In this document: piece after piece, positions 1 to 64,000 of the stretch | How the letters are laid out: each line of letters opens with the position of its first letter | Position numbering within the stretch: the first letter of the stretch is position 1 | From: an uncultured Planctomycetales bacterium | GTDB taxonomy: Bacteria; Omnitrophota; Gorgyraeia; Gygaellales; Profunditerraquicolaceae | Direction of reading: 5' to 3' | DNA: 64,000 nucleotides | NCBI GenBank assembly: GCA_964427405.1 | Contig: CAYRUB010000001.1 | Coordinates: 157,884-221,883 of the forward strand | Made by a program: the position numbers and the translations under genes | Notes under the pieces: generated by a model | Database searches by the model: none | The model's input: only the letters and a program-made list of their open reading frames with translations | What the model was told of the DNA's origin: nothing

Positions 1-926
1 ATAACATAAGCCAACTGAACAAGAAATTTTTCAGCAAGACCTGCGGCAACCATATTCTTAGCAATATAACGGCACATATAAGCCGCGGAACGATCGACTT
101 TTGTCGGGTCCTTCCCTGAAAATGCCCCGCCGCCATGAGCAACGGTTCCGCCGTAGGTATCCACGATTATTTTCCTGCCGGTCATCCCGGTATCGGATTG
201 TGGCCCGCCAATTAAAAACTTACCCGTTTGATTAACATAATATTTTGTATTTTTATCTACTAATCCTTTTAAAATCGGCATAGCGATAACATCAATAAGT
301 TCCTTACGCGCCTTTGGAGTTATAGTTTTTCCCGTTTTATCCAAGATAGTATCTGTATGCTGGCAAGCAAGCACAACCGCGTCTATCCGCTTAGGCTTAC
401 CATCGTGGTATTCTACTGTAATCTGCGACTTGCAATCCGGACCCAGATATTTTAAAATACCGGCTCTGCGCACATCGGCCATGCGTTTTACCAATTTATG
501 CGCAAGCGTTATCGGTAGCGGCATATACTCTTTAGTCTCATTACAGGCATAACCAAACATAATCCCCTGATCTCCTGCCCCTCCGGTATTCACTCCTTGC
601 GCGATATCAGGAGACTGACTATTAATGGTATTAATAATGGCACAGGTTTCATAATCAAAACCGTACTTAGGATGAGTATATCCTATATTCTTGATAATCT
701 CACGGGCAAGCTTTTGGATATTAATATAGGCAGAAGTCGTAATCTCTCCTCCGATGACTAAAAGCCCCATTGTAACGTAAGTCTCACAGGCAACCCTGCT
801 CTTTTCGTTATTAGGATCAAGCTTTAAAACTTCATCTAACACCCCGTCTGATATTTGATCGCATAATTTATCCGGATGTCCTTCCCCAACTGACTCCGAA
901 CTAAAAAAATACTTACGTCTGTCCAT
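1..926 (-). CDS. metK: S-adenosylmethionine synthetase (partial, C-terminus beyond window edge)
   Basis: Reverse-strand translation from ATG at 926 gives [20 protein letters not shown]...[19 protein letters not shown], which are hallmark MetK motifs. No stop before the window edge. Confidence 0.9.
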
Positions 927-934
927 TAAACCTC

Positions 935-1102
935 CTAAATTGAGATTGCATCATTCGGGCATTGATTCACGCAAGCACCGCATTCCACACAATCATCGTT
1001 GATGACCGCTTTTTCTTTTTCTATTTTTATAGCATTTACAGGGCACATGTCTTTGCACGTGCCACAACCATTGCACTTCTTTTTATCTACTTTCGCCGCC
1101 AT
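935..1102 (-). CDS. 2x[4Fe-4S] ferredoxin
   Basis: Two CxxCxxCxxxCP motifs ([12 protein letters not shown] and [12 protein letters not shown]). The internal ATG at 1102 has an AAGGAG RBS 8 nt upstream, so it is preferred over the ORF-track start at 1144. Confidence 0.75.
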
Positions 1103-1165
1103 AGCCGCTCCTTGCCTACATAGACAATACCCCCGCAATTCCAATTAGCGCGGCGTGTCTCGTTA

Positions 1166-1543
1166 TTACTTTTTCTTATTCGGCATTCCAGAATGCGAAC
1201 CTACGCTTGGACCGGAAACTGCCTTAAATTCTCCTTTTCTGTATTTCTCAATTGCCTCCTTTACCGTACCTGATGCACCGGTGAAAATTTCTATCCCTGC
1301 CACCTGTAATGTCTGAAAGGCATTAGGACCAACATTGCCCGTAACTACCGCCTTAACTTGTTTAGAGCTGACTAACTGCGCCGATTGAATTCCCGCGCCT
1401 CCCATAGATTCGATATTCGGATTTACAATAGCTTCAAATTCTAAAGTATCGGTATCAGCAATAATAAAATATTGACACCTGCCGAATCGCGGATCTACCT
1501 TAGAATCTAAACTACCGCCTTCTGAAGTAATACATATTTTCAT
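1166..1543 (-). CDS. NifX/NifB-like dinitrogenase FeMo-cofactor-binding domain protein
   Basis: 125 aa. MKICITSEGGSLDSKVDPRFGRC...AVVTGNVGPNA matches the family pattern. GGGAGGTGA RBS upstream. Confidence 0.65.
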   Translation of the reverse strand: MKICITSEGGSLDSKVDPRFGRCQYFIIADTDTLEFEAIVNPNIESMGGAGIQSAQLVSSKQVKAVVTGNVGPNAFQTLQVAGIEIFTGASGTVKEAIEKYRKGEFKAVSGPSVGSHSGMPNKKK

Positions 1544-1956
1544 ATATTCTCACCTCCCGAATGATCACATTCCTCTTTATGAGGGTGATCACATTCTCCT
1601 TTTTCTAAACCATAGCCTTTACCTGCTCCAGGTTTACAAAGGCTCTCGCCGCCTTCTAAGGTGCCTTTTTTAAGCTGTTCTACCACATCATCAATCTTAC
1701 CGCTTACCCCTACAATCGTCTTGATGCTATATTCCTCAAAAAATGAGGTTGCCCGCATTCCCATACCTCCGGCAACAATACAATTTACGCCTTTTTTATG
1801 TAAAAATTCAGGGATTGCGCCCGGTTGATGCCCGGGATTTGCCACTTCCGTCCTCTTAATTACCTTGCCATTTTCGATATCAACGAGGATAAAAGAAGGG
1901 CATCGGCCAAAATGGGCTGATACAAACTCTCCATCACTAGATATAGCTACACGCAT
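1540..1956 (-). CDS. NifX/NifB-like FeMo-cofactor-binding domain protein with Cys/His-rich tail
   Basis: MRVAISSDGEFVSAHFGRCPSF...CIVAGGMG is a paralogue of the neighbouring gene. AAAGGAG RBS upstream. 4-nt overlap with the downstream gene. Confidence 0.65.
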   Translation of the reverse strand: MRVAISSDGEFVSAHFGRCPSFILVDIENGKVIKRTEVANPGHQPGAIPEFLHKKGVNCIVAGGMGMRATSFFEEYSIKTIVGVSGKIDDVVEQLKKGTLEGGESLCKPGAGKGYGLEKGECDHPHKEECDHSGGENI

Positions 1957-2026
1957 AATCGCTCCTTTTTAATAAGCTGAAATAAAGGAATAAAAATTAA
2001 ACTCTATTCCCTCACCCCATACTAAC

Positions 2027-2539
2027 TTACTCACTTTTCCCTACCTGTGTTTTTTCCAAAATTTCAATACGGCCTTGAATATCCTCAAGCTGCTTTTTTA
2101 TAACATCCGCCTGCTTTTTTAAGATATCCGCCTCTTGTTTTGGAGTCACTTCTGGCGCATAAAGATACTCCCCGCCAAACGCAGGCATCCCTATCGTAGC
2201 TCTTTGCCATCCAGGAAGTCCAGTAGCGTAAAACCAATTTCTCCTGCCTCTACCACCTCCGCGGCCAAAGAATCCTCTACCCATACCAACATAACCTCTG
2301 CCAAAAATCGGATTCATATAACCGGGAGCATTGTATCCAGCGCAAAAACCCGCTGATCTTCCAGTCGTCGGGCCTAAACCCATAGGTCCAGTTCCATCTC
2401 CTCTAGGCATATCAAACACCCCCTTTCCTGTATTATTAATTTCCATATTATTAGAATCTAATTTCACGATACAATAACCCATACCGCGTCCTGTCATTAA
2501 TCCTTGTCCTCTCGGACCCCTTCCATCAAACCCAGGCAT
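2027..2539 (-). CDS. DUF5320 family Gly/Arg-rich protein with C-terminal coiled coil
   Basis: N-terminal MPGFDGRGPRGQGLMTGRGMGYC and repeated GRG motifs. This family commonly co-occurs with NifX-like/ferredoxin genes. Confidence 0.6.
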   Translation of the reverse strand: MPGFDGRGPRGQGLMTGRGMGYCIVKLDSNNMEINNTGKGVFDMPRGDGTGPMGLGPTTGRSAGFCAGYNAPGYMNPIFGRGYVGMGRGFFGRGGGRGRRNWFYATGLPGWQRATIGMPAFGGEYLYAPEVTPKQEADILKKQADVIKKQLEDIQGRIEILEKTQVGKSE

Positions 2540-2559
2540 AGCCGTTACCTCCTTTATTC

Positions 2560-2578
2560 TTAATGAAAATCATTTCCA
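2560..2578 (-). promoter_or_regulatory. Fur-box-like inverted repeat upstream of DUF5320 operon
   Basis: TTAATGAAAATCATTTCCA, with AATGA..TCATT arms, sits immediately upstream of the RBS. A near-identical site lies upstream of fur. Confidence 0.4.
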
Positions 2579-2602
2579 TTATTAGAGAAAAAAATATAGC
2601 GG

Positions 2603-3076
2603 TTATTTCTTTCCCCTACATTTGTCACATAAACCGTAGAATTGAATAAGATGATTGGTGATTTTAAAGTTATATTTCTGCCCCAATCCCTTTTCTGTCT
2701 GATTAAGCAGCTCAACTTCCTCATCAATAAAATCAGTATAGTCAATCACCTTATTACATTGCGTACATACCAAGTGATGGTGATGATGCGTTCCTTTAGG
2801 GCCTTCGGCAAATTCATATCGTGCCCGGCCATCTCCAAAATCAAGCTTATAGACCATGCCGAGGTTTGATAATACATCCAACGTCCGGTAAACAGTAGTC
2901 AGTCCTACGCTGGGATACTTTGGATGGAGCTTCATATATATATCTTCGGCGCTCAAGTGGCCTTCGGTTTTAGACATAATATCGAGGATGGCATCCCTGC
3001 CAACAGTAAGCCTATACCCACAGCCTCTGAATTTTCCGTGCCACCACCCCTGTCCTCTACATTCGCCTCTTGGCAT
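2603..3076 (-). CDS. fur: Fur family transcriptional regulator (Fur/Zur/PerR)
   Basis: 157 aa. DNA-binding helix RDAILDIM...SAEDIY, GLTTVYRTL, HHHHHLVCTQC and C-terminal CDKC metal sites. Confidence 0.8.
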   Translation of the reverse strand: MPRGECRGQGWWHGKFRGCGYRLTVGRDAILDIMSKTEGHLSAEDIYMKLHPKYPSVGLTTVYRTLDVLSNLGMVYKLDFGDGRARYEFAEGPKGTHHHHHLVCTQCNKVIDYTDFIDEEVELLNQTEKGLGQKYNFKITNHLIQFYGLCDKCRGKK

Positions 3077-3084
3077 ATATCTCC

Positions 3085-3103
3085 TTAATGAAAATGATTT
3101 CCA
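3085..3103 (-). promoter_or_regulatory. Fur-box-like autoregulatory site in the fur promoter
   Basis: TTAATGAAAATGATTTCCA lies between a TTGACA-17-TATATT promoter (about 3110-3136) and the fur RBS. It is a 19-mer almost identical to the one at 2560-2578. Confidence 0.45.
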
Positions 3104-3150
3104 GTTTCAAATATACACTATACTGCTATTCTTGTCAAGCTTTTTCTTAT

Positions 3151-3492
3151 CTAATGTTCGCTTGGCAGTATTAAGACGCCATTTTCGAACCATAGATCAA
3201 TCTTATTTATCGGAAAATCCGTCCACTCAATCTTCTCCCGATAGAGCTCATGGTAATTGCCGTCCTCGCACACCAGGACTGCCGATCTATCCTCATTGAC
3301 CTCAAGCTTCCAGGTGCCGAATTCCTGTAAGTTCTTTTTCGCTCTTGTCGTGAGTAGTATCTTATCAATTAGCCAATATGCGCCGCCCACTTGCGCGACG
3401 TATTGAACCCCATCGGTGTAAAGATATCCGCTTAGATGTTTGTACCAATGCTCTGTGCCGCTAAATTGCCTTAATTCATTTACCGTTAACAT
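3151..3492 (-). CDS. DUF6876-like protein (plasmid leading-region-type small protein)
   Basis: Start at MLTVNELRQFSGTEHWY..., which has an AAGGAGGG RBS and the TEHWY/LYTDGV/GAYWL pattern recalled for DUF6876. The ORF-track N-terminal extension is rejected. Confidence 0.4.
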   Translation of the reverse strand: MLTVNELRQFSGTEHWYKHLSGYLYTDGVQYVAQVGGAYWLIDKILLTTRAKKNLQEFGTWKLEVNEDRSAVLVCEDGNYHELYREKIEWTDFPINKIDLWFENGVLILPSEH

Positions 3493-3704
3493 TTTAAACC
3501 CTCCTTGGTAATACAGGAAAAATAGCAGTTCCTGCAATCGTTATTATTTTCACTTGAGCATTTCTCACAAATAGGATCTTTGTCCATAGAAGCTATAGAT
3601 CGTAGCAACAGCTTCTCAACCACCACAGTCATTGGCCTTCCCTGTGCCTGCTTTAACCTATAAAGTGTCTTAATCATTGTTTCGCTTAATATTGGGCTAT
3701 ACAT
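3486..3704 (-). CDS. hypothetical small Cys-rich protein
   Basis: 72 aa, GGAGG RBS, CxxC...CxxC pairs (CEKC, CRNC). Tightly packed with flanking small genes. Confidence 0.3.
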   Translation of the reverse strand: MYSPILSETMIKTLYRLKQAQGRPMTVVVEKLLLRSIASMDKDPICEKCSSENNNDCRNCYFSCITKEGLKC

Positions 3705-3826
3705 TCTTGCCTCGCCTCCTCTGGTTTGCCTGCAACCTCAACCCATAACACGCCATCAATTACCACCCAATCCTGGATTTCGCTCCAGCTTGTTTCCTTC
3801 GTTAATTTGTCCTTTTGTATCCACAT
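3686..3826 (-). CDS. hypothetical 46-aa protein
   Basis: ATG at 3826 preceded by an AGGAGG RBS (MWIQKDKLTKETSWSEIQDWVVIDG...). Below the ORF-track size cutoff. Overlaps the start of the neighbouring gene. Confidence 0.2.
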   Translation of the reverse strand: MWIQKDKLTKETSWSEIQDWVVIDGVLWVEVAGKPEEARQECIAQY

Positions 3827-3839
3827 TTTTCTATTCCTC

Positions 3840-4043
3840 CTATTCTTCGTTAGGAAACATCATCGTAATGACGCCTCCATCGTTTACTACCCAAACCTCT
3901 ACTCCGGCAAACCAGAAAACCTGTAAACTAAGCAGGCTTGGATCATGTTCTTTTCTTGCGTCAACCTGCTGCCAGATTCGTTCAATCTGACCCATGGTTA
4001 ACCTTTCCGATACTTGATCTGTAATCTTTTTGATTTCCTGCAT
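3840..4043 (-). CDS. hypothetical protein (translationally coupled, TAATG overlap)
   Basis: 67 aa. Its ATG overlaps the stop of the upstream gene. GGGAGGTGA RBS. Confidence 0.35.
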   Translation of the reverse strand: MQEIKKITDQVSERLTMGQIERIWQQVDARKEHDPSLLSLQVFWFAGVEVWVVNDGGVITMMFPNEE

Positions 4044-4336
4044 TAGAAATCACCTCCCTCATCAAGCAAATCCTGATGCTTCTCAACAAAAGATTCTAAA
4101 GTTTCAGAACCATTTGGTTTAAAGCCTTTAGCCATAAGTTTATAAACGTTCTTCATTAGATTTCTTTCTTCCCAGAGAGCGGATAAGCCGAATGCCTGCT
4201 CCGGAAGATCCTCTTGATACGTTCTGTATTGAGAATCTCGGCTGCTTTGATACCTTTCCATACAGGCATCCGCGCGTAAGACCCCATCCTCAAATTTTTC
4301 GTTTTTCTTTAGTATTTCTTTTTTTACTTGGCTCAT
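4043..4336 (-). CDS. hypothetical protein, first gene behind leader copy 1 (starts MSQVK)
   Basis: Start at 4336 is fixed by conservation of GGAGG-N5-ATGAGCCAAGTAAAA with the copy at 8158. The upstream part of the 172-aa ORF-track entry is leader, not coding. Confidence 0.45.
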   Translation of the reverse strand: MSQVKKEILKKNEKFEDGVLRADACMERYQSSRDSQYRTYQEDLPEQAFGLSALWEERNLMKNVYKLMAKGFKPNGSETLESFVEKHQDLLDEGGDF

Positions 4337-4700
4337 GTGAGCCTCCTTTCTTTTGACGCCTAAAAATCCAAGCCCAATGATTTGAAGTGATTTCTGAGGC
4401 AAACCACAGAAATCACGGTCTTTTGTCAAGAAAACAGGTAAGCCCGAAAGGAGCGAGCGATAAGCGAGAGAGTTTCCTGGAGTCCTTGAGAAAAATTGAG
4501 ACTCCCCGAAGGGGCAGAATGCTTCTGATACCTTGCATCTTGAGGCAGACCACAAGTGCAAGGTAGAGATGAATTATTCTCAAGGATTTTCTTGCACAAA
4601 AGTCAATCTTGGGCTATTTTTACGGCGGAGAAGAAGAAAGAGGCGTAACTTGAAGACAAAGAAAAACAGAAAAGAAAATTTGAGGATGGAGAGAAAAGCG
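4337..4700 (-). promoter_or_regulatory. structured ~360-nt leader element, copy 1 (novel; RNA leader or ssDNA-promoter-like)
   Basis: About 80% identical to 8159-8525. Hairpins at 4387-4416 and 4529-4565 have stems that differ from copy 2 but stay perfectly paired, with a conserved loop TGG(T/G)(T/C)TGCCT. The 5' segment (about 4634-4643) is complementary to the RBS (4342-4354). Confidence 0.5.
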
Positions 4701-4754
4701 CGGAACCGTGGAAAGGCTGGAATTCTTAGCTATCCGCTCTCTGAAACGCTGCCT

Positions 4755-4949
4755 TTATTTGGGCTGATTTAAAATTTTCTTATTTTCAAACCCCTTTGCC
4801 CGGTATTCGATTATGTGGTAATGAATTGAGCCTTCTGCATCAACGTATCCAAGCGTTATATCAGCCATTTTGATATCGCTGTCCAAAGTCAAGTCATCGA
4901 AGTTTTTAATCTGCCTGTGTAATTCCCTGAACCAGTTATCGACTTTCAT
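4755..4949 (-). CDS. hypothetical protein
   Basis: 64-aa ORF with an AAAGGACGGG RBS. Lies between leader copy 1 and IR-L. Confidence 0.3.
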   Translation of the reverse strand: MKVDNWFRELHRQIKNFDDLTLDSDIKMADITLGYVDAEGSIHYHIIEYRAKGFENKKILNQPK

Positions 4950-4990
4950 ATTTCCCGTCCTTTCTTTTAATTAACTTCTTAAAATTATCT

Positions 4991-5136
4991 ATTACCCCCA
5001 AGCACTTAAAGCTCACGGCGGGCGGTGGCCTACGAGGCGCCTTTTTCAACAACCCTCTCGAAGGCTACCGCACGCCAGTCCCAATCAAAATCCACCAAAC
5101 CACCCAACCAACAAAACCCTTTAATCAGGGCGGGGC
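4991..5136. repeat. 146-bp perfect inverted repeat, left copy (IR-L)
   Basis: Base-for-base reverse complement of 39534-39679. About 55% GC in a ~40% GC context. Ends 19 bp from the JAB gene stop. Confidence 0.9.
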
Positions 5137-5155
5137 GAATTTAGCTAAACTATAC

Positions 5156-5962
5156 TTAGCTTCCGGCTGGTATTTGCAGGCGTCCTTTCTCTTCCGGGTA
5201 ATTCTTGACGTATTTTGCTATTTTTTCGCAGGAAGAACATATATCAGCTCCATTGCAGACTTCGCAAAAAGGAAGCACTCCCTGGATATTTAAGCCAGCA
5301 GTTTGCTTGCAGGTCTTACATTTGAAAGTTTCACACGCCTGACAAGCCAAATACGGCATACCCATGTGAGGACAATTTTCACAATCAGCTGTTTGGCAAA
5401 ATTCACAGGGATTTTCCTCATCTTCAAATTGTGAAGATGCCTCCGGCAATAGCTCTCTTGTTCTTTCGCTTATCTTTGAAAGATCAATCCCGGGCAGTTC
5501 AATTAATTGAAGCTGAATTTTTATATAGCCAAAACCATTACAGGGGAGTTTTATCCTTTTCGTGGCAATGCTGCCTTTTGCATTAGCGATGACGATGCTA
5601 TAAGTATAGAGATTTCTGGCATGGGCGTCGTCTTGCGATGAATGGAACGCCCCCATATCATGGTGCGAATGGATTATCCCGTCTCCTCCTAATTCCTCTT
5701 TGAATTCGCAGTCAACTGAACCTACTTCCTGCTTTGGGATCTTGAAGCTGGTTATGGTGTTATCTTTCACCCAGAATACCGCGCCCCACTCCTTATCCCC
5801 CATGCGCTGGCTGATATAAGTCCATTGACTCCAGATACTCCAGGGTATATTTAGGGTTTCTTTATGGTCATGGTCGCTGCAAAAGCCGCATTCACCGTAA
5901 TTCTTTATCTTTACATCTAAAATATTGCTTCTCTTTTCTGTAGCTTGCTCTAAAGTAAACAT
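5156..5962 (-). CDS. JAB/JAMM (MPN+) metallopeptidase with C-terminal multi-CxxC zinc ribbons
   Basis: HSHHDMGAFHSSQDD matches the JAMM motif HxHx7Sx2D exactly. The tail carries more than 6 CxxC pairs (CEFC, CENC, CQAC, CKTC, CEVC, CSSC). Confidence 0.8.
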   Translation of the reverse strand: MFTLEQATEKRSNILDVKIKNYGECGFCSDHDHKETLNIPWSIWSQWTYISQRMGDKEWGAVFWVKDNTITSFKIPKQEVGSVDCEFKEELGGDGIIHSHHDMGAFHSSQDDAHARNLYTYSIVIANAKGSIATKRIKLPCNGFGYIKIQLQLIELPGIDLSKISERTRELLPEASSQFEDEENPCEFCQTADCENCPHMGMPYLACQACETFKCKTCKQTAGLNIQGVLPFCEVCNGADICSSCEKIAKYVKNYPEEKGRLQIPAGS

Positions 5963-5963
5963 T

Positions 5964-6890
5964 TTATTTCCCTCCTTTCGCTTTTAGCCATTTTTTAAGG
6001 GCTTCCAACAGTTTTGAATCGGTGATTTCTCCTGTTTCAATCTCACAAATTATCCAGTCATATTCATTATTCTTTGCTTTTTCTTTTATATCTTTTATCT
6101 CATCATCGCTGTAATGTTCATCACAATCAGGGCAGTATCCGTAATCAGAGCCGTCAGGATCAATCCTTGAGCAGTCTTCACAGTAACCATAACTGTCAGG
6201 TATGTGTTCTTCGATGTTATCCAGGATGTTTCCTTCGCCTTCGTTTCTTGCGTCATCTAGGATTTTGGGGCAGATATGAGTTGAGTGCTGGATATGAAGT
6301 TTTCCCAGATCATCCATAAGGCAAAGTTCCTTGTATGCCCTTGAGGATATTCCTGCCGCAGCTGCAAGCACTGCCGGTATTACCCAGGAAGGCGTTACTG
6401 TATAACCCTGTTCTTCTTCTGCATCCTTCAAGGAAAGCGGGAATGTCTTTGAGACATTCAAGATTGTACCGTCATAGCCTATTCTCTGGTAGTTAAGATC
6501 ATTCTTCTTGCAGAAAGCACATATTATCTGCTGGCTTTTTAAATTATCCGTGCAGCAGAATATGTCGCCTCGCAAAATCTGGCAGTCTATTGGCTTTTCA
6601 ATACGTGAATCCTGAATCTCAATCCTTATTCCTTTTCTCACCTGGCAGATGAGTTCTTTCAAGGCTTCCGCTTTCTTTTTGCCGACAGCTTTTTCTTCTA
6701 AGAGAAGCCTGTTCAAGTTGGATACTTCAACTATGTCAGAATCAATTAAAATCAACTCTTCTACTCCTGACATAGCAAGAAGAAGCGCAGTCCAGAAGCC
6801 TGTCCCGCCACAACCGACAATTGAGGCGATTTGCGGAATATTTAAACCTTCTACTAAGTTCTGTCTTTCGTAAATAGCAAGTTCTGGCAT
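5964..6890 (-). CDS. ThiF/MoeB-type E1-like adenylyltransferase
   Basis: IVGCGGTGFWTALLLAMSGVEELILIDSDIVEVSNLNRL is the Rossmann/adenylation motif. C-terminal CEDC...CPDC zinc site. No rhodanese domain. Confidence 0.85.
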   Translation of the reverse strand: MPELAIYERQNLVEGLNIPQIASIVGCGGTGFWTALLLAMSGVEELILIDSDIVEVSNLNRLLLEEKAVGKKKAEALKELICQVRKGIRIEIQDSRIEKPIDCQILRGDIFCCTDNLKSQQIICAFCKKNDLNYQRIGYDGTILNVSKTFPLSLKDAEEEQGYTVTPSWVIPAVLAAAAGISSRAYKELCLMDDLGKLHIQHSTHICPKILDDARNEGEGNILDNIEEHIPDSYGYCEDCSRIDPDGSDYGYCPDCDEHYSDDEIKDIKEKAKNNEYDWIICEIETGEITDSKLLEALKKWLKAKGGK

Positions 6891-6902
6891 ATTTCTTCTC
6901 TC

Positions 6903-7499
6903 CTATATGATTGACTCAATTAAACCCTCATCGCTTAATTCTTTGAATTTGCACAACACATCTTTGTCTTTATTTGACAAAATGTTCCAAAGAGTTGAGT
7001 ATGTCTTAGGCAGGATCACAGTACCCAAAGATTCAAGGTTTATAACCCGGAACGACTTGATTATTTTTAGACAGGCTTCCTTTAAAAGCCCTAAGGATTC
7101 AGGATTAAGGTATTGGATTTCACCGGTGCAGATGGTGTGCCCCTTATCGGTCAATCCAAGATAGTGAAAACCTATCTCCGGTTCTGATACAAAAGCTATA
7201 AAGCAGCCTCTCTGGTCATAGATGCCGTAAATCTTAAAGGGATAGTATTTGATAGGCGTCTTTAGAAAATAGGTTTTATCCTTATAATAAAGCTTGTCTA
7301 TAAGCAGGAGGCCAGAATAGCCCTCTATAAGCATATCGTCTTCCTTTATCATGCAGCTATAGCCTCCGGTAAAGGGAACCGTAAAGATGCCTTCCTTCAG
7401 GCCTTGGACAAATTCCCGCCAAGAGGTATCAATTTTTTCGATAAGGGTTGATTTCTTTTTAGCTTTAACGATCAATTCTGTATCCATCATTGCTTTCAA
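6903..7499 (-). CDS. putative E2-like (UBC-fold) protein
   Basis: 198 aa between the Ubl and E1 genes. HYLGLTDKGHTICTGE resembles the E2 H-x-N...G-x-I-C active-site region. AAAGGAG RBS. The assignment rests on motif and position only. Confidence 0.35.
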   Translation of the reverse strand: MKAMMDTELIVKAKKKSTLIEKIDTSWREFVQGLKEGIFTVPFTGGYSCMIKEDDMLIEGYSGLLLIDKLYYKDKTYFLKTPIKYYPFKIYGIYDQRGCFIAFVSEPEIGFHYLGLTDKGHTICTGEIQYLNPESLGLLKEACLKIIKSFRVINLESLGTVILPKTYSTLWNILSNKDKDVLCKFKELSDEGLIESII

Positions 7500-7560
7500 G
7501 CTCCTTTAAGCTTTAAGAGAGGGAGAAAAAGTTTCTCTCCCTCTCTTTTTAGCTTTTTTT

Positions 7561-7797
7561 CTAGCCGCCTGCTTTGACGTATCTTTCCACTTCGATATCG
7601 TGGCCGTCAAAGGTCGCAGGCAGGTTGTCGGTAGAGGTAACCTCTTCGCCGTCTACCAAGATGGTAAAGGAGTCAATGCCTTTTTCCTGCAAGAGGCGGG
7701 TTAAGGTGTCCTTTACGGCATCGCCCTTTTTTACCTCGAGCTCTTCTCCTGCTATTGTTATCTTTGTCTTTTCGTTTTTCAGTTCGTTTAAGTTCAT
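7561..7797 (-). CDS. ThiS/MoaD-like ubiquitin-like beta-grasp protein ending in Gly-Gly
   Basis: 78 aa. ...ILVDGEEV...FDGHDIEVERYVKAGG* has the typical ThiS/Ubl core and a C-terminal diglycine immediately before the stop. Confidence 0.7.
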   Translation of the reverse strand: MNLNELKNEKTKITIAGEELEVKKGDAVKDTLTRLLQEKGIDSFTILVDGEEVTSTDNLPATFDGHDIEVERYVKAGG

Positions 7798-7855
7798 TTT
7801 GTTCTGTCTTTCTCCCCGTATAGCCGATAGGACAGCTTTTAATTTTTAAATTCTT

Positions 7856-8158
7856 TTAAGCCTGGTAGGCTGCAAGAACCACTTCTTGCAATTCATTTTT
7901 TGCCTCAGGCGTTAAGAATTGGACGGTATCGTAATACTTACCGTCGCCAGCTAAATGGGATGGCATAGCTGCGAACAGCCCGCCCTCTTTTTTAGCCATG
8001 ACCCTGATGCCTTTGATTAAAACCGCGTCAGCGACTTTAATGTCAACAAAGGCCTTCAGGGAGCTTTCGTCTTTTTCGACTTTATAAACTCTGGCCACTT
8101 CAATCATGGTTTTCACCTCCTTTCGATTTGTTTTTTGTTTTGTTTTTACTTGGCTCAT
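7856..8158 (-). CDS. SpoVG-like protein, first gene behind leader copy 2 (starts MSQVK)
   Basis: IRVMAKKEGGLFAAMPSHLAGDGKYYDTVQF resembles the SpoVG core (IRVIDG..GLFVAMPS..DG..RDI..P). The N-terminal 17 aa are an extension that begins with the leader-encoded MSQVK. Confidence 0.55.
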   Translation of the reverse strand: MSQVKTKQKTNRKEVKTMIEVARVYKVEKDESSLKAFVDIKVADAVLIKGIRVMAKKEGGLFAAMPSHLAGDGKYYDTVQFLTPEAKNELQEVVLAAYQA

Positions 8159-8525
8159 GTAAGCCTCCTTTCTTTTGACGCCGGAAATTAAAACCCAAGA
8201 ATATGAAGTATTTTTCCAGGCAGCCCAGAAAAATACGGTCTTTTGTCAAGAAAACATGGAATGCCCGAAGGCAAACGACGCAAGGAGTGAACCTTCCTGG
8301 GAGTCCTTTGGAAAAATTGAGACTCCCCTATAGGGGCAGAATGCTTCTGATAGCTAAAAAGCCTTTCCGAGGCAGACCACGAAAAGGCTTTTTAGATAGA
8401 GATGAATCTTCCCAAAGGATTTTCTTGAAAAAAGTCAGGATTGGGTTATTGTAGGCGGATAAAAAGAAAGGAGGATTACGTGACGACAAGAGAAAACAAA
8501 AGACAAGGAAGGAAGTAACTGATTG
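8159..8525 (-). promoter_or_regulatory. structured ~370-nt leader element, copy 2 (novel)
   Basis: Hairpins at 8208-8236 (GTATTTTTC/GAAAAATAC) and 8356-8393 (AAAAAGCCTTT/AAAGGCTTTTT) carry the conserved TGGNNTGCCT loops. The 5' segment 8462-8474 AAAAAGAAAGGAGG region is complementary to the RBS region 8164-8182. A CCCC-TATA-GGGG hairpin plus T-run lies mid-element. Confidence 0.5.
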
Positions 8526-8712
8526 AAGTAGCGATTAAGGGTAGCTAAAAGATAAAACGGACTGTGAAATTTTTCTTAGCTGAATTAGAAGACCGAAAAA
8601 TATATATATTCTGGGTAGCTGAAATTGAAAGGAAGACATCACCTTGAAAGTTGAAACGATTGAAGAGTTTGTTAAAGCACCAAAGGTAAGACCTGCCGAC
8701 TTACGGATCTAC

Positions 8713-9366
8713 TTATCCTTGAAATTGACTCTGCTTGTACTCAGACTGGAAATATATTAATGGGACTATCCGCATAGCTTCAAGGATCTTTGGTCCGTGG
8801 CATTTTTTAAGCCTTTTTCCCGAATTGCATGGGCATATCTTATCTCGACTATATTCTCCAGAGGCTAATATTTTAAGAAATTTCTGAGCAGCAGTAAAAT
8901 CATTGGTATTAAAGAACTCACAATAAAATTCTATAACCCCTCGTCCATAATGTGAGCGCTCACCAAACGGCATATGGCCTGTTTTTTTATTGAAACAAAA
9001 GGAGAAAAGAAACGGAATCACTAAAAACTCAACAAATCCAATAAGGGTTTTACATTTACTGAATTTTATCCAATTATCTACTGGCGTGCCTAAACATAAT
9101 GTATCGTTTGTGTAATGATGAAAATCGCTCGGTATCCTTCCCCCCATTTCTTTAACTGAGGGCATCAGATCTGGGTAGCTAGACGGGATCGCGATGAATA
9201 ACTCAAAACCATCTTGGATTCTTACTTTTTCGAATTCGGAAGAAAAACCCAGGAAACCAAAAATATAATAATTATCATCGATATGCTTAAGGCTCAAACC
9301 TGTATATTTCTCATGAAGTTCTTGAAATTGTTTCTGAATAATATCGTCATAACCAATACTCGCCAT
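8713..9366 (-). CDS. E2-like protein with C-terminal SEC-C zinc motif (CBASS Cap2-short-like)
   Basis: Start at MASIGYDD (9366), overlapping the CD-NTase stop by about 20 nt. FHHYTNDTLCLG resembles the UBC HPN...C active site. The C-terminal CPCNSGKRLKKCHG is a SEC-C motif. Confidence 0.45.
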   Translation of the reverse strand: MASIGYDDIIQKQFQELHEKYTGLSLKHIDDNYYIFGFLGFSSEFEKVRIQDGFELFIAIPSSYPDLMPSVKEMGGRIPSDFHHYTNDTLCLGTPVDNWIKFSKCKTLIGFVEFLVIPFLFSFCFNKKTGHMPFGERSHYGRGVIEFYCEFFNTNDFTAAQKFLKILASGEYSRDKICPCNSGKRLKKCHGPKILEAMRIVPLIYFQSEYKQSQFQG

Positions 9367-10546
9367 TGCTGCTCCATGGTTTCGAAGGACTAATTTTAAC
9401 CTCAGGGTAAGATTGCGCAGAAGGCGTTTTCTGGTTACTAGTTCTATAGCCACATTTCTCGAGGACCTTCCCCATGGTTTTAATACCGAATATAACACCC
9501 AGGTACTCAATCATATCCTTAGTTGATGTTTTTGTTAGAGCCTCCTGCAAGTCTTTTTTAATCTTTTTCAACCAATCATAAAAGCTTTTCTCAAGCACAG
9601 GATCATCTAACCATTTATCTGCAAAGTTTTCATCTGGTTCAACAGGATTTCTTATAACTGTTTTAGTCCCATTTTTTTCGATATGTTTATCCATATTATC
9701 TACTATACGTATTAATGCATCAGCTAACCCTAATTCATTTTGATACGCGTGCGCCGCCAAGGTGGTTATAATCATCGAAGTCGGCTTGATCTTAAAATCT
9801 TTTTCGAACATAATATCACGGTGCCGCTTAAGAAGCTGAATAGTTTTCTGTAAGGGAGTTCTAACTTTGTAAACAGGAACGGCTTCTATTGAAGCATATA
9901 AGCGCTTTTCAAGAAGAGATATAGCCCCTTTCTCAAAAATGGTTCTCATTCTAAACTTGAACCATTCTGCATACCCCTTAGGATTAGTTTTTAACCAATT
10001 ATCGTCAATACGATCATAATTACCCAATGTATTATCGGTAAGACAAATACTTGTCTGCAGTAAATTCTCCCTTATTCCTGATTCAAGCAAATGTTTTTTG
10101 TAGGGCACATCTTGCTCTGGAATAGAAGCTAAAAAATCCATATGGAAATGAACATCATCTTCATATTCAATTCTCCAGCAACGTCTTTTATTCTCGGGCT
10201 TACTCTTCATATTTTTAGCAAGAGAGTAATCAGTTAACTCCTTACCGATTTTTTCCTTTAAGTCTTTTTGTGAAATCTCATTTTTAAGATAATTTAAACA
10301 ACATACCAAGTCAATATCATATCTGTCTTCTTCTGATGCAGGTCTAACTGTAGTTCCCAAAAGAAATGAACCTTGCGTATATATTTCAGGATTTCGATCT
10401 TTTAATGATGTACTCTCCTGTAACCACTTTGTTACCGATTCATATCGAAGTCTCGCTTCTTCAAATTGAGAATCGGAAATCTTTAAGGAATCCGCATATT
10501 TCTCTAATACATCATCCAATAATGTCATGCGATTATCTTGCATCAT
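9347..10546 (-). CDS. cGAS/DncV-like nucleotidyltransferase (CD-NTase) of a CBASS system
   Basis: QGSFLLGTTVRPASEEDRYDIDLV gives the GS...hDhD nucleotidyltransferase active site. A third acidic residue lies at HMDF. 399 aa. Confidence 0.8.
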   Translation of the reverse strand: MMQDNRMTLLDDVLEKYADSLKISDSQFEEARLRYESVTKWLQESTSLKDRNPEIYTQGSFLLGTTVRPASEEDRYDIDLVCCLNYLKNEISQKDLKEKIGKELTDYSLAKNMKSKPENKRRCWRIEYEDDVHFHMDFLASIPEQDVPYKKHLLESGIRENLLQTSICLTDNTLGNYDRIDDNWLKTNPKGYAEWFKFRMRTIFEKGAISLLEKRLYASIEAVPVYKVRTPLQKTIQLLKRHRDIMFEKDFKIKPTSMIITTLAAHAYQNELGLADALIRIVDNMDKHIEKNGTKTVIRNPVEPDENFADKWLDDPVLEKSFYDWLKKIKKDLQEALTKTSTKDMIEYLGVIFGIKTMGKVLEKCGYRTSNQKTPSAQSYPEVKISPSKPWSSNGEYWL

Positions 10547-10547
10547 T

Positions 10548-11483
10548 CTAACCTCCTGTGTTATAATCCAAGAATTCTTGGATTTTTTGTGAATTATTTG
10601 TAAAATCTTTTTCTGCTAAAAAGACTAAGTTATTGTACTCATTAGGATCATCTAACTTTAAAGGTTTAGCTGATTTAAAATTAATTCTTAATACCTGATT
10701 TTCCTCAAATAAAAGCTTAAGCATGTTGGTAGTTGTTTGAGACTGCAAGCTAAGAAGCATACCAATAAATTTTTGTCGACCCCACCTTGCCAAGAATCCC
10801 CATCCTAAGAACTTTTTCCACCATCGGTCTGACTGCGAATAGAAATTTTCCCCTTCGCCTGTGCCAATTGACAAAATCATTAGATTATTTATATTCTGAC
10901 CAAGACGACGCTTAGCTTCAATAGCCGCAATAAGAGCCGGATTATTTGCCCATAATCCTCCATCTGCTAAAAGAAAATTATCCATATAATAAGGATCAAA
11001 ATAGGTAGGGGCGGAACAAGAAGCCAATACTGCTTTATAGACTAGTCTATTAGGATCACGAGAAAAATTTTTATCGTACGAAGATTTAAACACATGAACG
11101 CAGCCATTCCCGATATCAGATGCAGGCAAAACTAAAGGTATGTCAATTTGGCCTAGCTTTCGATCATCACCATAGAGATTTCTTAAGATGTTTTCTAAAT
11201 CCTTATTATCATATCTGCTCACGAATAATCCAAACCAATGAAGAAATCGCTTCTTGAAGATCCGTTGACCATATTCCTTATAAAAATCTAATACTTTACT
11301 CGCAGTAAAGTTACAAGCTAATGATGCCGCGATGATTGCTCCTGTACTAGTTCCGGCTATTAGATTAAAACTTTTTAACCAATCAACACTATATTCTTCC
11401 TCAATGCGTTTTAATATATAAGCTGCATAAACACCACGATAACCACCACCGTCGATTGCTAAAATTTTAAATATTTTATCCAT
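10548..11483 (-). CDS. patatin-like phospholipase (CapV-type CBASS effector)
   Basis: DGGGYRG oxyanion motif, GTSTG nucleophile elbow and DGG catalytic Asp. Sits directly upstream of, and 2 nt from, the CD-NTase. Confidence 0.85.
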   Translation of the reverse strand: MDKIFKILAIDGGGYRGVYAAYILKRIEEEYSVDWLKSFNLIAGTSTGAIIAASLACNFTASKVLDFYKEYGQRIFKKRFLHWFGLFVSRYDNKDLENILRNLYGDDRKLGQIDIPLVLPASDIGNGCVHVFKSSYDKNFSRDPNRLVYKAVLASCSAPTYFDPYYMDNFLLADGGLWANNPALIAAIEAKRRLGQNINNLMILSIGTGEGENFYSQSDRWWKKFLGWGFLARWGRQKFIGMLLSLQSQTTTNMLKLLFEENQVLRINFKSAKPLKLDDPNEYNNLVFLAEKDFTNNSQKIQEFLDYNTGG

Positions 11484-11558
11484 AGATAGTCTTTATTAAT
11501 TTTTTAATTGTTTCTTCTGTCCTCTTCAGGTGTCTTTTCGGTATCACCAATAGGTTGT

Positions 11559-12551
11559 TTATTCGTACCTTATTTCTGTCCCCCGCAAGGTACCGTCCGT
11601 TGTTATAATAATATGATCATCTCCTGAGGTTTTTTCAGAAGATTTATTTTGGTCGTCTCTGTCTGTCCTATAAATATTTACACCCCTGCTTTCATATCTC
11701 TTGATTACAGTTTTGTCAGGAAGCAATGTTCCTGAGAATTTCTTATTGCCGGCACATATTATTCCATACCTAGGTGAAACAGCATCAATAAAAGCATTCG
11801 TGCTTGCACTTTCACTTCCGTAATGACCTGCCTTGAGAAATGTGCTTTTTAATTTGCCATCATATTCTTCAACCATTTCCTTCTCTACGAATTTTAGGAC
11901 ATTGGGGGAATCTTTCCTTAGCTTACCTTCAGAATCACCAACAAGCAAAAAGCTTACCTCGCCATATCTAAGCCATATCACTATTGATGAATTATTGGGC
12001 TTATCTGCATGCCCATCTGAATGTAATACCCTAACTTCAAATTCAGAACCCCAGTTAAGACTATCCCCTTCTTTCTTTATTAAGGTACCCACTAATGGCT
12101 TGTAGTAGTGACAATCTTTCTCTTGCTGAGCTAACTTACAAAAAGTCTTTTTGTATAATCTTGATTTTCCATTATAACCGGGATCAAGAATTGCCTTTAT
12201 TTGATACGCTTGAATAACAGGTATTAACCCTCCAACATGATCGGCATCACAATGAGTCATAATCATCAAATCTATAGGCTTGTTTTTCTTTATCCCATGA
12301 CTTTCAAGATAAGGGATAATTACTCTTTTGCCCTCTATTCCTTCGCCTCCGTCTATTAGGATTATCTCACCTTCATATTTCCCATTGCCTTTTATGCCGT
12401 CATCGGGAGTTTGAATCAAAATACAGTCACCATGGCCTACGTCTATAAACGTTACCTTAAGGGGAGTCTGGGCGTAGAGGAAAGAAGAACATAGCAGCGT
12501 GAAATAAAAAACAAAAATCTTAATTTTATGCTTTTTTATAAATATAACCAT
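11559..12551 (-). CDS. secreted metallo-beta-lactamase-fold hydrolase (ComEC C-terminal-domain-like)
   Basis: Signal peptide, DVGHGDCILI and MTHCDADHVGG MBL motifs. Confidence 0.65.
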   Translation of the reverse strand: MVIFIKKHKIKIFVFYFTLLCSSFLYAQTPLKVTFIDVGHGDCILIQTPDDGIKGNGKYEGEIILIDGGEGIEGKRVIIPYLESHGIKKNKPIDLMIMTHCDADHVGGLIPVIQAYQIKAILDPGYNGKSRLYKKTFCKLAQQEKDCHYYKPLVGTLIKKEGDSLNWGSEFEVRVLHSDGHADKPNNSSIVIWLRYGEVSFLLVGDSEGKLRKDSPNVLKFVEKEMVEEYDGKLKSTFLKAGHYGSESASTNAFIDAVSPRYGIICAGNKKFSGTLLPDKTVIKRYESRGVNIYRTDRDDQNKSSEKTSGDDHIIITTDGTLRGTEIRYE

Positions 12552-13377
12552 AGTTACATTTTGGCTTTTCTAATGGAAAACCCATTAATATGCTCACAAT
12601 CTTGAGTATCGTTCTAGGATCAAGCGTTATGCCGTCCTTTCCTGTGTGTGTAGCTCCCCCTATCTCAAGGATTTCCACCTTGCTTTTATAAAGATCAGAG
12701 TCTAAGTCTTTTTTGCTTAGTCTTGCGCTCTTCATAACCGCCTGATCCACCGTACCCATGAAACAATAAAGCTCTTTAACTCTATCCAAGAGTTTCTTTC
12801 TTATTTCAGGCTGATTTGCATACTTAATAGGCATCTGGTCAGGATCCAGGTTCACGCATTGCATTGCATGATGCGGCGAATAATCTTTGAATATAGGACC
12901 TATTTCTCCTAGCTCGCTGCCTTGATGCGGTGTTGCGACAGTAATCAAGCTGTTGATTTTCAAAAGAGGAGGAGTATCATCAATTATGGCCGCAACAGAA
13001 TCTAAACCGCCCATGCTGTGCCCTATCAAATCAAACTCCTTGCTCTTTCCTATCTTAGAGAAGATTTTACTTCGAAGAACAGGTCCGAAATCAAGGAAAC
13101 TCTTGCACCCCCCAGATTCCTCTTCAGAGAAAGTTATGTATTCGGCAGAATCGCAGTTTGTGAATATCTCTGAAAACCTTTCTTTTGCAGAAATCCCCAA
13201 TTTCTTGTCAGTGGTAGTCCACCAAGTGTTATTCTCATCAGTCCAGCCCGGTACAAAGAAAACGGGTCTTTTCAAAGTTAATTTTTCCTGCGTAAACTGC
13301 GTCAGTCTATTTAAAGCGTTCTGTTTTTGCTTTTTTCTTTCTTCTATCATTTCTTGTACTGGACCTGTGGTAGACAT
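12526..13377 (-). CDS. alpha/beta-hydrolase lipase/esterase
   Basis: VFFVPGW...GHSMGG nucleophile elbow. 283 aa. Confidence 0.6.
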   Translation of the reverse strand: MSTTGPVQEMIEERKKQKQNALNRLTQFTQEKLTLKRPVFFVPGWTDENNTWWTTTDKKLGISAKERFSEIFTNCDSAEYITFSEEESGGCKSFLDFGPVLRSKIFSKIGKSKEFDLIGHSMGGLDSVAAIIDDTPPLLKINSLITVATPHQGSELGEIGPIFKDYSPHHAMQCVNLDPDQMPIKYANQPEIRKKLLDRVKELYCFMGTVDQAVMKSARLSKKDLDSDLYKSKVEILEIGGATHTGKDGITLDPRTILKIVSILMGFPLEKPKCNYGYIYKKA

Positions 13378-13434
13378 GGAAACTCCTTTCTTTTGTTATG
13401 AAAACAACTGTTCTCAAAACAAATTGTTAAAGCT

Positions 13435-13677
13435 TTAATGCTTTTTATCTCTTGGTGGACAAGAATCGTTACCTGGAGGAACCGTATCGCTGTCTCGAAT
13501 CGGCCCCTTTGGGCTATGTATTTTTACTTCACCTCCACCACTGTTCGCCGACATCTTTTTCGCTGCTTTCTCAGCCTCTGCCTGCGTATCATAATAACCG
13601 GCAACACGATCGGACTTTTCTCGCTTTGCACGCCAGTCACCAGAATCCTTGTCTTTTGAAACGTGATAATTTGCCAT
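13435..13677 (-). CDS. DUF2188-like small protein
   Basis: MANYHVSKDKDSGDWRAKREKSDRVAGYYDTQAEAEKAAKKM has the DUF2188 pattern. Confidence 0.45.
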   Translation of the reverse strand: MANYHVSKDKDSGDWRAKREKSDRVAGYYDTQAEAEKAAKKMSANSGGGEVKIHSPKGPIRDSDTVPPGNDSCPPRDKKH

Positions 13678-13681
13678 TTAT

Positions 13682-14317
13682 TTACTCCTTCCTTAAATTA
13701 GGTATAGTTGCTATAACAACACCTTGAATCTGAAAATCATCAGTTAAAATAATTGGTTTGTTTTTTTTATTGGAAGATTTTGGCTTTAAAATAATCATAT
13801 TGGGAGCGAGGTGAAACTCTTTAATTGTCGCCTCGCCATCAATTAATGCAACAACTTTATCTCCTTCATTAGCTGTTGGCTGCTGTCTAACTAACACAAG
13901 ATCGCCTTCATTAATTCCTGCTTTATCCATCGAATCTCCTCGCGCATGCAATAGATAATATTTTGCCCCTGGCTTTGCGAGAGAAGTAGAAACAGAAATA
14001 AACCCTTCTATATTTTCTTCTGCCAACATTGGTGCCCCACAAGCTACAACGCCAACCAAAGGAATATTAATGGTTTGAGCATGCATAGAACCAAGATCTG
14101 GATTCAAAACGAGGTGATAATCTCCGTCTTCAAGCTTTTTTATCACACCTTTTTCTTGAAGTTGCTCAAGAATAACCTGAATTGACCGGGGTGATTTGTA
14201 ACCAAGATCAACCATCAATTCCCTAATAGAAGGAGCTCGAGAACGATGCATAAGCCAATTTCTAATATGACGGATAGCCTCGATTTGCCTTTTTGTAAAC
14301 GTATTTTCGTTCTTCAT
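13682..14317 (-). CDS. lexA: LexA repressor (S24 self-cleaving peptidase)
   Basis: N-terminal wHTH, VVACG cleavage-site-like motif, ARGDSM and GDLVLV...K catalytic Ser/Lys motifs. Confidence 0.85.
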   Translation of the reverse strand: MKNENTFTKRQIEAIRHIRNWLMHRSRAPSIRELMVDLGYKSPRSIQVILEQLQEKGVIKKLEDGDYHLVLNPDLGSMHAQTINIPLVGVVACGAPMLAEENIEGFISVSTSLAKPGAKYYLLHARGDSMDKAGINEGDLVLVRQQPTANEGDKVVALIDGEATIKEFHLAPNMIILKPKSSNKKNKPIILTDDFQIQGVVIATIPNLRKE

Positions 14318-14353
14318 ACATACAAGTGTATACTACCGTATGTATTTTGTCAA
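14316..14353 (-). promoter_or_regulatory. lexA promoter with overlapping inverted repeat (candidate SOS operator), leaderless start
   Basis: Minus strand TTGACA(14353-14348)-17 nt-TACACT(14330-14325), then ATG 7 nt later. ATACATAC-N14-GTATGTAT inverted repeat (14316-14345) overlaps the -10 and the start codon. Confidence 0.4.
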
Positions 14354-14667
14354 GTAAAACAAACACCCAACAGAAGCAATATCGTTTGAATTATATTTGA
14401 TAGAATTATTTAGTTTAATAAAATTCGCTTCTAGTAATGCAGACTTGGGGATAGGCGTAAATAACTATACTCTCAGTTCGCAGAAGATAAAGTCTATACT
14501 AAGCCTTACTCTTAAGACTGCTACAAACCGAACAATGATTTTGTAACCTTGCTACTTCTTCATTATAAGCTTTTCTAAATTCAGGATTCTTTAAAGACTC
14601 TTCATCGATATGCTGGCTTACTGTTTTGGGAATCATTCTTTTTCTTTTTTTAGATTGTGGTTGCATC

Positions 14668-15408
14668 TTATCCAGCAAGATTACGTTCAATCTCTGCTAT
14701 TAGTATCTTTGGAAACCCCTTTATAATCATATGCTGATTGACAGGAAGAAAGGTTTTAAGCTCTTGTCTGAAATCAATCCTCCCGGATTTGACAACCTTT
14801 AGAATCTTTGCCTTTAATTGTTTATCCTGTATAAATACTTCCTTAAAGGCCATGCGGCTACGAAGAATAAAATAAAGATCGTAGAAATCCCGCGCCTTTT
14901 GGCGCGTAAGACAGGCTTGGATTTTTTCGGTAATAAGAATCTCTTCTTTAAGATGAATAAGCGTATAGGACACAACAAGGTCGGATTGGATGAGTGCCGC
15001 TGCCCCTAACCCCTTTTTACCAGGCCGTAAAGAAACCTCTACTTGAATCCGGCTTTTATACTCACTAGTATTAAACTGGAATATAGCGAGGTATCCGCCG
15101 GATGTACTTTTTGACTCAATAATCTCAGTTTGGATACCTTCCATTTCTATCTTAGTAAGGGCTCCTTCCATTAGGGTTTCGATACCTTTGATCGTAATAT
15201 TTACTCCGGTAAAATCTAAATCTTCCGAGAACCGCGGACTCTGCCAAATGATCCGCAATGCAGTGCCTCCCTTAAAAAGCAGACTATCGGAACCCTTTTC
15301 CTGATAAAGCCGAGAAAGAAACAGCTGCTGAAAATATTCCCGCACGACATTATCTATTGTCGTCTGCCATGTTTGAGCTAACTTTTGAACTTGTCTTTTT
15401 TCAATCAT
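14668..15408 (-). CDS. AbiEii/AbiGii-family nucleotidyltransferase toxin (type IV TA), possibly C-terminally truncated
   Basis: LFKGGTALRIIW...SEDLDF motifs. At 246 aa it is short for the family. Confidence 0.7.
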   Translation of the reverse strand: MIEKRQVQKLAQTWQTTIDNVVREYFQQLFLSRLYQEKGSDSLLFKGGTALRIIWQSPRFSEDLDFTGVNITIKGIETLMEGALTKIEMEGIQTEIIESKSTSGGYLAIFQFNTSEYKSRIQVEVSLRPGKKGLGAAALIQSDLVVSYTLIHLKEEILITEKIQACLTRQKARDFYDLYFILRSRMAFKEVFIQDKQLKAKILKVVKSGRIDFRQELKTFLPVNQHMIIKGFPKILIAEIERNLAG

Positions 15409-15998
15409 AAGATATCCTTAACCAGTTTTATCAAGCCCTTTTTGCCAAAAAGTTTTGCATATTCTATTACAGATTTTTTCTTTATGTCGCGGACATTAAG
15501 ACGCTCATTAAGAGTTTTTCGATTAAGACTAACAAAATAAAGGTAATCTGCGAGGGCCTTTTCCGGTTCGGCCATAAGAACAGTCATATCCCCTATCTTC
15601 TCTGTTCTATAGCCGCGATAAGCTGGTTTTTTAATGTGTGAATAAGTAAAAGACTTATTATTAACAACAAATTCCCGGGTAATCCGGGTTGTCACTGATG
15701 TTATTGTGTAAGCGAATTCAGGAATAATGCCATAATGGGAGAGGGCGTATTCAAAAGAGATGTAACTAGGCGCATAAAGCCTATTGGCAATAGCTTCATC
15801 TCTTGGCTGGTCAATTCTTAACGCATAAAGCCCATTTCTTACTTTAAGAAAAAGGTCATCGCAGTGATCCTTAATAAACTCCTGCGTCGCACGCAAAGAG
15901 ACACCAAAAACTCTCTGGAAGTCCGATGGAGAAAACAAACGGACTCCTTTCGCCTGAAGATGCTGCTGGACATATATTGGTTTAAGTTTTCGCTCCAT
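15405..15998 (-). CDS. AbiEi-family antitoxin/transcriptional regulator
   Basis: 197 aa, 4-nt overlap with the toxin gene. N-terminal wHTH-like region typical of AbiEi partners. Confidence 0.65.
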   Translation of the reverse strand: MERKLKPIYVQQHLQAKGVRLFSPSDFQRVFGVSLRATQEFIKDHCDDLFLKVRNGLYALRIDQPRDEAIANRLYAPSYISFEYALSHYGIIPEFAYTITSVTTRITREFVVNNKSFTYSHIKKPAYRGYRTEKIGDMTVLMAEPEKALADYLYFVSLNRKTLNERLNVRDIKKKSVIEYAKLFGKKGLIKLVKDIL

Positions 15999-16075
15999 AT
16001 GACGCTAAATGTTAAATGGGTATCTGGAGCGATTATACCTCATCTTTTGAGTTATGCAAGCCTTTTTTGGGTCAT

Positions 16076-17502
16076 TGTCAAGCCAAAATAGAAATGTCCG
16101 GTTCTTACCAAAATAGAAATGTCCGGTTTTAAACCTTTACCAAAAGAGCTTCATGCTGCGCGCTCTGCCGCAATCGCAGAGCCTCATACATCTGCCGTTT
16201 AAAGGGATGATCCATGGGCGGACGGTACATTTCCCGTTTTATCGGCTTAGATTCCCGTTCGATCACCGGCTTAATGGTAATCGGCTTATACGTCAAATAG
16301 CGATTATTGCCAAAAATCAACATGGTACCGTCAATACGCTCTTCAAGAATAACCTTGCGGCCGGGATTCCTGTCTTTAATCTGGTACAGCTTCTTTTTGT
16401 AAGCAATGGTAAAGTCATTACGGACTACCCTCTCGGTCTTAATACACAAGATTGTATTTAAATTGATGCCCGCCGGTACCGGCCGGTGCATATCTGTTGA
16501 GTCTGCCGGAAGCACGGCAAACCGCTTATTATGCTTCGGCCAGTAACTCTTTAAGAACATATTGGCCTCGGGTATAGACTTAATCCCCGCTAATCGCAGC
16601 TCTTTAACCAGGCGATCCTGATCCGTCTTAAAAGAACGCTCGATCCTGCCTTTGGCAGGAGCTGAATGCGCATGGATTACTCGTATATCCAGCTCCCCGC
16701 ATGCCCTCTCAAACTGGCTAAGATTGAACCGATTATTCAACTCATCTTCTATCGTTTGCCTCTGCCGGCCTGTATATGTTGAATGCCGATCAACGCGTAT
16801 ATGCTTTGCGGCAAGCCGTTCTCTTTAATATAATCCAATAACCCCGCAAACGCAGGCAGTGTTCCTTCGTGTTTATAAAAAGATCCACTCTTGTTACTTG
16901 TGGCATCGTCAATATACCCCATAAGAACACACTCCTCTGCCCTGCCTTCAAGCCAGGGATGATGCGATCCGTCCATCTGCAGCATCTCTCCGCGGTAATG
17001 TTTTCGCTCCCGCCAATGCCGATATTTGCGTGAGGCCCGTTTGCGTTGCCACAATCCTTCTGCAATAAGCTTCTTGCGTAACGTCTCGTCGCTTATCGTA
17101 ATCTTGTGCCGTTCAAAGAGCTTCTCAGAGGCAAACGTCGGCCCAAAATCGCGGTATATCCTCCGGTATAGACTCAGGATCTTCTCCCATGCCCTGCTGG
17201 TTATCCGCCGTTTGGATGCCTTCCCGCGCAATCCATGCACCAAACCTTTTTCGCCTTCGGCTCGATAATGCACCGTAAGCCGCCGTATCTGACGCTCACT
17301 CAAGCTAAGTTGCTCACCGGCTTCTTTTTGTGTCAAAGAACGTTCTAAAACTTTACGTATAATATGTACCCGATTCAGTTCCTTCTGGCTCATCTGTACA
17401 ATGTCCTCTCCCATGCTTAACCTCCCTTAAGAAGGTTACCATGGTTTTGTTAACAGGACATTCTTACTTTGGCCAAATAGGACATTATCACTTTGGTATT
17501 AC
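16076..17502 (-). mobile_element. ISNCY-like insertion sequence flanked by 17-bp direct repeats
   Basis: Flanking direct repeats AGCCTTTTTTGGGTCAT at 16059-16075 and 17503-17519. Each end carries two tandem ~21-nt repeats (CCAAAATAGAAATGTCCGGTT x2 at left; inverted CCAAAGTGATAATGTCCTATT / CCAAAGTAAGAATGTCCTGTT at right). Confidence 0.7.
16129..17414 (-). pseudogene. DDE transposase (HTH + integrase core) split by a frameshift into 221-aa and 203-aa ORFs
   Basis: N-terminal part 16749-17414 (MSQKELNRVHIIRKV... HTH). C-terminal part 16129-16740 (integrase-core-like). The parts are in different frames and would join to about 430 aa. Confidence 0.5.
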
Positions 17503-17531
17503 AGCCTTTTTTGGGTCATCGCAGGAGTTGT

Positions 17532-18821
17532 TCATTCCTCCTCTCCCTTACTTTCAGATACGGGTAGATACATCTCCTGCTTATCCTGCTTTTCAGTAGT
17601 TTCATCGAAATACGAAGTAGTACCGTCATCGTTTATAATGGTGTTGAGTTTCTCTTTCTCTGATTCTGATAAGATACCAGACATGGCTTCGTTGTAGTCT
17701 TTGTAGATCTGTCTTTCCTCTTTAAATCTTTCTAACTTTTCCTTCAGGTAATCATAATCCCTCTCAAACACGCCTCTCTGCACATCATCCAATCCTGGCG
17801 CGCGCATAGCTTCCAACAGGTCATCCATTGCCTGCCTGCATTGAGATATAGTTTTAAAATAAGCTATGTCAGAAGATAGCTTGGAAACAGCAATATATTG
17901 TTTTGCCTTAGGCATTAAGGTGATGTTTCTGATCTGCTCTTCTGTCACCGGGTTATTAGGCAAAGATAGCTCTTTTAAAGAGTCATTAGATAATGTTTTT
18001 GAATTCAAGTATCCATCCGTAAGGGAAAACAGCTTATTAGAGGTATCAGTTCTAAACTCATCGTTTACTTTGTAAATGGATTTTTCTCCCTTATTGTTTT
18101 CAATCTGGGATGCAGTAATTGTGGTTTCACCTACCACTGACTTAACAAAATCTTTCCTGTCATCAGGGATACTTATCTTTTTAAAGATATCGGAAAGCAC
18201 ATTAATCTTACCTCCCTGTGCCAAGGGAATGCCTTCGGCATTCTTCAGGAAGGCAAAAGGGTCTTTATTTTCTTTGCAAGCTTTAAGAGCGTTGTCTATA
18301 TCCAAACCCGTACCGACCTTTTCTTTAACACACTCACTTTCGCTTTTCTTCCTTAGCTTATCCATGTATTCACCGGCTGCCTTCTCGATGTCTTCGCACT
18401 GGGCATACCTTAAGCCTAAGCGCATATTTGTCATGGCATTAAAATGCTTGATGATATCAGCTAAAGTCGGTGAAACATACTCCAATAATAGCATGGGCGC
18501 AGCTGCCATGGCTTCGCTGGAGATACCTTTCATATAATCCGCCAGAATCTGCTCTGAAAGTACGCTATTAAAGCTTGAGGCAAGGTCAAAACCGCTGCAT
18601 CCTTTTGAGCCGCTAAGAATAGAATAACCTACTCCCGGCTCATCAGGCGGGACATTAGGATGATAATCAATACCTCCGCGGTAATAGAATCCGGTCCTAT
18701 CTTCGGAAATAGCGCTATCAATGGTATAAAGGCTAGAGGCATCATCTTTAGAGAAGATATCGGCATAGCTTATATGTGTTAGAGCCAAAATGAGAATTAA
18801 TAATATTAGGACTTTCTTCAT
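17532..18821 (-). CDS. traH: TraH-like F-type conjugative pilus assembly protein
   Basis: Signal peptide, about 430 aa, C-terminal coiled coil. Sits at the TraH position in an F-like gene order. Confidence 0.45.
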   Translation of the reverse strand: MKKVLILLILILALTHISYADIFSKDDASSLYTIDSAISEDRTGFYYRGGIDYHPNVPPDEPGVGYSILSGSKGCSGFDLASSFNSVLSEQILADYMKGISSEAMAAAPMLLLEYVSPTLADIIKHFNAMTNMRLGLRYAQCEDIEKAAGEYMDKLRKKSESECVKEKVGTGLDIDNALKACKENKDPFAFLKNAEGIPLAQGGKINVLSDIFKKISIPDDRKDFVKSVVGETTITASQIENNKGEKSIYKVNDEFRTDTSNKLFSLTDGYLNSKTLSNDSLKELSLPNNPVTEEQIRNITLMPKAKQYIAVSKLSSDIAYFKTISQCRQAMDDLLEAMRAPGLDDVQRGVFERDYDYLKEKLERFKEERQIYKDYNEAMSGILSESEKEKLNTIINDDGTTSYFDETTEKQDKQEMYLPVSESKGEEE

Positions 18822-19546
18822 TGAAATAGCTTTAATATCCTCTCCTCATCCATAAATCTAGATAGAAAATATCTCTGCTTTTTTTTGTTAAATACCGCAA
18901 TGCTTGGATAAGAATTAATCTTAAAAAGTCTGCTCATGCCGTTATCCTGTCTTGCCGGAAACCTAAACTCCTCCAATTCTCTGTCAGAAAAACCTTTGGT
19001 AAAGGCCTCAATTCTTATTTCAGGATGATTGAGGTAGATATCCTCTATCACCCGGGATTCCTTCTCGCAAGTCGGGCAGCCTTTTAGCATAAAATAAAAC
19101 AGGTATCCTGTTCCGGCTCTAGTGTCATCGCTCGAATCTTTAAAAGTTTCGCTGGATTTAAGCTCAAGCAGGCCTTTTGTTTCCTTCATTACATCAATCT
19201 CCTTTGCTTCTTTCTTTAGCAATTCCTGGGCTAAGATGAATTTCTTGATCCTTTTTAAATTCCACTGTAAATACGCCTTTGCGCTTTCCGGGTCAGGCTT
19301 ATCCAGAAAATCCCTTACCTCTTTAGGCGGGACATAGATAGTTACCTGTCCTGAAGGGCTGATTATCGGCTCAGCCCATTCGTCCGAAAGGATTTCGGAA
19401 GAATTGTTAGTATCTGCTGCTGCCGGTTCATTCTGCACCTCTGTCTCTTGGAAAAAATCAATCCGTCTATACTGAAAGATATTTTCTGCTTTTGCCAAAA
19501 CAAGATGAAATAGGAAAATAATAAACATAAGAATAAATAGTCTCAT
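18818..19546 (-). CDS. thioredoxin-fold conjugal protein (TraF/TrbB-like)
   Basis: Signal peptide. YFMLKGCPTCEK CxxC motif. Sits between the TraU-like and TraH-like genes. Confidence 0.45.
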   Translation of the reverse strand: MRLFILMFIIFLFHLVLAKAENIFQYRRIDFFQETEVQNEPAAADTNNSSEILSDEWAEPIISPSGQVTIYVPPKEVRDFLDKPDPESAKAYLQWNLKRIKKFILAQELLKKEAKEIDVMKETKGLLELKSSETFKDSSDDTRAGTGYLFYFMLKGCPTCEKESRVIEDIYLNHPEIRIEAFTKGFSDRELEEFRFPARQDNGMSRLFKINSYPSIAVFNKKKQRYFLSRFMDEERILKLFQ

Positions 19547-20097
19547 TTATAAAGTTTTGATATGAAATCATTAAAGTCAGATAAACCGGTTAGTTTTTGC
19601 TGGCTGCCGTTTTGAGTAATGATGTAAACCGGTGTCTTAATGATATTAAACTCTTTTGTAAGGATGCCACTTAGGTCAATGCTTAATTCAATACCAGAGC
19701 CAAAAAACTTCTGTTTAGTAAGCAGCTTTTGTTTTAAATTGTTCGAACTTCCGGTAATAACTCCCTTAACTTCCCAGCTGGGGTTATTATCCTTAAATCT
19801 AATCAAAGAACTAACCGCCTGGTCAAAAGAACTGTCGCTAAGATCGATAAATAAGGTAATCTCATTGCCGCTGGCATTCTTATTGAGATTGTTGGAAATC
19901 TTCTTTTCTATTGCTGCAACTTTATCTTTTAAATCCGGATTCAAATTGAGTGGATCGCCTTTACATTCGCTGCAGGCGCTTTGCTGTATTGAAGTATCTT
20001 TTTCATCGAAAAATCCCGCAATTACACAAGCCGGATTGAATAATATAAAAATACTTAAGACTGCACTTAATAAATACAACATATTCTTCTTCTCCAA
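19543..20097 (-). CDS. periplasmic conjugal transfer protein (TrbC/TraW-position)
   Basis: Signal peptide, 184 aa. Assigned by position only. Confidence 0.25.
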   Translation of the reverse strand: MEKKNMLYLLSAVLSIFILFNPACVIAGFFDEKDTSIQQSACSECKGDPLNLNPDLKDKVAAIEKKISNNLNKNASGNEITLFIDLSDSSFDQAVSSLIRFKDNNPSWEVKGVITGSSNNLKQKLLTKQKFFGSGIELSIDLSGILTKEFNIIKTPVYIITQNGSQQKLTGLSDFNDFISKLYK

Positions 20098-20975
20098 TAT
20101 ACCCAGAGGTATTTACCACTAGGAGATAATTTCCCAGATTCCCAGGTTGCCGGATGCTGACCTATTTTGATGCAGCCGGATGGATTCGGATAGATTAACT
20201 CCAGCTTATCGCTTTCAAAAGAAGGAATAAAGCCTGTTGTTTCTAAAACAATGTGCGAAGTAGAACCCAAGAGCGAAGCAATACTAATTGCTCTAGTTGC
20301 AGCTATTGCGCTTCCCACCACCTCGCTCTGATGCGTAACAAAACCGCGCCTGGGGTAAGTCGCTCCCCAGAACCCCATGCACAGATCATCCAAAAATGCT
20401 CCTGTTGCAGCGCAGGTCAGGCCACTTACTGCTGAGGCGATACTTTTTGGATGCAAAACCTCAATAGCCCCTATACGCCATTCCGCAGAATCTAATTCCG
20501 AGAGATACTTGATAAATGAGCCCGTTGGTAATTTATCTGGACACTGCATATCAATAAAAGACATAATTTCATCCCTGAACGGGAATTCATACACGTGCGC
20601 TTCATTAAACTGCAGGTTAGTGCCGGTTATCTTACTAGAGCTGGATCCGCTTGAAACACCTACAGGCAATCCGGTAAGCCCGGACATAAGGCTTTTAGCC
20701 CTCTGAGCTGCCATATCAGCGATAACCAGCTTTAGCGAATCGATTACACTGTCACCCGGGCGCTTGACGGTTTCAATTAAAAGAGCTGGTTCCCAATACA
20801 TGATTACGACCCCAGGGATACCAATAGGATTCACGCATACGCCGATTCCCCTTAGGTCTATGCAGTTTAAATTTACCATTCCCAGGATATCGATAGACTC
20901 AAGGGCAAAAGCTTTTCCTAATAAAACGAATAGGAACAAAACAATGCTGAAAGCCTTCTTTAATTTAGAGGTCAT
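20067..20975 (-). CDS. traU: TraU-like conjugal DNA transfer protein
   Basis: Signal peptide, about 300 aa, conserved Cys. Position relative to TraC/TraF/TraH fits the F order. Confidence 0.45.
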   Translation of the reverse strand: MTSKLKKAFSIVLFLFVLLGKAFALESIDILGMVNLNCIDLRGIGVCVNPIGIPGVVIMYWEPALLIETVKRPGDSVIDSLKLVIADMAAQRAKSLMSGLTGLPVGVSSGSSSSKITGTNLQFNEAHVYEFPFRDEIMSFIDMQCPDKLPTGSFIKYLSELDSAEWRIGAIEVLHPKSIASAVSGLTCAATGAFLDDLCMGFWGATYPRRGFVTHQSEVVGSAIAATRAISIASLLGSTSHIVLETTGFIPSFESDKLELIYPNPSGCIKIGQHPATWESGKLSPSGKYLWVYWRRRICCIY

Positions 20976-20979
20976 TGTT

Positions 20980-21807
20980 TTATGAGATTTTCATAATGAA
21001 GCAAAGGGCGTAATACGGCGGCAGTATGTTATGCGGCTGACCTCCACCCATGCTGCTGGTATTTGAAACTTGTGTTCCAGTACATAAAGGAGAACTGTGT
21101 CCATCATACCTGCTGTAGAATGTAGGTTCATTGTAAGCATGTGAATGTGCAGGCATCTCAACAATAGTTAAGATATGTTTTGCCTCTCCTCCAATCTTAG
21201 TTAATGAACCGGAAACATTCGTCATTGAAATACCACCTGAATCCTGCCTTGCTCCCACCACAAACCTGTCCCTTAAATCAGGGGTGCCATTCGTGCCATC
21301 GCAGAGCTGCCAGCCTGCAGGTATGGAAGCAACAGTACCTGGCCAGATAACGATTGAACCTATGGGGAGAGAATTATTTTGACTACCGGGTACAGGCACA
21401 GTGGTGCCGACAATAACGCCTGATACAGAAGTAGTAGGCAGGTCTCTTGCCACAAGATTAGTCCACTCTTGGGGCACAGTGGTTGATACCGTAAAAGCGC
21501 TTGTGTTTGAGGAAATAGTGTAAGCATTCTGCCAGGGATTAAAAGCACTCCAAGAAGGATTTAAGTATCCTGCGTTTTGTAAAACCTGGATACTCGCGGG
21601 CCAGGCGTTGTTAGTTGCGTAATACGATAATGCCGCCTGCTCTATTGTTGACATCTCAAGAGCAGTCTTTTCCCCAGCTTTAATCTGCATTCTTTTAATA
21701 AAGACAGGCGTAATGGATGAGGTTAGAATGACCAAAACCCCAAGAGCAATACAGAGCTCAATAAGGGAAAAACCCTTTTTATTGTTTATAGATGTATTTT
21801 TTCTCAT
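20980..21807 (-). CDS. prepilin-type N-terminus fused to phage tail-collar (MdpB-like) domain
   Basis: KKGFSLIELCIALGVLVIL is a class III signal with a methylation motif. C-terminal WPGTVASIPAGWQLCDGTNGTPDLRDRFVVGA is the tail-collar signature. Confidence 0.6.
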   Translation of the reverse strand: MRKNTSINNKKGFSLIELCIALGVLVILTSSITPVFIKRMQIKAGEKTALEMSTIEQAALSYYATNNAWPASIQVLQNAGYLNPSWSAFNPWQNAYTISSNTSAFTVSTTVPQEWTNLVARDLPTTSVSGVIVGTTVPVPGSQNNSLPIGSIVIWPGTVASIPAGWQLCDGTNGTPDLRDRFVVGARQDSGGISMTNVSGSLTKIGGEAKHILTIVEMPAHSHAYNEPTFYSRYDGHSSPLCTGTQVSNTSSMGGGQPHNILPPYYALCFIMKIS

Positions 21808-22252
21808 ACTTTAATTTCCAGGTTATTGATTCTAATGACTTAGTAACACTCACTAAATCGTTATTGCCTTGGTTTACCACCACAATTTCGCTACCGTAAC
21901 CTTTAGAGGTGATCAGGCCTTTTGGCAGAAGTGTAGATACCGAAACACTTGATGTGTTGGAGGTAATTATATAAGCATTACCAAAAGGATTAACATCGCA
22001 TGCCTCTTGCACCAGATAGCTGGGGCGTAGGTCGAATAAACTCACCGGCCACGCCCCACGCTCGCTGTAGAATCTCGTGCTTGCCAAAGCTATTGAATCC
22101 AGTTCTTCAAGCGCTCTTATGCCTGAAGCAACCTGGCGTATTTTTGCCGCAGAACAAAACACTGCGGAAATAAATACCCCTGCCAGCATAAGCACAAGGC
22201 TCAGTTCGACTAAACTAAATCCCCTCCTCCTTTTTAAAACGTTATCGTCCAT
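21779..22252 (-). CDS. pseudopilin (prepilin-type N-terminal cleavage/methylation domain)
   Basis: RRGFSLVELSLVLMLAGV prepilin motif. Confidence 0.6.
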   Translation of the reverse strand: MDDNVLKRRRGFSLVELSLVLMLAGVFISAVFCSAAKIRQVASGIRALEELDSIALASTRFYSERGAWPVSLFDLRPSYLVQEACDVNPFGNAYIITSNTSSVSVSTLLPKGLITSKGYGSEIVVVNQGNNDLVSVTKSLESITWKLKYEKKYIYKQ

Positions 22253-22668
22253 GTTTCAGATGCATAGCTTGTTGCTGCCGCGCTGTTAGCAAACAAGGCG
22301 CTCAGGCGCGCCGCCGCAGCAGCACTTACGCCGGTAAGTGAAATATCAACCTTATTGGCGTCGGTGTTCGGGTCTATCGCGTAGTTGCCGCCCCAGGGGT
22401 TTGAACCTGTTGCGGAAAATGCAGCAGGCAGATACCCTGACGTCTGCAGGCCCGCTACGCTTATTCCGGTATAGGTCATACTACCGCCTGCAATGTAGCT
22501 TTCCGCAGCCGTCCTTAGGGCCTTGACCGATTCGGAAGCCGAATGCACCTTGGCATTCTCCCTGATACCGCTGGTTAAACCTACTGCCATGATCAGAAGC
22601 GCGATGATGCTTATGACCAAGACCAGTTCGATCAGCGTAAAACCGCTTTTCTTGCTCCTTAACCTCAT
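22234..22668 (-). CDS. type IV pilin / pseudopilin
   Basis: Start at MRLRSKKSGFTLIELVLVISIIAL, which has a GGAGGTG RBS. The ORF-track upstream extension is rejected. Confidence 0.65.
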   Translation of the reverse strand: MRLRSKKSGFTLIELVLVISIIALLIMAVGLTSGIRENAKVHSASESVKALRTAAESYIAGGSMTYTGISVAGLQTSGYLPAAFSATGSNPWGGNYAIDPNTDANKVDISLTGVSAAAAARLSALFANSAAATSYASETWTITF

Positions 22669-22687
22669 TGCTCTCACCTCCTTTCTC

Positions 22688-23893
22688 CTAAAACTTAACA
22701 TTGCCTCCCGCAATGTTGGAAAGATTGCTGTAAACCGGCGTGATGAATGCCGAGACAACAAATAACAGAATCAGGGCGCAGAACACTAAAAGCGCAGGCT
22801 GGATAAAACTCAAAATTACGCGCGTGCGCCTTGAAACCTTCTCAAAATAATACTTGGAAAGATTCTGCAGATACTCATCAAGCGAACCCATTTCTTCGCC
22901 TTTTCTTACCGAATAATATATGAATGACGGAAAGAAAGAATCCTTGGCAAGCGCCTGCCAGAAACTTAGACCGCTTGCGATGTAGTCTTTTAGCCTGCCG
23001 ATCTTTTTGGCTAAGAACTGATAGGAAGTGGTTTCCTCAATCAGCGAAAGTGCATCAGCGATATTGATGCCGTTTCTTGAGAGGATCGCAAGGTTAGAGA
23101 AAAACACGCTGAAAGCCGCGTCTTTTGCAACCGGTCCGAAGAGCGGGATTTTGTAATAGTAAGAAGCAAGCCTTCCAGCTGGGCTTTTCCTGAACCTTGA
23201 ATAAATAAAAATACCGGCAACAGGGAACAATAGGCAGACAAACCAGTAATCCTTCAGGAAATGGCTTAAAAATAAAAGCAGCCTGGTTGAGAAATAATTG
23301 TTCCCCCTTATGGGAAGAAGCGCTTCCAGGTGCGGAATTACCTTAAAGGAAACATAGAACATTATCCCAATGAGCATAGAGAATACGACTGCCGGATAAA
23401 TCACAGCGTTCCTTAAACTGCGCAGGAATTCCGCCTCCCTGGAATAATACTGCGCCAGGTCAACAAAGACTTGCTCTAAGCTACCGGACTTCTCTCCTAC
23501 CTTAAGCGTGTTTAAAACCAGCCAAGGGAAAACTTTTGTTTTCTCAAAGGCCTTAGCCAGAGAAAAACCGTTGGCAAGATCATATTCGATCCCCGATAAG
23601 GCTTTAGACAATACCTTATCAATGGATGACTCGCGCAGAGCGCTTATCGCCTCGTTCATGGCAATACCGGTTTTAAGCATATTAGCCAAATCCTCAAAAA
23701 ATAAAGACAGACTTTGCGCCTTGACGGTCTTTTTTTCCAGGATAAACTTTATTGACTTAAAGAAATCCGCTTCCAGGGACAATATGTAATAATTTTTCTC
23801 TTTTAGCCTTTTCGCTATTTCTGGGGATGTCCCCCGCTCAAAGCCTTTGATTTCATTTCCGGTTTGAGTCAAGACGCTGTATCTGTAATACAT
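22688..23893 (-). CDS. pilC: type II secretion / type IV pilus platform protein (GspF/PilC family)
   Basis: 401 aa, duplicated GspF-type domains with 3 TM segments. Confidence 0.8.
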   Translation of the reverse strand: MYYRYSVLTQTGNEIKGFERGTSPEIAKRLKEKNYYILSLEADFFKSIKFILEKKTVKAQSLSLFFEDLANMLKTGIAMNEAISALRESSIDKVLSKALSGIEYDLANGFSLAKAFEKTKVFPWLVLNTLKVGEKSGSLEQVFVDLAQYYSREAEFLRSLRNAVIYPAVVFSMLIGIMFYVSFKVIPHLEALLPIRGNNYFSTRLLLFLSHFLKDYWFVCLLFPVAGIFIYSRFRKSPAGRLASYYYKIPLFGPVAKDAAFSVFFSNLAILSRNGINIADALSLIEETTSYQFLAKKIGRLKDYIASGLSFWQALAKDSFFPSFIYYSVRKGEEMGSLDEYLQNLSKYYFEKVSRRTRVILSFIQPALLVFCALILLFVVSAFITPVYSNLSNIAGGNVKF

Positions 23894-25537
23894 CTATCCG
23901 AGTATCCTTTCCGCTTCTTCAAGTGAGGTTAGTCCTTTTAAAAGAAGCGTTCCCGCGTCCTGCTCCAAAGTTAGATACGCTTTTTCTCTCCATTTGTGCC
24001 TCAACTGGTCGAGTTTTCCGGAAGCAACCATGTCGCGGATTTCCTCGTCAAAATCCAGGATCTCGGCAATTACGGTACGCCCTTTATAACCTCCCTGGCA
24101 GTGTTCGCAGCCCCCTGCCTTAAACAAACGAATCTCATTTTCGTTTTCGCCAAGCAGGAGATTCTTAAAAGAATCAGGCATATTTTCCTTTTTAACCTTA
24201 ACCCTCTTCCTGCAGAAAGGGCAGAGCTTGCGTATTAGCCTTTGGGAAATGACACAAAGAATACTGTTTGCGATATAAGACAGATCGATACCTAAGTCAT
24301 GCAGCCTGTAAATGGAATCTACCGCGGTATTGGTATGCAATGTAGAAAGCACCCTGTGGCCGGTGATGGATGCTCGTATAGCTTCCTGCGCCGTATCAGC
24401 GTCTCTAATTTCGCCGATTAAAATAATGTTAGGATCATGCCTTAAGAAGGCTCTTGTGGCATGGGCAAAGCTTATGCCCTGTTTTTCGTTAATCTGCACC
24501 TGGTTTATAAGCGGCATTTTAATCTCCACAGGATCCTCAATAGTCAATACTTTTGTGGAGAGGTCTTTAAGCTGATTCAAGATGGCATAGAGTGTGGTGG
24601 TTTTACCGCTTCCTGTGGGCCCGGTGATAATGATAATACCGTGGGGCTTACGCACTATGCGGCGTATATTGTCAAAGTGCAAATCATCAAAACCCAGGTT
24701 GGGAAGAGTAATCAGGGTTTTATTTACATTCAAGAGCCTTAGAACAAGCGCCGGACCGAAAACAGAGGGAATGCTCGATACCCGGATATCCACGGAATGA
24801 TCCGAATAAGTGTGCTGGAACCTGGCGTCATGGAAGCGGTAAAAGTCAGATACGGTAATCTCTGCGCGGCTAAAAACCACATTTATTAAGTTGTTATGCA
24901 CCTCCAAAGGTATACAAAACTTAAAGTAAAGTATGCCGTCGATCCTGAAGCGTATGGTGGATATTTTTTCTTCAGGCTCAATGTGGATATCGGTGGCATT
25001 ATGGATAATCGCGTCATTAAGCAGCTCATCCAAGAGCTCTTTTAGCTCATCGCCAACAACGCCTCTTTCCTTAAGCAGGTTTATTCTCTTGTCAATCTCC
25101 TGCTTTATTTTTTTGTTCTTAAGCAGCTCCAGATGCGCTCGGATTGTGCTTTCGCTGCCGATATAAAACTCTTTGTCGCGCAGCCCCAAGATAGCTAAAA
25201 GATCAGTTGCCTCGATATCAAAAGGATAGGCGAAAATAAAGCTAAGTCCGTTCTCTGTTTCAACCGGGACAAATGCCCTGTCTATCAGAAAATCCAGGCC
25301 TATCTTTTCTATTACCGGAAGGTCTAAGACATACTTTTTGTCAAAATACCTCCAGCCAACCTGCCTTGCTAATGCCCTTGCTATATCTTCGTCGCTTGCG
25401 AAGTTGTAATATTTAAGAATCCTTCCTAACCTTTGACCGGGGCTGGTATTCCTCTGAATAGTCAGGGCAAATTCAAGCTGCTCTTTGGTGATTACTTTAG
25501 AGCTTAAAAGGATGTTTCCTATTTCTTGTACAGGCAT
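23894..25537 (-). CDS. pilB: GspE/PilB-family assembly ATPase
   Basis: GPTGSGKTTTLYA Walker A, Asp/His boxes, N-terminal GSPII_E-N-like domain, tetra-Cys zinc site (CPFC...CEHC). Confidence 0.85.
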   Translation of the reverse strand: MPVQEIGNILLSSKVITKEQLEFALTIQRNTSPGQRLGRILKYYNFASDEDIARALARQVGWRYFDKKYVLDLPVIEKIGLDFLIDRAFVPVETENGLSFIFAYPFDIEATDLLAILGLRDKEFYIGSESTIRAHLELLKNKKIKQEIDKRINLLKERGVVGDELKELLDELLNDAIIHNATDIHIEPEEKISTIRFRIDGILYFKFCIPLEVHNNLINVVFSRAEITVSDFYRFHDARFQHTYSDHSVDIRVSSIPSVFGPALVLRLLNVNKTLITLPNLGFDDLHFDNIRRIVRKPHGIIIITGPTGSGKTTTLYAILNQLKDLSTKVLTIEDPVEIKMPLINQVQINEKQGISFAHATRAFLRHDPNIILIGEIRDADTAQEAIRASITGHRVLSTLHTNTAVDSIYRLHDLGIDLSYIANSILCVISQRLIRKLCPFCRKRVKVKKENMPDSFKNLLLGENENEIRLFKAGGCEHCQGGYKGRTVIAEILDFDEEIRDMVASGKLDQLRHKWREKAYLTLEQDAGTLLLKGLTSLEEAERILG

Positions 25538-25538
25538 T

Positions 25539-26201
25539 TTAGTTCATGAAGTTAAGTTTAAACGAGCTTCCGTCAACCTGCTTAAAAGTCACACCTGTTG
25601 GCTCAATCTGTTCAACGGTCAACTTCGAAGCAATGGAATCTCCTTCCCTAAAGACATAAGGAGAGTTTTTTAAACTAACCTGTCCTTCTTTGAGATTATC
25701 CGCTATTACCAAAAGCTGTATTTTTATATCCGCAGGATCCACGAGGGGAGCTTTTACACTTTGCGTAAGCCCGCCTGGCACAGAAGAAACATCACCTTTC
25801 CCCTGTGGCAGAGCCTTGTCAATTTCAAAGATCTCTTTTTCCGCCTGTCTCTTCTTTAAAAGAAGATCACTTTTTTCAAGGTCAAGCTTGATAACTTCAA
25901 GCTCTTTTTGTTTATTTTCCAAAACCTCTCTGTAAGCCCTTATATTCTCTAGTTCCTGCTCGCCTGTATCATCAGCAGGCCTTGCTTTTTCTAAATCCGC
26001 TTCGGCTTTGACAGGATTATCTTCCTTGGGAAGAGTTTCATTTTCCTGCGCCTGAACCTTCGTTTTAGTGTCAATCTTATCCACTGCCAAGAGATTATCC
26101 TGGCAATAGCCAAACTTAAGACCTATTGCTGCCGCTACCAACACTGACAAAAACAATATTCGCTTCATTTTTTGTTTTCCTCCTTCTTTTTTAAGTCCCA
26201 T
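25539..26201 (-). CDS. PilP-like pilus assembly protein (putative)
   Basis: Signal/TM, coiled coil, C-terminal beta domain. Assigned by position in the T4P module. Confidence 0.3.
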   Translation of the reverse strand: MGLKKEGGKQKMKRILFLSVLVAAAIGLKFGYCQDNLLAVDKIDTKTKVQAQENETLPKEDNPVKAEADLEKARPADDTGEQELENIRAYREVLENKQKELEVIKLDLEKSDLLLKKRQAEKEIFEIDKALPQGKGDVSSVPGGLTQSVKAPLVDPADIKIQLLVIADNLKEGQVSLKNSPYVFREGDSIASKLTVEQIEPTGVTFKQVDGSSFKLNFMN

Positions 26202-26676
26202 AGAGCCGCATGGTTACAGTAACGATGCCTTTTTCTATGCTTACATCCAAAACATCAAGCGGCTTGGATTTCAACATTTTATAAAGCGCATCGAGTAAAT
26301 ACGAATTGCGCTGTTTTCTTAGATCAAAAGAGCATGCAAGATCAACATACTTTGCCCCCTTGTATTGAGACTCCTTGAAAAAGTTCCGGATATTTACCAG
26401 GTCTTTTGCGCCGATAATCTTAACCTCGCAAGGCGCGCGGTAATAAAAGGAGAGCTCTTTTATGTCGTTAAACACCTCAAGATAAAACTTTTCCAGGGAA
26501 AGCGGCTTCTCACTCTTATATTTAACTAGAGTTGCCTGCTCTTTTTTAATTTGGCTGATTTCGCTAACAGCGTTTTTTATGCCTCGGTTAATCGTGTTTA
26601 TTTCCGAGGCAAGATTCCACAGCAATACCATTAAAGCCAAAAGCGTTACTACAAAAATCAGGGTTATTCTTTTCAT
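26191..26676 (-). CDS. PilO-like bitopic membrane protein (putative)
   Basis: Single N-terminal TM, then coiled coil. Confidence 0.3.
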   Translation of the reverse strand: MKRITLIFVVTLLALMVLLWNLASEINTINRGIKNAVSEISQIKKEQATLVKYKSEKPLSLEKFYLEVFNDIKELSFYYRAPCEVKIIGAKDLVNIRNFFKESQYKGAKYVDLACSFDLRKQRNSYLLDALYKMLKSKPLDVLDVSIEKGIVTVTMRLYGT

Positions 26677-26748
26677 AGGTTTCTTAATTTAGAGGGTGAA
26701 CCAGCGGATCAAAAAAATAATCCGGCTGGTTCACGCCTTTTAGTTTGA

Positions 26749-26979
26749 TTATTGTTGTTTCTGTTCTTCGGGAGCCGCTGCTGCGCCGGCTTCGGTCTTG
26801 TTCTGCTCTGAGAGAAAATTGATTTTCTCCATATCCAGGAATAACCACAAATCATCCTGCCCTTTTTTCGCCCAGGACGCCCTGACCGGCAGGTTGCAGA
26901 CCTTTCCCACGAAATACTCGTTATGCTGTTTGCTTACTTTCCTTGAAAGCTTTCCGATAATAAACGACATTCCATTCAC
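26749..26979 (-). CDS. hypothetical protein
   Basis: 76-aa ORF within the T4P module. Confidence 0.2.
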   Translation of the reverse strand: MNGMSFIIGKLSRKVSKQHNEYFVGKVCNLPVRASWAKKGQDDLWLFLDMEKINFLSEQNKTEAGAAAAPEEQKQQ

Positions 26980-26986
26980 CTCCTTT

Positions 26987-28171
26987 TTAGAGAATATCCA
27001 GGGTGATTTTTAACCCCGGGTTGTCTTTAACCAAAATGTTTTCTTGTTTAGCTCCCTTAAAAACCTTTGGTAAACTCATTTTGCTTAAAGGCTTATCCTT
27101 TGAATCAAGGGACAAAATTGATTCAAAACTGTAAAGGCCGTTTGATGCTTGCCTTATGGTGATTAGCTCTGGGCTGTATTCAAACGGCAAAGTTTTAAGA
27201 AAAGCGTTAAGGTAATAAGGGAAATTTATTTTCTTCTTATTTCGTAAAATACTTTTGTATTTCGTTAGGTAATCTTTCTCTAGCGACTTGCTTGATGATG
27301 ATGCTTCGAGCTGCAAGTTTCTTAAGCGGCTGGATGCCGTTTTATTTATGCTGTAAACCCCTAAAAGCACGGCTAATAACACTGCAATAACTCCCAGCAT
27401 TATCCCAAGTCTTAAAACACGCTTCTTGGTAACCTCCAGTTCCCTTAAATGGATGAACTGCTCAGGAAGCATATAGTGCATGGAAAACTTACCCTGCTTT
27501 AATCCGGTCAAGGCAGGATGTTTGTCTTCAACATAAACAATATTCTCCTTTGTCTCGAAGCCGCTTGAGACAATCTCATCCAGTATTTCTTTGCTATTGG
27601 TGGCAATCAAAAATTTGATTTCTTCTTCGCTTTTATTCAGAGATTTATAATGTTCTTCGCTTCGCTTTAACTCTGTAGTAATCGTCTTTAAGAATTTTGT
27701 AAGCCTGCGCGGGGTGGTAAATACCTCCTTGTTAAAAATCGTAAGCAAAACCTGGTCGCCTAAATGATCCAGAAAGACTACTTTCTTCTTTTCATCCGGC
27801 AGGTTGTTGTTTCTAAAGTACTCCCTTAAAGCAACTGCGTAAGGAACCAGGAGCTTGACATTTCCAAAACCAAGATATTTATAAACCTCGTTAATCCTGG
27901 GTTTCTCAATGGCGATAACCTGGAAGAGGTTTTCGGATATTCTTTCCGACTGCGTCAGGTATTCACCTGTAAAAGCCGATGAAAGAACTTCATCGCGCCT
28001 TAAAGGAATCTTCTCCGGAGCAGCTACCTGTTTTTGCAAGGTATCTATGACTAAAACTAAAGCTTCCATAGATGAACCCTTAAAAACAGCCTGCATATCG
28101 CTCTTAGGGGCGATTCCGGTCTTACCGTCTAAATCGTAGTAAATATCATTATCAAAAATTAGGTAGTTCAT
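26987..28171 (-). CDS. PilM/PilN-like pilus assembly protein (putative fusion)
   Basis: 394 aa with a central TM (LGIMLGVIAVLLAVLLGV). Sits directly upstream of the secretin gene. Confidence 0.35.
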   Translation of the reverse strand: MNYLIFDNDIYYDLDGKTGIAPKSDMQAVFKGSSMEALVLVIDTLQKQVAAPEKIPLRRDEVLSSAFTGEYLTQSERISENLFQVIAIEKPRINEVYKYLGFGNVKLLVPYAVALREYFRNNNLPDEKKKVVFLDHLGDQVLLTIFNKEVFTTPRRLTKFLKTITTELKRSEEHYKSLNKSEEEIKFLIATNSKEILDEIVSSGFETKENIVYVEDKHPALTGLKQGKFSMHYMLPEQFIHLRELEVTKKRVLRLGIMLGVIAVLLAVLLGVYSINKTASSRLRNLQLEASSSSKSLEKDYLTKYKSILRNKKKINFPYYLNAFLKTLPFEYSPELITIRQASNGLYSFESILSLDSKDKPLSKMSLPKVFKGAKQENILVKDNPGLKITLDIL

Positions 28172-29715
28172 CGTGATAATATTTTAGGGGTTATGAAGAT
28201 TACCAGCTCTGTCCTGGTATTGGTTTTGCTTTTATATTCGAAAAATTTTCCCAAGAAAGGCAGACTGCGTAAAAGCGGTATGCCTTTTTCACTTACATTG
28301 TCATTAGAGGTAATCAGGCCTCCCACAGCGATTGTCTCACCGTCTTTAATCTTAACCAAAGTGTGCATGGACTTGGTTGAAGTCTTAGGCGCTTCAATTG
28401 TAGTACCCTGGCCCATGTCAATACTTCTAATGGCGTCCAGCGTAGTCACCACAGGGGTAAGCTGGACCAGTATCCGGTCATCCAGGATGCTGGCCATAAG
28501 CCGCAAACTCACTCCCTCCTGCACCTGGTCAGTGGTAGCGCTGGTAGCAGCGACACCTGTTCCGGTTGTTGTGGTTGTGGTATTGGCCACATAGCTGGTA
28601 ACAGTGCCTACCTGCACCATAGCTGCCTGGTTATTAAGGAGCATTATCTTGGGCTGGGAAACCACTTCAACTTTTCCCTGCGACTGCAGCGCTTTAATGA
28701 GTGCGCTTAAGCCGTTAGATACAGTACCAGAATCATCCTTAGGCCCTGTAGCTGTAAGCGTAAACAACCCTGGAGAAACAAGGTTCTGCGCGGCAAAGTT
28801 GGAAGATAACGTCAGTTGTTTTATATCTCCTAAGTTCTTGTAAATTGCGTTCCAGTCTATGCCAAAGGTATTCTCGCGAGAGAGTGTCACTTCCAGTATT
28901 TTTACCTCAACCAGGATCTGTTTGTTGGTTTCGGTATTTACCAGGTCAATGTAGCTGGATATTTTATCCAAAATCTGCGGACTATCCGTAACCATGACTA
29001 AACCGGCAAGTTTATTAAAAGAATATTTTCCGCTCGCAGATACCATCTTCGAAAGATTAAGTTCAACATCCTTCCAAAAAGATAAGCCATCTTCTTTGCT
29101 CTCCACAAAAACCCTTGCCCCCACCTTGACACTCATATTGGAATTATTGTTAGCGTTATTATTACTGGCAAATGTGGTCGTATCATCGGCTTTTGTCCAG
29201 GATTCATTGCTGATAGTGTCAGAGAAGGTTTGCGTGTTAGGCGGCAAAGTTAACTTAAAGGTGCGCGTTTCCTTGGCAAGGATCACCAAATCCTTATCCT
29301 TTACCTTAAAGCCGTAGTTTAAAGGAAAAAGCAAGGTGTTTAACGCCCGCCATACCGGCACGTCCTGGGTATCAAGCGAAACATTTATATTTGAATCAAT
29401 CTCAGGATCATAAACCACGTTATAGCCGGTTATCTCTCCTATCTTAGAAACAACAGCTTTTAAGCTCACTCCCTGGCTGCGCAGGGTAATCTTTTTATCA
29501 AAGACTTCCGGTAATTGAACCTTGAGGATTTCAGGTTTTGGTTTGGCAGTCTCTTCAGCGGACTTGTTTTCGCTGACTGCTGTTACCTGCGGTTTTTGTA
29601 TCTCTTTCCATTCCTCAATGAGAATCTTTGTTTTCTGCTGCTGGCTTTGCGCAAGTAAAAGGCTCGGGGTACACAGTGATATCGCGAGTAGCGAAATTAA
29701 GGTAATTAAACGCAT
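28168..29715 (-). CDS. secretin (PilQ/GspD family)
   Basis: C-terminal secretin signature VGGLITSNDNVSEKGIPLLRSLPFLGKFF...ELVIFITPKIL. Confidence 0.8.
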   Translation of the reverse strand: MRLITLISLLAISLCTPSLLLAQSQQQKTKILIEEWKEIQKPQVTAVSENKSAEETAKPKPEILKVQLPEVFDKKITLRSQGVSLKAVVSKIGEITGYNVVYDPEIDSNINVSLDTQDVPVWRALNTLLFPLNYGFKVKDKDLVILAKETRTFKLTLPPNTQTFSDTISNESWTKADDTTTFASNNNANNNSNMSVKVGARVFVESKEDGLSFWKDVELNLSKMVSASGKYSFNKLAGLVMVTDSPQILDKISSYIDLVNTETNKQILVEVKILEVTLSRENTFGIDWNAIYKNLGDIKQLTLSSNFAAQNLVSPGLFTLTATGPKDDSGTVSNGLSALIKALQSQGKVEVVSQPKIMLLNNQAAMVQVGTVTSYVANTTTTTTGTGVAATSATTDQVQEGVSLRLMASILDDRILVQLTPVVTTLDAIRSIDMGQGTTIEAPKTSTKSMHTLVKIKDGETIAVGGLITSNDNVSEKGIPLLRSLPFLGKFFEYKSKTNTRTELVIFITPKILSR

Positions 29716-30070
29716 AAGGCTCTCCTCCTTCTTTTTTAATTGGTTTGTTTTCTTTATCTTTGGGACAATTTATCGGATAACCCTCATTTTTACGCCACTG
29801 GCTAGGGTCAATTACTACCGGCTCATTATGCTCGGGGATAAGCACGCCGTTTTCAATGTGCGCCGGGATTTGCACGTTTTGCACAATTGGGCTAGCCCAG
29901 TAAAAATAAGGAAAATCATTGCCGTAAAAATTTGAGGCGAATTCCTGTATATTCTCCCTTACTCCAGTACGGTAACCCGCTTCAAAATTCTTGCTTTTTC
30001 CGCTAAAGGTAGAACAACCGGCTAAAAACAAAAGTAAACTCACTGCCAAAAACTTTTTAATGTAACCCAT
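29615..30070 (-). CDS. lipoprotein (possible pilotin)
   Basis: LAGCSTF lipobox. The ORF overlaps the secretin 5' end. Start uncertain. Confidence 0.35.
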   Translation of the reverse strand: MGYIKKFLAVSLLLFLAGCSTFSGKSKNFEAGYRTGVRENIQEFASNFYGNDFPYFYWASPIVQNVQIPAHIENGVLIPEHNEPVVIDPSQWRKNEGYPINCPKDKENKPIKKEGGEPYAFNYLNFATRDITVYPEPFTCAKPAAENKDSH

Positions 30071-32594
30071 AGGCTTTCTCCTTTACGCATTCGTTAATCG
30101 CTTCCAGATAATTTCCTGAATGTTTTTGAACTTTATTTTCCAAATAATCATTGTCTTTGGCATCACTTGTGGCTATCCAGTAAAGAAACGGATCAGGCAC
30201 AAGCCTGATTACGCCGCGCGATGTATCCGAAATTACAAGCGCCTCTGAAAACTTGCCTTTCTGCGTCTCAACGGATTTTAAAAGCTCTATTTCCTTATCC
30301 GTCAAAGAAGCGAATGTTTTTAAAGAATCAACGACATTCGGCTCCTGTTTTAGAAAAACCTTGTTTGCGGCATTTGCCTGGATTGCAATGCCGGAAGCTG
30401 CTCCCACCAGGTCAGCTATCTCCTGAGTGATAGCCACGGCAGAGCAGCGGTATTTACGATAAGTCTTAAAAGAGTTAGTGATAAATTCAGCGGTGTTCTT
30501 AAGCCGCAATAAACTCCAGGCCTCATCAATAAGCAAGAATTTACGTTTGGGTTTCATTTCAGCTGATGAAACAAAATTAGTGATGAAATACATAATGTTT
30601 AGCAAGACCACCAGCTGCAAATCAGAGTGAGCGCTTAAATTCCCCAGCTCAAATACCGTAAACCTTGAACCTAAGTTAAACTGATTCTGTCCGTCAAAGA
30701 ACTTTCCGAACTGGCCTTCCTTTGTAAATGGCCTGAGCTTTAAAGCAAGAGTGATGCCGATGTTTTCTCCAGTGCCAAGGCCTCTATTACAGGCGTGGCT
30801 TTTTAGCTTTTCTACGACGTCCGAAAGCGTTATTTCGGCATCGGGATTTTTTCTCTCTGCGTAGCTTGCGGCCACTGCTTTTTGCAGGACGCTTTCCTGT
30901 TCCCTATAAAGGCGCTCACGATCATCCCCTCCTGAGCACATCTCAGATAGAACCGTTACCAGAAAAGACATATGTTCCGGGTCAGGCTCTTTTAAGAAGG
31001 GATTTATGGTTACCGGATTGTTCAATTCGAACCTGATATACTGACCGCCTAAGATTTGGCAGAGCTTCCTATAAGAATCTCCTTTATCCAAAACAAAGAA
31101 GTGAGCATCCAGCCTTGAATTCTGCAATATAAAATCATTCACAAAAAAACTTTTCCCCGCACCTGATGCGCCGATAATGATTGCGTGCGGATTGGTATTG
31201 GAGTCAAAAAAATCCCAGAATACCGGCTCGCCTCTTCTGTTTAGATAAACTTGAGCGGGTGTTGATGTACCCTTGACTGAGCCGTATAAAGGAAGCATAT
31301 CGGCTAGATTGCTTGAGATCATACGCCTGGTGCGCTTGACAAAGTTTTCAAAAGTGTGGTCAAAGCACAAAGGCAGACAGGATAAAAATAAAGATGCGCC
31401 GATTATCTCTTCCTTTAGGCCCTCGCAACCCATGCGCGAGAGCATATTTAAGATATTGGCAATGGAAGTCTCGCATTTATCCTTTGATTCCCCGGAAACA
31501 ATAAAATGAATTCTCGGGTAAATTATTTTATGGCCTGAAGAAAAAGTCTCTCTGATCACAGAATCAAGTTCCTCTTTTTTCTCTACTGCCTCAATTGACT
31601 TATCTCCAAAAAAGTTAGAGCGCTGTGTAAAAGCAAAGGCTTTTTGTATTTTTATCCTGCTTATAGCTTCTTCCTGCTTGGGGATGTAAAAATTAATCAC
31701 CATGATAAAATCTTTTAATAAATCCAGCATGGAAAAACGCGTTCCCCGGGTAAGTTCTGCGGTAAACATTCCGGTTTCCGTGGAAAGCGGAAGTTCTTTT
31801 AAGGTAATGACCTTATAGAGTATTTCCTCAAACTCAAATCCTTCACCACCTGCCTTAGGGCAGTTGTATAAAAACTGCTCTTCCAAAGGCTCGTTTTCCC
31901 TAAATACCGGCATAGGCAAAGAATCCGCACGTTTGGGGTTAAGTAGCTTATAAAGCAGCTTGTGAAGATTGCTTTCGGTTAACTTTAAATATTTGATTTC
32001 GCAGGACCTGAACACTCCTTCAACCACATCGGAAAATCTGGTCATGCTCTGGCAATGCACCAGAAAATCATCCGAGAGCCTGTTTTTGATTCTGTTTGTT
32101 CCGGAAAAATAAGATGCGATTTTTTCACCAAGGTTTGCATGCGTCCAGAAAGTAAAATAACGCAAAGTAAAAAAACAGCGTATTCTCTTTGAGGAATAGC
32201 TGCCGGTATGCTGCTCAAAGAATCCACCTCTTCCCTGTTTTAGGTGGGTAAGTTTTGCAAGGCCTGCCTGTTTAATAATCTCATTATCAAACCCCTTGGA
32301 GAAATCCGTATACTTTTGAAGTTCATCCTGAAAATCCTCATCGCAGATGAGGATAAACTGGCAGCTCACCAGTTCTTCAGGAAGCCGAATAATTATTCCT
32401 TCAATCACTTGGGCCAATTGCTCCAGATAAGCAGGAGATTTGGTTTCGCTTTCGATTAAAGAGACTTCCCAGACCTGGCCCAGGCTTCCGTCTTTTAACA
32501 CAAAGAAGCCGTTTTCATAAGCGTAATACGGCAGGAGCTCTGTAAACGCTGTACCTTCCTCAAATAAAGCTTCCATGGTTTGCTGCTTGATCAT
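30057..32594 (-). CDS. traC: TraC/VirB4-family conjugative ATPase
   Basis: 845 aa. IIGASGAGKSF Walker A. N-terminal LPYYAYENGFFVLKDGSLGQVWE resembles the F TraC start. Confidence 0.85.
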   Translation of the reverse strand: MIKQQTMEALFEEGTAFTELLPYYAYENGFFVLKDGSLGQVWEVSLIESETKSPAYLEQLAQVIEGIIIRLPEELVSCQFILICDEDFQDELQKYTDFSKGFDNEIIKQAGLAKLTHLKQGRGGFFEQHTGSYSSKRIRCFFTLRYFTFWTHANLGEKIASYFSGTNRIKNRLSDDFLVHCQSMTRFSDVVEGVFRSCEIKYLKLTESNLHKLLYKLLNPKRADSLPMPVFRENEPLEEQFLYNCPKAGGEGFEFEEILYKVITLKELPLSTETGMFTAELTRGTRFSMLDLLKDFIMVINFYIPKQEEAISRIKIQKAFAFTQRSNFFGDKSIEAVEKKEELDSVIRETFSSGHKIIYPRIHFIVSGESKDKCETSIANILNMLSRMGCEGLKEEIIGASLFLSCLPLCFDHTFENFVKRTRRMISSNLADMLPLYGSVKGTSTPAQVYLNRRGEPVFWDFFDSNTNPHAIIIGASGAGKSFFVNDFILQNSRLDAHFFVLDKGDSYRKLCQILGGQYIRFELNNPVTINPFLKEPDPEHMSFLVTVLSEMCSGGDDRERLYREQESVLQKAVAASYAERKNPDAEITLSDVVEKLKSHACNRGLGTGENIGITLALKLRPFTKEGQFGKFFDGQNQFNLGSRFTVFELGNLSAHSDLQLVVLLNIMYFITNFVSSAEMKPKRKFLLIDEAWSLLRLKNTAEFITNSFKTYRKYRCSAVAITQEIADLVGAASGIAIQANAANKVFLKQEPNVVDSLKTFASLTDKEIELLKSVETQKGKFSEALVISDTSRGVIRLVPDPFLYWIATSDAKDNDYLENKVQKHSGNYLEAINECVKEKAYGLH

Positions 32595-32992
32595 TTTTTA
32601 TCTATTTCCTTATATGGTAGTATTAAAGGGATCTTCGTTTCATTCTTGCTTTGGCTATCGATAAACCAGCTTGATTCTTTTACCATGATATAAATCCAGT
32701 GTCCTGCCACCAAGACTTCAGGAGCGGATTTTGATTTATGCGCAGGAATCCAGACAAGGCGCACATCAGCTGGTTCAACCACAGGCACATAGGGCTTTAC
32801 ATAGCCGAACGCCTGTTTTATTTTTAAGTTGTCCTTTATATAATTAACTGAGTCAGCTCTTCCGTTTGAAACAGCTTGCAGGTATACGTCCATCACCTTA
32901 TTTGGGTTTTCCTTAACTAACCCTTTAGACGCAGCGCAGCCGCTAGTCATCAAAAGAGCCAAAATTACTGCTTGTAACTTCAAGGCCTTCAA
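32591..32992 (-). CDS. TraV-like outer-membrane lipoprotein
   Basis: Likely TTG start at 32992 with an AAGGAG RBS, giving MKALKLQAVILALLMTSGC lipoprotein signal. The ORF-track start at 33040 would overlap TraB by about 100 nt. Confidence 0.4.
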   Translation of the reverse strand: MKALKLQAVILALLMTSGCAASKGLVKENPNKVMDVYLQAVSNGRADSVNYIKDNLKIKQAFGYVKPYVPVVEPADVRLVWIPAHKSKSAPEVLVAGHWIYIMVKESSWFIDSQSKNETKIPLILPYKEIDKK

Positions 32993-34175
32993 TTTGCACT
33001 CCTTTCTGGATAACCAAAACCGCTTTTTTCCCCGCTTCAATCTTTACCGCGGGGATCATGGCTTCTAATTGTTTCTGGTAATAGCTGGACATTCCTTGCG
33101 CGCTGTTAGCCAGGCCTGAGAACATGGAATAACGTCCGGTGTTTCCGGTAACATTTTTAGAGGTCTGCCCGTAGGCGCCGACAACGCTGGAAGTTTCTGA
33201 TTCGGAAAGCGCTCCAGCGCCTCCAGCCAGGAATCCGGACAGGAAACTTAAACTCAATTGCTTTCCTGTATTGTAGATAAGCTCACCTGGTATGCCCAAA
33301 TGCCCGTCATCATCAGCCAGATACCCTAAATTTGATTCATGTTCAAAGACTTTACCATCCGGTAAAACTGTAGAAAAACTAACTACCTGGATAACCGCCC
33401 TCTTTGAGACCACGTCTCCTACTGCCTTACCAATGGCAAAGGCACCTTTTAAAGGGACTCTGGTATTATTCGGGCCGTAAAAGGCCTCATCCACGCTGAT
33501 TAATACCGGCAGGGGATTGCTTTCATTGGCAGGGGCATAAACGCCGGTAAGAAGAGTGCATTTGACAAAGCTGCCCAAAGGAAGATAAACGTACCTCTTC
33601 CCGGGAGCTTTTTCCTCGTTTCTTATTTCGCCGACCTTAGCCGTCTCTAAGTTAACCGATTGCTTGAGAGCTTGCGGCGTAGATACCGAGCCTATCAATG
33701 ACTCTTCCAAGGATCCGGCGCTTTGCCCCCGCTCAATGCTTTTTTTCGATAAAGGATTTTGCTTGTTGGCATCAGACATCCTCTTATCAAGATCGATAAC
33801 AATCTTGCTGACCTGGGTCTGGTTCTTGCGCAGGTCCTGGGAACTTTTTTCCACGGAAGCCATACGCTCATTTAAGGAATCGAACTTTGAAGAAATGTCG
33901 TAATACTGTTTTTCAATGCGGTTAACATAGGACTTGGTATCCACAGAGCCGGTTAAGACGCCCACGTCCTTATCCTGCCCGGATGAGGCGGCTTGTTTTC
34001 CTGCTGCCAGATCAAGGCTTTTCCTGATTTCTTTGGTTTCCTTGCTTCCTGCGAATAATAGGAACGCAAGTGCACCCATAAGAGTCAAAATAACTACAGC
34101 GGTAAATTTAGGATTATTGCGCGCTGCCTGCGGAAGCTTATTAAACCCGGGTATTTTATCTAGAGATATTTTCAT
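32943..34175 (-). CDS. traB: TraB/VirB10-family protein
   Basis: N-terminal TM, Ser/Lys-rich linker, C-terminal TrbI/VirB10-like domain (GxVxG..A). Position fits the F order. Confidence 0.65.
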   Translation of the reverse strand: MKISLDKIPGFNKLPQAARNNPKFTAVVILTLMGALAFLLFAGSKETKEIRKSLDLAAGKQAASSGQDKDVGVLTGSVDTKSYVNRIEKQYYDISSKFDSLNERMASVEKSSQDLRKNQTQVSKIVIDLDKRMSDANKQNPLSKKSIERGQSAGSLEESLIGSVSTPQALKQSVNLETAKVGEIRNEEKAPGKRYVYLPLGSFVKCTLLTGVYAPANESNPLPVLISVDEAFYGPNNTRVPLKGAFAIGKAVGDVVSKRAVIQVVSFSTVLPDGKVFEHESNLGYLADDDGHLGIPGELIYNTGKQLSLSFLSGFLAGGAGALSESETSSVVGAYGQTSKNVTGNTGRYSMFSGLANSAQGMSSYYQKQLEAMIPAVKIEAGKKAVLVIQKGVQIEGLEVTSSNFGSFDD

Positions 34176-34891
34176 TGGTTCAGTCCTTCTACAACCATAT
34201 AAGCTTTTGTCATATAGACGGAAGTTTTCTTTTTAATATCGTGCGGCCGCGGTTCAAGTATTTGAGTATCGATGCTGATGGTTAATAACCCAGGAAGTTC
34301 GATGTGCTCAATTGGCACAACCAGAGGCTTCCAGGTCAAGTTCTCAAAAGTCAAACAGAAGGCTTTTACGTTATTGGAAAATTCATAAACCTCATCTATA
34401 CTGATGCGTAATTTAGCGTTATTAAATATCTCCCTATGATTCAGTGTTGAGTTAACTGCGCCAGGCGGCTGCCTACCGGAAAGAAGGGCTTTCATCAGCT
34501 CAACCGTGTTTAGCGCATTCGCCTCTTCTTCGTTTGTCTGCTGATGATGATTATCAATCTTTATGCGGCTGGCTGCCCGGGCTTCATCCATGATCAGATG
34601 CAGGCAAAAAGATTCATTATCCTGAGTAACCACATAAACTTTAGAATCAAGGCTTTCCCGGGCCAGGAGAAACATCCTGTTTCCCAAAGTCTCAATCTGT
34701 AAGGCCTCGCTTGAAATGCTTTTTGTAATATTGGCGATCTTTTCCGGAAATTCCGCTTCCGTGATCATCCCGGTCTTTAGCCTTACAGTAATCTCAGAAT
34801 TATAATCCGAGGCTCTTGAAATATTTACTTGTCCTATAAATAACAACCCGGAAATAATCAATAAAATAGAAATTTTCCTGAATATCGTCAT
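34172..34891 (-). CDS. traK: TraK/VirB9-like protein
   Basis: Signal peptide, 239 aa. Assigned by order. Confidence 0.5.
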   Translation of the reverse strand: MTIFRKISILLIISGLLFIGQVNISRASDYNSEITVRLKTGMITEAEFPEKIANITKSISSEALQIETLGNRMFLLARESLDSKVYVVTQDNESFCLHLIMDEARAASRIKIDNHHQQTNEEEANALNTVELMKALLSGRQPPGAVNSTLNHREIFNNAKLRISIDEVYEFSNNVKAFCLTFENLTWKPLVVPIEHIELPGLLTISIDTQILEPRPHDIKKKTSVYMTKAYMVVEGLNQ

Positions 34892-35505
34892 TTTATCTCT
34901 ACCTCTTCCTGTTTTACCCCGGCGATCACCAAGCCGTAGGGGTTGGTTTCAATAGGCGGGATTCTTTGCAGGGTCACCGTATAGCAAAGAATTCGGTCAT
35001 CCAGCTTTTCCTTGCCCATAAAAATAATCTTTTCTCCTGTTAAAGTTACTTTAAAATCAGCGCTTGAATCTTCAAGCACCGGGTCTTTGCTTAAAGAGAA
35101 TAATGACGAGATATTGTCGCGCTCAACACGGGATATTTCATCCTCTAAGGAAGCTTTTGTCCTGGAAAGAAGTCCCGGAGCCATATAGCGCATTGCTCTT
35201 TGATAGGTGTCTTTTACTGTTTGGGGTGTGAAATTATTGCGGTTTAGAAGCCAGTTTGAGGCAAAACCACAGACTACGGCTTTATCTATATGATTGGGGT
35301 AGGCGACACCTGCCTCCTGCGCGCTTGGAATGTAATAAATAGCCTGGGGTTTTGTGGATACCCTGAATAAGGTAAACAGCAACCCTATGCAAAAAGCAAC
35401 TACGGCAAAAAGCGTGATTCCCAGAAATGCGGAAGTCTTTTCTGCGTGAGCCCACTTCTCAATAAAGCCTGTGCGTTTTGTTTTTTCTGTTTTTAGTTCG
35501 CTCAT
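34888..35505 (-). CDS. traE: TraE/VirB8-like bitopic protein
   Basis: Single TM then periplasmic domain. Assigned by order. Confidence 0.5.
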   Translation of the reverse strand: MSELKTEKTKRTGFIEKWAHAEKTSAFLGITLFAVVAFCIGLLFTLFRVSTKPQAIYYIPSAQEAGVAYPNHIDKAVVCGFASNWLLNRNNFTPQTVKDTYQRAMRYMAPGLLSRTKASLEDEISRVERDNISSLFSLSKDPVLEDSSADFKVTLTGEKIIFMGKEKLDDRILCYTVTLQRIPPIETNPYGLVIAGVKQEEVEIK

Positions 35506-35685
35506 GGCAAATAAAAAAAGGCTGGCCTTCCGAATGTTGATTCGGAAAACCAGCCCAGTTTTTCTCTGGTCTATTGTTCAGACCGAGGATACTGTGACTG
35601 AAAATTTACATTAATTAATTCTTGACTAACTTATACACCCTACTTTTTAATTTGTCAAGTTTATTTTTTTAGTCTTTTTTTATTC

Positions 35686-35877
35686 TTACTTAATTACAGA
35701 CCAAACCAAAGAAATCACCCATCCCAAAACTGTCCAGCCTAAAAACAGGTTTAATAAAAATATCGCCAGCATATTTTTATGCTGCCTTAAAAAAGCGATC
35801 AATGTCGGCAGGAAATAAAAAGCAAAAAATAATACTGCCAACAATAATCCCAGCACCGTGAAATTCTGCATCTGCAT
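35686..35877 (-). CDS. small two-TM membrane protein
   Basis: 63 aa, hydrophobic. Confidence 0.3.
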   Translation of the reverse strand: MQMQNFTVLGLLLAVLFFAFYFLPTLIAFLRQHKNMLAIFLLNLFLGWTVLGWVISLVWSVIK

Positions 35878-35879
35878 AT

Positions 35880-36167
35880 CTAACCCTCTCTCCTAAAAAC
35901 CGAATACCTGTTTATTTTCTTTGGCGGATCGATCAAGCCTTTTATTCTTACGCCATGTTTGTAAAACAAATGCGTAAGGTATCCTTGAGGCTTACCTTGC
36001 TTTATTAACCTTAAGAAGATCCAACCACCAAAGAAAACCATACCTGCGTAAAAAGTATCAAAGAATAGTATCATCGAGCCGCAGGCTAAAGCCAGTATAC
36101 CCACATCTTCAGGCTCGAGCCCAAAAAGAAGCAGCGGTTTATCAATGGTGCGCAGGCATTTTCTCAT
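35880..36167 (-). CDS. traL: TraL/VirB3-like protein
   Basis: ...GKPQGYLTHLFYKHG resembles the TraL family (G.Y..HL.Y). Confidence 0.5.
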   Translation of the reverse strand: MRKCLRTIDKPLLLFGLEPEDVGILALACGSMILFFDTFYAGMVFFGGWIFLRLIKQGKPQGYLTHLFYKHGVRIKGLIDPPKKINRYSVFRREG

Positions 36168-36490
36168 TATTGCTTAAACAACCCTTCCAGTATCTTGGGT
36201 ATGAACATCAATATCATGAACCCAAAGCCGCAGGCAATTGCAACACCCTGCTTGCCGTTTAAAAGCGCGATTACGCCGCCAATCAAAAGTACCGCTCCCA
36301 GGATCTTTGATACCGGCCCTGTGAGAATATTGATGATAAATGTGGCAAAGTCGCTCACCACCTGCTGCTCCTGGGTTGTGCTTATCTGGGCAAAGACATA
36401 GGGCGCAGCCAATATGGATAACCCAAGCACGAGGCACAGGACCGCAAGAGTCCTAACCACAAACTTCTTCCTGTTGATTTGCTTAAACAT
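36167..36490 (-). CDS. conjugative pilin (TraA/TrbC/VirB2-like)
   Basis: Signal peptide plus two hydrophobic helices. First gene of the tra block. Confidence 0.5.
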   Translation of the reverse strand: MFKQINRKKFVVRTLAVLCLVLGLSILAAPYVFAQISTTQEQQVVSDFATFIINILTGPVSKILGAVLLIGGVIALLNGKQGVAIACGFGFMILMFIPKILEGLFKQ

Positions 36491-36493
36491 TAC

Positions 36494-38761
36494 TCATCCC
36501 TCCTTTGGTTTATTGTCATATTCAAACGGGCTTGCGATAAGCCTGTCTTTTACCTTTTTATCAAATAAAAACTCGTGATTTGCGATTACCGTGAGTTTTT
36601 CCCTTAAGAAAATAACACTCTTTGAAAACGGCAGCCTTAAAAACACATTCTCTGAAATGTAATTCTTAACCGCAGTACGGATATTTCCCTGGGCGGATCT
36701 TAAACCGTCGAGCTTGACTCCTGCTTTATCATTGCTTATATTATCCACCTGAAGTACAGTTTTATCCTGATAGGTGGTCTGTCCAGTTTTATCAGACCAG
36801 AACCTTGCGTCAAAAGGATCCTCCTGCATAAAAATTACTTTGGTTGCGGTATTGGTAAAAATCGCATTCTCAAATGCTTTCGATACATTGGATAGGTTTC
36901 CCCGCGACTGATTGGACAGCACAAGACAAAAATTAGCGCTCCTTACTTTAGAGATTACATCCACGAAGTGAGAACAAGCTAAATTCTGGAACTCATCGAT
37001 AAAGATAAAAAACGGTGGATCGGTTTCCTTACGGAATACAGCCTGTGACTTAAGGTCAATAATAAGCATCCTACCTATTGCTTCAGCCAAACGCGTATTC
37101 ACCTGGCTCTTTAGGGCAAAGAATGCCACATCGCCGTTTTTGATTACTTTGGCTAAATCCAGTTCAGCGCGGTTTATCACATCAATACCGGCAATCCAGG
37201 AGACTGCTGCCAAGAGCCCCTTAACTTCCTGTGTACTTACATCCGTCCTTTCTAAGAAGGCGGGATTCTCCAAAGCCTCTTTGACCGAAAGGAAATTTAT
37301 CTCCTTGTTTTCCTGAATTTTTTCCTTTAATAATCCGATGAAGGCCATTGCCTGCACATTAGAGTAAAAACCAGCCGGGCCCTGGTAAATAAGCTCTAAG
37401 GCAGTCATAATCCTGTCGACCTTGGAATGAATATCGCCTGATGAAAGCGGATTATACCCAATTGAGGGTTCATTAGGATCAATGCTGAAATAATAAAATT
37501 TCTTGCCCGCTTGCCTCGCTCTCTCCTGAACGTACTTCTTAAAAACCTCGTCTCCCTTAAAATCTATAAAGCAGCAACCTCTGCCTTTTTCTATAGCCTG
37601 CCTGCTTAAAGGAAGTATCACTAGGGAAGTTTTTCCGCCTCCTGTGGAGCCTAATACGTGCAGATGGCGGTTAAGGATATTTTCTTCTACAACAACATCC
37701 TGCTTATCATCTGAGACAGCCAAAAAATATTTGTCCGTCTTTGCGTACTGATTCAGTTTTTTGTTGATATCGAAGTGGACTTTTTTAAATTCAACCGTCT
37801 CGATGGAAAGCTCTTTTCTTTTTTGCGTTTCCTTATCAACTTTTAAGAAGTCCTCTAGTTCCCGCCTCTTGCGCGGCATTACGTGTTTGATTAAATAAAT
37901 AATGCCAACTGCAGTAAAACCGATAACCGACAAGCCAAAAGCTATAATCAAAAATAACCTTCCCTCTTTCATAATAAAACCGTTCCAGAAACTCCAAAGG
38001 ATCACCTGCCAGCCGTCATTACTAAATGCCAGGTTTATGTCATGGTAGCCAATCCTGCCAAACCAATAGGCAAACACCCAAAACAAGTAATAAAACCAAA
38101 GCCAAAAACTCCTTGTTGCCATAACCACAAAGAAAACACCTATCCCTATTAACCCCAAAACGTCATAAGGAAGACCGTTATCTTTAAAGATATTTCCCAT
38201 GGCTCTTGAGACGAGCACCGTGTCAGAGTAGAGCCAGGGGTATTTCTTTTCGAGTCTCTCAAGAAATAAATAAGGCTCCAAAGCCAGAGCATCTTTAGTC
38301 CTGCCTGATTTCTTAAGAAGATCGCTAAGCTCTCTTACTGACAAGCTTCCCAATCTTTTCTTAGGGTTCTTAAGTTCGTAAGCTATGGCCCGTGAATATT
38401 CTCCGGTCATGGCAAAAGTCTTTGGCAGAGCGATATCGCTTCCTGAAGGCGAAAAGTCAAAATTCCACGTTCCGGGCACCTCAAAATATCCGGATACCTT
38501 AAAATAGGTTGAATCCGGATCAGGATTAGCAGCCTCATGTGGCGGCACAACCATAACCAAAGCCTTGCTGCCAGAGATATCTTCTAAGGACGAGCCTAAG
38601 AGACTGATCTTCATAACCACAGGGATATTGTCAAAGGGTCCCAAAATGACACACTTTCTGCCGTAATTAAAACCTACATACCAGCCGAATCCTATGTAGA
38701 AAAGCGGAATCAGTATTAATAACCTTATAAACCTACTCTTTAAACTAAGCGGTTTGTCCAT
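36494..38761 (-). CDS. traD: type IV coupling protein (TraD/VirD4 family)
   Basis: N-terminal TM helices, HLHVLGSTGGGKTS Walker A, FIFIDEFQ Walker B. Confidence 0.8.
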   Translation of the reverse strand: MDKPLSLKSRFIRLLILIPLFYIGFGWYVGFNYGRKCVILGPFDNIPVVMKISLLGSSLEDISGSKALVMVVPPHEAANPDPDSTYFKVSGYFEVPGTWNFDFSPSGSDIALPKTFAMTGEYSRAIAYELKNPKKRLGSLSVRELSDLLKKSGRTKDALALEPYLFLERLEKKYPWLYSDTVLVSRAMGNIFKDNGLPYDVLGLIGIGVFFVVMATRSFWLWFYYLFWVFAYWFGRIGYHDINLAFSNDGWQVILWSFWNGFIMKEGRLFLIIAFGLSVIGFTAVGIIYLIKHVMPRKRRELEDFLKVDKETQKRKELSIETVEFKKVHFDINKKLNQYAKTDKYFLAVSDDKQDVVVEENILNRHLHVLGSTGGGKTSLVILPLSRQAIEKGRGCCFIDFKGDEVFKKYVQERARQAGKKFYYFSIDPNEPSIGYNPLSSGDIHSKVDRIMTALELIYQGPAGFYSNVQAMAFIGLLKEKIQENKEINFLSVKEALENPAFLERTDVSTQEVKGLLAAVSWIAGIDVINRAELDLAKVIKNGDVAFFALKSQVNTRLAEAIGRMLIIDLKSQAVFRKETDPPFFIFIDEFQNLACSHFVDVISKVRSANFCLVLSNQSRGNLSNVSKAFENAIFTNTATKVIFMQEDPFDARFWSDKTGQTTYQDKTVLQVDNISNDKAGVKLDGLRSAQGNIRTAVKNYISENVFLRLPFSKSVIFLREKLTVIANHEFLFDKKVKDRLIASPFEYDNKPKEG

Positions 38762-39518
38762 GAGTTTCTATTCCTTCTTTTAGTAACCTTATCGCTTCTT
38801 CAACGTGTATCATCTTGCCCTGATAAAAACACATACCCAGCTCAAGCATTCCCAAATCAGCCAGGATAAGAAACCTTAAGCAGAACTCCTGCGCGATATT
38901 ATAAAACCTGGTTCTTAAGCCTTCATAATTGAACCTGCTTGAAGCCACAACCATGAGGCAATTGTACTTGGAGATCTTCTCGATATCGTAGCGGTACTTC
39001 TTAACAAATGTTTTTAGGATTCCCAGGGTTTTATAGCGAGTTTCCACTTCCAAAGCCACATTAAGGCCGTTCGCTAAAGTTATCAGGCCATCGGGGATCT
39101 TCTCTCCTGGACGTTTTCCTCTTCTCAGATCCCATTCACATACCCATTCTTTGATATTGAGATGGCTATTAAGCAGCATAAAAGCCTCTACCATATTGTT
39201 GTGATGGATAAAGGTATTTAAACCGGCGTGGGACTTCTCAAAATAGTAATGCTCAACCATGGCTTGATCGGAAATCATTTCCCTGCCTTTATGGGTTAAA
39301 TAGTATATTTTTGTCTTGAATAAAGGCTCGTAATAAGCATCTATAAATCCTTCGCTAAGCGAGTACTGTATAAGCCAGCGGGTAAACGACAGATTCATTA
39401 TCAACTGAATAAACATTTCCAGCTGCTTCCTTGTCGCATATCTGAAAGTATAAATAAATATTAATAATGCCTTGATTCTGCGTGCCTGTTCTTCCTTAGT
39501 CAGTCTTCCTCTTTTCAT
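38745..39518 (-). CDS. replication-relaxation (Replic_Relax)-like wHTH protein
   Basis: 257 aa. N-terminal wHTH-like region (TRKQLEMF). Sits at the position where relaxosome genes are expected. Confidence 0.4.
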   Translation of the reverse strand: MKRGRLTKEEQARRIKALLIFIYTFRYATRKQLEMFIQLIMNLSFTRWLIQYSLSEGFIDAYYEPLFKTKIYYLTHKGREMISDQAMVEHYYFEKSHAGLNTFIHHNNMVEAFMLLNSHLNIKEWVCEWDLRRGKRPGEKIPDGLITLANGLNVALEVETRYKTLGILKTFVKKYRYDIEKISKYNCLMVVASSRFNYEGLRTRFYNIAQEFCLRFLILADLGMLELGMCFYQGKMIHVEEAIRLLKEGIETHGQTA

Positions 39519-39533
39519 AACAATGCCTTTCTA

Positions 39534-39679
39534 GCCCCGCCCTGATTAAAGGGTTTTGTTGGTTGGGTGGTTTGGTGGATTTTGATTGGGACTGGCGTGC
39601 GGTAGCCTTCGAGAGGGTTGTTGAAAAAGGCGCCTCGTAGGCCACCGCCCGCCGTGAGCTTTAAGTGCTTGGGGGTAAT
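39534..39679. repeat. 146-bp perfect inverted repeat, right copy (IR-R)
   Basis: Exact reverse complement of 4991-5136. Lies 15 bp upstream of the start codon of the Replic_Relax-like gene at 39518, so the repeat is directly upstream of the tra operon. Confidence 0.9.
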
Positions 39680-39787
39680 AAACATACCTAGAAAATAATT
39701 AGCAAAATAATTAGCATACACAAAATCAATAAATTCGCATGTTGCTGCTAATTTCTTTAAAATTAATTTGCGAATTAATTTAACCAT

Positions 39788-41158
39788 CTAAACTCCTATT
39801 TTAGAACCAACTTTACCCACTCCCTTATCCGCATGAAGTGTCAATGCAGTGGCAGCTTCACCTATGCCGGTCAGTATCCCTTTAGTCATAAACCAGGCTA
39901 TGCCTGGAGACATCACTAAAAGCACCCCTGTCACTATGTTAAAATACGGCTTCTCAAAAAACCAAGAAGTAGTGCCGGAAGCAAGGCTTGCCTGGAGTGT
40001 TGACATATAGACAGATGCATAGTGAATTAAGGCCCAAACAATAACCCAGGACTTAACCCAAAACAGATAGATAAAATACTCCTTTAAAATGCTCAAGGTC
40101 CCAAATAAAAGGCAGAGCAATAAAGTGAACGGAAACAAACTATAAATGATCATTACCGCGTAGCCCTGTAAATACGGCAGAGCCTTAATCATAAACTCAG
40201 ACAAAGTGGTTGAAAAGAACTGCCCTACGAACGAAGAAACATAAGCCAGCCAGCTGGCAGGTTGTTTCATTATCCAGCTTAATCGTGTTGTTTGAGGATT
40301 CATGCCGTAACCAGTCATATTAGAGGCTATATCTGTAGCTGCCTTTTCATTATGCCCGGCAAGGAGTCTTATCTTTATCTCTTTATAGTCTATAAAGAGA
40401 TTGGCAAAAGAGCCTTTAGCACCTAGCTTATCTATTTCTGTTTTTATGTAGTCAGCCAGCCTCGAATCTAAAGCTTCCCAACGCTTCCTTTGGTCTAAAT
40501 CATAGTTTGCTACCACTTCTTCATCCCCAGGCCACCACTTCTTGCTTACTTTGCCTTGGGTATTGCTATTATTAATCATTCTGCCTAAAGTCTGCGGGTA
40601 ATCATTCCTTAAGAATTCTTCAAGCTCTTTTTTCAAGGCGTTATCTTTCTTGATACCTTCGCTGCTGAAATGCTGCAGGTAAATAGAAACCTTATTTACG
40701 ATGAAAGGGTTGTTAAGATAATTAAAATCCTTCTGCTGTGTTACCTGGGTGATGGCGCTTATTGTGCCATAAACAATGGCATTAAAACCCTGGCTTATGA
40801 AAACAAGGCCTAAAGAGCCTGCGCGGGCCTTTCCTGTGTCAATAAAGGCCTCTTTTAGGCTATCTTGGGTACTTGTACCCTTCCAGCCGGCTGCTTCCAT
40901 GGTAGAAGTAGCGTTTTCTAGGGTGGCCATAGGCTTAATAAAGATAAACAAAAGCACACAAAACATGAATAAATAGCTCCAGAGAATTGAAAAATCTGTT
41001 TCCTTGGCAGATCTCCACAAAGCGGTCAAAAACCCTATAAGAAATACGGCGAGGCCTATTTTTGTTTCGAAAAACAAGAAATCGATTATTGACTTGGCGT
41101 TAACCAAGCCGATAACCTCAAAAGCCGCTTCTGTTGGCGATATGCCTGTAGGAATCAT
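39788..41158 (-). CDS. polytopic membrane protein of unknown function
   Basis: 456 aa with more than 8 predicted TM helices. Confidence 0.45.
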   Translation of the reverse strand: MIPTGISPTEAAFEVIGLVNAKSIIDFLFFETKIGLAVFLIGFLTALWRSAKETDFSILWSYLFMFCVLLFIFIKPMATLENATSTMEAAGWKGTSTQDSLKEAFIDTGKARAGSLGLVFISQGFNAIVYGTISAITQVTQQKDFNYLNNPFIVNKVSIYLQHFSSEGIKKDNALKKELEEFLRNDYPQTLGRMINNSNTQGKVSKKWWPGDEEVVANYDLDQRKRWEALDSRLADYIKTEIDKLGAKGSFANLFIDYKEIKIRLLAGHNEKAATDIASNMTGYGMNPQTTRLSWIMKQPASWLAYVSSFVGQFFSTTLSEFMIKALPYLQGYAVMIIYSLFPFTLLLCLLFGTLSILKEYFIYLFWVKSWVIVWALIHYASVYMSTLQASLASGTTSWFFEKPYFNIVTGVLLVMSPGIAWFMTKGILTGIGEAATALTLHADKGVGKVGSKIGV

Positions 41159-41399
41159 ATTTCATTACCTCCAATAAATAAACGTGACCTAGCCTATTTT
41201 TTGACCAAACAAAAAAGGCTAAAAAACAAAAAAGACAGCTTAACATCAAACTGCCTTCAACCTCTTGGTATATAAGTATTTAATCCAGTTAATTTGTCTT
41301 GATAAATCTCTTCAAGAAAAGGTAGGATAGTCCTGTGGGAACGGAACCAGCGGTCAACCAAAAGTCTTTAGAAAAACTTTTTTATTCATACTCGCTGGT

Positions 41400-42374
41400 T
41401 TATTTTCGTAACAAAAATAATTCCTGGCGTAAATACGCGCCTACCACGCCTGACATAACATTATACCCTGCTGCGTTAAGATGCGTATGACACATTTTCA
41501 AAAATAGGCCGTTGCAATTTTCGATCTTCTTGAAAATACCATATAAATCAATAAAAACAAAATTTGAATTTTTATTTAAGAAAGATTTTAGCATTAAATC
41601 AACTGACCGGTTACCATGCCCCTGGTAAATATTATAAGGGATGCTTTTTGATATTTTAGGTAATGGGTAACTCAGAAGAATGACGGCCTTGCCCTCCTTT
41701 TGTAAACGGTCTAAGAAATCTGCAGAATAAGCAATCACCCTGTTTTCCCTGATAATGTCCTTTTCGGAATTTTGGATAATGCCCCTTAATTCCAATACCA
41801 AATTTGATAATGCATTATACAAATAACTTTTCGATAAAAATAAACCTATTTTAGAAGAATAAAACTTTATGTAGCGATTATCCCAGGGATTTTTTATTAC
41901 ATTTGCCGCTATGCCACTGGTTCCACCCAGGAAAATAATGCAGTCCGGCGTTAAAACATTCATATTCTTTTCAAGAAAATGAATTATTTCTTCAGCGCTG
42001 TAGCTAGAGATACCCGCATTGACCACCTCTATTTTTACCCCCGGTACATTCTTCCTAAGAAAATCTTCTAAAAAAGCCGGGTAGCTTTTATCTTCCGCAA
42101 CGCCTAAACCAAATGTCCAAGAATCTCCGATACAAACAATCCTATACACATCATTTTGCTTCGGTAAAATCTCTTTATTCCCTCGTAATCCTAACCTATT
42201 AAAATTACACTTCCTGTAATACGCATCCACTTCTTTCCGGCACTCAATAAGCGCCCTTACCTTGCTATCTATTAATATTGCAGGAAACCTTAAAACTTTC
42301 AGCGTCATTTCCGCCATAAATACAAATATGACTAAAGTGATCAGAGAAAATATGGCAATCTTTACTGTATTCAT
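41400..42374 (-). CDS. SGNH/GDSL hydrolase
   Basis: CIGDSWTFG GDSL motif, N-terminal TM. Confidence 0.7.
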   Translation of the reverse strand: MNTVKIAIFSLITLVIFVFMAEMTLKVLRFPAILIDSKVRALIECRKEVDAYYRKCNFNRLGLRGNKEILPKQNDVYRIVCIGDSWTFGLGVAEDKSYPAFLEDFLRKNVPGVKIEVVNAGISSYSAEEIIHFLEKNMNVLTPDCIIFLGGTSGIAANVIKNPWDNRYIKFYSSKIGLFLSKSYLYNALSNLVLELRGIIQNSEKDIIRENRVIAYSADFLDRLQKEGKAVILLSYPLPKISKSIPYNIYQGHGNRSVDLMLKSFLNKNSNFVFIDLYGIFKKIENCNGLFLKMCHTHLNAAGYNVMSGVVGAYLRQELFLLRK

Positions 42375-42432
42375 ATTTTAATTAAAAAACCTCTTTAAGC
42401 AGATTTTTTTGGCGAGCAGCCCAGGTGCATAT

Positions 42433-42476
42433 TAAAATTAAACCCCGCGCCAATACGGTGCGGGGTTTAATTTTAA
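42433..42476 (-). terminator. intrinsic terminator
   Basis: AAACCCCGC-N9-GCGGGGTTT stem followed by AATTTTAAT. Confidence 0.5.
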
Positions 42477-42492
42477 TAGAAAATAAACTGCA

Positions 42493-43170
42493 TTATTTCT
42501 TCTTAAGCTTCTCCACTAATTCAGCTACAAATCTTCCAGCTATCTCCCTACAACCGAGACCAAAAGCTAGAGCTAGAGCTAAACCGAACGAACCTAAAAT
42601 AATACCTACGGTAAGCTCAGTAACACGTATACCGATATTAAGCTGTTCCAAACCTACAAATATCGTAAAAATCATAACCACTACTTCCACGACTTGCCCC
42701 AATAATTTACCCTGGGTAAGCCCGGCATTATTAGCAGCGGTCTTTACAATATTCTTCAAGGCAGTGGCAGCAAACATACCAACAATTAAAATAAATATCC
42801 CGGCAATAACATTCGGGATATAAAGGACAACTTTATTTAACAACTCCGCAGCTATAGTCAAGCCTATAGCATTGATCGCTACCATAAAAGTAATCAAAAG
42901 CCCAAACCAATAGCAGATTACTCCGATTAAATCAGAAAGCGGATAAGTAATCCCACCCTTATCAAGTATTTTGTCCAATTCAATGCGGCTAGAGAGTGTA
43001 TCAAGTTTTATGGTTTTTAAAGCCTTACTCACGACAGCCCTGAGTAACTTAGAAAGCAACCAACCAATTATCAGGATAACGATTACCAGAAGTACATTAA
43101 CCATAAACTGGCTGATCTGGGTAAGTACATTTCTGGCTGGCTCAAGCAACACGACTTGCCAACTACTCAT
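42493..43170 (-). CDS. membrane protein with MscS-like N-terminal TM-helix repeats
   Basis: Start at MSSWQ, which has an AGGAGG RBS. Multiple TM helices. Confidence 0.45.
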   Translation of the reverse strand: MSSWQVVLLEPARNVLTQISQFMVNVLLVIVILIIGWLLSKLLRAVVSKALKTIKLDTLSSRIELDKILDKGGITYPLSDLIGVICYWFGLLITFMVAINAIGLTIAAELLNKVVLYIPNVIAGIFILIVGMFAATALKNIVKTAANNAGLTQGKLLGQVVEVVVMIFTIFVGLEQLNIGIRVTELTVGIILGSFGLALALAFGLGCREIAGRFVAELVEKLKKK

Positions 43171-43242
43171 ATTCCCTCCTTTTTTAGTGTTACAACTTAC
43201 TAACTCTAACATAACTAAACAGTTATGTCAAGAATATTCCCT

Positions 43243-44022
43243 TCAAAAATCCAATGTCATGCCGTCGTAAGCTGCAATTACCTCAATACCTAAAGCCCTT
43301 GATAACTTTTCCGCTTGAAGTAACGGCTTGGCCTTAAGCATACTCATACCAAAATGAGTAAGTACGGCTTTCCCGGGCTTTAGCTTACTGATAATCATCT
43401 CTGCTTCTTTTAAACTAAGATGATCAATACCCTTGCGTGGCTCATAAAAGACTACCGAAATAATCAAAATATCTGTCTTATAAAAATCAGCTAATTCCGG
43501 AAAATACCTGGTATCAGTGATCAAACCAACAGTTGTCTTGCCAATTTTAAATTTCAAACCGTAAGTCTCACAAGGGTGGATGTGGCGCATAGAAGTAGTA
43601 AAACTAAAATCCCCCGCCAGATAGTTGTGATTTGCCTTAATAATCTGGATCTTTTCAGGAAAACCAGATGCATGCCTGAGAATGACTGAATCATTGCCAA
43701 GCGCATCAGAAGGACAAAAGACCACCCCTCTTTTCTTAAACCCACCTTCAGTCATCGCTTCAATCATTACATTTATATCATTGGCATGGTCTAAATGGCG
43801 ATGGGTCAGAATAATAGCATCCAATTTCCCCGGATCAAGTTTTGGCCTGCTAGAAGCGCAGCGCACAATACTTCCCGGCCCGGGGTCAATCAAGATATTA
43901 GCTCCTCCACAAGAAACCCATAATCCCCCGGAAGCGCGCAGCTGTTTAATCATTACAAAACGCGCCCCCGCAGTACCGAGGAATTTAATATAATCTTCCT
44001 TTTTTTGTTTTACTCTAACCAT
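43243..44022 (-). CDS. MBL-fold metallo-hydrolase
   Basis: ILTHRHLDH motif. Confidence 0.7.
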   Translation of the reverse strand: MVRVKQKKEDYIKFLGTAGARFVMIKQLRASGGLWVSCGGANILIDPGPGSIVRCASSRPKLDPGKLDAIILTHRHLDHANDINVMIEAMTEGGFKKRGVVFCPSDALGNDSVILRHASGFPEKIQIIKANHNYLAGDFSFTTSMRHIHPCETYGLKFKIGKTTVGLITDTRYFPELADFYKTDILIISVVFYEPRKGIDHLSLKEAEMIISKLKPGKAVLTHFGMSMLKAKPLLQAEKLSRALGIEVIAAYDGMTLDF

Positions 44023-44498
44023 TTTTTCTTAAGTTCAGCGTTAATTGCCTGCATTTCAGAATAAGAAATTTTACTTTCTTCACTTTCCTGGCGGCGGGAA
44101 TCAAGCGACCTTAAACTTTTCTTGCCGCAGATAAACTCTTCCACGCCTGAGATCCTGCCGTTTAAAAGCCTGACGGCCGATTGCACGCCCTTATCATCCG
44201 AAACTACGATAATATTCCTGGGCTGACCGGATTCTTCCACCAATTTCTTTATAATTTCATCCGCCTCAATCATGCGCGAAAACACACAAACCAATGCTTC
44301 ATCTTCGGGCATCTTTTCTCCATAAGGGGGATATCCGTCAAAAACAAGGATAACTCTGTTTTTCCTGCTTCCGGATAACTTATCTAATCTAATGAAATCT
44401 GCAAGCGAACTTTGAATGTTGGGAGATTTTCTTACGCGAGGCCTAAACTGAGGATGGTTGATTATGTTGTATGCGTCGATGATGTACTGTAAGGACAT
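44010..44498 (-). CDS. NYN-domain (YacP-like) protein
   Basis: MSLQYIIDAYNIIN..VFDG pattern. Confidence 0.6.
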   Translation of the reverse strand: MSLQYIIDAYNIINHPQFRPRVRKSPNIQSSLADFIRLDKLSGSRKNRVILVFDGYPPYGEKMPEDEALVCVFSRMIEADEIIKKLVEESGQPRNIIVVSDDKGVQSAVRLLNGRISGVEEFICGKKSLRSLDSRRQESEESKISYSEMQAINAELKKKWLE

Positions 44499-45429
44499 AA
44501 ATAATTCCTCCTATAGCCCCAGAAAAAATAATAAATGAAAACGATAAAAGAGACATTGCCAAGGCTAATTGTTTTATCACTCCCGCCTTAGCAAAATAAA
44601 CCACATATAAACCCTCCCTTAAACCTAAACCTCCCATAGCGATTGGAAGCAATGTGATTGCACTAATGATAGGCAAGAAAATAAAGAAATAAATAAGGTT
44701 TATTTTTATTCCTAAAGCAAGCCCGATAAAATAAGCACCCAGTGGATAGATCAGCTGGATAATAAAAGAAAGAACCAAATTAACAATAATCATTTTCTTA
44801 TGATTACGAAAAATATGTATCTCCCGATGCATATCCTTAATCATCTCTCTAATCCTTCCAGCCCCGGGGACAGATAAAAACCTAGCTATCCTTTCATATA
44901 TAAAACTGTTAAATAACAGTAATAGAATAACAACCAGCAAAATGACGATTACAGCTACCGAAAAATAAACTATTTTATCGTTTATAAGCGAACCCCCTAA
45001 AAAAATAGCAGGCAAAACCACAAGCACTAACCCTATATAACCGCTCAACCTGTCCAGGAAAACCGTAGCGATAACCTGCTTTGCTTTTTGGGTATGTGAG
45101 ACAAGGTCCGCTGTCTTGACCAGGTCGCCACCGATAGTTGAAGGAAGAAAAATACTAAAGAAAAGCCCCCCGCAAAAAGAACTAATTAGTTTTTTTAAAG
45201 GGATATTGATTTCGGCCGATTTAAGCAGCATCTGCCAACGCAAGAAACCAAGAATATGGACAAGCGGAACAATCGCAAACCCCAGGATCAAAAACAGCGT
45301 ATCCGCGCCTTTTATATCATTGATTAGAGCGTTAAAATCAATTTTGTTTAGTTTAAACAAAAGAAACAGAAGCACAACGCTAATGACAATTCTCAATAAT
45401 ACGGACAATACCTTTTTAAATTTGGACAT
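44443..45429 (-). CDS. flippase-like membrane protein (lysylphosphatidylglycerol-synthase TM-domain family)
   Basis: 328 aa polytopic protein. The N-terminus is typical of the family. Confidence 0.5.
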   Translation of the reverse strand: MSKFKKVLSVLLRIVISVVLLFLLFKLNKIDFNALINDIKGADTLFLILGFAIVPLVHILGFLRWQMLLKSAEINIPLKKLISSFCGGLFFSIFLPSTIGGDLVKTADLVSHTQKAKQVIATVFLDRLSGYIGLVLVVLPAIFLGGSLINDKIVYFSVAVIVILLVVILLLLFNSFIYERIARFLSVPGAGRIREMIKDMHREIHIFRNHKKMIIVNLVLSFIIQLIYPLGAYFIGLALGIKINLIYFFIFLPIISAITLLPIAMGGLGLREGLYVVYFAKAGVIKQLALAMSLLSFSFIIFSGAIGGIIYVLTVHHRRIQHNQPSSV

Positions 45430-45431
45430 CT

Positions 45432-46325
45432 CTATTTAAGTTCTTTACCGGTTAGTTTACGATAGGCATCCAGGTATTTTTCTGTTGTCCTGGAAATTAT
45501 TTCCTTGGGTAGCGCAGGCGCGGGTGGAGTCTTATTCCAATCCAGAGTCTCTAAATAATCCCGCACAAATTGTTTATCAAAGCTGGGCTGCGGCTGGCCT
45601 GGCTGGTAATCCTCAAGCGGCCAAAAACGGGATGAATCAGGAGTAAGCACCTCATCAATAATAATAACCTGGTTATTATAAATCCCAAATTCAAATTTCG
45701 TATCTGCGATAATAATTCCTTTTTGCAGAGCATAATCCCTTGCTCGTTTATAAACTTCTATACTTGTTTTCTTTAAGACCCCGGCTATATCCCGACCAAG
45801 CAGGCCTTCAACATACTCCTGATTAACATTCTCATCATGGCCCACATCAGCCTTAGTCGATGGAGTAAATATGGGCTCAGGAAGCTTGTCTGATTCTCTT
45901 AGCCCTGCAGGCAAACCTATTCCGCAAACTGATTGTTTTTGCTTATATTCTTTCCAGCCTGAACCGGAAAGATACCCCCTTACCACACATTCAACTGGCA
46001 AAGGTTTAGTTTTTAAAACCAGCATTGAACGGCCGGCTAAATCTTTTTTATACTTCTTTAATTCAGGAGAATATTTTTCTACATCCGCCGTTATCAGATG
46101 ATGCGCAATTACATCCTTAATAAAATCAAACCAGAAAGCGGATATACTGGTTAAAACCTTGCCCTTATACGGTATACCACAAGGCAGGACTACATCAAAA
46201 CAGGATATACGATCAGTAGAAACAATCAAAAGCTTATCCCCTAAATCATAAACATCCCTTACCTTGCCTCTGCGGAAAAGCTTGAGGTCGTTAAATTCAG
46301 TTTTTAACAAAACGTCATTTACCAT
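45432..46325 (-). CDS. purC: phosphoribosylaminoimidazole-succinocarboxamide synthase
   Basis: [13 protein letters not shown] and ADTKFEFG motifs. Confidence 0.9.
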
Positions 46326-48111
46326 ATTTTTTTAATCTTTCTATTAACCCTTCATATTCATCCCAAAGCTCTTTAGGCAGGTCTTTATTAAAATCTCCGA
46401 AAAATTTATTTACCCCTTTTAATTCTTCCAGCCACTCAGTTTTCTCAACCTTGAGCAGCTTTTCTAATGCCCCGGGAGAAAGATTCAACCCGGTCATATC
46501 AATATCAAAAGGATACGGCAGGTAGCCAATGGGAGTTTCCATGGCATTTACTTTATTATTGCAACGGTCTAATATCCACTCCAGTATCCTTAAATTCTCG
46601 CAGAAACCCGGCCAAATAAATTTACCATGCTCATCCTTTTTAAACCAGTTCACATGAAAAATCTTCGGCGGCTTAACCATAAGTTTGCCCATATTTAACC
46701 AGTGTCTGAAATAATCCGCCATGTTATAACCGCAGAATGGCAGCATAGCCATAGGATCCCGGCGCACATGGCCAATTTTCCCCACCTGAGCGGCAGTCAA
46801 TTCTGAACCCATAGTCGCCCCTACAAATACCCCATGCTGCCAATTAAATGATTGATAAACCAGTGGAGCTACATGTTGACGCCTGCCGCCGAAAATAATC
46901 GCTGAAATCGGCACCCCGTGGTGTTGTTCCAGTCTAAATGAAGCTGAAGGGCAATTCATGATCGGCGCAGTAAAACGCGCGTTTGCCTGCGCGCCTTTTA
47001 TTATATTGCCTTCTGCGTCCTTCATATTCGGCTTCCAGGGATTACCTTTCCAATCTATACCCTGGCCGGGAACCTCTCCGTCAGCACCCTCCCACCAAAC
47101 TGTATTATCCGGCTTCAAAAGCACATTAGTATAAATAGTATTGCTCTTTATTGTCTCCACCATATTCGGGTTAGCTTTAGAGTTTGTCCCGGGGGCAACC
47201 CCAAAAAATCCTGTCTCAGGATTTACCGCCCAAAGCGAACCATCAGAATCAACACGCATCCAGGCAATATCATCTCCTAACGTCCAGATACGGTAACCTT
47301 TCTGTTTAAGCCCTTCAGGGGGGACCATCATCGCCAGATTTGTCTTACCGCAAGCGCTGGGAAAAGCCGCGGCGATATACTCAACATGGCCATTAGGCTC
47401 TTCAATACCCATAATCAACATATGCTCTGCCATCCATTTTTCTTTTCTGGCGACATAACTGGCAATACGCAGAGAAAGGCATTTTTTACCCAAAAGCACA
47501 TTACCGCCGTAACCGGAACCAACGCTCCAGATAGTGTTATCTTCAGGAAAATGCAAAATCAATCTTTTGTTAATATCTAATTGGGCTTTTGAATGCAGGC
47601 ACCTGGTAAAATCATCATCTTTTTCCAACTGCTTTAAGACCGCATCGCCGCAACGGGCCATAATCAACATGTTCAGCACAACATACCGGGAATCAGTTAT
47701 CTCTACCCCGATTTTACTAAAAGGTGAACCTACCGGCCCCATAGAAAACGGAATTACATACATAGTTCTATCCGTCATAGATCCTTTAAATATAGACTTT
47801 GCTTTCTGATATGCCTTGGCCGGAGGCATCCAGTTATTATTCGGACCCGCATCTTGTTTTTTCTTAGTACAAATAAAAGTTAAATGTTCCGTACGCGAGA
47901 CATCATCATGGGCAGTGCGGTGCAGGAAACAACCCGGTAATTTTTCCTTATTTAAACGCAGCAAATCACCTGAAGCGACAGATTCTTTCTCAAGGGTTAA
48001 TCTTTGTTCATCAGAACCATCAACCCAAACTATATTCTTAGGGCAACAAAGCTTGTTTACTTTATTCACCCAATCAACCAGCTTCTTATTAGTTGTAGGA
48101 AAATTTTCCAT
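46315..48111 (-). CDS. pckG: phosphoenolpyruvate carboxykinase (GTP)
   Basis: 598 aa. [14 protein letters not shown] kinase-1a motif of GTP-PEPCK. Confidence 0.9.
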
Positions 48112-49023
48112 CTAGTTACTCCTATTCGCGATAAATTTATATGCAGAATCAGCTGCCACTGCCCCATCCCCACAGGCATTTATCACCTGATATAAACTTT
48201 TCTTACGGCAATCGCCACAGGCAAATATACCTTCAACTGAAGTTGCCATGGAATCATCCGAGATAATAAAACCTGCCTCATCCACCTGCAATTTGCCTTT
48301 TAAAAACAACGTCTCGGGTTCATAACCGATATAAATAAAAACGCCATCACAGCAAAAATCACTTTCTTGCCCAGTCAATAAATCCTTTATTTTCACCGCC
48401 TCAACTTTTTTAGTCCCCTTAACCTCGGTAACCAGACTGCTCAAAATAAAGCTGATCTTCTTATCCTGCTGCATCTTTTCCTGTAATATTGCCGAAGCAC
48501 GCAGGTCCTGGCGGCGATGAATTATATTTACCGAGCTGGCAAAACGACTAAGGTATATGGCCTCTTCGGCGACCGCATTCCCGCCACCCACAAGCACCAC
48601 TTTTTTCCCTTTATAAAAAGGCGCATCGCAAGTAGCGCAATAAGAAACGCCGCGGCCAGTATACTCCTTTTCTCCGGGTACATTTAATTTTCGCGGATGC
48701 GCACCGCTGGCAATGATAACCGCCTGAGCCGCAAATGTTGCGCTTGAGGTTGTGATTATCTTCTTTGCACAATCTAAATCCAATACTTCATCGCTTTGGA
48801 TCTTTACGTCTAACTCTCTAACCTGCTGCTCCATGCGGCCGATCAACTCAACAGTAGAGACCCCGCCAGGAAAACCCGGATAATTTTCAATGCTCTCGCT
48901 CATCAAAATTCTGCCGCCAGGAACCATTTTTTCAATTAAGATCGTATCCAACCGGCTGCGTCCGGCATATAGCGCGGCAGTAAGCCCTGCGGGACCAGCC
49001 CCAATAATAATTAAATCATGCAT
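48112..49023 (-). CDS. trxB: thioredoxin-disulfide reductase
   Basis: IIGAGPAG FAD motif, CATCD redox-active site. Confidence 0.9.
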   Translation of the reverse strand: MHDLIIIGAGPAGLTAALYAGRSRLDTILIEKMVPGGRILMSESIENYPGFPGGVSTVELIGRMEQQVRELDVKIQSDEVLDLDCAKKIITTSSATFAAQAVIIASGAHPRKLNVPGEKEYTGRGVSYCATCDAPFYKGKKVVLVGGGNAVAEEAIYLSRFASSVNIIHRRQDLRASAILQEKMQQDKKISFILSSLVTEVKGTKKVEAVKIKDLLTGQESDFCCDGVFIYIGYEPETLFLKGKLQVDEAGFIISDDSMATSVEGIFACGDCRKKSLYQVINACGDGAVAADSAYKFIANRSN

Positions 49024-49044
49024 TATTCAATAACCTCACTAAAG

Positions 49045-49557
49045 CTACAATTTGCGGGTCTTAGCGTCCTTCTTTAATGCCTTCAATTTCCTTCTAATTT
49101 TTAATTTCTGCAAAAAAGATGCGTAATCAACTATAAGTTTGCCTTCCAGATGATCAATTTCATGTTGTAAAACACAAGCAAAGAGATCCTTGGCTTCTAT
49201 TCTTACCGGCCGGCTATTTTCATCAAGCGCCTCGATCCAAACCTGTTTTGAGCGCTTGACCTTAACACATGCTCCCGGTACGCTAAGACAACCCTCCTGT
49301 ATAGCCTGGCTGCCCTGCCGCTTAACAATTTTAGGATTAACTAATTTATAAAGCCCCTCCCCGATATCTACCACAATTAACTGCACGCTCATACCAACTT
49401 GCGGAGCAGCCAACCCAATCCCGGAATGCTCATACATGGACTCTGCCATTAAACTTAAGGTTTTTCGGTGTTCAGCAGAGATCTCTTTGACTGGTTTTGC
49501 CTTTTTCCTTAATACAGAATCACCGAATATGTTAATCTTTAATCTGGTTTCTGGCAT
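49045..49557 (-). CDS. def: peptide deformylase
   Basis: [18 protein letters not shown] and QHEIDHLEG motifs. Confidence 0.9.
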
Positions 49558-49882
49558 TAACTTTTATCACTTTCGGTTTAATTTTCTTTGTTAGTCCATC
49601 CTCAAGCAATACATACGAAACAATGATAACCTGATCACCCGGACAAGCTCCCCTGGCAGCCGCGCCATTCAAACAGACCACGCCGCTTCCGGATTTACCT
49701 TTAATCACATATGTCTCAATACGCTGTCCGCTGCTAAGATTAAGCACCTCTACCTTTTCATACTCCAGCATATCCGCTGCCCGGATTAGATCCGCATCAA
49801 TAGTAATACTGCCTTCATAGTAAAGATTGGCTTCAGTCACCGTTGCCCTGTGAATCTTGGATTTCAACATAGTTCTTAACAT
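49532..49882 (-). CDS. panD: aspartate 1-decarboxylase
   Basis: [29 protein letters not shown]. Confidence 0.85.
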
Positions 49883-49971
49883 TTTATTTTCTCCTTACCC
49901 ACAAAGGGTACACCGGCCACTTGCGCTACCTAGCGCACACCGACGCAATACATATTGGCGTCGGGTGCCCT

Positions 49972-51036
49972 CTAAAGCCGGGTGTTAATCAACTTATACG
50001 TCTGGCGAGCAATCATCAACTCTTCATTTGTAGGGATTACCATAATCTTTGGTTTCTTACCCAAACAACTAAATAATCCCCGGCAAATATTATTTCTGAT
50101 ACTCGGCTGATTCTCCCCTATCCCTGCGGTAAATATCAAAGCATCCAATCCGCCCAAAACTGATAAATAAGCGCCGATGTATTTCCTGACACGGTAAACG
50201 AATATATCTATAGCAAGCCTGGCGCGCTTATTCCCTGCGTTAGCCTTTATTTCAAGGACACGCATATCATTACTAATCCCGGATATCCCTTTTAATCCGC
50301 TTTCTTTATTTAAAATACGCTCCATATCCTGAGCATCTATTTTTTTCTTACGCATGATATGCGTAACCAACGCAGGGTCAACATCCCCGCAGCGCGTACC
50401 CATAACTAAACCCTCTAAGGGCGTAAACCCCATACTTGTGTCCAAAGATTTACCCTTATCAATCGCAGTAATACTACAGCCATTACCTAAATGACAGCTA
50501 ATTAATTTTAATTTATTGAGTGGCTTCTTGAGTATCCGGCTGGCTTCCGCAGCAACATACTCGTGGCTGGTACCATGAAAACCATATTTTCTTACCTTAA
50601 GCTTCTGGTAATAATCATACGGCAGGCCATATATATAAGCATGAACCGGAATACTCTGATGAAACGCCGTATCAAAAACCGCAACCTGCCTTACTCCTGG
50701 TAAAAGTTTTTTGCAGGCAAGTATCCCGGATAAATTCGCCGGATTGTGCAAAGGAGCAATGGCGCAGCACTCCTTAATCCCGTTTATTACCTTCTGGTTA
50801 ACGACCGCCGGTTTCTTAAACTTTTCCGCGCCATGCACTACACGGTGGCCTACGGCCTCAACAGAATCAAATTTCTCCAGTATGGTCTTTAAACCAGAAT
50901 AATGGTTGGCAAATTTAGAGCCTTTCTCTCCTATATGTTCAAGCGCGCCTTTTAAAATCAAGCGCTCTCCGGGCATATCAAAAAGTTTATATTTAATTGA
51001 TGAGCTTCCGCTGTTAATTATTAATATCTTCATCAT
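49972..51036 (-). CDS. acetate/butyrate kinase family protein
   Basis: ILIINSGSSSIKYKLF N-terminal ASKHA motif. 354 aa, a length more typical of butyrate kinase. Confidence 0.75.
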   Translation of the reverse strand: MMKILIINSGSSSIKYKLFDMPGERLILKGALEHIGEKGSKFANHYSGLKTILEKFDSVEAVGHRVVHGAEKFKKPAVVNQKVINGIKECCAIAPLHNPANLSGILACKKLLPGVRQVAVFDTAFHQSIPVHAYIYGLPYDYYQKLKVRKYGFHGTSHEYVAAEASRILKKPLNKLKLISCHLGNGCSITAIDKGKSLDTSMGFTPLEGLVMGTRCGDVDPALVTHIMRKKKIDAQDMERILNKESGLKGISGISNDMRVLEIKANAGNKRARLAIDIFVYRVRKYIGAYLSVLGGLDALIFTAGIGENQPSIRNNICRGLFSCLGKKPKIMVIPTNEELMIARQTYKLINTRL

Positions 51037-51965
51037 TGGGCCCTTATTGCCGAAACTGCCACGCTATCTACGATATCCTGCGCGAAACAACCCCGGGATA
51101 AATCACTTGCCGGTTTATTGAGTCCTAAAAACAACGGGCCGATAGCACGGCAACCGCTGAGCCGCTGTGAAAGCTTATAACTAATATTTCCCGCCTCAAG
51201 GTTAGGAAAAATAAGCACATTGGCTTTTCCTTTTATCGGGCTATCCGGGCATTTTATTTTAGCTACCTCTGGGACAATTGCAGCATCCGCCTGCAATTCT
51301 CCATCAGCTAAGATCCCGGGCGATTGCGCTTTAAGCAAGGCCAGGGCCTCGGCTATTTTTTCCGCAGATTTTGTTTTGGCTGAACCTTTGGTAGAATAAC
51401 TTAAAAAAGCTATACGCGGAGTAATATCCAATACTTTACCCGCTAATTCCGCAGCAGTTAAGGCAATACAGGATAGCTGACGGGCGTTGGGATCGGGGAT
51501 AACCCCGCAATCCGCATAAATAAACGTACCATTATCTCCATACTGATTACCCGGAAGATCCATAATGAAACAGCTTGAGGCAATAGTAAAACGCTCATCT
51601 AAACCTATGCAGCGTATGCAGGCGCGGGTTACATCCGCGGTAGTATGCATCGCCCCCGCAACCAAGCCATCGGCCTTACCCTGGCGGGTCATCATCGCCG
51701 CATAATAAAGATTATCCGAAAAGAGCTTTTTTACTGTATCCAGGCTAATATCTTTAGATTGATATAATTTATAATACTCCTCTATATAGCCGTCCAATTG
51801 GTTTTTATCAATCATCTCAGGAGTTAAAACCAGCGGTTTGGCAATTTTTTCCTGCTCGACAATATGAGCAGCCTCCAGCGTCCTTTTATCTTCATATTCC
51901 GGAAGGACAATTGTCATAAGTTTTCTTTTTTTAGCCAGGTTCCGAATCCGATTAATTGCATCCAT
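51033..51965 (-). CDS. phosphate acetyl/butyryltransferase
   Basis: 310 aa, a Pta/Ptb family member. Coupled (4-nt overlap) to the kinase gene. Confidence 0.75.
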   Translation of the reverse strand: MDAINRIRNLAKKRKLMTIVLPEYEDKRTLEAAHIVEQEKIAKPLVLTPEMIDKNQLDGYIEEYYKLYQSKDISLDTVKKLFSDNLYYAAMMTRQGKADGLVAGAMHTTADVTRACIRCIGLDERFTIASSCFIMDLPGNQYGDNGTFIYADCGVIPDPNARQLSCIALTAAELAGKVLDITPRIAFLSYSTKGSAKTKSAEKIAEALALLKAQSPGILADGELQADAAIVPEVAKIKCPDSPIKGKANVLIFPNLEAGNISYKLSQRLSGCRAIGPLFLGLNKPASDLSRGCFAQDIVDSVAVSAIRAQ

Positions 51966-51966
51966 T

Positions 51967-53058
51967 TTAAATTCCTTTCAAAATTTTCTTAAAATCAACA
52001 TTTTCCTTAATTAATTTGATTACGGTATTAATTTTATCTTTATCGCACGAGCGGATCTTTACCGTCAAATCATGCAAACAAGTAGCCACATCATAAGTAT
52101 CAGACTTGGCTAGCAAAACAGGTATCTCGGCCTTGGATAAAAGGTTCATAATCGGCGGCTCCGGAGTAATCCCCCCGGTTAAAATCATCCCGCTGATTTT
52201 TAATTTATTATTACCGGCATCCCTAAAGCTGCTAAGGCCGCAGATAATCATATCTTCCCGGTCGCCGGGCGTGATCATAAGGCTATCTTCGCTGATATAG
52301 CGCGCCGCATCGCGCGCCTCCATTGCCGCGACAATCACCTTGGCGACTGAACGCTCCAGATACTCATTTCCACAAATTACCTGAAAATCCGTTTCTTCCA
52401 AAATCTGCTCAAAGGTAGGCCGTGCGAGCATGGGATTAAAAGGCAAAACACCTAAAACATCAATCCCCTTTCTTTCCAACCCCTTTCTTACCAGGCGGCT
52501 TATCTTTTCGAACTTATCAGGCAAGACTTTATTTACAATTACCCCTAGGACCTTAACTCCTTCTTTTTCAAAAAGAGCCTTGTTTAGAATAATCTCGTCA
52601 ATCGGACGGCCAACCCCGCCGGAAGAAATAATAATTACCTTTGAACCTAAGAGCCTGGCAACGGAAGCATTGGAATGGTCAAACACCGAACCAACCCCGG
52701 CATGCCCCGTGCCTTCAATTACCACTAATTCCTGATTTTTAGAAATCCTGCGGAAAGAATTCTGAATTTGACCGGAGATATTTTTTTTATCCGGTTTCAT
52801 GATATATTTTTCAGTAAAACCTTTCTCTACCGCAATCGGACTCATATCCTTGAGCCCGGATTTTATCCCGCAAACTTCTTCGATAAGGATAGAATCCTCA
52901 TCGATCTTTAAACCTTCTTCCTCGAGATAACGCTGCCCGATAGGTTTGATAAAACCTACTTTGCCGAATTTCTCCTGCAGGTTTTTGATTATTCCCAAAG
53001 AAACCGTGGTCTTGCCGTCATTTTGTTTAGTGGCGGCAATAAAGATTTTACGCATCAA
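51967..53058 (-). CDS. DRTGG + P-loop (Pta N-terminal-domain-like) protein
   Basis: KQNDGKTTVSLG P-loop-like start, 363 aa. Adjacent to the Pta/kinase genes. Confidence 0.55.
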   Translation of the reverse strand: MMRKIFIAATKQNDGKTTVSLGIIKNLQEKFGKVGFIKPIGQRYLEEEGLKIDEDSILIEEVCGIKSGLKDMSPIAVEKGFTEKYIMKPDKKNISGQIQNSFRRISKNQELVVIEGTGHAGVGSVFDHSNASVARLLGSKVIIISSGGVGRPIDEIILNKALFEKEGVKVLGVIVNKVLPDKFEKISRLVRKGLERKGIDVLGVLPFNPMLARPTFEQILEETDFQVICGNEYLERSVAKVIVAAMEARDAARYISEDSLMITPGDREDMIICGLSSFRDAGNNKLKISGMILTGGITPEPPIMNLLSKAEIPVLLAKSDTYDVATCLHDLTVKIRSCDKDKINTVIKLIKENVDFKKILKGI

Positions 53059-53375
53059 AGATTTTCTTCTATATTACGCTTTAAATCAAGCTTACTGACT
53101 GCACCATTAATCTGGTTTAAAACCTTTCCATTTTTAAAAAATATAATGGTGGGAATTGACATAATTCCATATTCAGTGGCGACTTTGGAATTAGCATCAA
53201 CATCTACCTTACCGATTTTCATCTTGCCCACATACTCCTTAGCTAATTCATCAATATGCGGGGCAATCATCTTGCATGGACCGCACCAGCTAGCCCAAAA
53301 ATCGACTAAAGTTGGCAGAGTTGACTCTAATACCTCTTTTTTGAAATTAGCATCTGTAAAATGTAGCGTACTCAT
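53055..53375 (-). CDS. trxA: thioredoxin
   Basis: WCGPCK active site. Confidence 0.85.
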   Translation of the reverse strand: MSTLHFTDANFKKEVLESTLPTLVDFWASWCGPCKMIAPHIDELAKEYVGKMKIGKVDVDANSKVATEYGIMSIPTIIFFKNGKVLNQINGAVSKLDLKRNIEENL

Positions 53376-53515
53376 AGCTGTAATCCTTCACATTAAAAGG
53401 GTTAATAAATTGGTAGGTCGTAATAAATTATCACAAACGCGGGTTAATTGCAAGAATTTTCATGAGGGCATAATTTATGGAGGCGCAAGCTGACATAAGT
53501 TATCTGCCCGAATGA

Positions 53516-53572
53516 ATACCCGCAGTTACGAACAAATTTCGAAGAAATTTGTGAGCGATTAACTGCGGGTAT
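53516..53572 (-). terminator. long stem-loop downstream of BNR gene
   Basis: 13-bp outer stem ATACCCGCAGTTA/TAACTGCGGGTAT enclosing an ACAAATTTC/GAAATTTGT inner stem. There is no strong U-tract. Confidence 0.3.
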
Positions 53573-53599
53573 ATTGCTATTAAAGAAAGGTGATTAATT

Positions 53600-55177
53600 C
53601 TATTTCCTAGACATAATCAGCTGTAACTGTTCTGAATAGTATCCGGCGGTGAAAGAATCCAGCGAAGCAGTCAGTTCTTCAAGTTTTAGCTGCTTATCAA
53701 ACCTTTTATTTCTATCTTCAATGGGCAGATTATCCAACTCAGATTTTACTCTTAAACGCTCAAAATAAAGCTTGTTTACCTCATCCAGGATGTCATCGCG
53801 CAACTCCACCATAAGCTTTGAACGCACATCAATACTAGTCTGATCATCATTCCAGATGAACTCACCTAAATCCCAACTTAAGGCTACATCCCAGTCTATA
53901 CTGTCGCGCCCCCTCCTTAATAGATCATCACCACTCTGGCCGATAGAAGTAGACCCGCTCTCCCAATGCCATAGATCAGTTGAGTTACGATCTAATCCAA
54001 TACTTACCTGAGGCAATAACGCTTTTTTTGCCGCCATCTTTCTCCATTGGGATATTTTTTCCGGATTTACTTCAGCATACTTTATCGCTGCCTCCTGAAC
54101 ATCCCTGATTTTTGGTTCATATTTAAGATACTCCTGGACTAAAACCTGACCTGAAATATTATAAGAATTTCTCCGGCTGGATTTGAATATCCCCTTTTCT
54201 CCCGCAACATAAATATCATCCTTACCGTCTAAAGAAATGTAGTTTAATTTCCCTGCGGCTAAATCAAAAGAAACTTCTACCCAGCGCTCATCTTGATAAA
54301 GAAAAACTCCTGTCTGGGTAAGGCCAAAAATCCGGGAATCAACCGATATGCATAACATTTTTACATCATGGCTCAATAAACCATATTCAGTTAACTTGCT
54401 CCAAGTTTCCCCCTGGTCCAAGCTTTTATAGACTCCTTTGGCGCTGGAAAAATACACACCATTGATATTATTGATATCGGCTTTTACAAAGCGCATATCA
54501 GATGAAGTTTCTTCTTGATTCGCTTTCTCAACATCGACAGCCTCTTCCTGGTTATCATTTTTAGCGTAACTGATAAAAACCCTCTCCCAGTTTTCCCCGC
54601 TGTCCGGAGATTTGAATATTCCGCGATTAGCAGCTAAATAAATAACTTTATCCTGCCTAGAATTAAAATCAACATTAAACACAACAGAATTACCTATTCT
54701 ACCATTCTCCCTGTGCCAACTCCGTGCGTTATCCCTGCTTATAAAAAGCCCGGCTTTTGTACCAACAAAAATAACATACGGAGTAGCCAATACAGCAGTA
54801 CATTGGTTCTCTATACTATTCTTACCCCGAAAAACCCTTTCCCAATGTTCACCTAAATCTTTACTGCGGTATAAACCATTATCGGTAGCCGCATAAATAA
54901 CGTTTTTGTTGGATGAATCAAATACCAGAACATTGATATTATTTAATCCGCCTCTTATAGCTAATACCCTGCGCCAACTTTCACCTGCATTATCACTTTT
55001 CAGTATACTCCCGGCAACTCCTGCTAAAATAATTCTACTGTCCCGCGAACTAACCATAATCACCTGCCCGTCATGATTGCCCCTGCTTATATCCTCCCAG
55101 GTAAAATCTTGCGCTAAAAGAATACCTGGCAAAATAACTAAGCATACCATTGCAAAACTTATAATTTTCTTACGCAT
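53600..55177 (-). CDS. secreted BNR/Ycf48-like beta-propeller repeat protein
   Basis: Start at MRKKIISFAM, which has a GGAGGTG RBS. Repeated S-x-D-x-G-x-x-W BNR motifs. Confidence 0.6.
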   Translation of the reverse strand: MRKKIISFAMVCLVILPGILLAQDFTWEDISRGNHDGQVIMVSSRDSRIILAGVAGSILKSDNAGESWRRVLAIRGGLNNINVLVFDSSNKNVIYAATDNGLYRSKDLGEHWERVFRGKNSIENQCTAVLATPYVIFVGTKAGLFISRDNARSWHRENGRIGNSVVFNVDFNSRQDKVIYLAANRGIFKSPDSGENWERVFISYAKNDNQEEAVDVEKANQEETSSDMRFVKADINNINGVYFSSAKGVYKSLDQGETWSKLTEYGLLSHDVKMLCISVDSRIFGLTQTGVFLYQDERWVEVSFDLAAGKLNYISLDGKDDIYVAGEKGIFKSSRRNSYNISGQVLVQEYLKYEPKIRDVQEAAIKYAEVNPEKISQWRKMAAKKALLPQVSIGLDRNSTDLWHWESGSTSIGQSGDDLLRRGRDSIDWDVALSWDLGEFIWNDDQTSIDVRSKLMVELRDDILDEVNKLYFERLRVKSELDNLPIEDRNKRFDKQLKLEELTASLDSFTAGYYSEQLQLIMSRK

Positions 55178-55223
55178 TTTACACCTCCTGCCATAATTGA
55201 CGCAGAAGGGGAAAAAATCTAAC

Positions 55224-55258
55224 AAAAAAAAGGCGCCCTTTATTCAAGGACGCCTTTT
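55224..55258 (-). terminator. intrinsic terminator
   Basis: AAAAAGGCG...CGCCTTTTTTT. Confidence 0.5.
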
Positions 55259-55283
55259 TAATTTTAGGCTTATATTCTTTTAA

Positions 55284-55706
55284 TTACCAGAGCCAGGCCC
55301 TTATCTTATCATCAGCTGCCTTCCAGGCATATTCCGGTTTCATTACCGGTTTAGTATATGAAGGAACGGGAAAAGTAGCCGTATCATAGATTGCGGTCAC
55401 GCCGCGTATAGCGCTGGTGATTACTCCATTTACTACCCCAACAGTTACTCCGGCTGCAGGATCCTGTTCATTAGAAACTTTAGCTACTTCAGCAGGAAGC
55501 TCCATCCAAAATGTAGCCAAATTGATTACCCCACGCTCTAGCTTATTAACCGGAGTATTGCTATATGAGATATCATCTCGGTCAAACTGCATAGGAGGAG
55601 AGGAAAAAGTAAAATCTTCATCAGCTCCATTATCATAGCAATATCCAATAGTTAAGCCCCCAAAGATTAATACGAGTACGCTTAGAATCAAAATCAAGTT
55701 TTTCAT
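55284..55706 (-). CDS. secreted hypothetical protein
   Basis: Signal peptide, 140 aa. Confidence 0.35.
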   Translation of the reverse strand: MKNLILILSVLVLIFGGLTIGYCYDNGADEDFTFSSPPMQFDRDDISYSNTPVNKLERGVINLATFWMELPAEVAKVSNEQDPAAGVTVGVVNGVITSAIRGVTAIYDTATFPVPSYTKPVMKPEYAWKAADDKIRAWLW

Positions 55707-55969
55707 CAGTTTCCTCCTTTTTTAATCTCTAACCTGCTTAATTGACGTGATAACTTCTCCTTAAAAGACTTAGCTGAATCTATCTTTTCCCCGGATATCC
55801 CTGCTTCCATAGCAAAATCAATCAGGCCTCGCAAGATATCGTTATAGGAAAGTTTATGGCCAGTAGAGAATAAAGCATCTTTACCTAATTTGTCAAGATA
55901 ATCCATCTCTTGCCGGCCTAACATGGTGATTACTCTATGCGTAACGACTTGCCCCCCATTACTTTGCAT
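55706..55969 (-). CDS. hypothetical protein
   Basis: 87-aa ORF, start coupled to the downstream gene. Confidence 0.3.
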   Translation of the reverse strand: MQSNGGQVVTHRVITMLGRQEMDYLDKLGKDALFSTGHKLSYNDILRGLIDFAMEAGISGEKIDSAKSFKEKLSRQLSRLEIKKGGN

Positions 55970-56182
55970 ATTTAACCACCTCCCTTATTATAAGTAGAGA
56001 ATACAAAAAATCAAGTAAAATTTTACTATTTTAGCGCCGAATACCAAATAATGGCATTCCCTCAAACAACCTCAATGCCTTGAGAAAGTTCATATGCTTT
56101 TTATGCTGCTTCTTAGCTCTGGCCAAAACTTTATGTAAAATTCTCTTCATTTCGAGCCCCCTTTCTCCGGATGGTCTATAAA

Positions 56183-56342
56183 AACAAAAAACCCTAAAAG
56201 GCATATTTTAGGGTTTTATCCCTACTTGGCAACCCCGCTTTCCTCTCTTAAGAGGATCGGAAGCTTTGCGCCCCAGCATTACTGCTAGTTAGCCTTTGTC
56301 ATTAGGTTGTGCAAAATACCAAATTGTCAAAATGTCAATTTA
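56183..56342 (-). ncRNA. candidate ~160-nt small RNA with own promoter and terminator
   Basis: Minus-strand TTGACA(56378-56373)-17-TAAATT(56355-56350). Ends at the AAAACCCTAAAA/TTTTAGGGTTTT hairpin plus T-run (56186-56222). Internal CCTCT-TAAG-AGAGG hairpin. No ORF. Confidence 0.25.
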
Positions 56343-56429
56343 CATATAGAATTTAACATATTTTTTACCATTTGTCAAGGGGGCTGGATCTATTTAATCC
56401 AACCCCCTCTTCATTTGCCTGCATTAGTC

Positions 56430-57254
56430 CTAAGTGACTGCAAACTCTTGCTTTACAGAACGCCTCCCGGCTGGTGAGGTTTGTTTTAACAAAAGTTCTT
56501 TTGCCTTTAATGCCACCTTTTTACCGGAATAAAGCATACTTCCGAATGTTGGCCCCATCCGTGGCAGGCCATAAACAGTTGAAACCGCCATCCCGCAAAC
56601 CAACAACCCCGGGTAAACCTCCCCTGTTTTCTCAACCACCGCATCTTCTGAGATATTTATATCCATCGGCCCAAAAGTTTCCATATTAAGTAACTTACGT
56701 TTTTCAAGGCTTTTACAAACCCAGGCATCATGGCCTGTAGCATCAATAACCAGCTTAGATTCCAGTGATATCGGATCTACACAAGTAATAGCCCTGGGCA
56801 ACGCTGAAACTGGAGTCCAATTAATTACCGCTCCTTCAACCTTTTTATTACGCAAAACTACATCATCAAATTTAGTCATGTTCAAGATCCTGACACCCGC
56901 ATCGCAAGACGCGGAAATCAGCTTAGAGCAGGCATTCGGGCCATCAGCAACAAACAACCCTTTCTCTACCTCTTTATAAGGAATCTTGAGTTCATCTAAA
57001 ATCTCCTGAGAAGGAGCGCGAAAGGTCAATGGATTCATTAGGTATCCGCCAATCCAAAAACCACCCCCGATATAATTATTACTTTCCACGATTAAAGTTT
57101 TATAGCCATCCCTGGCTAAATCCCCGCCCGCGATCAGGCCGCTTGGTCCGCCGCCGATAATTATTACATCAGAAACAATGTAATCCGTAAACCAGCGCGT
57201 AAATTCACCGACAATGGCTCTGGATATTTGCGCTTCACTTATCTTCTTAAACAT
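56430..57254 (-). CDS. thi4: thiazole synthase Thi4 family (sulfide-dependent ADP-thiazole synthase)
   Basis: VIIIGGGPSGL FAD motif. Family pattern throughout. Confidence 0.8.
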   Translation of the reverse strand: MFKKISEAQISRAIVGEFTRWFTDYIVSDVIIIGGGPSGLIAGGDLARDGYKTLIVESNNYIGGGFWIGGYLMNPLTFRAPSQEILDELKIPYKEVEKGLFVADGPNACSKLISASCDAGVRILNMTKFDDVVLRNKKVEGAVINWTPVSALPRAITCVDPISLESKLVIDATGHDAWVCKSLEKRKLLNMETFGPMDINISEDAVVEKTGEVYPGLLVCGMAVSTVYGLPRMGPTFGSMLYSGKKVALKAKELLLKQTSPAGRRSVKQEFAVT

Positions 57255-57364
57255 ATTTCCTCCTTCTACTTCCTCCTACCTTGCCCAAACTGATGGGCAA
57301 GTATGTTGCCCCTGCAACAAAAAAACCCTTACGCCAAATGCATAAGGGTTATAAAAACTAAATC

Positions 57365-57462
57365 GCCTCCTTCCCTCCGCTGGCATTATCCAGATCAGGT
57401 TCACAAGGGTAATCCGCTTATTACGCGGAACTCTCAGGCCGGTTAACCGACCTCCCCATAAA
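57365..57462 (-). ncRNA. TPP (THI-box) riboswitch
   Basis: Minus strand GGGGAGGTCGG...CCTGAGAG...ACCCTTGTGAACCTGATCTGGATAATGCCAGCGGAGGGAA. Followed by the AACCCTTA...TAAGGGTTTTTTT attenuator. TTGACA-17-TTTAAT promoter upstream. Confidence 0.85.
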
Positions 57463-57559
57463 TTTTATATATTAAAACATTGTTTAAGTAAAATGTCAAC
57501 CGATTCTTGATAAATAAAGGAGAGGGGGAGGGAATCTCCCCCTCTCCTTTACCGCTATC

Positions 57560-57775
57560 TTAACAACTACACTTTGCGCCGCATTTAGCATCTGCGCATT
57601 TACAGCCACCTTTAGTACAACAGGCGCCCTTACATACACATTTTCCATCGACACAACAGCTTGTCTTTGTACATGTGCAGTTTTTCTTTACACAACAGGA
57701 ATCCGCTGCCCAAACATAACTATTAGCGCAAAACATAGCCAAAACAAACGCACTTATAAATAGATATTTTTTCAT
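57560..57775 (-). CDS. secreted Cys-rich small protein (21 Cys in 48-aa mature region)
   Basis: Signal peptide, then DSCCVKKNCTCTKTSCCVDGKCVCKGACCTKGGCKCADAKCGAKCSC. Confidence 0.5.
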   Translation of the reverse strand: MKKYLFISAFVLAMFCANSYVWAADSCCVKKNCTCTKTSCCVDGKCVCKGACCTKGGCKCADAKCGAKCSC

Positions 57776-57809
57776 TATAAACCTCCTTAAAATAAAGTAT
57801 CAAATAAAA

Positions 57810-58127
57810 TTAAGAGAGGCTGACTTTCGGTGGGTGAAAAATGTCTTCGGTAGAAAGATAAACATAGGTAAAACGTGGTTTAGAAACAAAAAAACCTAAG
57901 AAAGCCAGTTTAGGCAATATGCCGCTCTTGAGCAAATAAACTTGAAACGGCGCGGAATAACTGCAAAAACATATCTTAGTATTTTCATGGCATTTGTTTG
58001 AGCTATGGCATTTATTGTCACAACAGGGACAGCCCTGATGCGTGCTGGCATAAACATGTTCAACTAGTGAGCCAGTTACCAAGGCAAAAATCATAAAAAT
58101 AACCAACGCCCTTACCGTATTCTTCAT
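57810..58127 (-). CDS. secreted Cys/His-rich small protein
   Basis: Start at MKNTVRAL, which gives a signal peptide. HQGCPCCDNKCHSSNKCHENTKICFC. Confidence 0.4.
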   Translation of the reverse strand: MKNTVRALVIFMIFALVTGSLVEHVYASTHQGCPCCDNKCHSSNKCHENTKICFCSYSAPFQVYLLKSGILPKLAFLGFFVSKPRFTYVYLSTEDIFHPPKVSLS

Positions 58128-58372
58128 AGTTAAAGTATACCTTATTCCACCATCTGAAACAACAAAGTTAGCCAAAAAATTTATCACCCTTGGCCCAATT
58201 CTCTCCGCTTACTTCATCAATAACCAGATAGAGGCTCTCCTTAGGCTTGCCAGCGACCTTTAACAATGTATCGGAAAATTCCTTAGCGATCTTTTCTTTT
58301 TGATCCTTGCTCAACTTTCCCACTAGCTTCAAATTAATATAAGGCATATTCCCTCCAGAAATTAAAACCTTG

Positions 58373-58975
58373 TTATTCTTTTGAAATTAAGAATATCCCG
58401 GTTTGCGCGAACAAATTAGGCAAAAACGGGATCCTTCTTGTCTGGCCGATACAAACACTACGCTCGATATTAATATCCTTTAAGCGGCAGTATTTCTTAA
58501 AATCAGATATACTTAAGAAGTGCAAGTTTGGTGTCTCATACCATTGATAAGGAAGCGCTCCAGTCACCGGAGTCCTTCCCTGGAAAAACATCTGCAACCT
58601 TGATTTATAATGCGCGAAGTTAGGAAAACCTACAACTACCTTCTTTCCCACCCGCAAAGCATCAATAAGCACCTTATCCACGTGAAGGATCTGCTGCAAA
58701 CTTTGATTAAGCACCACGTAATCAAAAGACTTATCGTTAAATTCAGTCAGACCGCTATCAACATCACCGTGAAAAACATTTAGCCCTTTAGCTACGCATT
58801 TATAGATCTCCTGTTCATCAATTTCAATACCCTGAGCGCGGGCATTCTTCTCCTTGATTAAAAGGTACAAAAGATCCCCATTACCGCAACCTAAATCTAA
58901 AACCGTTGATTGCGGTTTAATCAAATCAAGAATTACCTCATGGTCCAGCTGAATATCTTTACGCGCCATAATCAC
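58373..58975 (-). CDS. metW: methionine biosynthesis protein MetW
   Basis: LDLGCGNGDLL SAM-MTase-like motif. Coupled to metX. Confidence 0.85.
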   Translation of the reverse strand: MIMARKDIQLDHEVILDLIKPQSTVLDLGCGNGDLLYLLIKEKNARAQGIEIDEQEIYKCVAKGLNVFHGDVDSGLTEFNDKSFDYVVLNQSLQQILHVDKVLIDALRVGKKVVVGFPNFAHYKSRLQMFFQGRTPVTGALPYQWYETPNLHFLSISDFKKYCRLKDINIERSVCIGQTRRIPFLPNLFAQTGIFLISKE

Positions 58976-60119
58976 CGGTCACCTCATAAGCATAAAATAT
59001 CTTTTTAAGAAAATGCTTGAGCAAATGCGTCTCCTCTTCTACCTCCAGAAGAAACGCGTCGTGCCCATAAGTTGAATCAATTTCACAGTAAGTTGTCTCT
59101 ACCCCTGAAAGCTTGCAAGCCTTGACTATCTCCTTTGATTGATACGCCGGGTACAGCCAATCAGATTTAAAAGAGATAACTAAAACCTTTACTTTAGTAC
59201 CCTCTAAAACATCCTCAAAACGCCGGCCCCCCGATGCATCAAAATTATCCATGGCCTTAGTAATGTAAAGATAGGAGTTCGCGTCAAAGCGTTTGACAAA
59301 ATTATCACCGCGGTAACGCAAGTACCCTTCTACCTCAAAATCAGCGGTAAATTTAAATGTTTCGCCGACATCTTTCTTAGCCCGTCCGAATTTTTCCGCC
59401 ATCGATGTATCACTCATATATGTAATATGGCCAATCATCCTGGCTACCGCTAAACCTTTGGATGGAGCCGGGCCTTCATAATAATTCCCGGACTTCCAAT
59501 GCGCGTCAGCCATAATCGCCTGCCTGCCTACTTCATTAAAAGCAATCTGCTGAGGTGAATGCTTAATCGTTGTGGCAATAGGCACTACGCTGCGTAAACT
59601 CTGAGGATAATTAACCAACCAGGATAAAACCTGCTGCCCGCCCATTGAACCGCCGACTACTGAAAGTAATTTTTCTATTCCCAGATGATCAATCAGGCGT
59701 TTCTGAGCGTTGACTATATCGTTAATAGTAATCAAAGGAAAATCCAAAGCATAAGGTTTGGCTGTCTTTGGATTTATACTTGCCGGACCGGTTGAACCCT
59801 TGCACCCCCCAAGTACATTAGAACAAATCACAAAATACTTATCTGTATCAAATGCCTTTGCCGGGCCGATAAATTCATCCCACCATCCGGGATTATCCTG
59901 ACCATCATAGACCCCAGCCGCATGCGCGTCACCTGAAAGGGCATGCGTAATAAGAACAGCGTTAGACTTATCCTTATTTAAAACGCCATAAGTCTCATAA
60001 GCCAGGCTAACCGGCCCAAACTTCTCCCCGCACTCAAGTTTAAGCGCATCAAAAGTAAAAACCTGGGTCTGCACAATGCCGACACTATTATTTTGAATTA
60101 TTTTATTTTCCTTGTTCAT
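58959..60119 (-). CDS. metX: homoserine O-acetyltransferase
   Basis: 386 aa, alpha/beta-hydrolase MetX pattern (GGSMGG). Confidence 0.9.
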
Positions 60120-61051
60120 GCTTTTACCTCTTGAAAAAGCCAGGTCGTCAGATACCGCTCACCGGTATCAGGAAGAATAACCACGATAACCTTGCCCTTA
60201 TTCTCTTTGCGCTTAGCTACATCTAAAGCCGCCCATAATGCTGCCCCGCTTGAAATACCGACCAAGATCCCATCTGATTTTGCCAAGGCCCTGGCTGCAG
60301 CCCCGGCATCATCGTTAGTTACCCGGATAACTTCATCAATTACATCCCGGTTTAAAACCTGCGGGATAAACCCCGCACCGATACCTTGGATCTTATGCGG
60401 CCCGGCAGAACCCCCGGATAAAATTGGAGAAGCATCAGGTTCAACCGCGATTGCCTTAAAACTCTTTTTTCTTTTTTTAATTACTTCCGAAACACCTGTA
60501 ATTGTACCACCTGTACCGACTCCCGCAACCAGAATATCAACTTTTCCATCTGTATCAGCCCAAATCTCCTCCGCTGTAGTCTTGCGATGGATTTCCGGAT
60601 TAGCCGGATTATTAAACTGCTGCAAGATAATCGCATTAGGAGTTACTTTTACCAGTTCCTCGGCTTTCTTAACCGCGCCCTTCATACCCTCCGCTCCAGG
60701 AGTTAAAACCAGCTGCGCTCCAAAAATCGCCAAAAGCTGTCTTCTTTCTACGCTCATGGTATCAGGCATAGTCAAAATCAGTTTATAACCTTTGGCCGCG
60801 GCGACAAATGCCAAAGCTATTCCCGTGTTACCACTAGTAGGTTCAATAATCGTCGTGTTTTTCTTAAGTACACCTCTACGCTGCGCATCCTCGATTAAAG
60901 CAACCCCCAACCTATCCTTAACACTTGAAAGCGGATTAAATGATTCAATTTTTGCCAATACCGTTGCCTCCAACCCCTCGGCAATTCGATTCAATTTTAC
61001 TAATGGAGTATTGCCAACGGTTTTCGTAATATCAGAATATATCTTTCCCAT
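60116..61051 (-). CDS. cysK: cysteine synthase / O-acetylserine sulfhydrylase
   Basis: PLP-lysine SVKDR motif and GTGGT glycine loop. Confidence 0.85.
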
Positions 61052-61061
61052 AGTTATCTCC

Positions 61062-62375
<1,314 letters not shown>

Positions 62376-62810
62376 TTAAAATGCATACTGCGCGCTTAAT
62401 ACAAAACCATTACCTAATCCTTGCCTTGTGGACCCCGTGTAGTCACCCGTAGCGGTATAGGCGGCAATAATAGTAAGGTTACTATTTGGAATCCAGGCTA
62501 AATGCGCATCCCAATAATTAGCGTTTTGCACATTGGAAAAACGCGCCCCCTGTTTGAATTCATAACCCACAACAAAACCATGAGGAAGTACTATGTCAAT
62601 ATTGGCAAACCCCGTAAACTTTCTTTTATCGCTAAACCCGAGTACACCCGTTACATATTCCTGGGTAGAAAGCACGCCAACGGATTAAATGCCACACCTC
62701 CCGCACCTTCTAGATTGTTAAAAGGTGGTTCTGCGAATACTCTGTTTGTCAAAGAACCAAATGCTAACACTAACAAACCCGCTAAAAAAATAAACTTTTT
62801 CATTTAAACC
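62376..62810 (-). pseudogene. OMP/porin-like gene interrupted by a frameshift
   Basis: ATG at 62810 gives a signal peptide (MKKFIFLAGLLVLAFGSLTNRVFA) and stops after 50 aa. The downstream frame continues ...VLSTQEY...LSAQYAF with an OMP-type C-terminal Phe. Confidence 0.4.
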
Positions 62811-62917
62811 TCCCAATACTTTTCTCCTAACTCCAGCTATCTGGTTGTATCGGGAAATTATAATTTTTATGATTTATGATTTCCGGGTGGATCCGGTCAA
62901 TCCAAAAAACCTTACTG

Positions 62918-63112
62918 CTAAATACCGCCCCCTTCCTCAATCTTCCAAACATCATCAAAACGTTTTCTCTCAGCGACTTCTGCCTGCGTAATCTTTCTGT
63001 CATGCACCTTAACAGTTACCGTTCCGAAACTTAAAGTTTCCACGGCATCGCTGATCTCTTTTATAATCGCGTCATTAACTATATTCTTAGTTGCTTTAGG
63101 TTTAATATTCAT
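62918..63112 (-). CDS. DUF2292 (YezD-like) small protein
   Basis: FGTVTVKVHDRKITQAEVAER pattern. Confidence 0.4.
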   Translation of the reverse strand: MNIKPKATKNIVNDAIIKEISDAVETLSFGTVTVKVHDRKITQAEVAERKRFDDVWKIEEGGGI

Positions 63113-63210
63113 TTAATAGCTCCTTACCCAACAATGGTACACGACGCGGAAGCGTCGTACTTGTTTCTCAAATAAAACAATGTACCGGCCGCTTCCTTTA
63201 AAGCCGGCTG

Positions 63211-63651
63211 TTAAATTGAATAAGCAAAAACTTCTTTCTTAACATTGATCTGATCGGCTAAATCGCCAAAAGTAACATTGTCAATTATGTTTGAAGTGGC
63301 GCTGGCCACCTTCTGCCAAATTCCTCTAAAAAGACAACAACTCAAATCACTGCACTTGGCATAACCTTTTTCTACACAAGAAATTGGCTCTATCGGACCC
63401 TCGATGTAACGCACTACCTGACCCAAAGTAATCCTGGATGGATCCTTGGCTAAATAATAGCCGCCCACATTACCGCGCCTGCTCTCAACAAAGCCGCCTT
63501 TTTTCAAATCCAAAAGGACCTGCTCTAGAAATTTTACCGGCGCATCAATACGCTTAGCAATATCATTAATCGTAGATACTCCCAACTCATGGTGAACAGC
63601 CAAATCTAATAGTGCCTTTAACGCATAATCGCCTTTGTAAGTTATTCTCAT
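63211..63651 (-). CDS. Rrf2-family transcriptional regulator (IscR/CymR-like)
   Basis: MRITYKGDYALKALLDLA wHTH start and three Cys (CVEKGYAKCSDLSCC). Confidence 0.8.
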   Translation of the reverse strand: MRITYKGDYALKALLDLAVHHELGVSTINDIAKRIDAPVKFLEQVLLDLKKGGFVESRRGNVGGYYLAKDPSRITLGQVVRYIEGPIEPISCVEKGYAKCSDLSCCLFRGIWQKVASATSNIIDNVTFGDLADQINVKKEVFAYSI

Positions 63652-63735
63652 TTTAGCTCCTTTTGTCTACTATCCCTATGAACATAGTAGAGTATAACTT
63701 AAAAATAATAATTGTCAAGAAATATTTTTATTTTT

Positions 63736-64000
63736 TTAGATATTATCCATCTCCAATAATTGCGCGCGAATCTCCTGATATTTATCAAGATCAATCAATC
63801 TATATATTTCTTGCGCTTTACGCCAATGCTGCCTAGCCATATTCTTTTTCCCTTGTTTCCTATATAACAAGCCTAAATTGTAATTAACATTGGCCAAATC
63901 CAGTCGGCTATCAATCTCTCCTGCCAACTTAGCTGAATCCTTAAAATACTCTTCCGCTTTAGCCAAATCATCCATCTCCAAATAAAGCTCACCAATCATA
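63736..64000 (-). CDS. TPR-repeat protein (partial)
   Basis: TPR-like helical repeats (LGLLYRKQGK, AQEIYRLI). Runs off the window end. Confidence 0.4.
   Translation of the reverse strand, partial: MIGELYLEMDDLAKAEEYFKDSAKLAGEIDSRLDLANVNYNLGLLYRKQGKKNMARQHWRKAQEIYRLIDLDKYQEIRAQLLEMDNI

Follow-up and report, generated by a model that had tools for sequence, protein, structure and literature searches.

A lexA-family gene inside a conjugative island of an Omnitrophota chromosome was found to head a co-directional run of seven genes on the - strand, and its product is interpreted here, with moderate confidence, as a locally acting, autoregulated and RecA-cleavable repressor of this putative seven-gene defence operon, carried on a portable cassette. 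Since relatives of the gene stand first in defence operons of several kinds, CBASS and restriction-modification among them, and do so in many phyla, the unit appears to be a portable switch of SOS type that serves immunity genes. 'The window' denotes the whole 64-kb stretch of DNA that was analysed, L numbers denote other loci used for comparison, and feature coordinates are collected in Table 1.

Gene order and transcription of the lexA-headed run

The lexA gene is followed by tightly packed genes for a DUF2188 protein, an alpha/beta hydrolase, a metallo-beta-lactamase-fold (MBL) protein, a patatin-like phospholipase, a CD-NTase and an E2-like protein, with successive gaps of 4, 57, -26 (the overlap of the MBL and hydrolase genes), 75 and 1 nt, and then a further overlap. 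The original prediction placed lexA downstream of CBASS, but with respect to transcription it comes upstream and opens the run; the AbiEi/AbiEii genes, noted as its neighbours, form a separate upstream unit. Judged from its model matches, the cargo is a CBASS system made up of a CD-NTase, an effector and an E2 accessory protein, situated 2 kb (the hydrolase and MBL genes) from the conserved cassette described below. A hydrolase homologue (29% identity) occupies the equivalent place in L114. The E2 ORF can be extended to a TTG at 9510, and the L048 gene call is 217 aa.

No - strand terminator was predicted before 8236, save for one weak match inside the CD-NTase gene (9882-9895), and a crude scan found no consensus - strand promoter in the 57-nt or the 75-nt gap. 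The AU-rich hairpin in the DUF2188-hydrolase spacer is no canonical terminator, because no U-run follows it. An Rfam scan of 7500-17600 (E <= 0.1) gave no match. This layout suggests transcription from lexA through to the CBASS genes in the window; a weak promoter or an attenuator might lie concealed in the two gaps and the AU-rich hairpin. Past the run, another hairpin with a T-run was seen by eye at approximately 8355-8393.

Table 1. Features of the lexA cassette and of the genes that follow it, in window coordinates
Feature	Position	Strand	Basis or remark
-35 hexamer TTGACA	14348..14353	-	Consensus promoter scan; also exact upstream edge of conserved cassette
Outer palindrome ATACATAC-N14-GTATGTAT	14316..14345		0 mismatches; envelope of boxes A and B
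Box A, distal predicted box, CATAC-GGTA-GTATA (- strand)	14329..14342		Exact YATAC-N4-GTATR
Box B, proximal predicted operator, TATAC-ACTT-GTATG (- strand)	14319..14332		Exact YATAC-N4-GTATR
-10 hexamer TACACT	14325..14330	-	Promoter scan; 7 nt ahead of ATG
Conserved cassette: promoter/operator, lexA, DUF2188, short 3' flank	13391..14353	-	DNA homology, ~0.95 kb
lexA-family gene, 211 aa, ATG start	13682..14317	-	wHTH and S24 peptidase; Cys93-Gly94, Ser129, Lys166
DUF2188 gene, 80 aa	13435..13677	-	4 nt after lexA; PADLOC candidate PDC-S16
AU-rich hairpin, DUF2188-hydrolase spacer	13392..13423	-	z = -2.8; same hairpin in L049
Alpha/beta-hydrolase gene, 283 aa	12526..13377	-	Domain match; own SD AAAGGAG
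MBL-fold gene, 330 aa	11559..12551	-	LmuA, RTasMBL and PDC-M48B models
Patatin-like phospholipase, CBASS effector (CapV type)	10548..11483	-	Pfam Patatin; PADLOC 2.2e-90
CD-NTase, CBASS cyclase	9347..10546	-	SMODS, DncV-like NTFase; 8.6e-129
CBASS E2-like protein	8713..9366	-	E2 model, 1e-82
First terminator-like hairpin after run, 13-bp stem	8208..8236	-	Terminator scan

The LexA protein and its relatives

By domain and structure matches the lexA product is a full-length LexA with the residues required for self-cleavage. Pfam LexA_DNA_bind (PF01726) matched residues 6-61 at 43.5 bits (cut-off 23.7) and Peptidase_S24 (PF00717) matched at 92.6 bits (cut-off 23.3), while E. coli LexA structures aligned with the full-length protein from residue 4 (7b5g, E 2.4e-24), making Cys93-Gly94, Ser129 and Lys166 the equivalents of Ala84-Gly85, Ser119 and Lys156, respectively. 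Across 121 homologues the Gly, Ser and Lys were invariant, and the cleavage-site residue was Cys in 95 and Ala in 26. Cys-Gly is the cleavage site of UmuD. Cleavage of the island LexA is probably stimulated by RecA filaments.

Identity to the LexA of cultured bacteria is only about 33-38%, and homologues at 50-80% identity came from Omnitrophota, Gammaproteobacteria, Nitrospirota, Planctomycetes, Bacteroidota, Zixibacteria, Patescibacteria and one Methanobacterium bin, a spread that, on these identities, does not follow taxonomy. About 3,700 homologues were retrieved; the sources annotate homologues as 'transcriptional repressor LexA'. Relatives from Patescibacteria and Gracilibacteria (48-71% identity) have the same promoter style, some of them in lexA-recA operons; since, at 48-50% identity, a few distant members belong to lexA-recA operons with the same leaderless promoter style, the family also includes ordinary SOS regulators. 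No near-identical DNA for window positions 12000-16000 was found among plasmids, plasmid and phage protein searches returned only ordinary LexA (at most 38% identity), and a protein search of IMG/VR gave just two contigs (52% identity), so cultured plasmids and phages are without a known member of this clade.

Promoter and leaderless start

The TTGACA-17-TACACT promoter and leaderless lexA of the original prediction were confirmed by the promoter scan (a crude consensus scan), by an ORF check and by conservation in 58 of 83 loci. The promoter comprises TTGACA, a 17-nt spacer, TACACT and then TGTATGT (7 nt) before the ATG at 14317, with 10 of 12 consensus matches; the close relatives L051, L053 and L001 have TACAAT at the -10 position. 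If this promoter is used, the leaderless reading is forced, because the ORF contains no in-frame ATG, GTG or TTG upstream of the lexA ATG and no Shine-Dalgarno (SD) sequence precedes it. Conservation was scored in 83 non-identical upstream regions of homologues: TTGAC lay 33-41 nt ahead of the start codon in 58 (background 1%), and an SD-like tetramer was present in only four of these 58. Leaderless starts work across phyla.

Operator boxes

A palindromic operator overlapping lexA's own promoter, and with it autoregulation, is predicted from boxes that are conserved, fixed in position and co-varying. The palindrome that had originally been proposed as operator, ATACATAC-N14-GTATGTAT, is real, lies over the promoter and has no other match in the window even when three mismatches are allowed (0.12 expected), but comparison with about 130 related loci showed that what is conserved is not the 8+8 outer arms. 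Conservation instead falls on a 14-bp palindrome of 5-N4-5 layout that covers the -10 hexamer and the start site, and two overlapping boxes of this kind are present here. Box B covers the -10 hexamer and ends 1 nt ahead of the ATG; box A lies 10 bp (one helical turn) further upstream within the promoter spacer, with a 4-bp overlap, and its left half-site, CATAC, is kept in the close clade.

With at most one mismatch, ATAC-N4-GTAT occurred in 52 of the 83 upstream regions (2.1% background), with a position peak at -14/-13 from the ATG and a secondary peak at -23 to -28, and 20% of the regions had a perfect 5-N4-5 palindrome at the box B position, compared with 2.3% of shuffles. The half-site arms change together (CATAC/GTATG, TATAC/GTATA, GGTAC/GTACC), and the recognition helix tracks the half-site, being KS(V/I)KS in the GGTAC/GTACC subclade and KSPRS in (C/T)ATAC loci; these patterns point to DNA binding by LexA. 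A GTAT-N6/7-GTAT direct repeat is also enriched in homologous upstream regions, because the GTATAC core is self-complementary. The operator may be read as such a repeat, but this alternative is less favoured, since the two arms co-vary and members of the GGTAC/GTACC subclade show one palindrome without a repeat.

A search for further boxes, as the original prediction proposed, found nothing above chance elsewhere in the 64 kb. Scans for ATAC-N4-GTAT, GTAT-N6-GTAT, YATAC-N4-GTATR and CATAC-N5-YATAC singled out only the lexA promoter; the window held no other exact YATAC-N4-GTATR box, and one-mismatch matches were at chance level and inside genes. Related loci amounting to 1.19 Mb contained 48 exact sites, 33 of them at lexA promoters and the remaining 15 at chance density, a concentration that fits a local regulator. 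No further boxes above chance were thus present in these loci or in the window, which holds no repair genes.

A portable cassette ahead of varied cargo

The conserved cassette has sharp edges, reaching from the first base of the -35 hexamer (14353; in L049, L050 and L114) to just past DUF2188. Over this stretch only, nucleotide identity is 92% to L049 and L050, 83% to L114 and 77% to L056, while the cargo beyond it in those loci is unrelated or 29-43% identical as protein. L049, whose LexA is 94% identical, has the order lexA-DUF2188-patatin-CD-NTase with a CD-NTase of another clade; the promoter-lexA-DUF2188 cassette recurs ahead of unrelated CBASS operons. Altogether, a CD-NTase, patatin or E2 gene was found in a co-directional run after lexA in 18 related loci, with gaps of -4 to 170 nt.

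Among relatives, the commonest genes after lexA were CD-NTases, followed by DNA methylases. Pfam matches among 123 downstream proteins included SMODS (12), AGS_C (6), Patatin (5), N6_N4_Mtase (5), DUF6602 (4), ThiF (4), MBL (4), and C5 and D12 methylases (3 each), with RecA only twice; PADLOC cyclase models gave 12 matches among downstream proteins. MBL genes recur downstream of lexA homologues, at least 7 of 53 loci have lexA at the head of a restriction-modification operon, and the downstream genes were unclassified in 27 of the 53.

DUF2188 is the first gene after lexA in about 20 related loci, DUF3892 taking this place in L051 and L052, and the lexA pairing was found again when the search was begun from DUF2188, for which about 1,350 homologues were retrieved. 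Of three loci so recovered, one has lexA-DUF2188 followed by a ThsB-TIR operon and another has lexA-DUF2188 followed by a DUF8370-helicase pair, serine recombinases flanking both; the third is a lexA-headed type IIG restriction-modification operon in which DUF2188 follows about 4.4 kb later. Sequence conservation is higher in DUF2188 than in the LexA it accompanies, and DUF2188 is not tied to any one cargo. It is said to have been connected with defence by Burroughs and Aravind in 2020.

The conjugative island

That lexA lies inside a mobile island, as first proposed, is borne out by the close Omnitrophota relative L138, in which flanking synteny is kept and the island is absent (homology ends at window position 41355), and by the conjugation genes, which span 17.5-41.2 kb. 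The gene is situated about 27 kb inside the island, which measures at least 41 kb and has its left end beyond the window. A tRNA scan of the window found none, and so no tRNA attachment site; no pair of direct repeats in 2500-43000 was convincing as attachment sites, and no integrase was present among the ORFs tested.

Proposed regulation and alternative explanations

In the proposed mechanism, a LexA dimer would bind box B, over the -10 hexamer and transcription start, and a second dimer would probably occupy box A, shutting off LexA's own strong leaderless promoter. Because this promoter heads the seven-gene run, LexA is proposed to keep CBASS at a low basal level, and the DUF2188, hydrolase and MBL products would likewise be held low. 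RecA filaments on single-stranded DNA, arising from DNA damage or phage replication, would trigger self-cleavage at Cys93-Gly94 via Ser129 and Lys166, the operator would be vacated and the operon induced. The promoter-lexA-DUF2188 unit would have been recombined ahead of many defence operons in many phyla, and would be cargo of a conjugative island in the present case.

A narrower reading, which we consider unlikely, makes lexA-DUF2188 a self-contained two-gene unit in which LexA controls only itself and DUF2188. The latter would be what is regulated, perhaps a small protein that serves defence or stress tolerance as a single gene, and the downstream genes, from the hydrolase through MBL to CBASS, would be mere defence-island neighbours with one or more promoters of their own. 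The conserved DNA block does end right after DUF2188, a structured hairpin follows it, PADLOC lists DUF2188 as a single-gene candidate (PDC-S16), the hydrolase gene has its own good SD after the 57-nt gap, and the conservation of DUF2188, higher than that of LexA and not cargo-specific, agrees with this. However, the hairpin lacks a U-run, neither gap holds a consensus - strand promoter, and defence cargo accompanies lexA much too often for the adjacency to be due to chance. Many relatives, moreover, are without DUF2188, and in these the stop codon of lexA and the start of a CD-NTase or methylase gene are -4 to +15 nt apart (L086, L014, L111), which implies co-transcription. It is less probable still that the gene supplies the host with its general repressor of the SOS response, perhaps as the sole lexA, and has defence genes beside it by accident: the canonical LexA architecture and catalytic residues, the names given to homologues by their sources, and the distant members in leaderless lexA-recA operons are what such a repressor would present, but the gene lies deep within an island missing from a close relative, homologues at 50-80% identity are scattered against taxonomy, the cassette moves as a unit, and the 1.19 Mb of flanks show no operators beyond those at its own promoter.

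Two further roles seem very improbable. A maintenance repressor of the conjugative island would hold transfer and excision genes off until SOS, and an S24 repressor inside a conjugative element, beside transfer genes, has a known precedent in SetR of SXT (PMC9578287). The link to transfer in the original prediction was not upheld, however, since no operator-like site above chance was present elsewhere in the 64 kb, including near the tra, pilus or relaxase genes; lexA also lies within the cargo, with transcription pointing away from the tra block, and its relatives are not linked to conjugation genes. The other role, given equally little weight, is that of a controller of establishment and dosage alone, comparable to restriction-modification C proteins, allowing a burst on entry and low levels thereafter, with no response to DNA damage. 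Such a role would suit the restriction-modification operons headed by lexA, where C proteins sit, the strong, consensus-like promoter with its overlapping operator, and a leaderless start that works across phyla; against it, the cleavage site and Ser-Lys dyad are invariant in 121 sequences, and without a use for self-cleavage nothing would explain their retention. Dosage control is compatible with a RecA-cleavable local repressor of the defence operon rather than exclusive of it.

Significance

How CBASS is silenced and activated is a central question in bacterial immunity, because abortive-infection systems kill the cell. Two regulator types are known, CapW/BrxR and CapH/CapP, both of which point to DNA damage as a signal. 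More tentatively than the local-repressor reading, and at somewhat less than even chances, we suggest that promoter-lexA(-DUF2188) is a third, previously undescribed portable class of regulator for anti-phage operons: a self-contained cassette placed ahead of CBASS types I-III, Thoeris-like TIR, restriction-modification and MBL-based systems in many phyla, mostly in uncultured bacteria, wired to RecA-sensed single-stranded DNA, with DUF2188 as a co-factor of the switch (for example, a cleavage modulator or nucleic-acid sensor) rather than cargo. If so, the cassette could function in hosts of very different kinds, because it brings along a consensus promoter, a leaderless start and an operator of its own, which hints that regulatory cassettes stay functional across distant phyla by way of consensus promoters and leaderless translation. 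A genuine LexA-fold repressor with its own operator would be a convergent solution that plugs immunity into the classical RecA/LexA circuit, and, needing a single protein, a single 14-bp box and mitomycin C as inducer, would lend itself to a simple trial in a model host. The pairing also offers a lead on the function of DUF2188, and a warning that 'transcriptional repressor LexA' annotations in uncultured bacteria often may not denote an SOS master regulator. SOS induction of defence is no general rule, because in an E. coli transcriptome survey the expression of defence systems correlated negatively with that of recA (bioRxiv 10.64898/2025.12.14.694197).

Comparison with known systems

In the literature searched, no description of CBASS headed by a LexA-family gene was found. 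Canonical LexA (E. coli LexA, B. subtilis LexA/DinR) agrees with the island protein in length, in its two domains, in the cleavage site and in the Ser-Lys dyad, and is autoregulated through a palindromic operator over its own promoter, as is predicted for the island LexA; the Gram-positive CGAAC-N4-GTTCG operator has the same 5-N4-5 layout as the island boxes (PMC9578287, Table 1). The island LexA differs in its (C/T)ATAC half-site, predicted leaderless mRNA and location on mobile DNA, in having operators seen only at its own promoter and neighbours in defence rather than repair, and in that most of its family have Cys-Gly in place of Ala-Gly.

CapH/CapP induces CBASS after DNA damage and has also been linked to DUF2188 and DUF3892 operons (bioRxiv 10.1101/2022.04.27.489752), an association common to both systems; in each, a repressor is attached to CBASS and other defence operons and is removed by proteolysis after DNA damage (predicted for the island LexA). 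The two are analogous only, without homology: CapH has an XRE-type HTH and is paired with a second protein, the Zn metallopeptidase CapP (ImmA/IrrE-type, Peptidase_M78), whereas the island protein combines a LexA wHTH and an S24 serine peptidase in one polypeptide. No second peptidase partner was found, LexA_DNA_bind and Peptidase_S24 being the only such domains and DUF2188 not being a peptidase family, and lexA is the co-directional first gene, unlike CapH/CapP, which lies upstream of and divergent from the operon it controls. Of the CapH/CapP-type switch originally suggested, the idea of a switch for CBASS has gained strong comparative support (the 18 loci, and the cassette ahead of unrelated CBASS operons), but the module type has to be replaced, with S24 and a LexA winged helix, no M78 metallopeptidase, and a co-directional instead of a divergent arrangement. 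CapW/BrxR (PMC9122588) is also a local repressor of CBASS, BREX and other defence operons that answers a damage or infection signal; in the island LexA no WYL domain was found, and self-cleavage, not ligand binding, is predicted.

SetR (SXT/R391) and lambda CI are likewise S24 self-cleaving repressors on mobile elements with a RecA-filament trigger, as predicted for the island LexA. The lambda cI mRNA from PRM is leaderless, resembling the predicted island lexA mRNA. SetR and CI, however, have a CI-type five-helix HTH in place of the LexA winged helix, and their operators are at transfer, excision or lytic promoters, whereas none was found at the transfer genes here and the apparent targets are defence cargo.

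For Patescibacteria, a LexA motif was reportedly described by Sanchez-Osuna et al. in 2017. The Balneolaeota LexA motif TTACACATATTTTWTACATA, read as a direct repeat (PMC7739468), has ACATA-type half-sites like the ACATAC/GTATGT at the island lexA. The island LexA differs from the Balneolaeota and Patescibacteria proteins, which are described as chromosomal SOS regulators with repair and translesion regulons. As regards cargo, the match is to E2-type (type II short) CBASS with a patatin effector, which comprises a CD-NTase, a patatin phospholipase and an E2-only Cap2-like protein.

Identity of the gene and its place in a CBASS run

The lexA product scored above the Pfam cut-offs for LexA_DNA_bind (43.5 bits, cut-off 23.7) and Peptidase_S24 (92.6 bits, cut-off 23.3), the domain pair that defines LexA. 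E. coli LexA structures aligned with it end to end (7b5g, E 2.4e-24), and by every sequence-level criterion the protein belongs to the LexA family, as predicted. In the structure-based alignment, Cys93-Gly94 took the place of the bond cleaved in E. coli LexA (Ala84-Gly85), and Ser129 and Lys166 matched Ser119 and Lys156, respectively. Among 121 sequences, comprising the window protein plus 120 homologues from databases, Gly, Ser and Lys at these positions never varied, and the residue preceding the Gly was Cys 95 times and Ala 26 times. UmuD is cut at a Cys-Gly bond. With the Cys-Gly site, Ser and Lys retained, the full residue set required for RecA-stimulated self-cleavage is present.

Features of the lexA neighbourhood in transcription order
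Feature	Position	Strand	Remarks
AbiEi	15405-15998	-	start at 15998
AbiEii	14668-15408	-	followed by a 315-nt spacer before the lexA promoter
-35 hexamer TTGACA	14353-14348	-	17 nt to the -10 hexamer
Box A CATAC-GGTA-GTATA	14342-14329	written on -	one helical turn upstream of box B
Box B TATAC-ACTT-GTATG	14332-14319	written on -	spans the -10 hexamer; ends 1 base before ATG
-10 hexamer TACACT	14330-14325	-	then TGTATGT, then ATG at 14317
lexA	13682-14317	-	211 aa, ATG start; sole ORF of 13682-14353
DUF2188 gene	13435-13677	-	4-nt gap after lexA; PADLOC candidate PDC-S16, 7e-17
AU-rich hairpin	13392-13423	-	directly 3' of DUF2188; z = -2.8; no U-run
Alpha/beta hydrolase	12526-13377	-	57-nt gap after DUF2188
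Metallo-beta-lactamase-fold (MBL) protein	11559-12551	-	26-nt overlap with hydrolase; LmuA, RTasMBL, PDC-M48B models
Patatin CBASS effector	10548-11483	-	75-nt gap; 2.2e-90
CD-NTase	9347-10546	-	1-nt gap; 8.6e-129
CBASS E2	8713-9366	-	overlaps CD-NTase; 1e-82
Terminator-like hairpin	8236-8208	-	13-bp stem; after E2

The gene had been described as downstream of CBASS, but by transcription direction it lies upstream. With co-directional order, tight gaps and no strong terminator before 8236, lexA opens a closely packed run of seven genes whose last part is a type II-short (E2) CBASS; between the lexA promoter and 8236-8208 the only minus-strand terminator-like site was a weak one inside CD-NTase (9882-9895). 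The one structured intergenic element of the lexA-to-E2 run was the AU-rich hairpin, which was conserved in the related locus L049 (1190-1225) and at whose 3' foot the DNA homology with L049 stopped. Possible roles for this hairpin are attenuation, formation of an mRNA end or service as a recombination joint.

The AbiEi/AbiEii pair was correctly placed next to lexA, on the same strand. Between AbiEi and the ORF preceding it, two exact 21-bp tandem copies of CCAAAATAGAAATGTCCGGTT (16083-16103 and 16108-16128, 25 bp apart) could form an AbiEi autoregulatory operator. Beyond the run, 1.2 kb past the CBASS E2 and with a SpoVG-like gene (7856-8158) between, proteins with a JAB domain (268 aa) and of ThiF/E1-like type (308 aa), together with an unassigned one of 198 aa (5156-7499), constitute a ubiquitin-like conjugation set separate from that E2. 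This block is flanked on both sides by an imperfect direct repeat of ~290 bp (4316-4600 and 8138-8433, 80-96% identity, 3822 bp apart) that may mark cargo-module boundaries; the repeat comprises a TTGACA promoter-like region, a hairpin and a Shine-Dalgarno (SD) sequence, and it extends into the opening codons (MSQVK...) of two genes, among them the SpoVG-like gene.

Promoter and operator

No SD sequence preceded the lexA ATG and no alternative in-frame start was found further upstream within the ORF, which, with 7 nt from the -10 hexamer to the ATG, makes mRNA from the TTGACA-17-TACACT promoter leaderless, as originally proposed. The promoter-overlapping palindrome ATACATAC-N14-GTATGTAT was likewise real, occurring without mismatch at 14316-14345 as the single match in 64 kb with up to 3 mismatches permitted (0.12 expected); it is the outer envelope of two overlapping 14-bp 5-N4-5 palindromes, boxes A and B.

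Related loci were sampled from species-representative genomes (47), from metagenomes (78) and, in several cases, by exact-protein look-up. After removal of identical copies, full-length homologues with at least 45% identity supplied 83 upstream regions. TTGAC was present 33-41 nt before the start codon in 58 of the 83 (background 1%), and an SD-like tetramer in only 4 of those 58, which makes the leaderless layout a family trait. The motif ATAC-N4-GTAT was found exactly in 25 regions (background 0.27%) and with at most one mismatch in 52 (background 2.1%), with a position peak at -14/-13 from the ATG and a further cluster from -23 to -28. The closest-clade consensus was TTGACA-N9-CATAC-N5-yATACA-N3/4-GTATG(T)-ATG, and the perfect palindrome CATAC-AATT-GTATG occurred in L051 and L053. 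Overall, perfect 5-N4-5 palindromes were present at the box position in 20% of upstream regions, relative to 2.3% of shuffles.

Owing to the self-complementary core GTATAC, a direct-repeat reading (GTAT-N6/7-GTAT) showed the same enrichment. We prefer the 5-N4-5 palindrome as the probable operator form, since its arms covary (CATAC/GTATG, TATAC/GTATA, GGTAC/GTACC) and the half-site tracks the recognition helix, which began with KS(V/I)KS in GGTAC/GTACC loci and with KSPRS in all (C/T)ATAC loci. This covariation is the best available non-experimental evidence that LexA would bind the predicted box. The Balneolaeota LexA motif TTACACATATTTTWTACATA, there taken as a direct repeat (PMC7739468), has ACATA half-sites similar to those of the window operator.

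A portable cassette with varying cargo

Nucleotide homology of the window to L049/L050 (92%), L114 (83%) and L056 (77%) started precisely where the -35 hexamer begins (14353) and ended at 13391-13436, just past the DUF2188 stop. The promoter-lexA-DUF2188 unit thus delimited appears to be a portable cassette, the cargo beyond it differing between loci: patatin (29% identity) and a CD-NTase of a different clade in L049, hydrolase-patatin-CD-NTase-E2 with 22-43% identity to the window in L114, and a CD-NTase preceding the patatin gene in L056. A DUF2188-led search returned lexA-DUF2188 before a ThsB-TIR operon on a Patescibacteria contig, a type IIG restriction-modification operon headed by lexA with DUF2188 inside, and lexA-DUF2188 before a DUF8370/DUF8371 protein and a helicase, the first and last of these being flanked by large serine recombinases. 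DUF2188 (80 aa; 71-88% identity among the best 120 clusters) was usually better conserved than its LexA partner (78% versus 36% in L132), and is not bound to any single cargo kind. DUF3892 followed lexA in L051 and L052; operons with DUF2188 and DUF3892 reportedly adjoin CapH/CapP too, in a study that cites a prior connection of both with defence (bioRxiv 10.1101/2022.04.27.489752).

Homologues with 50-80% identity were scattered over Omnitrophota, Gammaproteobacteria, Nitrospirota, Planctomycetes, Bacteroidota, Acidobacteriota, Zixibacteria, Ignavibacteria, WOR-3, Patescibacteria and a bin labelled Methanobacterium, a distribution out of line with taxonomy; plasmid and phage collections yielded no close lexA relatives. 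In nearly all loci lexA was trailed closely by same-strand genes, and in 18 the co-directional run included CD-NTase, patatin or E2, with gaps from lexA to the next gene as low as -4 nt (L086) and +4 nt (L014). Downstream sequence reached 2.5 kb or more beyond a full-length lexA in 53 loci. CBASS genes were present in 11 of these, methylase/DUF6602 (restriction-modification-like) genes in 7, MBL-based sets in 6 and recA in 2, and 27 were left unclassified. The 123 downstream proteins matched SMODS (12), AGS_C (6), Patatin (5), N6_N4_Mtase (5), DUF6602 (4), ThiF (4), Lactamase_B (4), C5 methylase (3), D12 methylase (3), HORMA (2), SAVED (2) and RecA (2) in Pfam, and PADLOC cyclase models gave 12 matches. 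As CBASS occurs in roughly one tenth of genomes, its presence at about one fifth of lexA loci is a very large enrichment.

ThiF genes also lay downstream of lexA homologues in L015, L024, L081, L117 and L118. MBL-fold genes (PADLOC LmuA, RTasMBL, PDC-M48B) recurred after lexA(-DUF2188) in L010, L077, L058, L065 and L082, accompanied by a ~241-aa family without annotation, and may represent a defence set built on MBL proteins that is new to description; the MBL gene of the window is paired with the alpha/beta hydrolase instead (11559-13377). L004 (PLXT01000031.1, Methanobacterium sp. bin) encoded lexA, a 462-aa protein, a CD-NTase and a C5 methylase behind a bacterial-type TTGACA promoter with operator GGTAC-N4-ATACC, in a bin with an archaeal label; either the contig was mis-binned or a bacterial cassette was transferred.

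Location in a conjugative island

Gene order in the close relative L138 (PEPCK 91% identical) was shared with the window up to the GDSL lipase, past which L138 continued with a MiaB-like radical-SAM gene, miaA, hflX and hrcA, all absent from the window, and without conjugation genes. The stop of DNA homology at 41355, ~60 nt into the MiaB-like gene of L138, and the island-free state of L138 show that the conjugative island is an insertion of at least 41 kb right after the GDSL-lipase gene. Its other end lies beyond window position 1. lexA is ~27 kb inside it, and the mobile location originally proposed was borne out. Neither an integrase (among the tested window ORFs) nor an attachment-site repeat was found. 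Housekeeping genes (purC, PEPCK, thioredoxin reductase, ackA, pta) occupied 42.4-64 kb, the PEPCK being 76-93% identical to proteins named Candidatus Omnitrophica/Omnitrophota, which marks the host as a member of the Omnitrophota; GC content was 35-39% across 8-16 kb versus 41.5% in the whole window.

The F-like conjugation set at 17.5-41.2 kb (TraH, TraF, TraU, TraC, TrbI, TraE, TraL, coupling protein, Replic_Relax, TraG_N) had a full type IV pilus set embedded in it (20980-29715: two prepilin-like N_methyl proteins, T2SSF, T2SSE ATPase, T2SSB-like protein, secretin), which recalls IncI plasmids and their thin-pilus genes. The left end (1166-3537) encoded two Nitro_FeMo-Co domain proteins, DUF5320, a Fur-family regulator and DUF6876, as either island cargo or chromosomal genes.

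Range of action and alternative explanations

In the 64-kb window the only two exact boxes were at the lexA promoter, and the 6 one-mismatch boxes (~4 expected) were inside genes. Across the related loci (1.19 Mb), ATAC-N4-GTAT occurred exactly 48 times, with 33 of the sites at lexA promoters and the remaining 15 at chance density. This confinement suggests a local regulator of its own operon; the idea of further island boxes tying lexA to transfer functions found no support, with no operator-like site above chance in the window outside the lexA promoter or near transfer genes. We infer that LexA dimers would occupy box B (and box A), blocking the -10 hexamer and start site and keeping the entire seven-gene run at a low level. 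RecA filaments, arising from DNA damage or phage replication, would then provoke self-cleavage at Cys93-Gly94 and induce the operon, with transcription reaching CBASS. Taken as a whole, a LexA-repressed, RecA-induced defence operon is the reading we hold to be probable.

In the window, 2 kb of hydrolase and MBL genes separate the cassette from the CBASS genes. The main rival, in which lexA and DUF2188 form a self-contained pair and a separate promoter serves CBASS, is unlikely, since the intergenic hairpin has no U-run and defence cargo recurs behind lexA in so many relatives. Three homologues (48-50% identity) on Gracilibacteria-like contigs, L025 and L108 (the two recA cases among the 53 loci) and L026 (shorter downstream flank), head lexA-recA(-superoxide dismutase) operons with the leaderless TTGACA-style promoter of the window and GTGTAT repeats spaced 11 and 10 bp. 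These look like ordinary SOS lexA-recA operons, and from such regulators the mobile clade probably stems; that the window LexA is itself a general SOS regulator of the host is improbable in view of its island location, the scatter of its homologues over phyla and the confinement of boxes to lexA promoters in the related loci and in the 64-kb window, which holds no repair genes. Like SetR (the SXT repressor) and CI, the window LexA is an S24-type repressor carried by mobile DNA; its DNA-binding part, however, is a LexA wHTH, and transfer genes showed no operators. A SetR-like repressor of the island is very improbable. We give equally little credence to a damage-blind controller resembling the C proteins of restriction-modification systems; lexA precedes such genes elsewhere, and the Gly, Ser and Lys of self-cleavage are invariant in the 121 sequences.

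Comparison with known systems

In the full-text literature on LexA/S24 proteins with CBASS or anti-phage systems, the coverage of which was incomplete so that an earlier description is possible, no LexA-family gene heading CBASS was described. In L133, an HTH_19 and Peptidase_M78 pair (8061-9043; CapH/CapP- or ImmR/ImmA-like) lies a few genes past a lexA-headed restriction-modification operon in the same Omnitrophica defence island, so both regulator types co-occur. CapH/CapP and CapW/BrxR are local, damage-responsive repressors of defence operons, CBASS among them, and the window LexA is similar in proposed function. The suggested CapH/CapP-type switch would hold to that extent but not in its parts, as the window LexA has no M78 peptidase, XRE HTH or divergent layout; it also differs from CapW/BrxR in having no WYL domain. 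A canonical LexA fold that travels between CBASS, TIR and restriction-modification operons as their switch would be noteworthy and is easily tested, but its logic parallels that of CapH/CapP.

Follow-up and report, generated by a model that had tools for sequence, protein, structure and literature searches.

The window analysed (i.e., the whole stretch of 64,000 nucleotides) contains an array of minus-strand genes from position 41158 to position 17532, located on the chromosome of an Omnitrophota relative of Velamenicoccus. Gene classes were assigned from Pfam and NCBIfam matches, and are presented in Table 1. The array opens with TraG_N, a MobC-type relaxase candidate, a coupling protein, a VirB2-like pilin, TraL and TraE, and continues with TraK, TraB, TraV, TraC, a TraC-linked lipoprotein, a secretin and a GspL/PilMN-like protein. 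These are followed by a protein in the PilO/GspM position, a GspC/PilP-like protein, a PilB-like ATPase, a PilC platform and three prepilins, and the last prepilin is followed by TraU, a thioredoxin-like TraF/TrbB and TraH. All gene classes listed in the initial annotation, which covered 17532-38761, are present among the Pfam and NCBIfam matches, in the minus-strand order given there. The pilin it placed first, however, is preceded by the coupling protein (36494-38761). It had also reported TraN, TraG and TraW as missing: TraN and TraW were not found in the array by Pfam or NCBIfam, but TraG is represented by TraG_N, just outside that interval (39788-41158). The relaxase candidate lies at 38745-39518, and the 76-aa ORF (26749-26979) is a gene beyond those originally listed.

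Table 1. Features of the minus-strand array, from its first gene to its last.
Feature	Position	Strand	Evidence
TraG_N, VirB6-like polytopic membrane protein, array's first gene	39788..41158	-	PF07916 E 6.5e-11, covers 38-439
90-aa conserved ORF, Velamenicoccus-like clade only	39515..39787	-	orthologues in L003-L006
MobC-family (MOBC-type, PD-(D/E)xK) relaxase candidate	38745..39518	-	NCBIfam NF041423 MobC replication-relaxation E 7e-13
Type IV coupling protein (TraD/VirD4-like)	36494..38761	-	TraG-D_C, T4SS-DNA_transf, TrwB_AAD_bind
VirB2/TrbC-like T4SS pilin	36167..36490	-	PF04956 E 6.8e-5, below cutoff
TraL (VirB3-like)	35880..36167	-	PF07178 E 1.4e-4; TIGR02762 E 2.5e-5
Imm_superinfect family, 63-aa two-helix membrane protein	35686..35877	-	PF14373 E 4e-20
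Hairpin, 17-bp stem, then T-run	35519..35556	-	top terminator-like site; in 180-nt gap
TraE	34888..35505	-	PF05309 E 1.3e-9; TIGR02761 E 3e-10
TraK (VirB9-like outer-membrane core)	34172..34891	-	TIGR02756 TraK_Ftype E 1e-3, weak
TraB (VirB10-like)	32943..34175	-	PF03743 TrbI E 2.3e-20; F-type TraB NF010289 E 3e-22
TraV lipoprotein (VirB7-like)	32591..33040	-	PF09676 E 2e-4, above cutoff; lipobox LLMTSGC
TraC (VirB4 ATPase)	30057..32594	-	TraC_F_IV E 6e-26; P-loop_TraG E 1e-48
TraC-linked lipoprotein (lip151)	29615..30070	-	lipobox LAGC-S
Secretin, outer-membrane channel, block's first gene	28168..29715	-	PF00263 E 3.7e-38, plus N0/STN/Secretin_N_2
GspL-like (PilM-PilN fusion) assembly protein	26987..28171	-	actin-like cytoplasmic domain, ferredoxin-like periplasmic domain
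76-aa ORF	26749..26979	-	orthologues in 11 loci, Velamenicoccus-like clade only
161-aa bitopic protein, PilO/GspM position	26191..26676	-	N-terminal transmembrane helix
220-aa bitopic protein, GspC-HR/GspB/PilP-like C-terminal domain	25539..26201	-	PF16537 T2SSB E 1.5e-5
PilB/GspE-type extension ATPase	23894..25537	-	T2SSE E 9e-106; MshEN E 1.2e-6
PilC/GspF platform protein	22688..23893	-	T2SSF E 4e-49, two repeats; GspF E 1e-57
Major prepilin	22234..22761	-	N_methyl E 8e-7; PilS and Bundlin matches weak
Minor prepilin	21779..22252	-	N_methyl E 5e-5; TIGR02532; G-FSLVE leader
Minor prepilin with phage tail-fibre/collar receptor-binding domain	20980..21807	-	N_methyl, Collar
TraU	20067..20975	-	PF06834 E 2e-34
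184-aa secreted protein, TrbC position	19543..20097	-	signal peptide
TraF/TrbB-like periplasmic protein, thioredoxin fold	18818..19546	-	TraF E 3.9e-4; Thioredoxin_2 E 3e-3
TraH, array's last gene	17532..18821	-	PF06122 E 1.5e-14

Every junction is an overlap or a spacing of at most 7 nt, with two exceptions: a 72-nt gap separates neighbouring genes of the pilus block (26676-26749), and the Imm_superinfect gene is followed by a gap of 180 nt before TraE. Type IV secretion system (T4SS) and pilus genes meet with a 14-nt overlap at TraC/lipoprotein, and 4 nt separate the last pilin from TraU. The sole strong hairpin, which is likely an attenuator or a terminator behind the pilin-TraL genes, lies far from both of these junctions. 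Given this position of the hairpin and the near-gapless junctions, the array is one operon, predicted to be co-transcribed.

Composition of the two machines

The first machine is a deep-branching F-like T4SS, whose tra order follows that of F, with type IV filament genes between TraC and TraU. TraC scores 374 bits against F-type TIGR02746 versus 175 bits against PFL_4706. The best NCBIfam matches of TraU and TraH are ICE-type (TIGR03756, E 2e-16, with F TraU behind at E 3e-8; and TIGR03755, E 2e-14). A TraG_N orthologue heads the array in about 30 loci, and the VirB2/TrbC-like pilin, which has a signal peptide and two hydrophobic helices, has orthologues in 33. Pfam gave no match for TraK; a local TraK profile also recovers the proteins that occupy the TraK position in F-like loci of proteobacteria (L057-L076). 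The TraF/TrbB-like protein matches TIGR02740 weakly and carries a CPTC motif. The 184-aa protein has no Pfam or NCBIfam family match, and where a distant-clade locus extends this far, a TraF-like ORF directly follows TraU, the TrbC-position ORF being missing. Family searches gave no match for the 90-aa ORF, and the 63-aa Imm_superinfect gene is kept across the Velamenicoccus-like clade.

Between the TraC-linked lipoprotein and TraU lies the second machine, a complete type IV filament module. The possibility that these are divergent TraW, TrbI or TraN components is excluded by strong secretin, T2SSE, T2SSF and N_methyl matches. In NCBIfam, the secretin scores highest with MshL (229 bits), followed by PilN-T4b (173 bits), but neither match reaches its cutoff. 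In the GspL-like protein, a membrane-spanning segment (hydrophobic 250-268) lies inside a long helix (236-310). The 161-aa protein, whose gene adjoins the GspL-like gene in 33 loci, has no family or PDB match and is a PilO/GspM candidate by position and topology. The 220-aa protein is a candidate for the secretin-contacting protein: it matches NF037978 GspB (E 2e-4), and the top PDB matches of its family profile, all weak, are the GspC HR domains 3oss_C (E 0.026), 7oio and 2lnv. No family match was obtained for the 76-aa ORF. The PilB-like ATPase scores about 385 bits with each of TIGR02538 and TIGR02533. Its N-terminus exceeds the cutoff of the NF053729 c-di-GMP motif (47.8 bits, cutoff 38), and its translation contains RLGRIL...ALARQ, an MshE-type N-terminal c-di-GMP-binding motif.

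All three prepilins have leaders of the G-F(S/T)LxE type. The true start of the major prepilin is probably Met31 (about 22671), with the leader MRLRSKKSG-FTLIELV; its V. archaeovorus orthologue is annotated as 141 aa. Residues 143-260 of the largest minor prepilin match PDB entries 6ov6 (E 1.4e-8), 9nxk (E 6.9e-8) and 9qgo (E 8.5e-8), and a GW..C[DN]G motif is found in 15 of its 16 orthologues, making this tail-fibre prepilin a candidate tip adhesin. The block contains neither a prepilin peptidase nor a PilT-type retraction ATPase; therefore, the pilus needs genes encoded elsewhere or has no retraction.

Conservation, history and linkage of the machines

The array is flanked by housekeeping genes (PEPCK, purC, ack-pta, def, trxB, lexA). 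The scanned ORFs include no integrase, and neither a tRNA nor an att repeat was found at the array. TraC homologues have 45-91% identity, and all those with names are from Omnitrophota. The complete chromosome of Ca. Velamenicoccus archaeovorus LiM carries this locus as well. The array is therefore not a plasmid, given its flanks, the Omnitrophota homologues and this chromosomal copy.

When homologous loci with the same insertion were searched for, the identical order was found in about 45 independent loci, mostly MAG contigs with doubtful taxonomic labels in some cases (L031, L044); hence, the arrangement is not due to chance. Among the 38 Omnitrophota-type loci whose sequence extends 2.5 kb or more beyond TraC, a secretin comes behind TraC in 36, and within 1 kb of it in 34; this holds for TraC identities as low as 44%. 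TraC and TraU are 7.7-9 kb apart here, versus 0.5-3.3 kb in proteobacterial F-like outgroups. Genomic position of the array varies among relatives. Pairwise distances of TraC correlate with those of PilB (r = 0.97), PilC (0.98), the GspL-like protein (0.97) and the secretin (0.89), as they do with those of TraB, also a T4SS protein (r = 0.95); none of 2000 Mantel permutations was as high. Given that pilus and T4SS genes diverged together, the pilus block was, by these distances, captured once, long ago, and has co-diverged with the T4SS since their common ancestor. The suggestion of a thin pilus captured inside a tra operon thus holds for the module between TraC and TraU, yet not for a recent, plasmid-style capture, since the locus is chromosomal and its parts co-diverged.

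The TraC-linked lipoprotein, previously counted with the pilus block, is a T4SS-lineage protein: its homologue lies directly behind a TraC-like ATPase in Pseudomonas/Halopseudomonas megaplasmids (profile E 3.4e-16), which share this adjacency but lack pilus genes. In seven loci the secretin carries the conserved core of this lipoprotein at its N-terminus, a fusion that shows association rather than mechanism. Because the secretin fuses to a lipoprotein that follows TraC even without pilus genes, the sequences argue for physical coupling of the secretin complex to the T4SS. The secretin and the GspL-like gene also remain with the T4SS where the locus lacks PilB, PilC and pilins. Some loci stop after the secretin, others after the gene of the 220-aa protein, and others after two pilins, and all run straight into housekeeping genes, so these shortened blocks could reflect decay rather than modular use. 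Overall, the arrangement, which many Omnitrophota lineages share, suggests that pilus and T4SS act as one cell-contact and transfer apparatus.

Substrate and proposed mode of action

The coupling protein matches TIGR03743 SXT_TraD (E 2.5e-29), and is restricted to loci whose TraC shows 72% identity or more. The 257-aa relaxase candidate scores 48 bits with NF041423, far below the curated cutoff of 200, and also matches Pfam Replic_Relax (E 5e-5); a PDG...ALEVE.RYK motif is invariant in its alignment. No oriT was identified. The presence in the operon of a coupling protein and of a MobC-family match with a PD-(D/E)xK motif indicates DNA as the putative substrate in the Velamenicoccus-like clade, this window included. 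Both genes are confined to that clade; the loci of all deeper clades lack them, and TraG_N there adjoins housekeeping genes. DNA transfer is therefore not ancestral or general, unless the genes lie elsewhere in those genomes. Of the hybrid mating apparatus proposed in the initial annotation, the hybrid part is supported by the lipoprotein-secretin fusion of seven loci, and the mating part is only partly justified, as just one clade has the coupling protein and relaxase candidate in the operon.

The closest analogues are the conjugative thin pili of R64 and PAPI-1, where thin type IV pili serve conjugation, an association suggested to be ancestral (PMC3548315; PMC5297154, PMC9045228). In both systems, it is the thin pilus that picks the recipient and keeps hold of it; in the present locus, the same logic is built into the tra operon. 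The module is not a clear R64-type T4b system, however: its prepilin leaders are short and of T4a/T2SS type, its PilB/GspE-type ATPase has an MshE-type N-terminus, and one of its proteins is GspL-like. No published description of this arrangement was found in the literature.

The best explanation, to which we give a little better than an even chance as a whole, is that the operon encodes two envelope machines, which came together in a single ancient event and have been passed on as a unit from then on. We infer the following course for pilus formation, coupling, substrate and target. A thin pilus would be extruded through the secretin by PilB, licensed by c-di-GMP, and PilC, and its tail-fibre-like tip pilin would bind a glycan on the surface of a partner cell. 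The TraC-linked lipoprotein would tie the secretin complex to the T4SS core (a tie seen in the gene fusion only), and, once contact is stabilised, the T4SS would provide the channel for transfer there. For the Velamenicoccus-like clade, this would amount to a conjugation-type apparatus fixed in the chromosome. V. archaeovorus lives as an epibiotic predator, and has been proposed to transfer molecules into its prey (PMC13153191). The partner cell may be the host or prey of an ultra-small epibiotic bacterium, rather than a sibling.

Gene content and classification of the array

The minus strand carries all substantial ORFs between 17.5 and 41.2 kb of the window. These ORFs were called mechanically and their families were taken from Pfam and NCBIfam scans, many of the matches being sub-threshold. 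The resulting order, in which genes of an F-like type IV secretion system (T4SS) surround a block of type IV pilus genes, is presented in the following table; we refer to it as the array. Apart from corrections, it agrees gene for gene with the list in the initial annotation.

Features of the array, in operon order, and of the genes downstream of it (window coordinates)
Feature	Coordinates	Strand	Remarks
TraG_N	39788-41158	-	First gene of the array; a 90-aa ORF is next
MobC-family replication-relaxation protein, 257 aa	38745-39518	-	NCBIfam E 7e-13, sub-threshold
TraD/VirD4-type coupling protein (T4CP)	36494-38761	-	
VirB2/TrbC-like pilin		-	
TraL		-	
Imm_superinfect protein, 63 aa	35686-35877	-	
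Hairpin and T-run	35519-35556		17-bp stem
TraE		-	
TraK		-	
TraB		-	
TraV lipoprotein		-	
TraC	30057-32594	-	
Lipoprotein, 151 aa	29615-30070	-	
Secretin	28168-29715	-	E 3.7e-38; opens the pilus block
GspL-like protein, 394 aa	26987-28171	-	PilM-PilN-type fusion
ORF, 76 aa		-	
Bitopic protein, 161 aa		-	PilO/GspM position
Bitopic protein, 220 aa	25539-26201	-	GspB/GspC-HR-like C-terminus
PilB/GspE-type ATPase		-	
PilC/GspF platform protein		-	
Three prepilins		-	
TraU		-	
Secreted protein, 184 aa		-	TrbC position
TraF/TrbB-like protein		-	Thioredoxin fold; CPTC motif
TraH	17532-18821	-	Last gene of the array
ISNCY-family transposase	16129-17414	-	Two ORFs, 221 aa and 203 aa
AbiEi antitoxin and AbiEii nucleotidyltransferase toxin	14668-15998	-	
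LexA repressor	13682-14317		
CBASS patatin-like phospholipase	10548-11483	-	
CBASS DncV-like CD-NTase/SMODS	9347-10546	-	
CBASS ThiF/E1-like protein	5964-6890	-	
CBASS JAB-domain protein	5156-5962	-	

No ORF of the array or of the window matched TraN, TraW or TrbC in Pfam or NCBIfam, and the 184-aa ORF matched no family in either. The initial annotation had recognised no TraN, TraG or TraW; this is borne out for TraN and TraW, but a TraG_N gene heads the array. From TraG_N to TraH, all junctions overlap or are at most 7 nt apart, save gaps of 72 nt and 180 nt. TraC and the lipoprotein gene overlap by 14 nt, and 4 nt separate the last pilin from TraU, such that neither T4SS/pilus junction leaves a promoter-sized gap. 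The larger gap (180 nt) separates the Imm_superinfect gene from TraE and is the site of the only strong hairpin with a T-run, which divides the pilin, TraL and Imm_superinfect genes from TraE onward; the ratio of pilin to machinery transcripts may be set there. The Imm_superinfect gene, which encodes a membrane protein of the 'superinfection immunity' family, is kept inside the tra operon across the Velamenicoccus-like clade (i.e., the relatives that include the window and Ca. Velamenicoccus archaeovorus).

NCBIfam and Pfam were used to type the T4SS, as a proxy for CONJScan/MacSyFinder. TraC, TraB, TraE and TraL match best to F-type models, TraU and TraH to the ICE-type models TIGR03756 and TIGR03755, and the T4CP to SXT/TOL-type TraD, with all of these NCBIfam scores below the curated cutoffs. 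TraC presents 374 bits against the F-type model TIGR02746 (cutoff 567) and 175 bits against the ICE-type PFL_4706, and its match to Pfam TraC_F_IV (E 6e-26) is above that family's cutoff. The F accessory set TraE, TraK, TraL, TraV, TraB, TraU, TraF and TraH was detected in full and in F order, several members weakly, yet TraN and TraW (and TrbC), also looked for as MPF_F members, were not found. Nor are PFL_47xx models the best match across the system, as in MPF_G, only TraU and TraH being ICE-type. Given these mixed best-model matches, the T4SS is classified, as far as its sequences indicate, as a deep-branching F-like system with some G-like (MPF_G-associated) components.

The pilus block occupies the TraW/TrbI position and contains the generic type IV filament set, i.e., a secretin, a PilB-family ATPase, a PilC-family platform protein and at least one pilin with a class-III signal peptide, of which there are three. 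Nevertheless, it falls cleanly into no known class. The secretin matches best to MshL, with 229 bits versus 173 bits for PilN of type IVb pili. The ATPase (T2SSE, E 9e-106) scores equally for PilB and GspE and has an MshEN domain, whose MshE-type c-di-GMP-binding N-terminal motif is above the family cutoff and visible in the sequence. The platform protein matches T2SSF (E 4e-49), the 394-aa protein has a GspL/PilM fold that only structure prediction resolved, the 220-aa protein has a weak likeness to the GspB/GspC-HR domain, and the 161-aa protein is assigned to the PilO/GspM type by position and topology only. The major pilin matches the PilS and Bundlin families weakly, and the prepilin leaders are short (9-11 residues before G|F, with Glu at +5). 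No prepilin peptidase was found among the window ORFs scanned and no PilT-type ATPase in the array; the peptidase may be encoded elsewhere in the genome.

That these genes are merely divergent TraW/TrbI/TraN-type components has next to no probability, as it is ruled out by the secretin, T2SSE and T2SSF matches, the signal peptides and the GspL/PilM fold. The initial annotation had named such a re-annotation as what would overturn it, and its claim of a genuine type IV pilus module between TraC and TraU stands on these family matches.

At its C-terminus, the 275-aa minor pilin carries a phage tail-fibre/collar domain (PDB 6ov6, 9nxk and 9qgo, E ~1e-8), whose motif is kept in 15 of 16 orthologues, across clades. 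Given this conserved domain, the protein is a credible tip adhesin, with a putative role analogous to that of PilV in R64 and TP114. The 175-aa pilin ORF (as called, to 22761) probably starts 30 codons too early, the likely start being Met31 at 22671. Read from Met31, the major pilin begins with the class-III signal peptide MRLRSKKSG|FTLIELV; the annotated length of its V. archaeovorus orthologue is 141 aa.

Conservation and co-inheritance of the T4SS and pilus genes

One genome per GTDB species was surveyed with the TraC alignment as query, in a pattern-limited search that yielded at least 75 loci, annotated by tblastn and iterated local profiles. Most comparison loci are MAG contigs, and some of their labels are doubtful, including several 'Planctomycetales'. 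L031 is labelled Candidatus Elulimicrobium, placed by NCBI in the Patescibacteria group, and L044 is labelled a Micrarchaeia archaeon; in L044, TraC is 39% identical and the lipoprotein is fused to the secretin. The labels of L031 and L044 would stem from mis-binning or from transfer beyond Omnitrophota, a secretin in an archaeon being implausible. In a large protein collection, TraC homologues with 91% down to 45% identity all came, where the source is named, from Candidatus Omnitrophota/Omnitrophica. The complete chromosome of Ca. Velamenicoccus archaeovorus LiM encodes a TraC 72% identical, with the same gene order annotated.

The initial annotation had proposed searching for homologous loci with the same insertion, and such loci turned out to be common. 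Of the 38 Omnitrophota-type loci listed that extend 2.5 kb or more past TraC, the secretin follows TraC in 36, and within 1 kb in 34; no secretin was detected in the other two, one being a contig end and the other a run of N. L019, where an RND efflux operon is inserted, is one of the two loci with a more distant secretin. The full order through PilB, PilC, the pilins, TraU, the TraF-like gene and TraH recurs at TraC identities down to 44-48% (e.g., L021, L023, L026, L027 and L033). The distance from TraC to TraU is 7.7-9 kb in Omnitrophota loci, in comparison with 0.5-3.3 kb in proteobacterial F-like outgroups.

Over 15 loci, pairwise distances correlate with those of TraC at 0.97 for PilB, 0.98 for PilC, 0.97 for the GspL-like protein and 0.89 for the secretin. 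The reference value between two T4SS genes, TraC and TraB, is 0.95, i.e., the T4SS-pilus correlations are as strong. None of 2000 permutations in a Mantel test was as high, and the correlation persists in the distant subset by itself. Given that T4SS and pilus distances correlate as T4SS genes do among themselves, the sequences suggest the pilus block was captured once, ahead of the divergence of these lineages, and has been co-inherited since.

Loci also vary in detail. In V. archaeovorus (loci L001/L013, CP019384 602710-625244), the last pilin and TraU are separated by a GNAT acetyltransferase and TacA-type antitoxin pair on the other strand, and an NYN-domain gene lies between the Imm_superinfect gene and TraE; hence, small selfish modules are tolerated inside the operon. 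The insertion in L019 (JAJXTI010000009, 2982-9177) spans ~6.5 kb between TraC and the lipoprotein and secretin genes, and encodes an outer-membrane efflux protein and an AcrB-family RND pump. In L053 (JAYVSG010000040, 1-6614), TraC and the lipoprotein, secretin and GspL-like genes, the last of them enlarged to 515 aa, are followed by a second pilin-TraL-TraE-TraK set, which indicates tandem paralogous arrays. In L006 (PCRK01000021, 18479-21039), the array ends after PilC. Beyond it come homologues of the window genes for a Cys/Met PLP enzyme, a PALP enzyme and an alpha/beta hydrolase (58959-62354), whose place in the window is ~18-21 kb upstream of TraG_N; this reflects either a rearrangement or MAG mis-assembly.

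The 151-aa lipoprotein encoded next to TraC is of the T4SS lineage rather than a pilus protein. Homologues of its family (alignment A7) occur in 132 Pseudomonas-type megaplasmids; in two annotated examples (profile E 3.4e-16), the homologue is a small ORF overlapping the stop codon of a TraC-like ATPase. In both examples, the cluster is ordered T4CP...TraE-TraK-TraB-TraV-TraC and lacks pilus genes entirely. Seven Omnitrophota-type loci (L025, L026, L027, L030, L034, L035 and L044) have no separate lipoprotein gene; there, the secretin ORF opens with the conserved lipoprotein core (W..P.VQEV..PA.I..GV.YP.H.E.V.I.PG.W), directly before the secretin N-domain. Such a lipoprotein::secretin fusion is classical evidence that the two proteins act together. 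The iterated lipoprotein and TraV profiles drifted, with 93 and 84 matches; the lipoprotein profile took in secretins because of the real fusion, which was retested with a clean profile. Sequence and profile searches of PDB and Pfam with the lipoprotein, 394-aa and 161-aa families gave nothing useful.

Shortened loci bear on the same association. In L029, L031, L032, L039 and L051, the secretin, GspL-like and 161-aa protein genes lie beside TraC, with PilB, PilC, the pilins, TraU and TraF missing from the locus. Other loci stop after the 220-aa bitopic protein or after the secretin and pass straight into housekeeping genes. The large ORFs beyond shortened arrays encode histidine kinases, a radical SAM enzyme, WaaA, an RND pump and similar, with neither TraN nor TraG among them. 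These partial loci fit a core association between the T4SS and the secretin, as judged from gene content; alternatively, they could be decayed or split loci.

A reading without coupling would have an ordinary attachment or motility pilus co-transcribed in the tra array, with the two machines working independently. Type IV pili are indeed common in Omnitrophota genomes, where they are read as host-attachment organelles (PMC10066038), the pilus block is self-sufficient (secretin, alignment proteins, ATPase, platform and pilins), and some loci hold only part of either machine. We nevertheless consider this improbable, given the adjacency in 36 of the 38 loci listed, a divergence correlated as tightly as that of two T4SS core genes, the fusion of the lipoprotein with the secretin, the secretin and GspL-like genes that stay beside TraC where PilB, PilC and pilins are missing, and two T4SS/pilus junctions with no room for a promoter. 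The best-supported interpretation is that the array encodes a co-transcribed and co-inherited apparatus of a T4SS and a type IV filament.

Chromosomal setting and candidate substrates

The array is chromosomal in the window. Upstream of TraG_N are genes for a GDSL lipase and an MscS-type channel, followed by purC, PEPCK, trxB, def and ack-pta; downstream of TraH are a split ISNCY transposase, the AbiEi/AbiEii pair, lexA and a type II CBASS system. The ISNCY copy is a disrupted IS directly downstream of TraH, whose two ORFs cover profile positions 2-192 and 212-352, and the genes at 5156-11483 resemble a type II CBASS anti-phage system. The full 21-kb region had no megablast DNA match among the 72,556 plasmids of PLSDB, and protein matches to plasmids are only 25-35% identical, the best plasmid TraC being of IncA/C type at 25%. 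For these two reasons, a known plasmid backbone was dropped as a candidate.

There is no integrase among the window ORFs scanned and no tRNA in the window. No direct repeat of at least 14 nt is common to both array ends, and a search for att-like repeats also found none. The array has the GC content of its flanks, and no integration/excision module or plasmid replication functions were recognised in it. As for relaxase, T4CP and VirB4 in one locus, the T4CP and VirB4 are clear, and the relaxase candidate scores 48 bits against a cutoff of 200. The array's genomic position differs among relatives. Several TraC copies occur in the single MAGs CAYOMI01, PCRK01 and JADFWS01, which could reflect paralogy or mixed populations.

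Under one alternative, the array would be an ordinary ICE or plasmid remnant, spreading horizontally among Omnitrophota with an R64-like thin pilus. The T4CP and MobC-like gene, the transposase, toxin-antitoxin pair and CBASS genes that adjoin the array, its varying neighbourhood, the multiple TraC copies (CAYOMI01 and PCRK01) and the tandem set in L053 would agree with this. However, the integrase, tRNA and flanking repeats were missing from these searches, GC content is that of the flanks, the PLSDB comparison gave no DNA match, many lineages have housekeeping genes abutting both ends, and the complete V. archaeovorus genome has a single copy. Hence, we regard an ICE or plasmid remnant as highly unlikely.

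The coupling protein is restricted in distribution. A T4CP and a MobC-like gene between TraG_N and the pilin are confined to the Velamenicoccus-like clade (10 loci, with TraC at least 72% identical). In deeper clades, the pilin directly follows TraG_N and housekeeping genes precede it; no T4CP was found upstream of TraG_N there, although the T4CP profile does recover a megaplasmid T4CP, and the large ORFs in this place encode an ABC transporter, LeuA, a U32 peptidase, a TPR protein and similar. In the large protein collection, the 120 T4CP matches listed are all at least 69% identical. The MobC-like protein has an invariant PDG...ALEVE.RYK motif of PD-(D/E)xK type, and its profile had no PDB match. 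Since the T4CP and a MobC-type relaxase candidate sit in the operon, these genes point to DNA as a probable substrate in the window's clade; arrays without a T4CP may be non-conjugative interaction machines.

V. archaeovorus is described as an epibiotic predator, with a proposed transfer of molecules into its prey (PMC13153191), and Omnitrophota more widely as epibiotic predators or parasites (PMC13153191; PMC10066038). Given these habits and the proposed molecule transfer, the partner of array-bearing cells may be a host or prey cell. In a further alternative, the whole system is a non-conjugative one for host or prey interaction: the T4SS, taken over by these predators or parasites, would inject proteins or nucleic acids into host cells or take them up, the pilus would target it, and the T4CP and MobC would be secondary in one clade. 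It would account for a chromosomal cluster that is widespread in deep Omnitrophota lineages with housekeeping genes directly flanking it, for the missing T4CP or relaxase in most clades' loci despite the sensitivity of the T4CP profile, for the lack of an integrase among the ORFs scanned and of a tRNA or att repeat, for the conserved tail-fibre-type adhesin, and for the predation reported and the molecule transfer proposed for V. archaeovorus (PMC13153191). We hold it to be unlikely all the same, as no effector candidates were identified, the clade of the only cultured representative has the T4CP and a relaxase-like gene in the operon, pointing to DNA, and a T4CP may be encoded elsewhere in the genomes of other clades, the search having spanned ~10 kb on either side.

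Comparison with known systems and significance

T4SS and type IV pili are separate machines in the textbook view. The pil cluster of plasmid R64 is a separate block beside a Dot/Icm-like MPF_I system, and the pilus genes of PAPI-1 form a distinct cluster. Where R64 and PAPI-1 rely on adjacent but distinct gene clusters for the two machines to cooperate, the pilus genes of the array are embedded and interleaved in a tra operon.

IncI1 R64 (pilI-V, with Tra/Trb MPF_I) and IncI2 TP114 are like the array in joining a type IV pilus and a T4SS on one genetic unit. The order of R64, BFP and TCP-type T4b systems is that of the array pilus genes: secretin, PilO-type actin-like protein, small bitopic protein (PilP), ATPase, platform, pilin, and a large adhesin minor pilin. 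In R64 and TP114, the adhesin pilin selects the partner cell surface (PMC3548315; PMC9045228). In comparison with R64, however, the array is chromosomal in Omnitrophota, its operon is F-ordered and its T4SS F-like. Its leaders are short and end at G|F, unlike those of type IVb prepilins (long leader, non-Phe +1), its ATPase is of PilB/GspE type with an MshE-type N-terminus, and PilN/PilQ-type models are not the best matches. No PilU peptidase, PilT transglycosylase or shufflon was seen in the array, no shufflon recombinase was found among the ORFs scanned, and the array's adhesin domain is of phage tail-fibre type.

The PAPI-1/pKLC102/SPI-7 islands (MPF_G, ICEHin1056-type) have a T4SS and a type IVb pilus that recognises recipient LPS (PMC5297154; PMC3548315). 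The array resembles them in its ICE-type TraU and TraH and SXT/TOL-type T4CP, but differs in its F-type TraC, TraB, TraE and TraL and its MobC-type relaxase candidate, and no integrase or att site was found for it. With the F plasmid (MPF_F), it shares the order pilin-TraL-E-K-B-V-C...U...F...H and the F-type matches of those four proteins, and F-like outgroup loci such as L059 have the same backbone. It differs from F in ~8.7 kb of pilus genes at the TrbI/TraW place, the undetected TraN and TraW, a TraG that consists of the N-domain only and comes first, and a T4CP upstream of the pilin.

Pseudomonas/Halopseudomonas megaplasmids (pSMJS2, NZ_CP123446; p2014S09-209-1, NZ_CP131786) share with the array the order T4CP, small ORFs, TraE, TraK, TraB, TraV and TraC, followed by a lipoprotein homologous to that of the window, but they are plasmid-borne and proteobacterial, with no secretin or pilus genes after the lipoprotein. 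In these two loci (L078, pSMJS2; L079, from P. aeruginosa), the T4SS is annotated almost wholly as hypothetical proteins, and PLSDB types the plasmids as non-mobilizable and one of them as MPF_I; local profiles pick out the T4CP, TraL, TraE, TraK, TraB, TraC and the shared lipoprotein in F-like order. Likeness to T2SS and MSHA systems lies in the fused GspL-like PilM-N protein, the GspC/GspB-like C-terminal domain, the GspE/PilB ATPase with its MshE-type c-di-GMP motif, the MshL-like secretin and the GspG/H-like prepilin leaders. On the other hand, of the T2SS set (GspC with HR and PDZ, GspL, GspM and the five pseudopilins GspG-K), the array lacks the GspC PDZ domain and homologues of GspI/J/K, having three pilins only; its secretin comes first, the block is embedded in a T4SS operon, and all matches are below equivalog cutoffs.

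In the interpretation of a single co-transcribed apparatus, a pilus with a tail-fibre-type tip would select and hold the partner cell, the T4SS would form the transfer channel, and the secretin complex would be tied to the T4SS via the TraC-linked lipoprotein. The conjugative thin pili of R64, TP114 and PAPI-1 follow the same logic, which the array has built into a chromosomal tra operon (PMC3548315; PMC9045228; PMC5297154). The fullest form of this proposal, which we put forward tentatively, is an ancient chromosomal chimera of Omnitrophota nanobacteria, where the secretin and a GspL/GspM-type alignment complex are a structural part of the F-like T4SS, tethered by the lipoprotein. The tail-fibre-tipped pilus would dock on the host or prey, and the T4SS would then move DNA or proteins across the contact.

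Neither a Tra/T4SS cluster in Omnitrophota nor its joining with a pilus module is described in Seymour 2023, West-Roberts 2023, two 2026 Omnitrophota preprints or the 2026 Kizina intron paper, Kizina et al. 2022 lying outside this scope, and a full-text search combining Omnitrophica, conjugation and secretin gave no match. Thin pili are already known to go with conjugation systems, an association that Guglielmini et al. suggested is perhaps ancestral (PMC3548315). What is new here is that the two gene sets are interleaved, that the arrangement is deeply conserved in a candidate phylum, that a T4SS lipoprotein is fused to the secretin in some loci, and that one pilin ends in a tail-fibre domain.

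Together, the interleaving, co-inheritance and fusion raise the possibility of a secretin-coupled T4SS. They also give a function-linked context to an uncharacterised lipoprotein family that the array shares with the T4SS of Pseudomonas multidrug-resistance megaplasmids. The same locus is present in Ca. Velamenicoccus archaeovorus, which grows in enrichment culture and for which omics data exist, so the hypothesis is open to direct examination. Omnitrophota are ultra-small and mostly uncultured, and the array bears on how their cells contact others and exchange material. If the proposal is true, epibiotic predation or parasitism in the phylum would have its physical basis in the chimera, as might the high lateral gene transfer reported from Omnitrophota.
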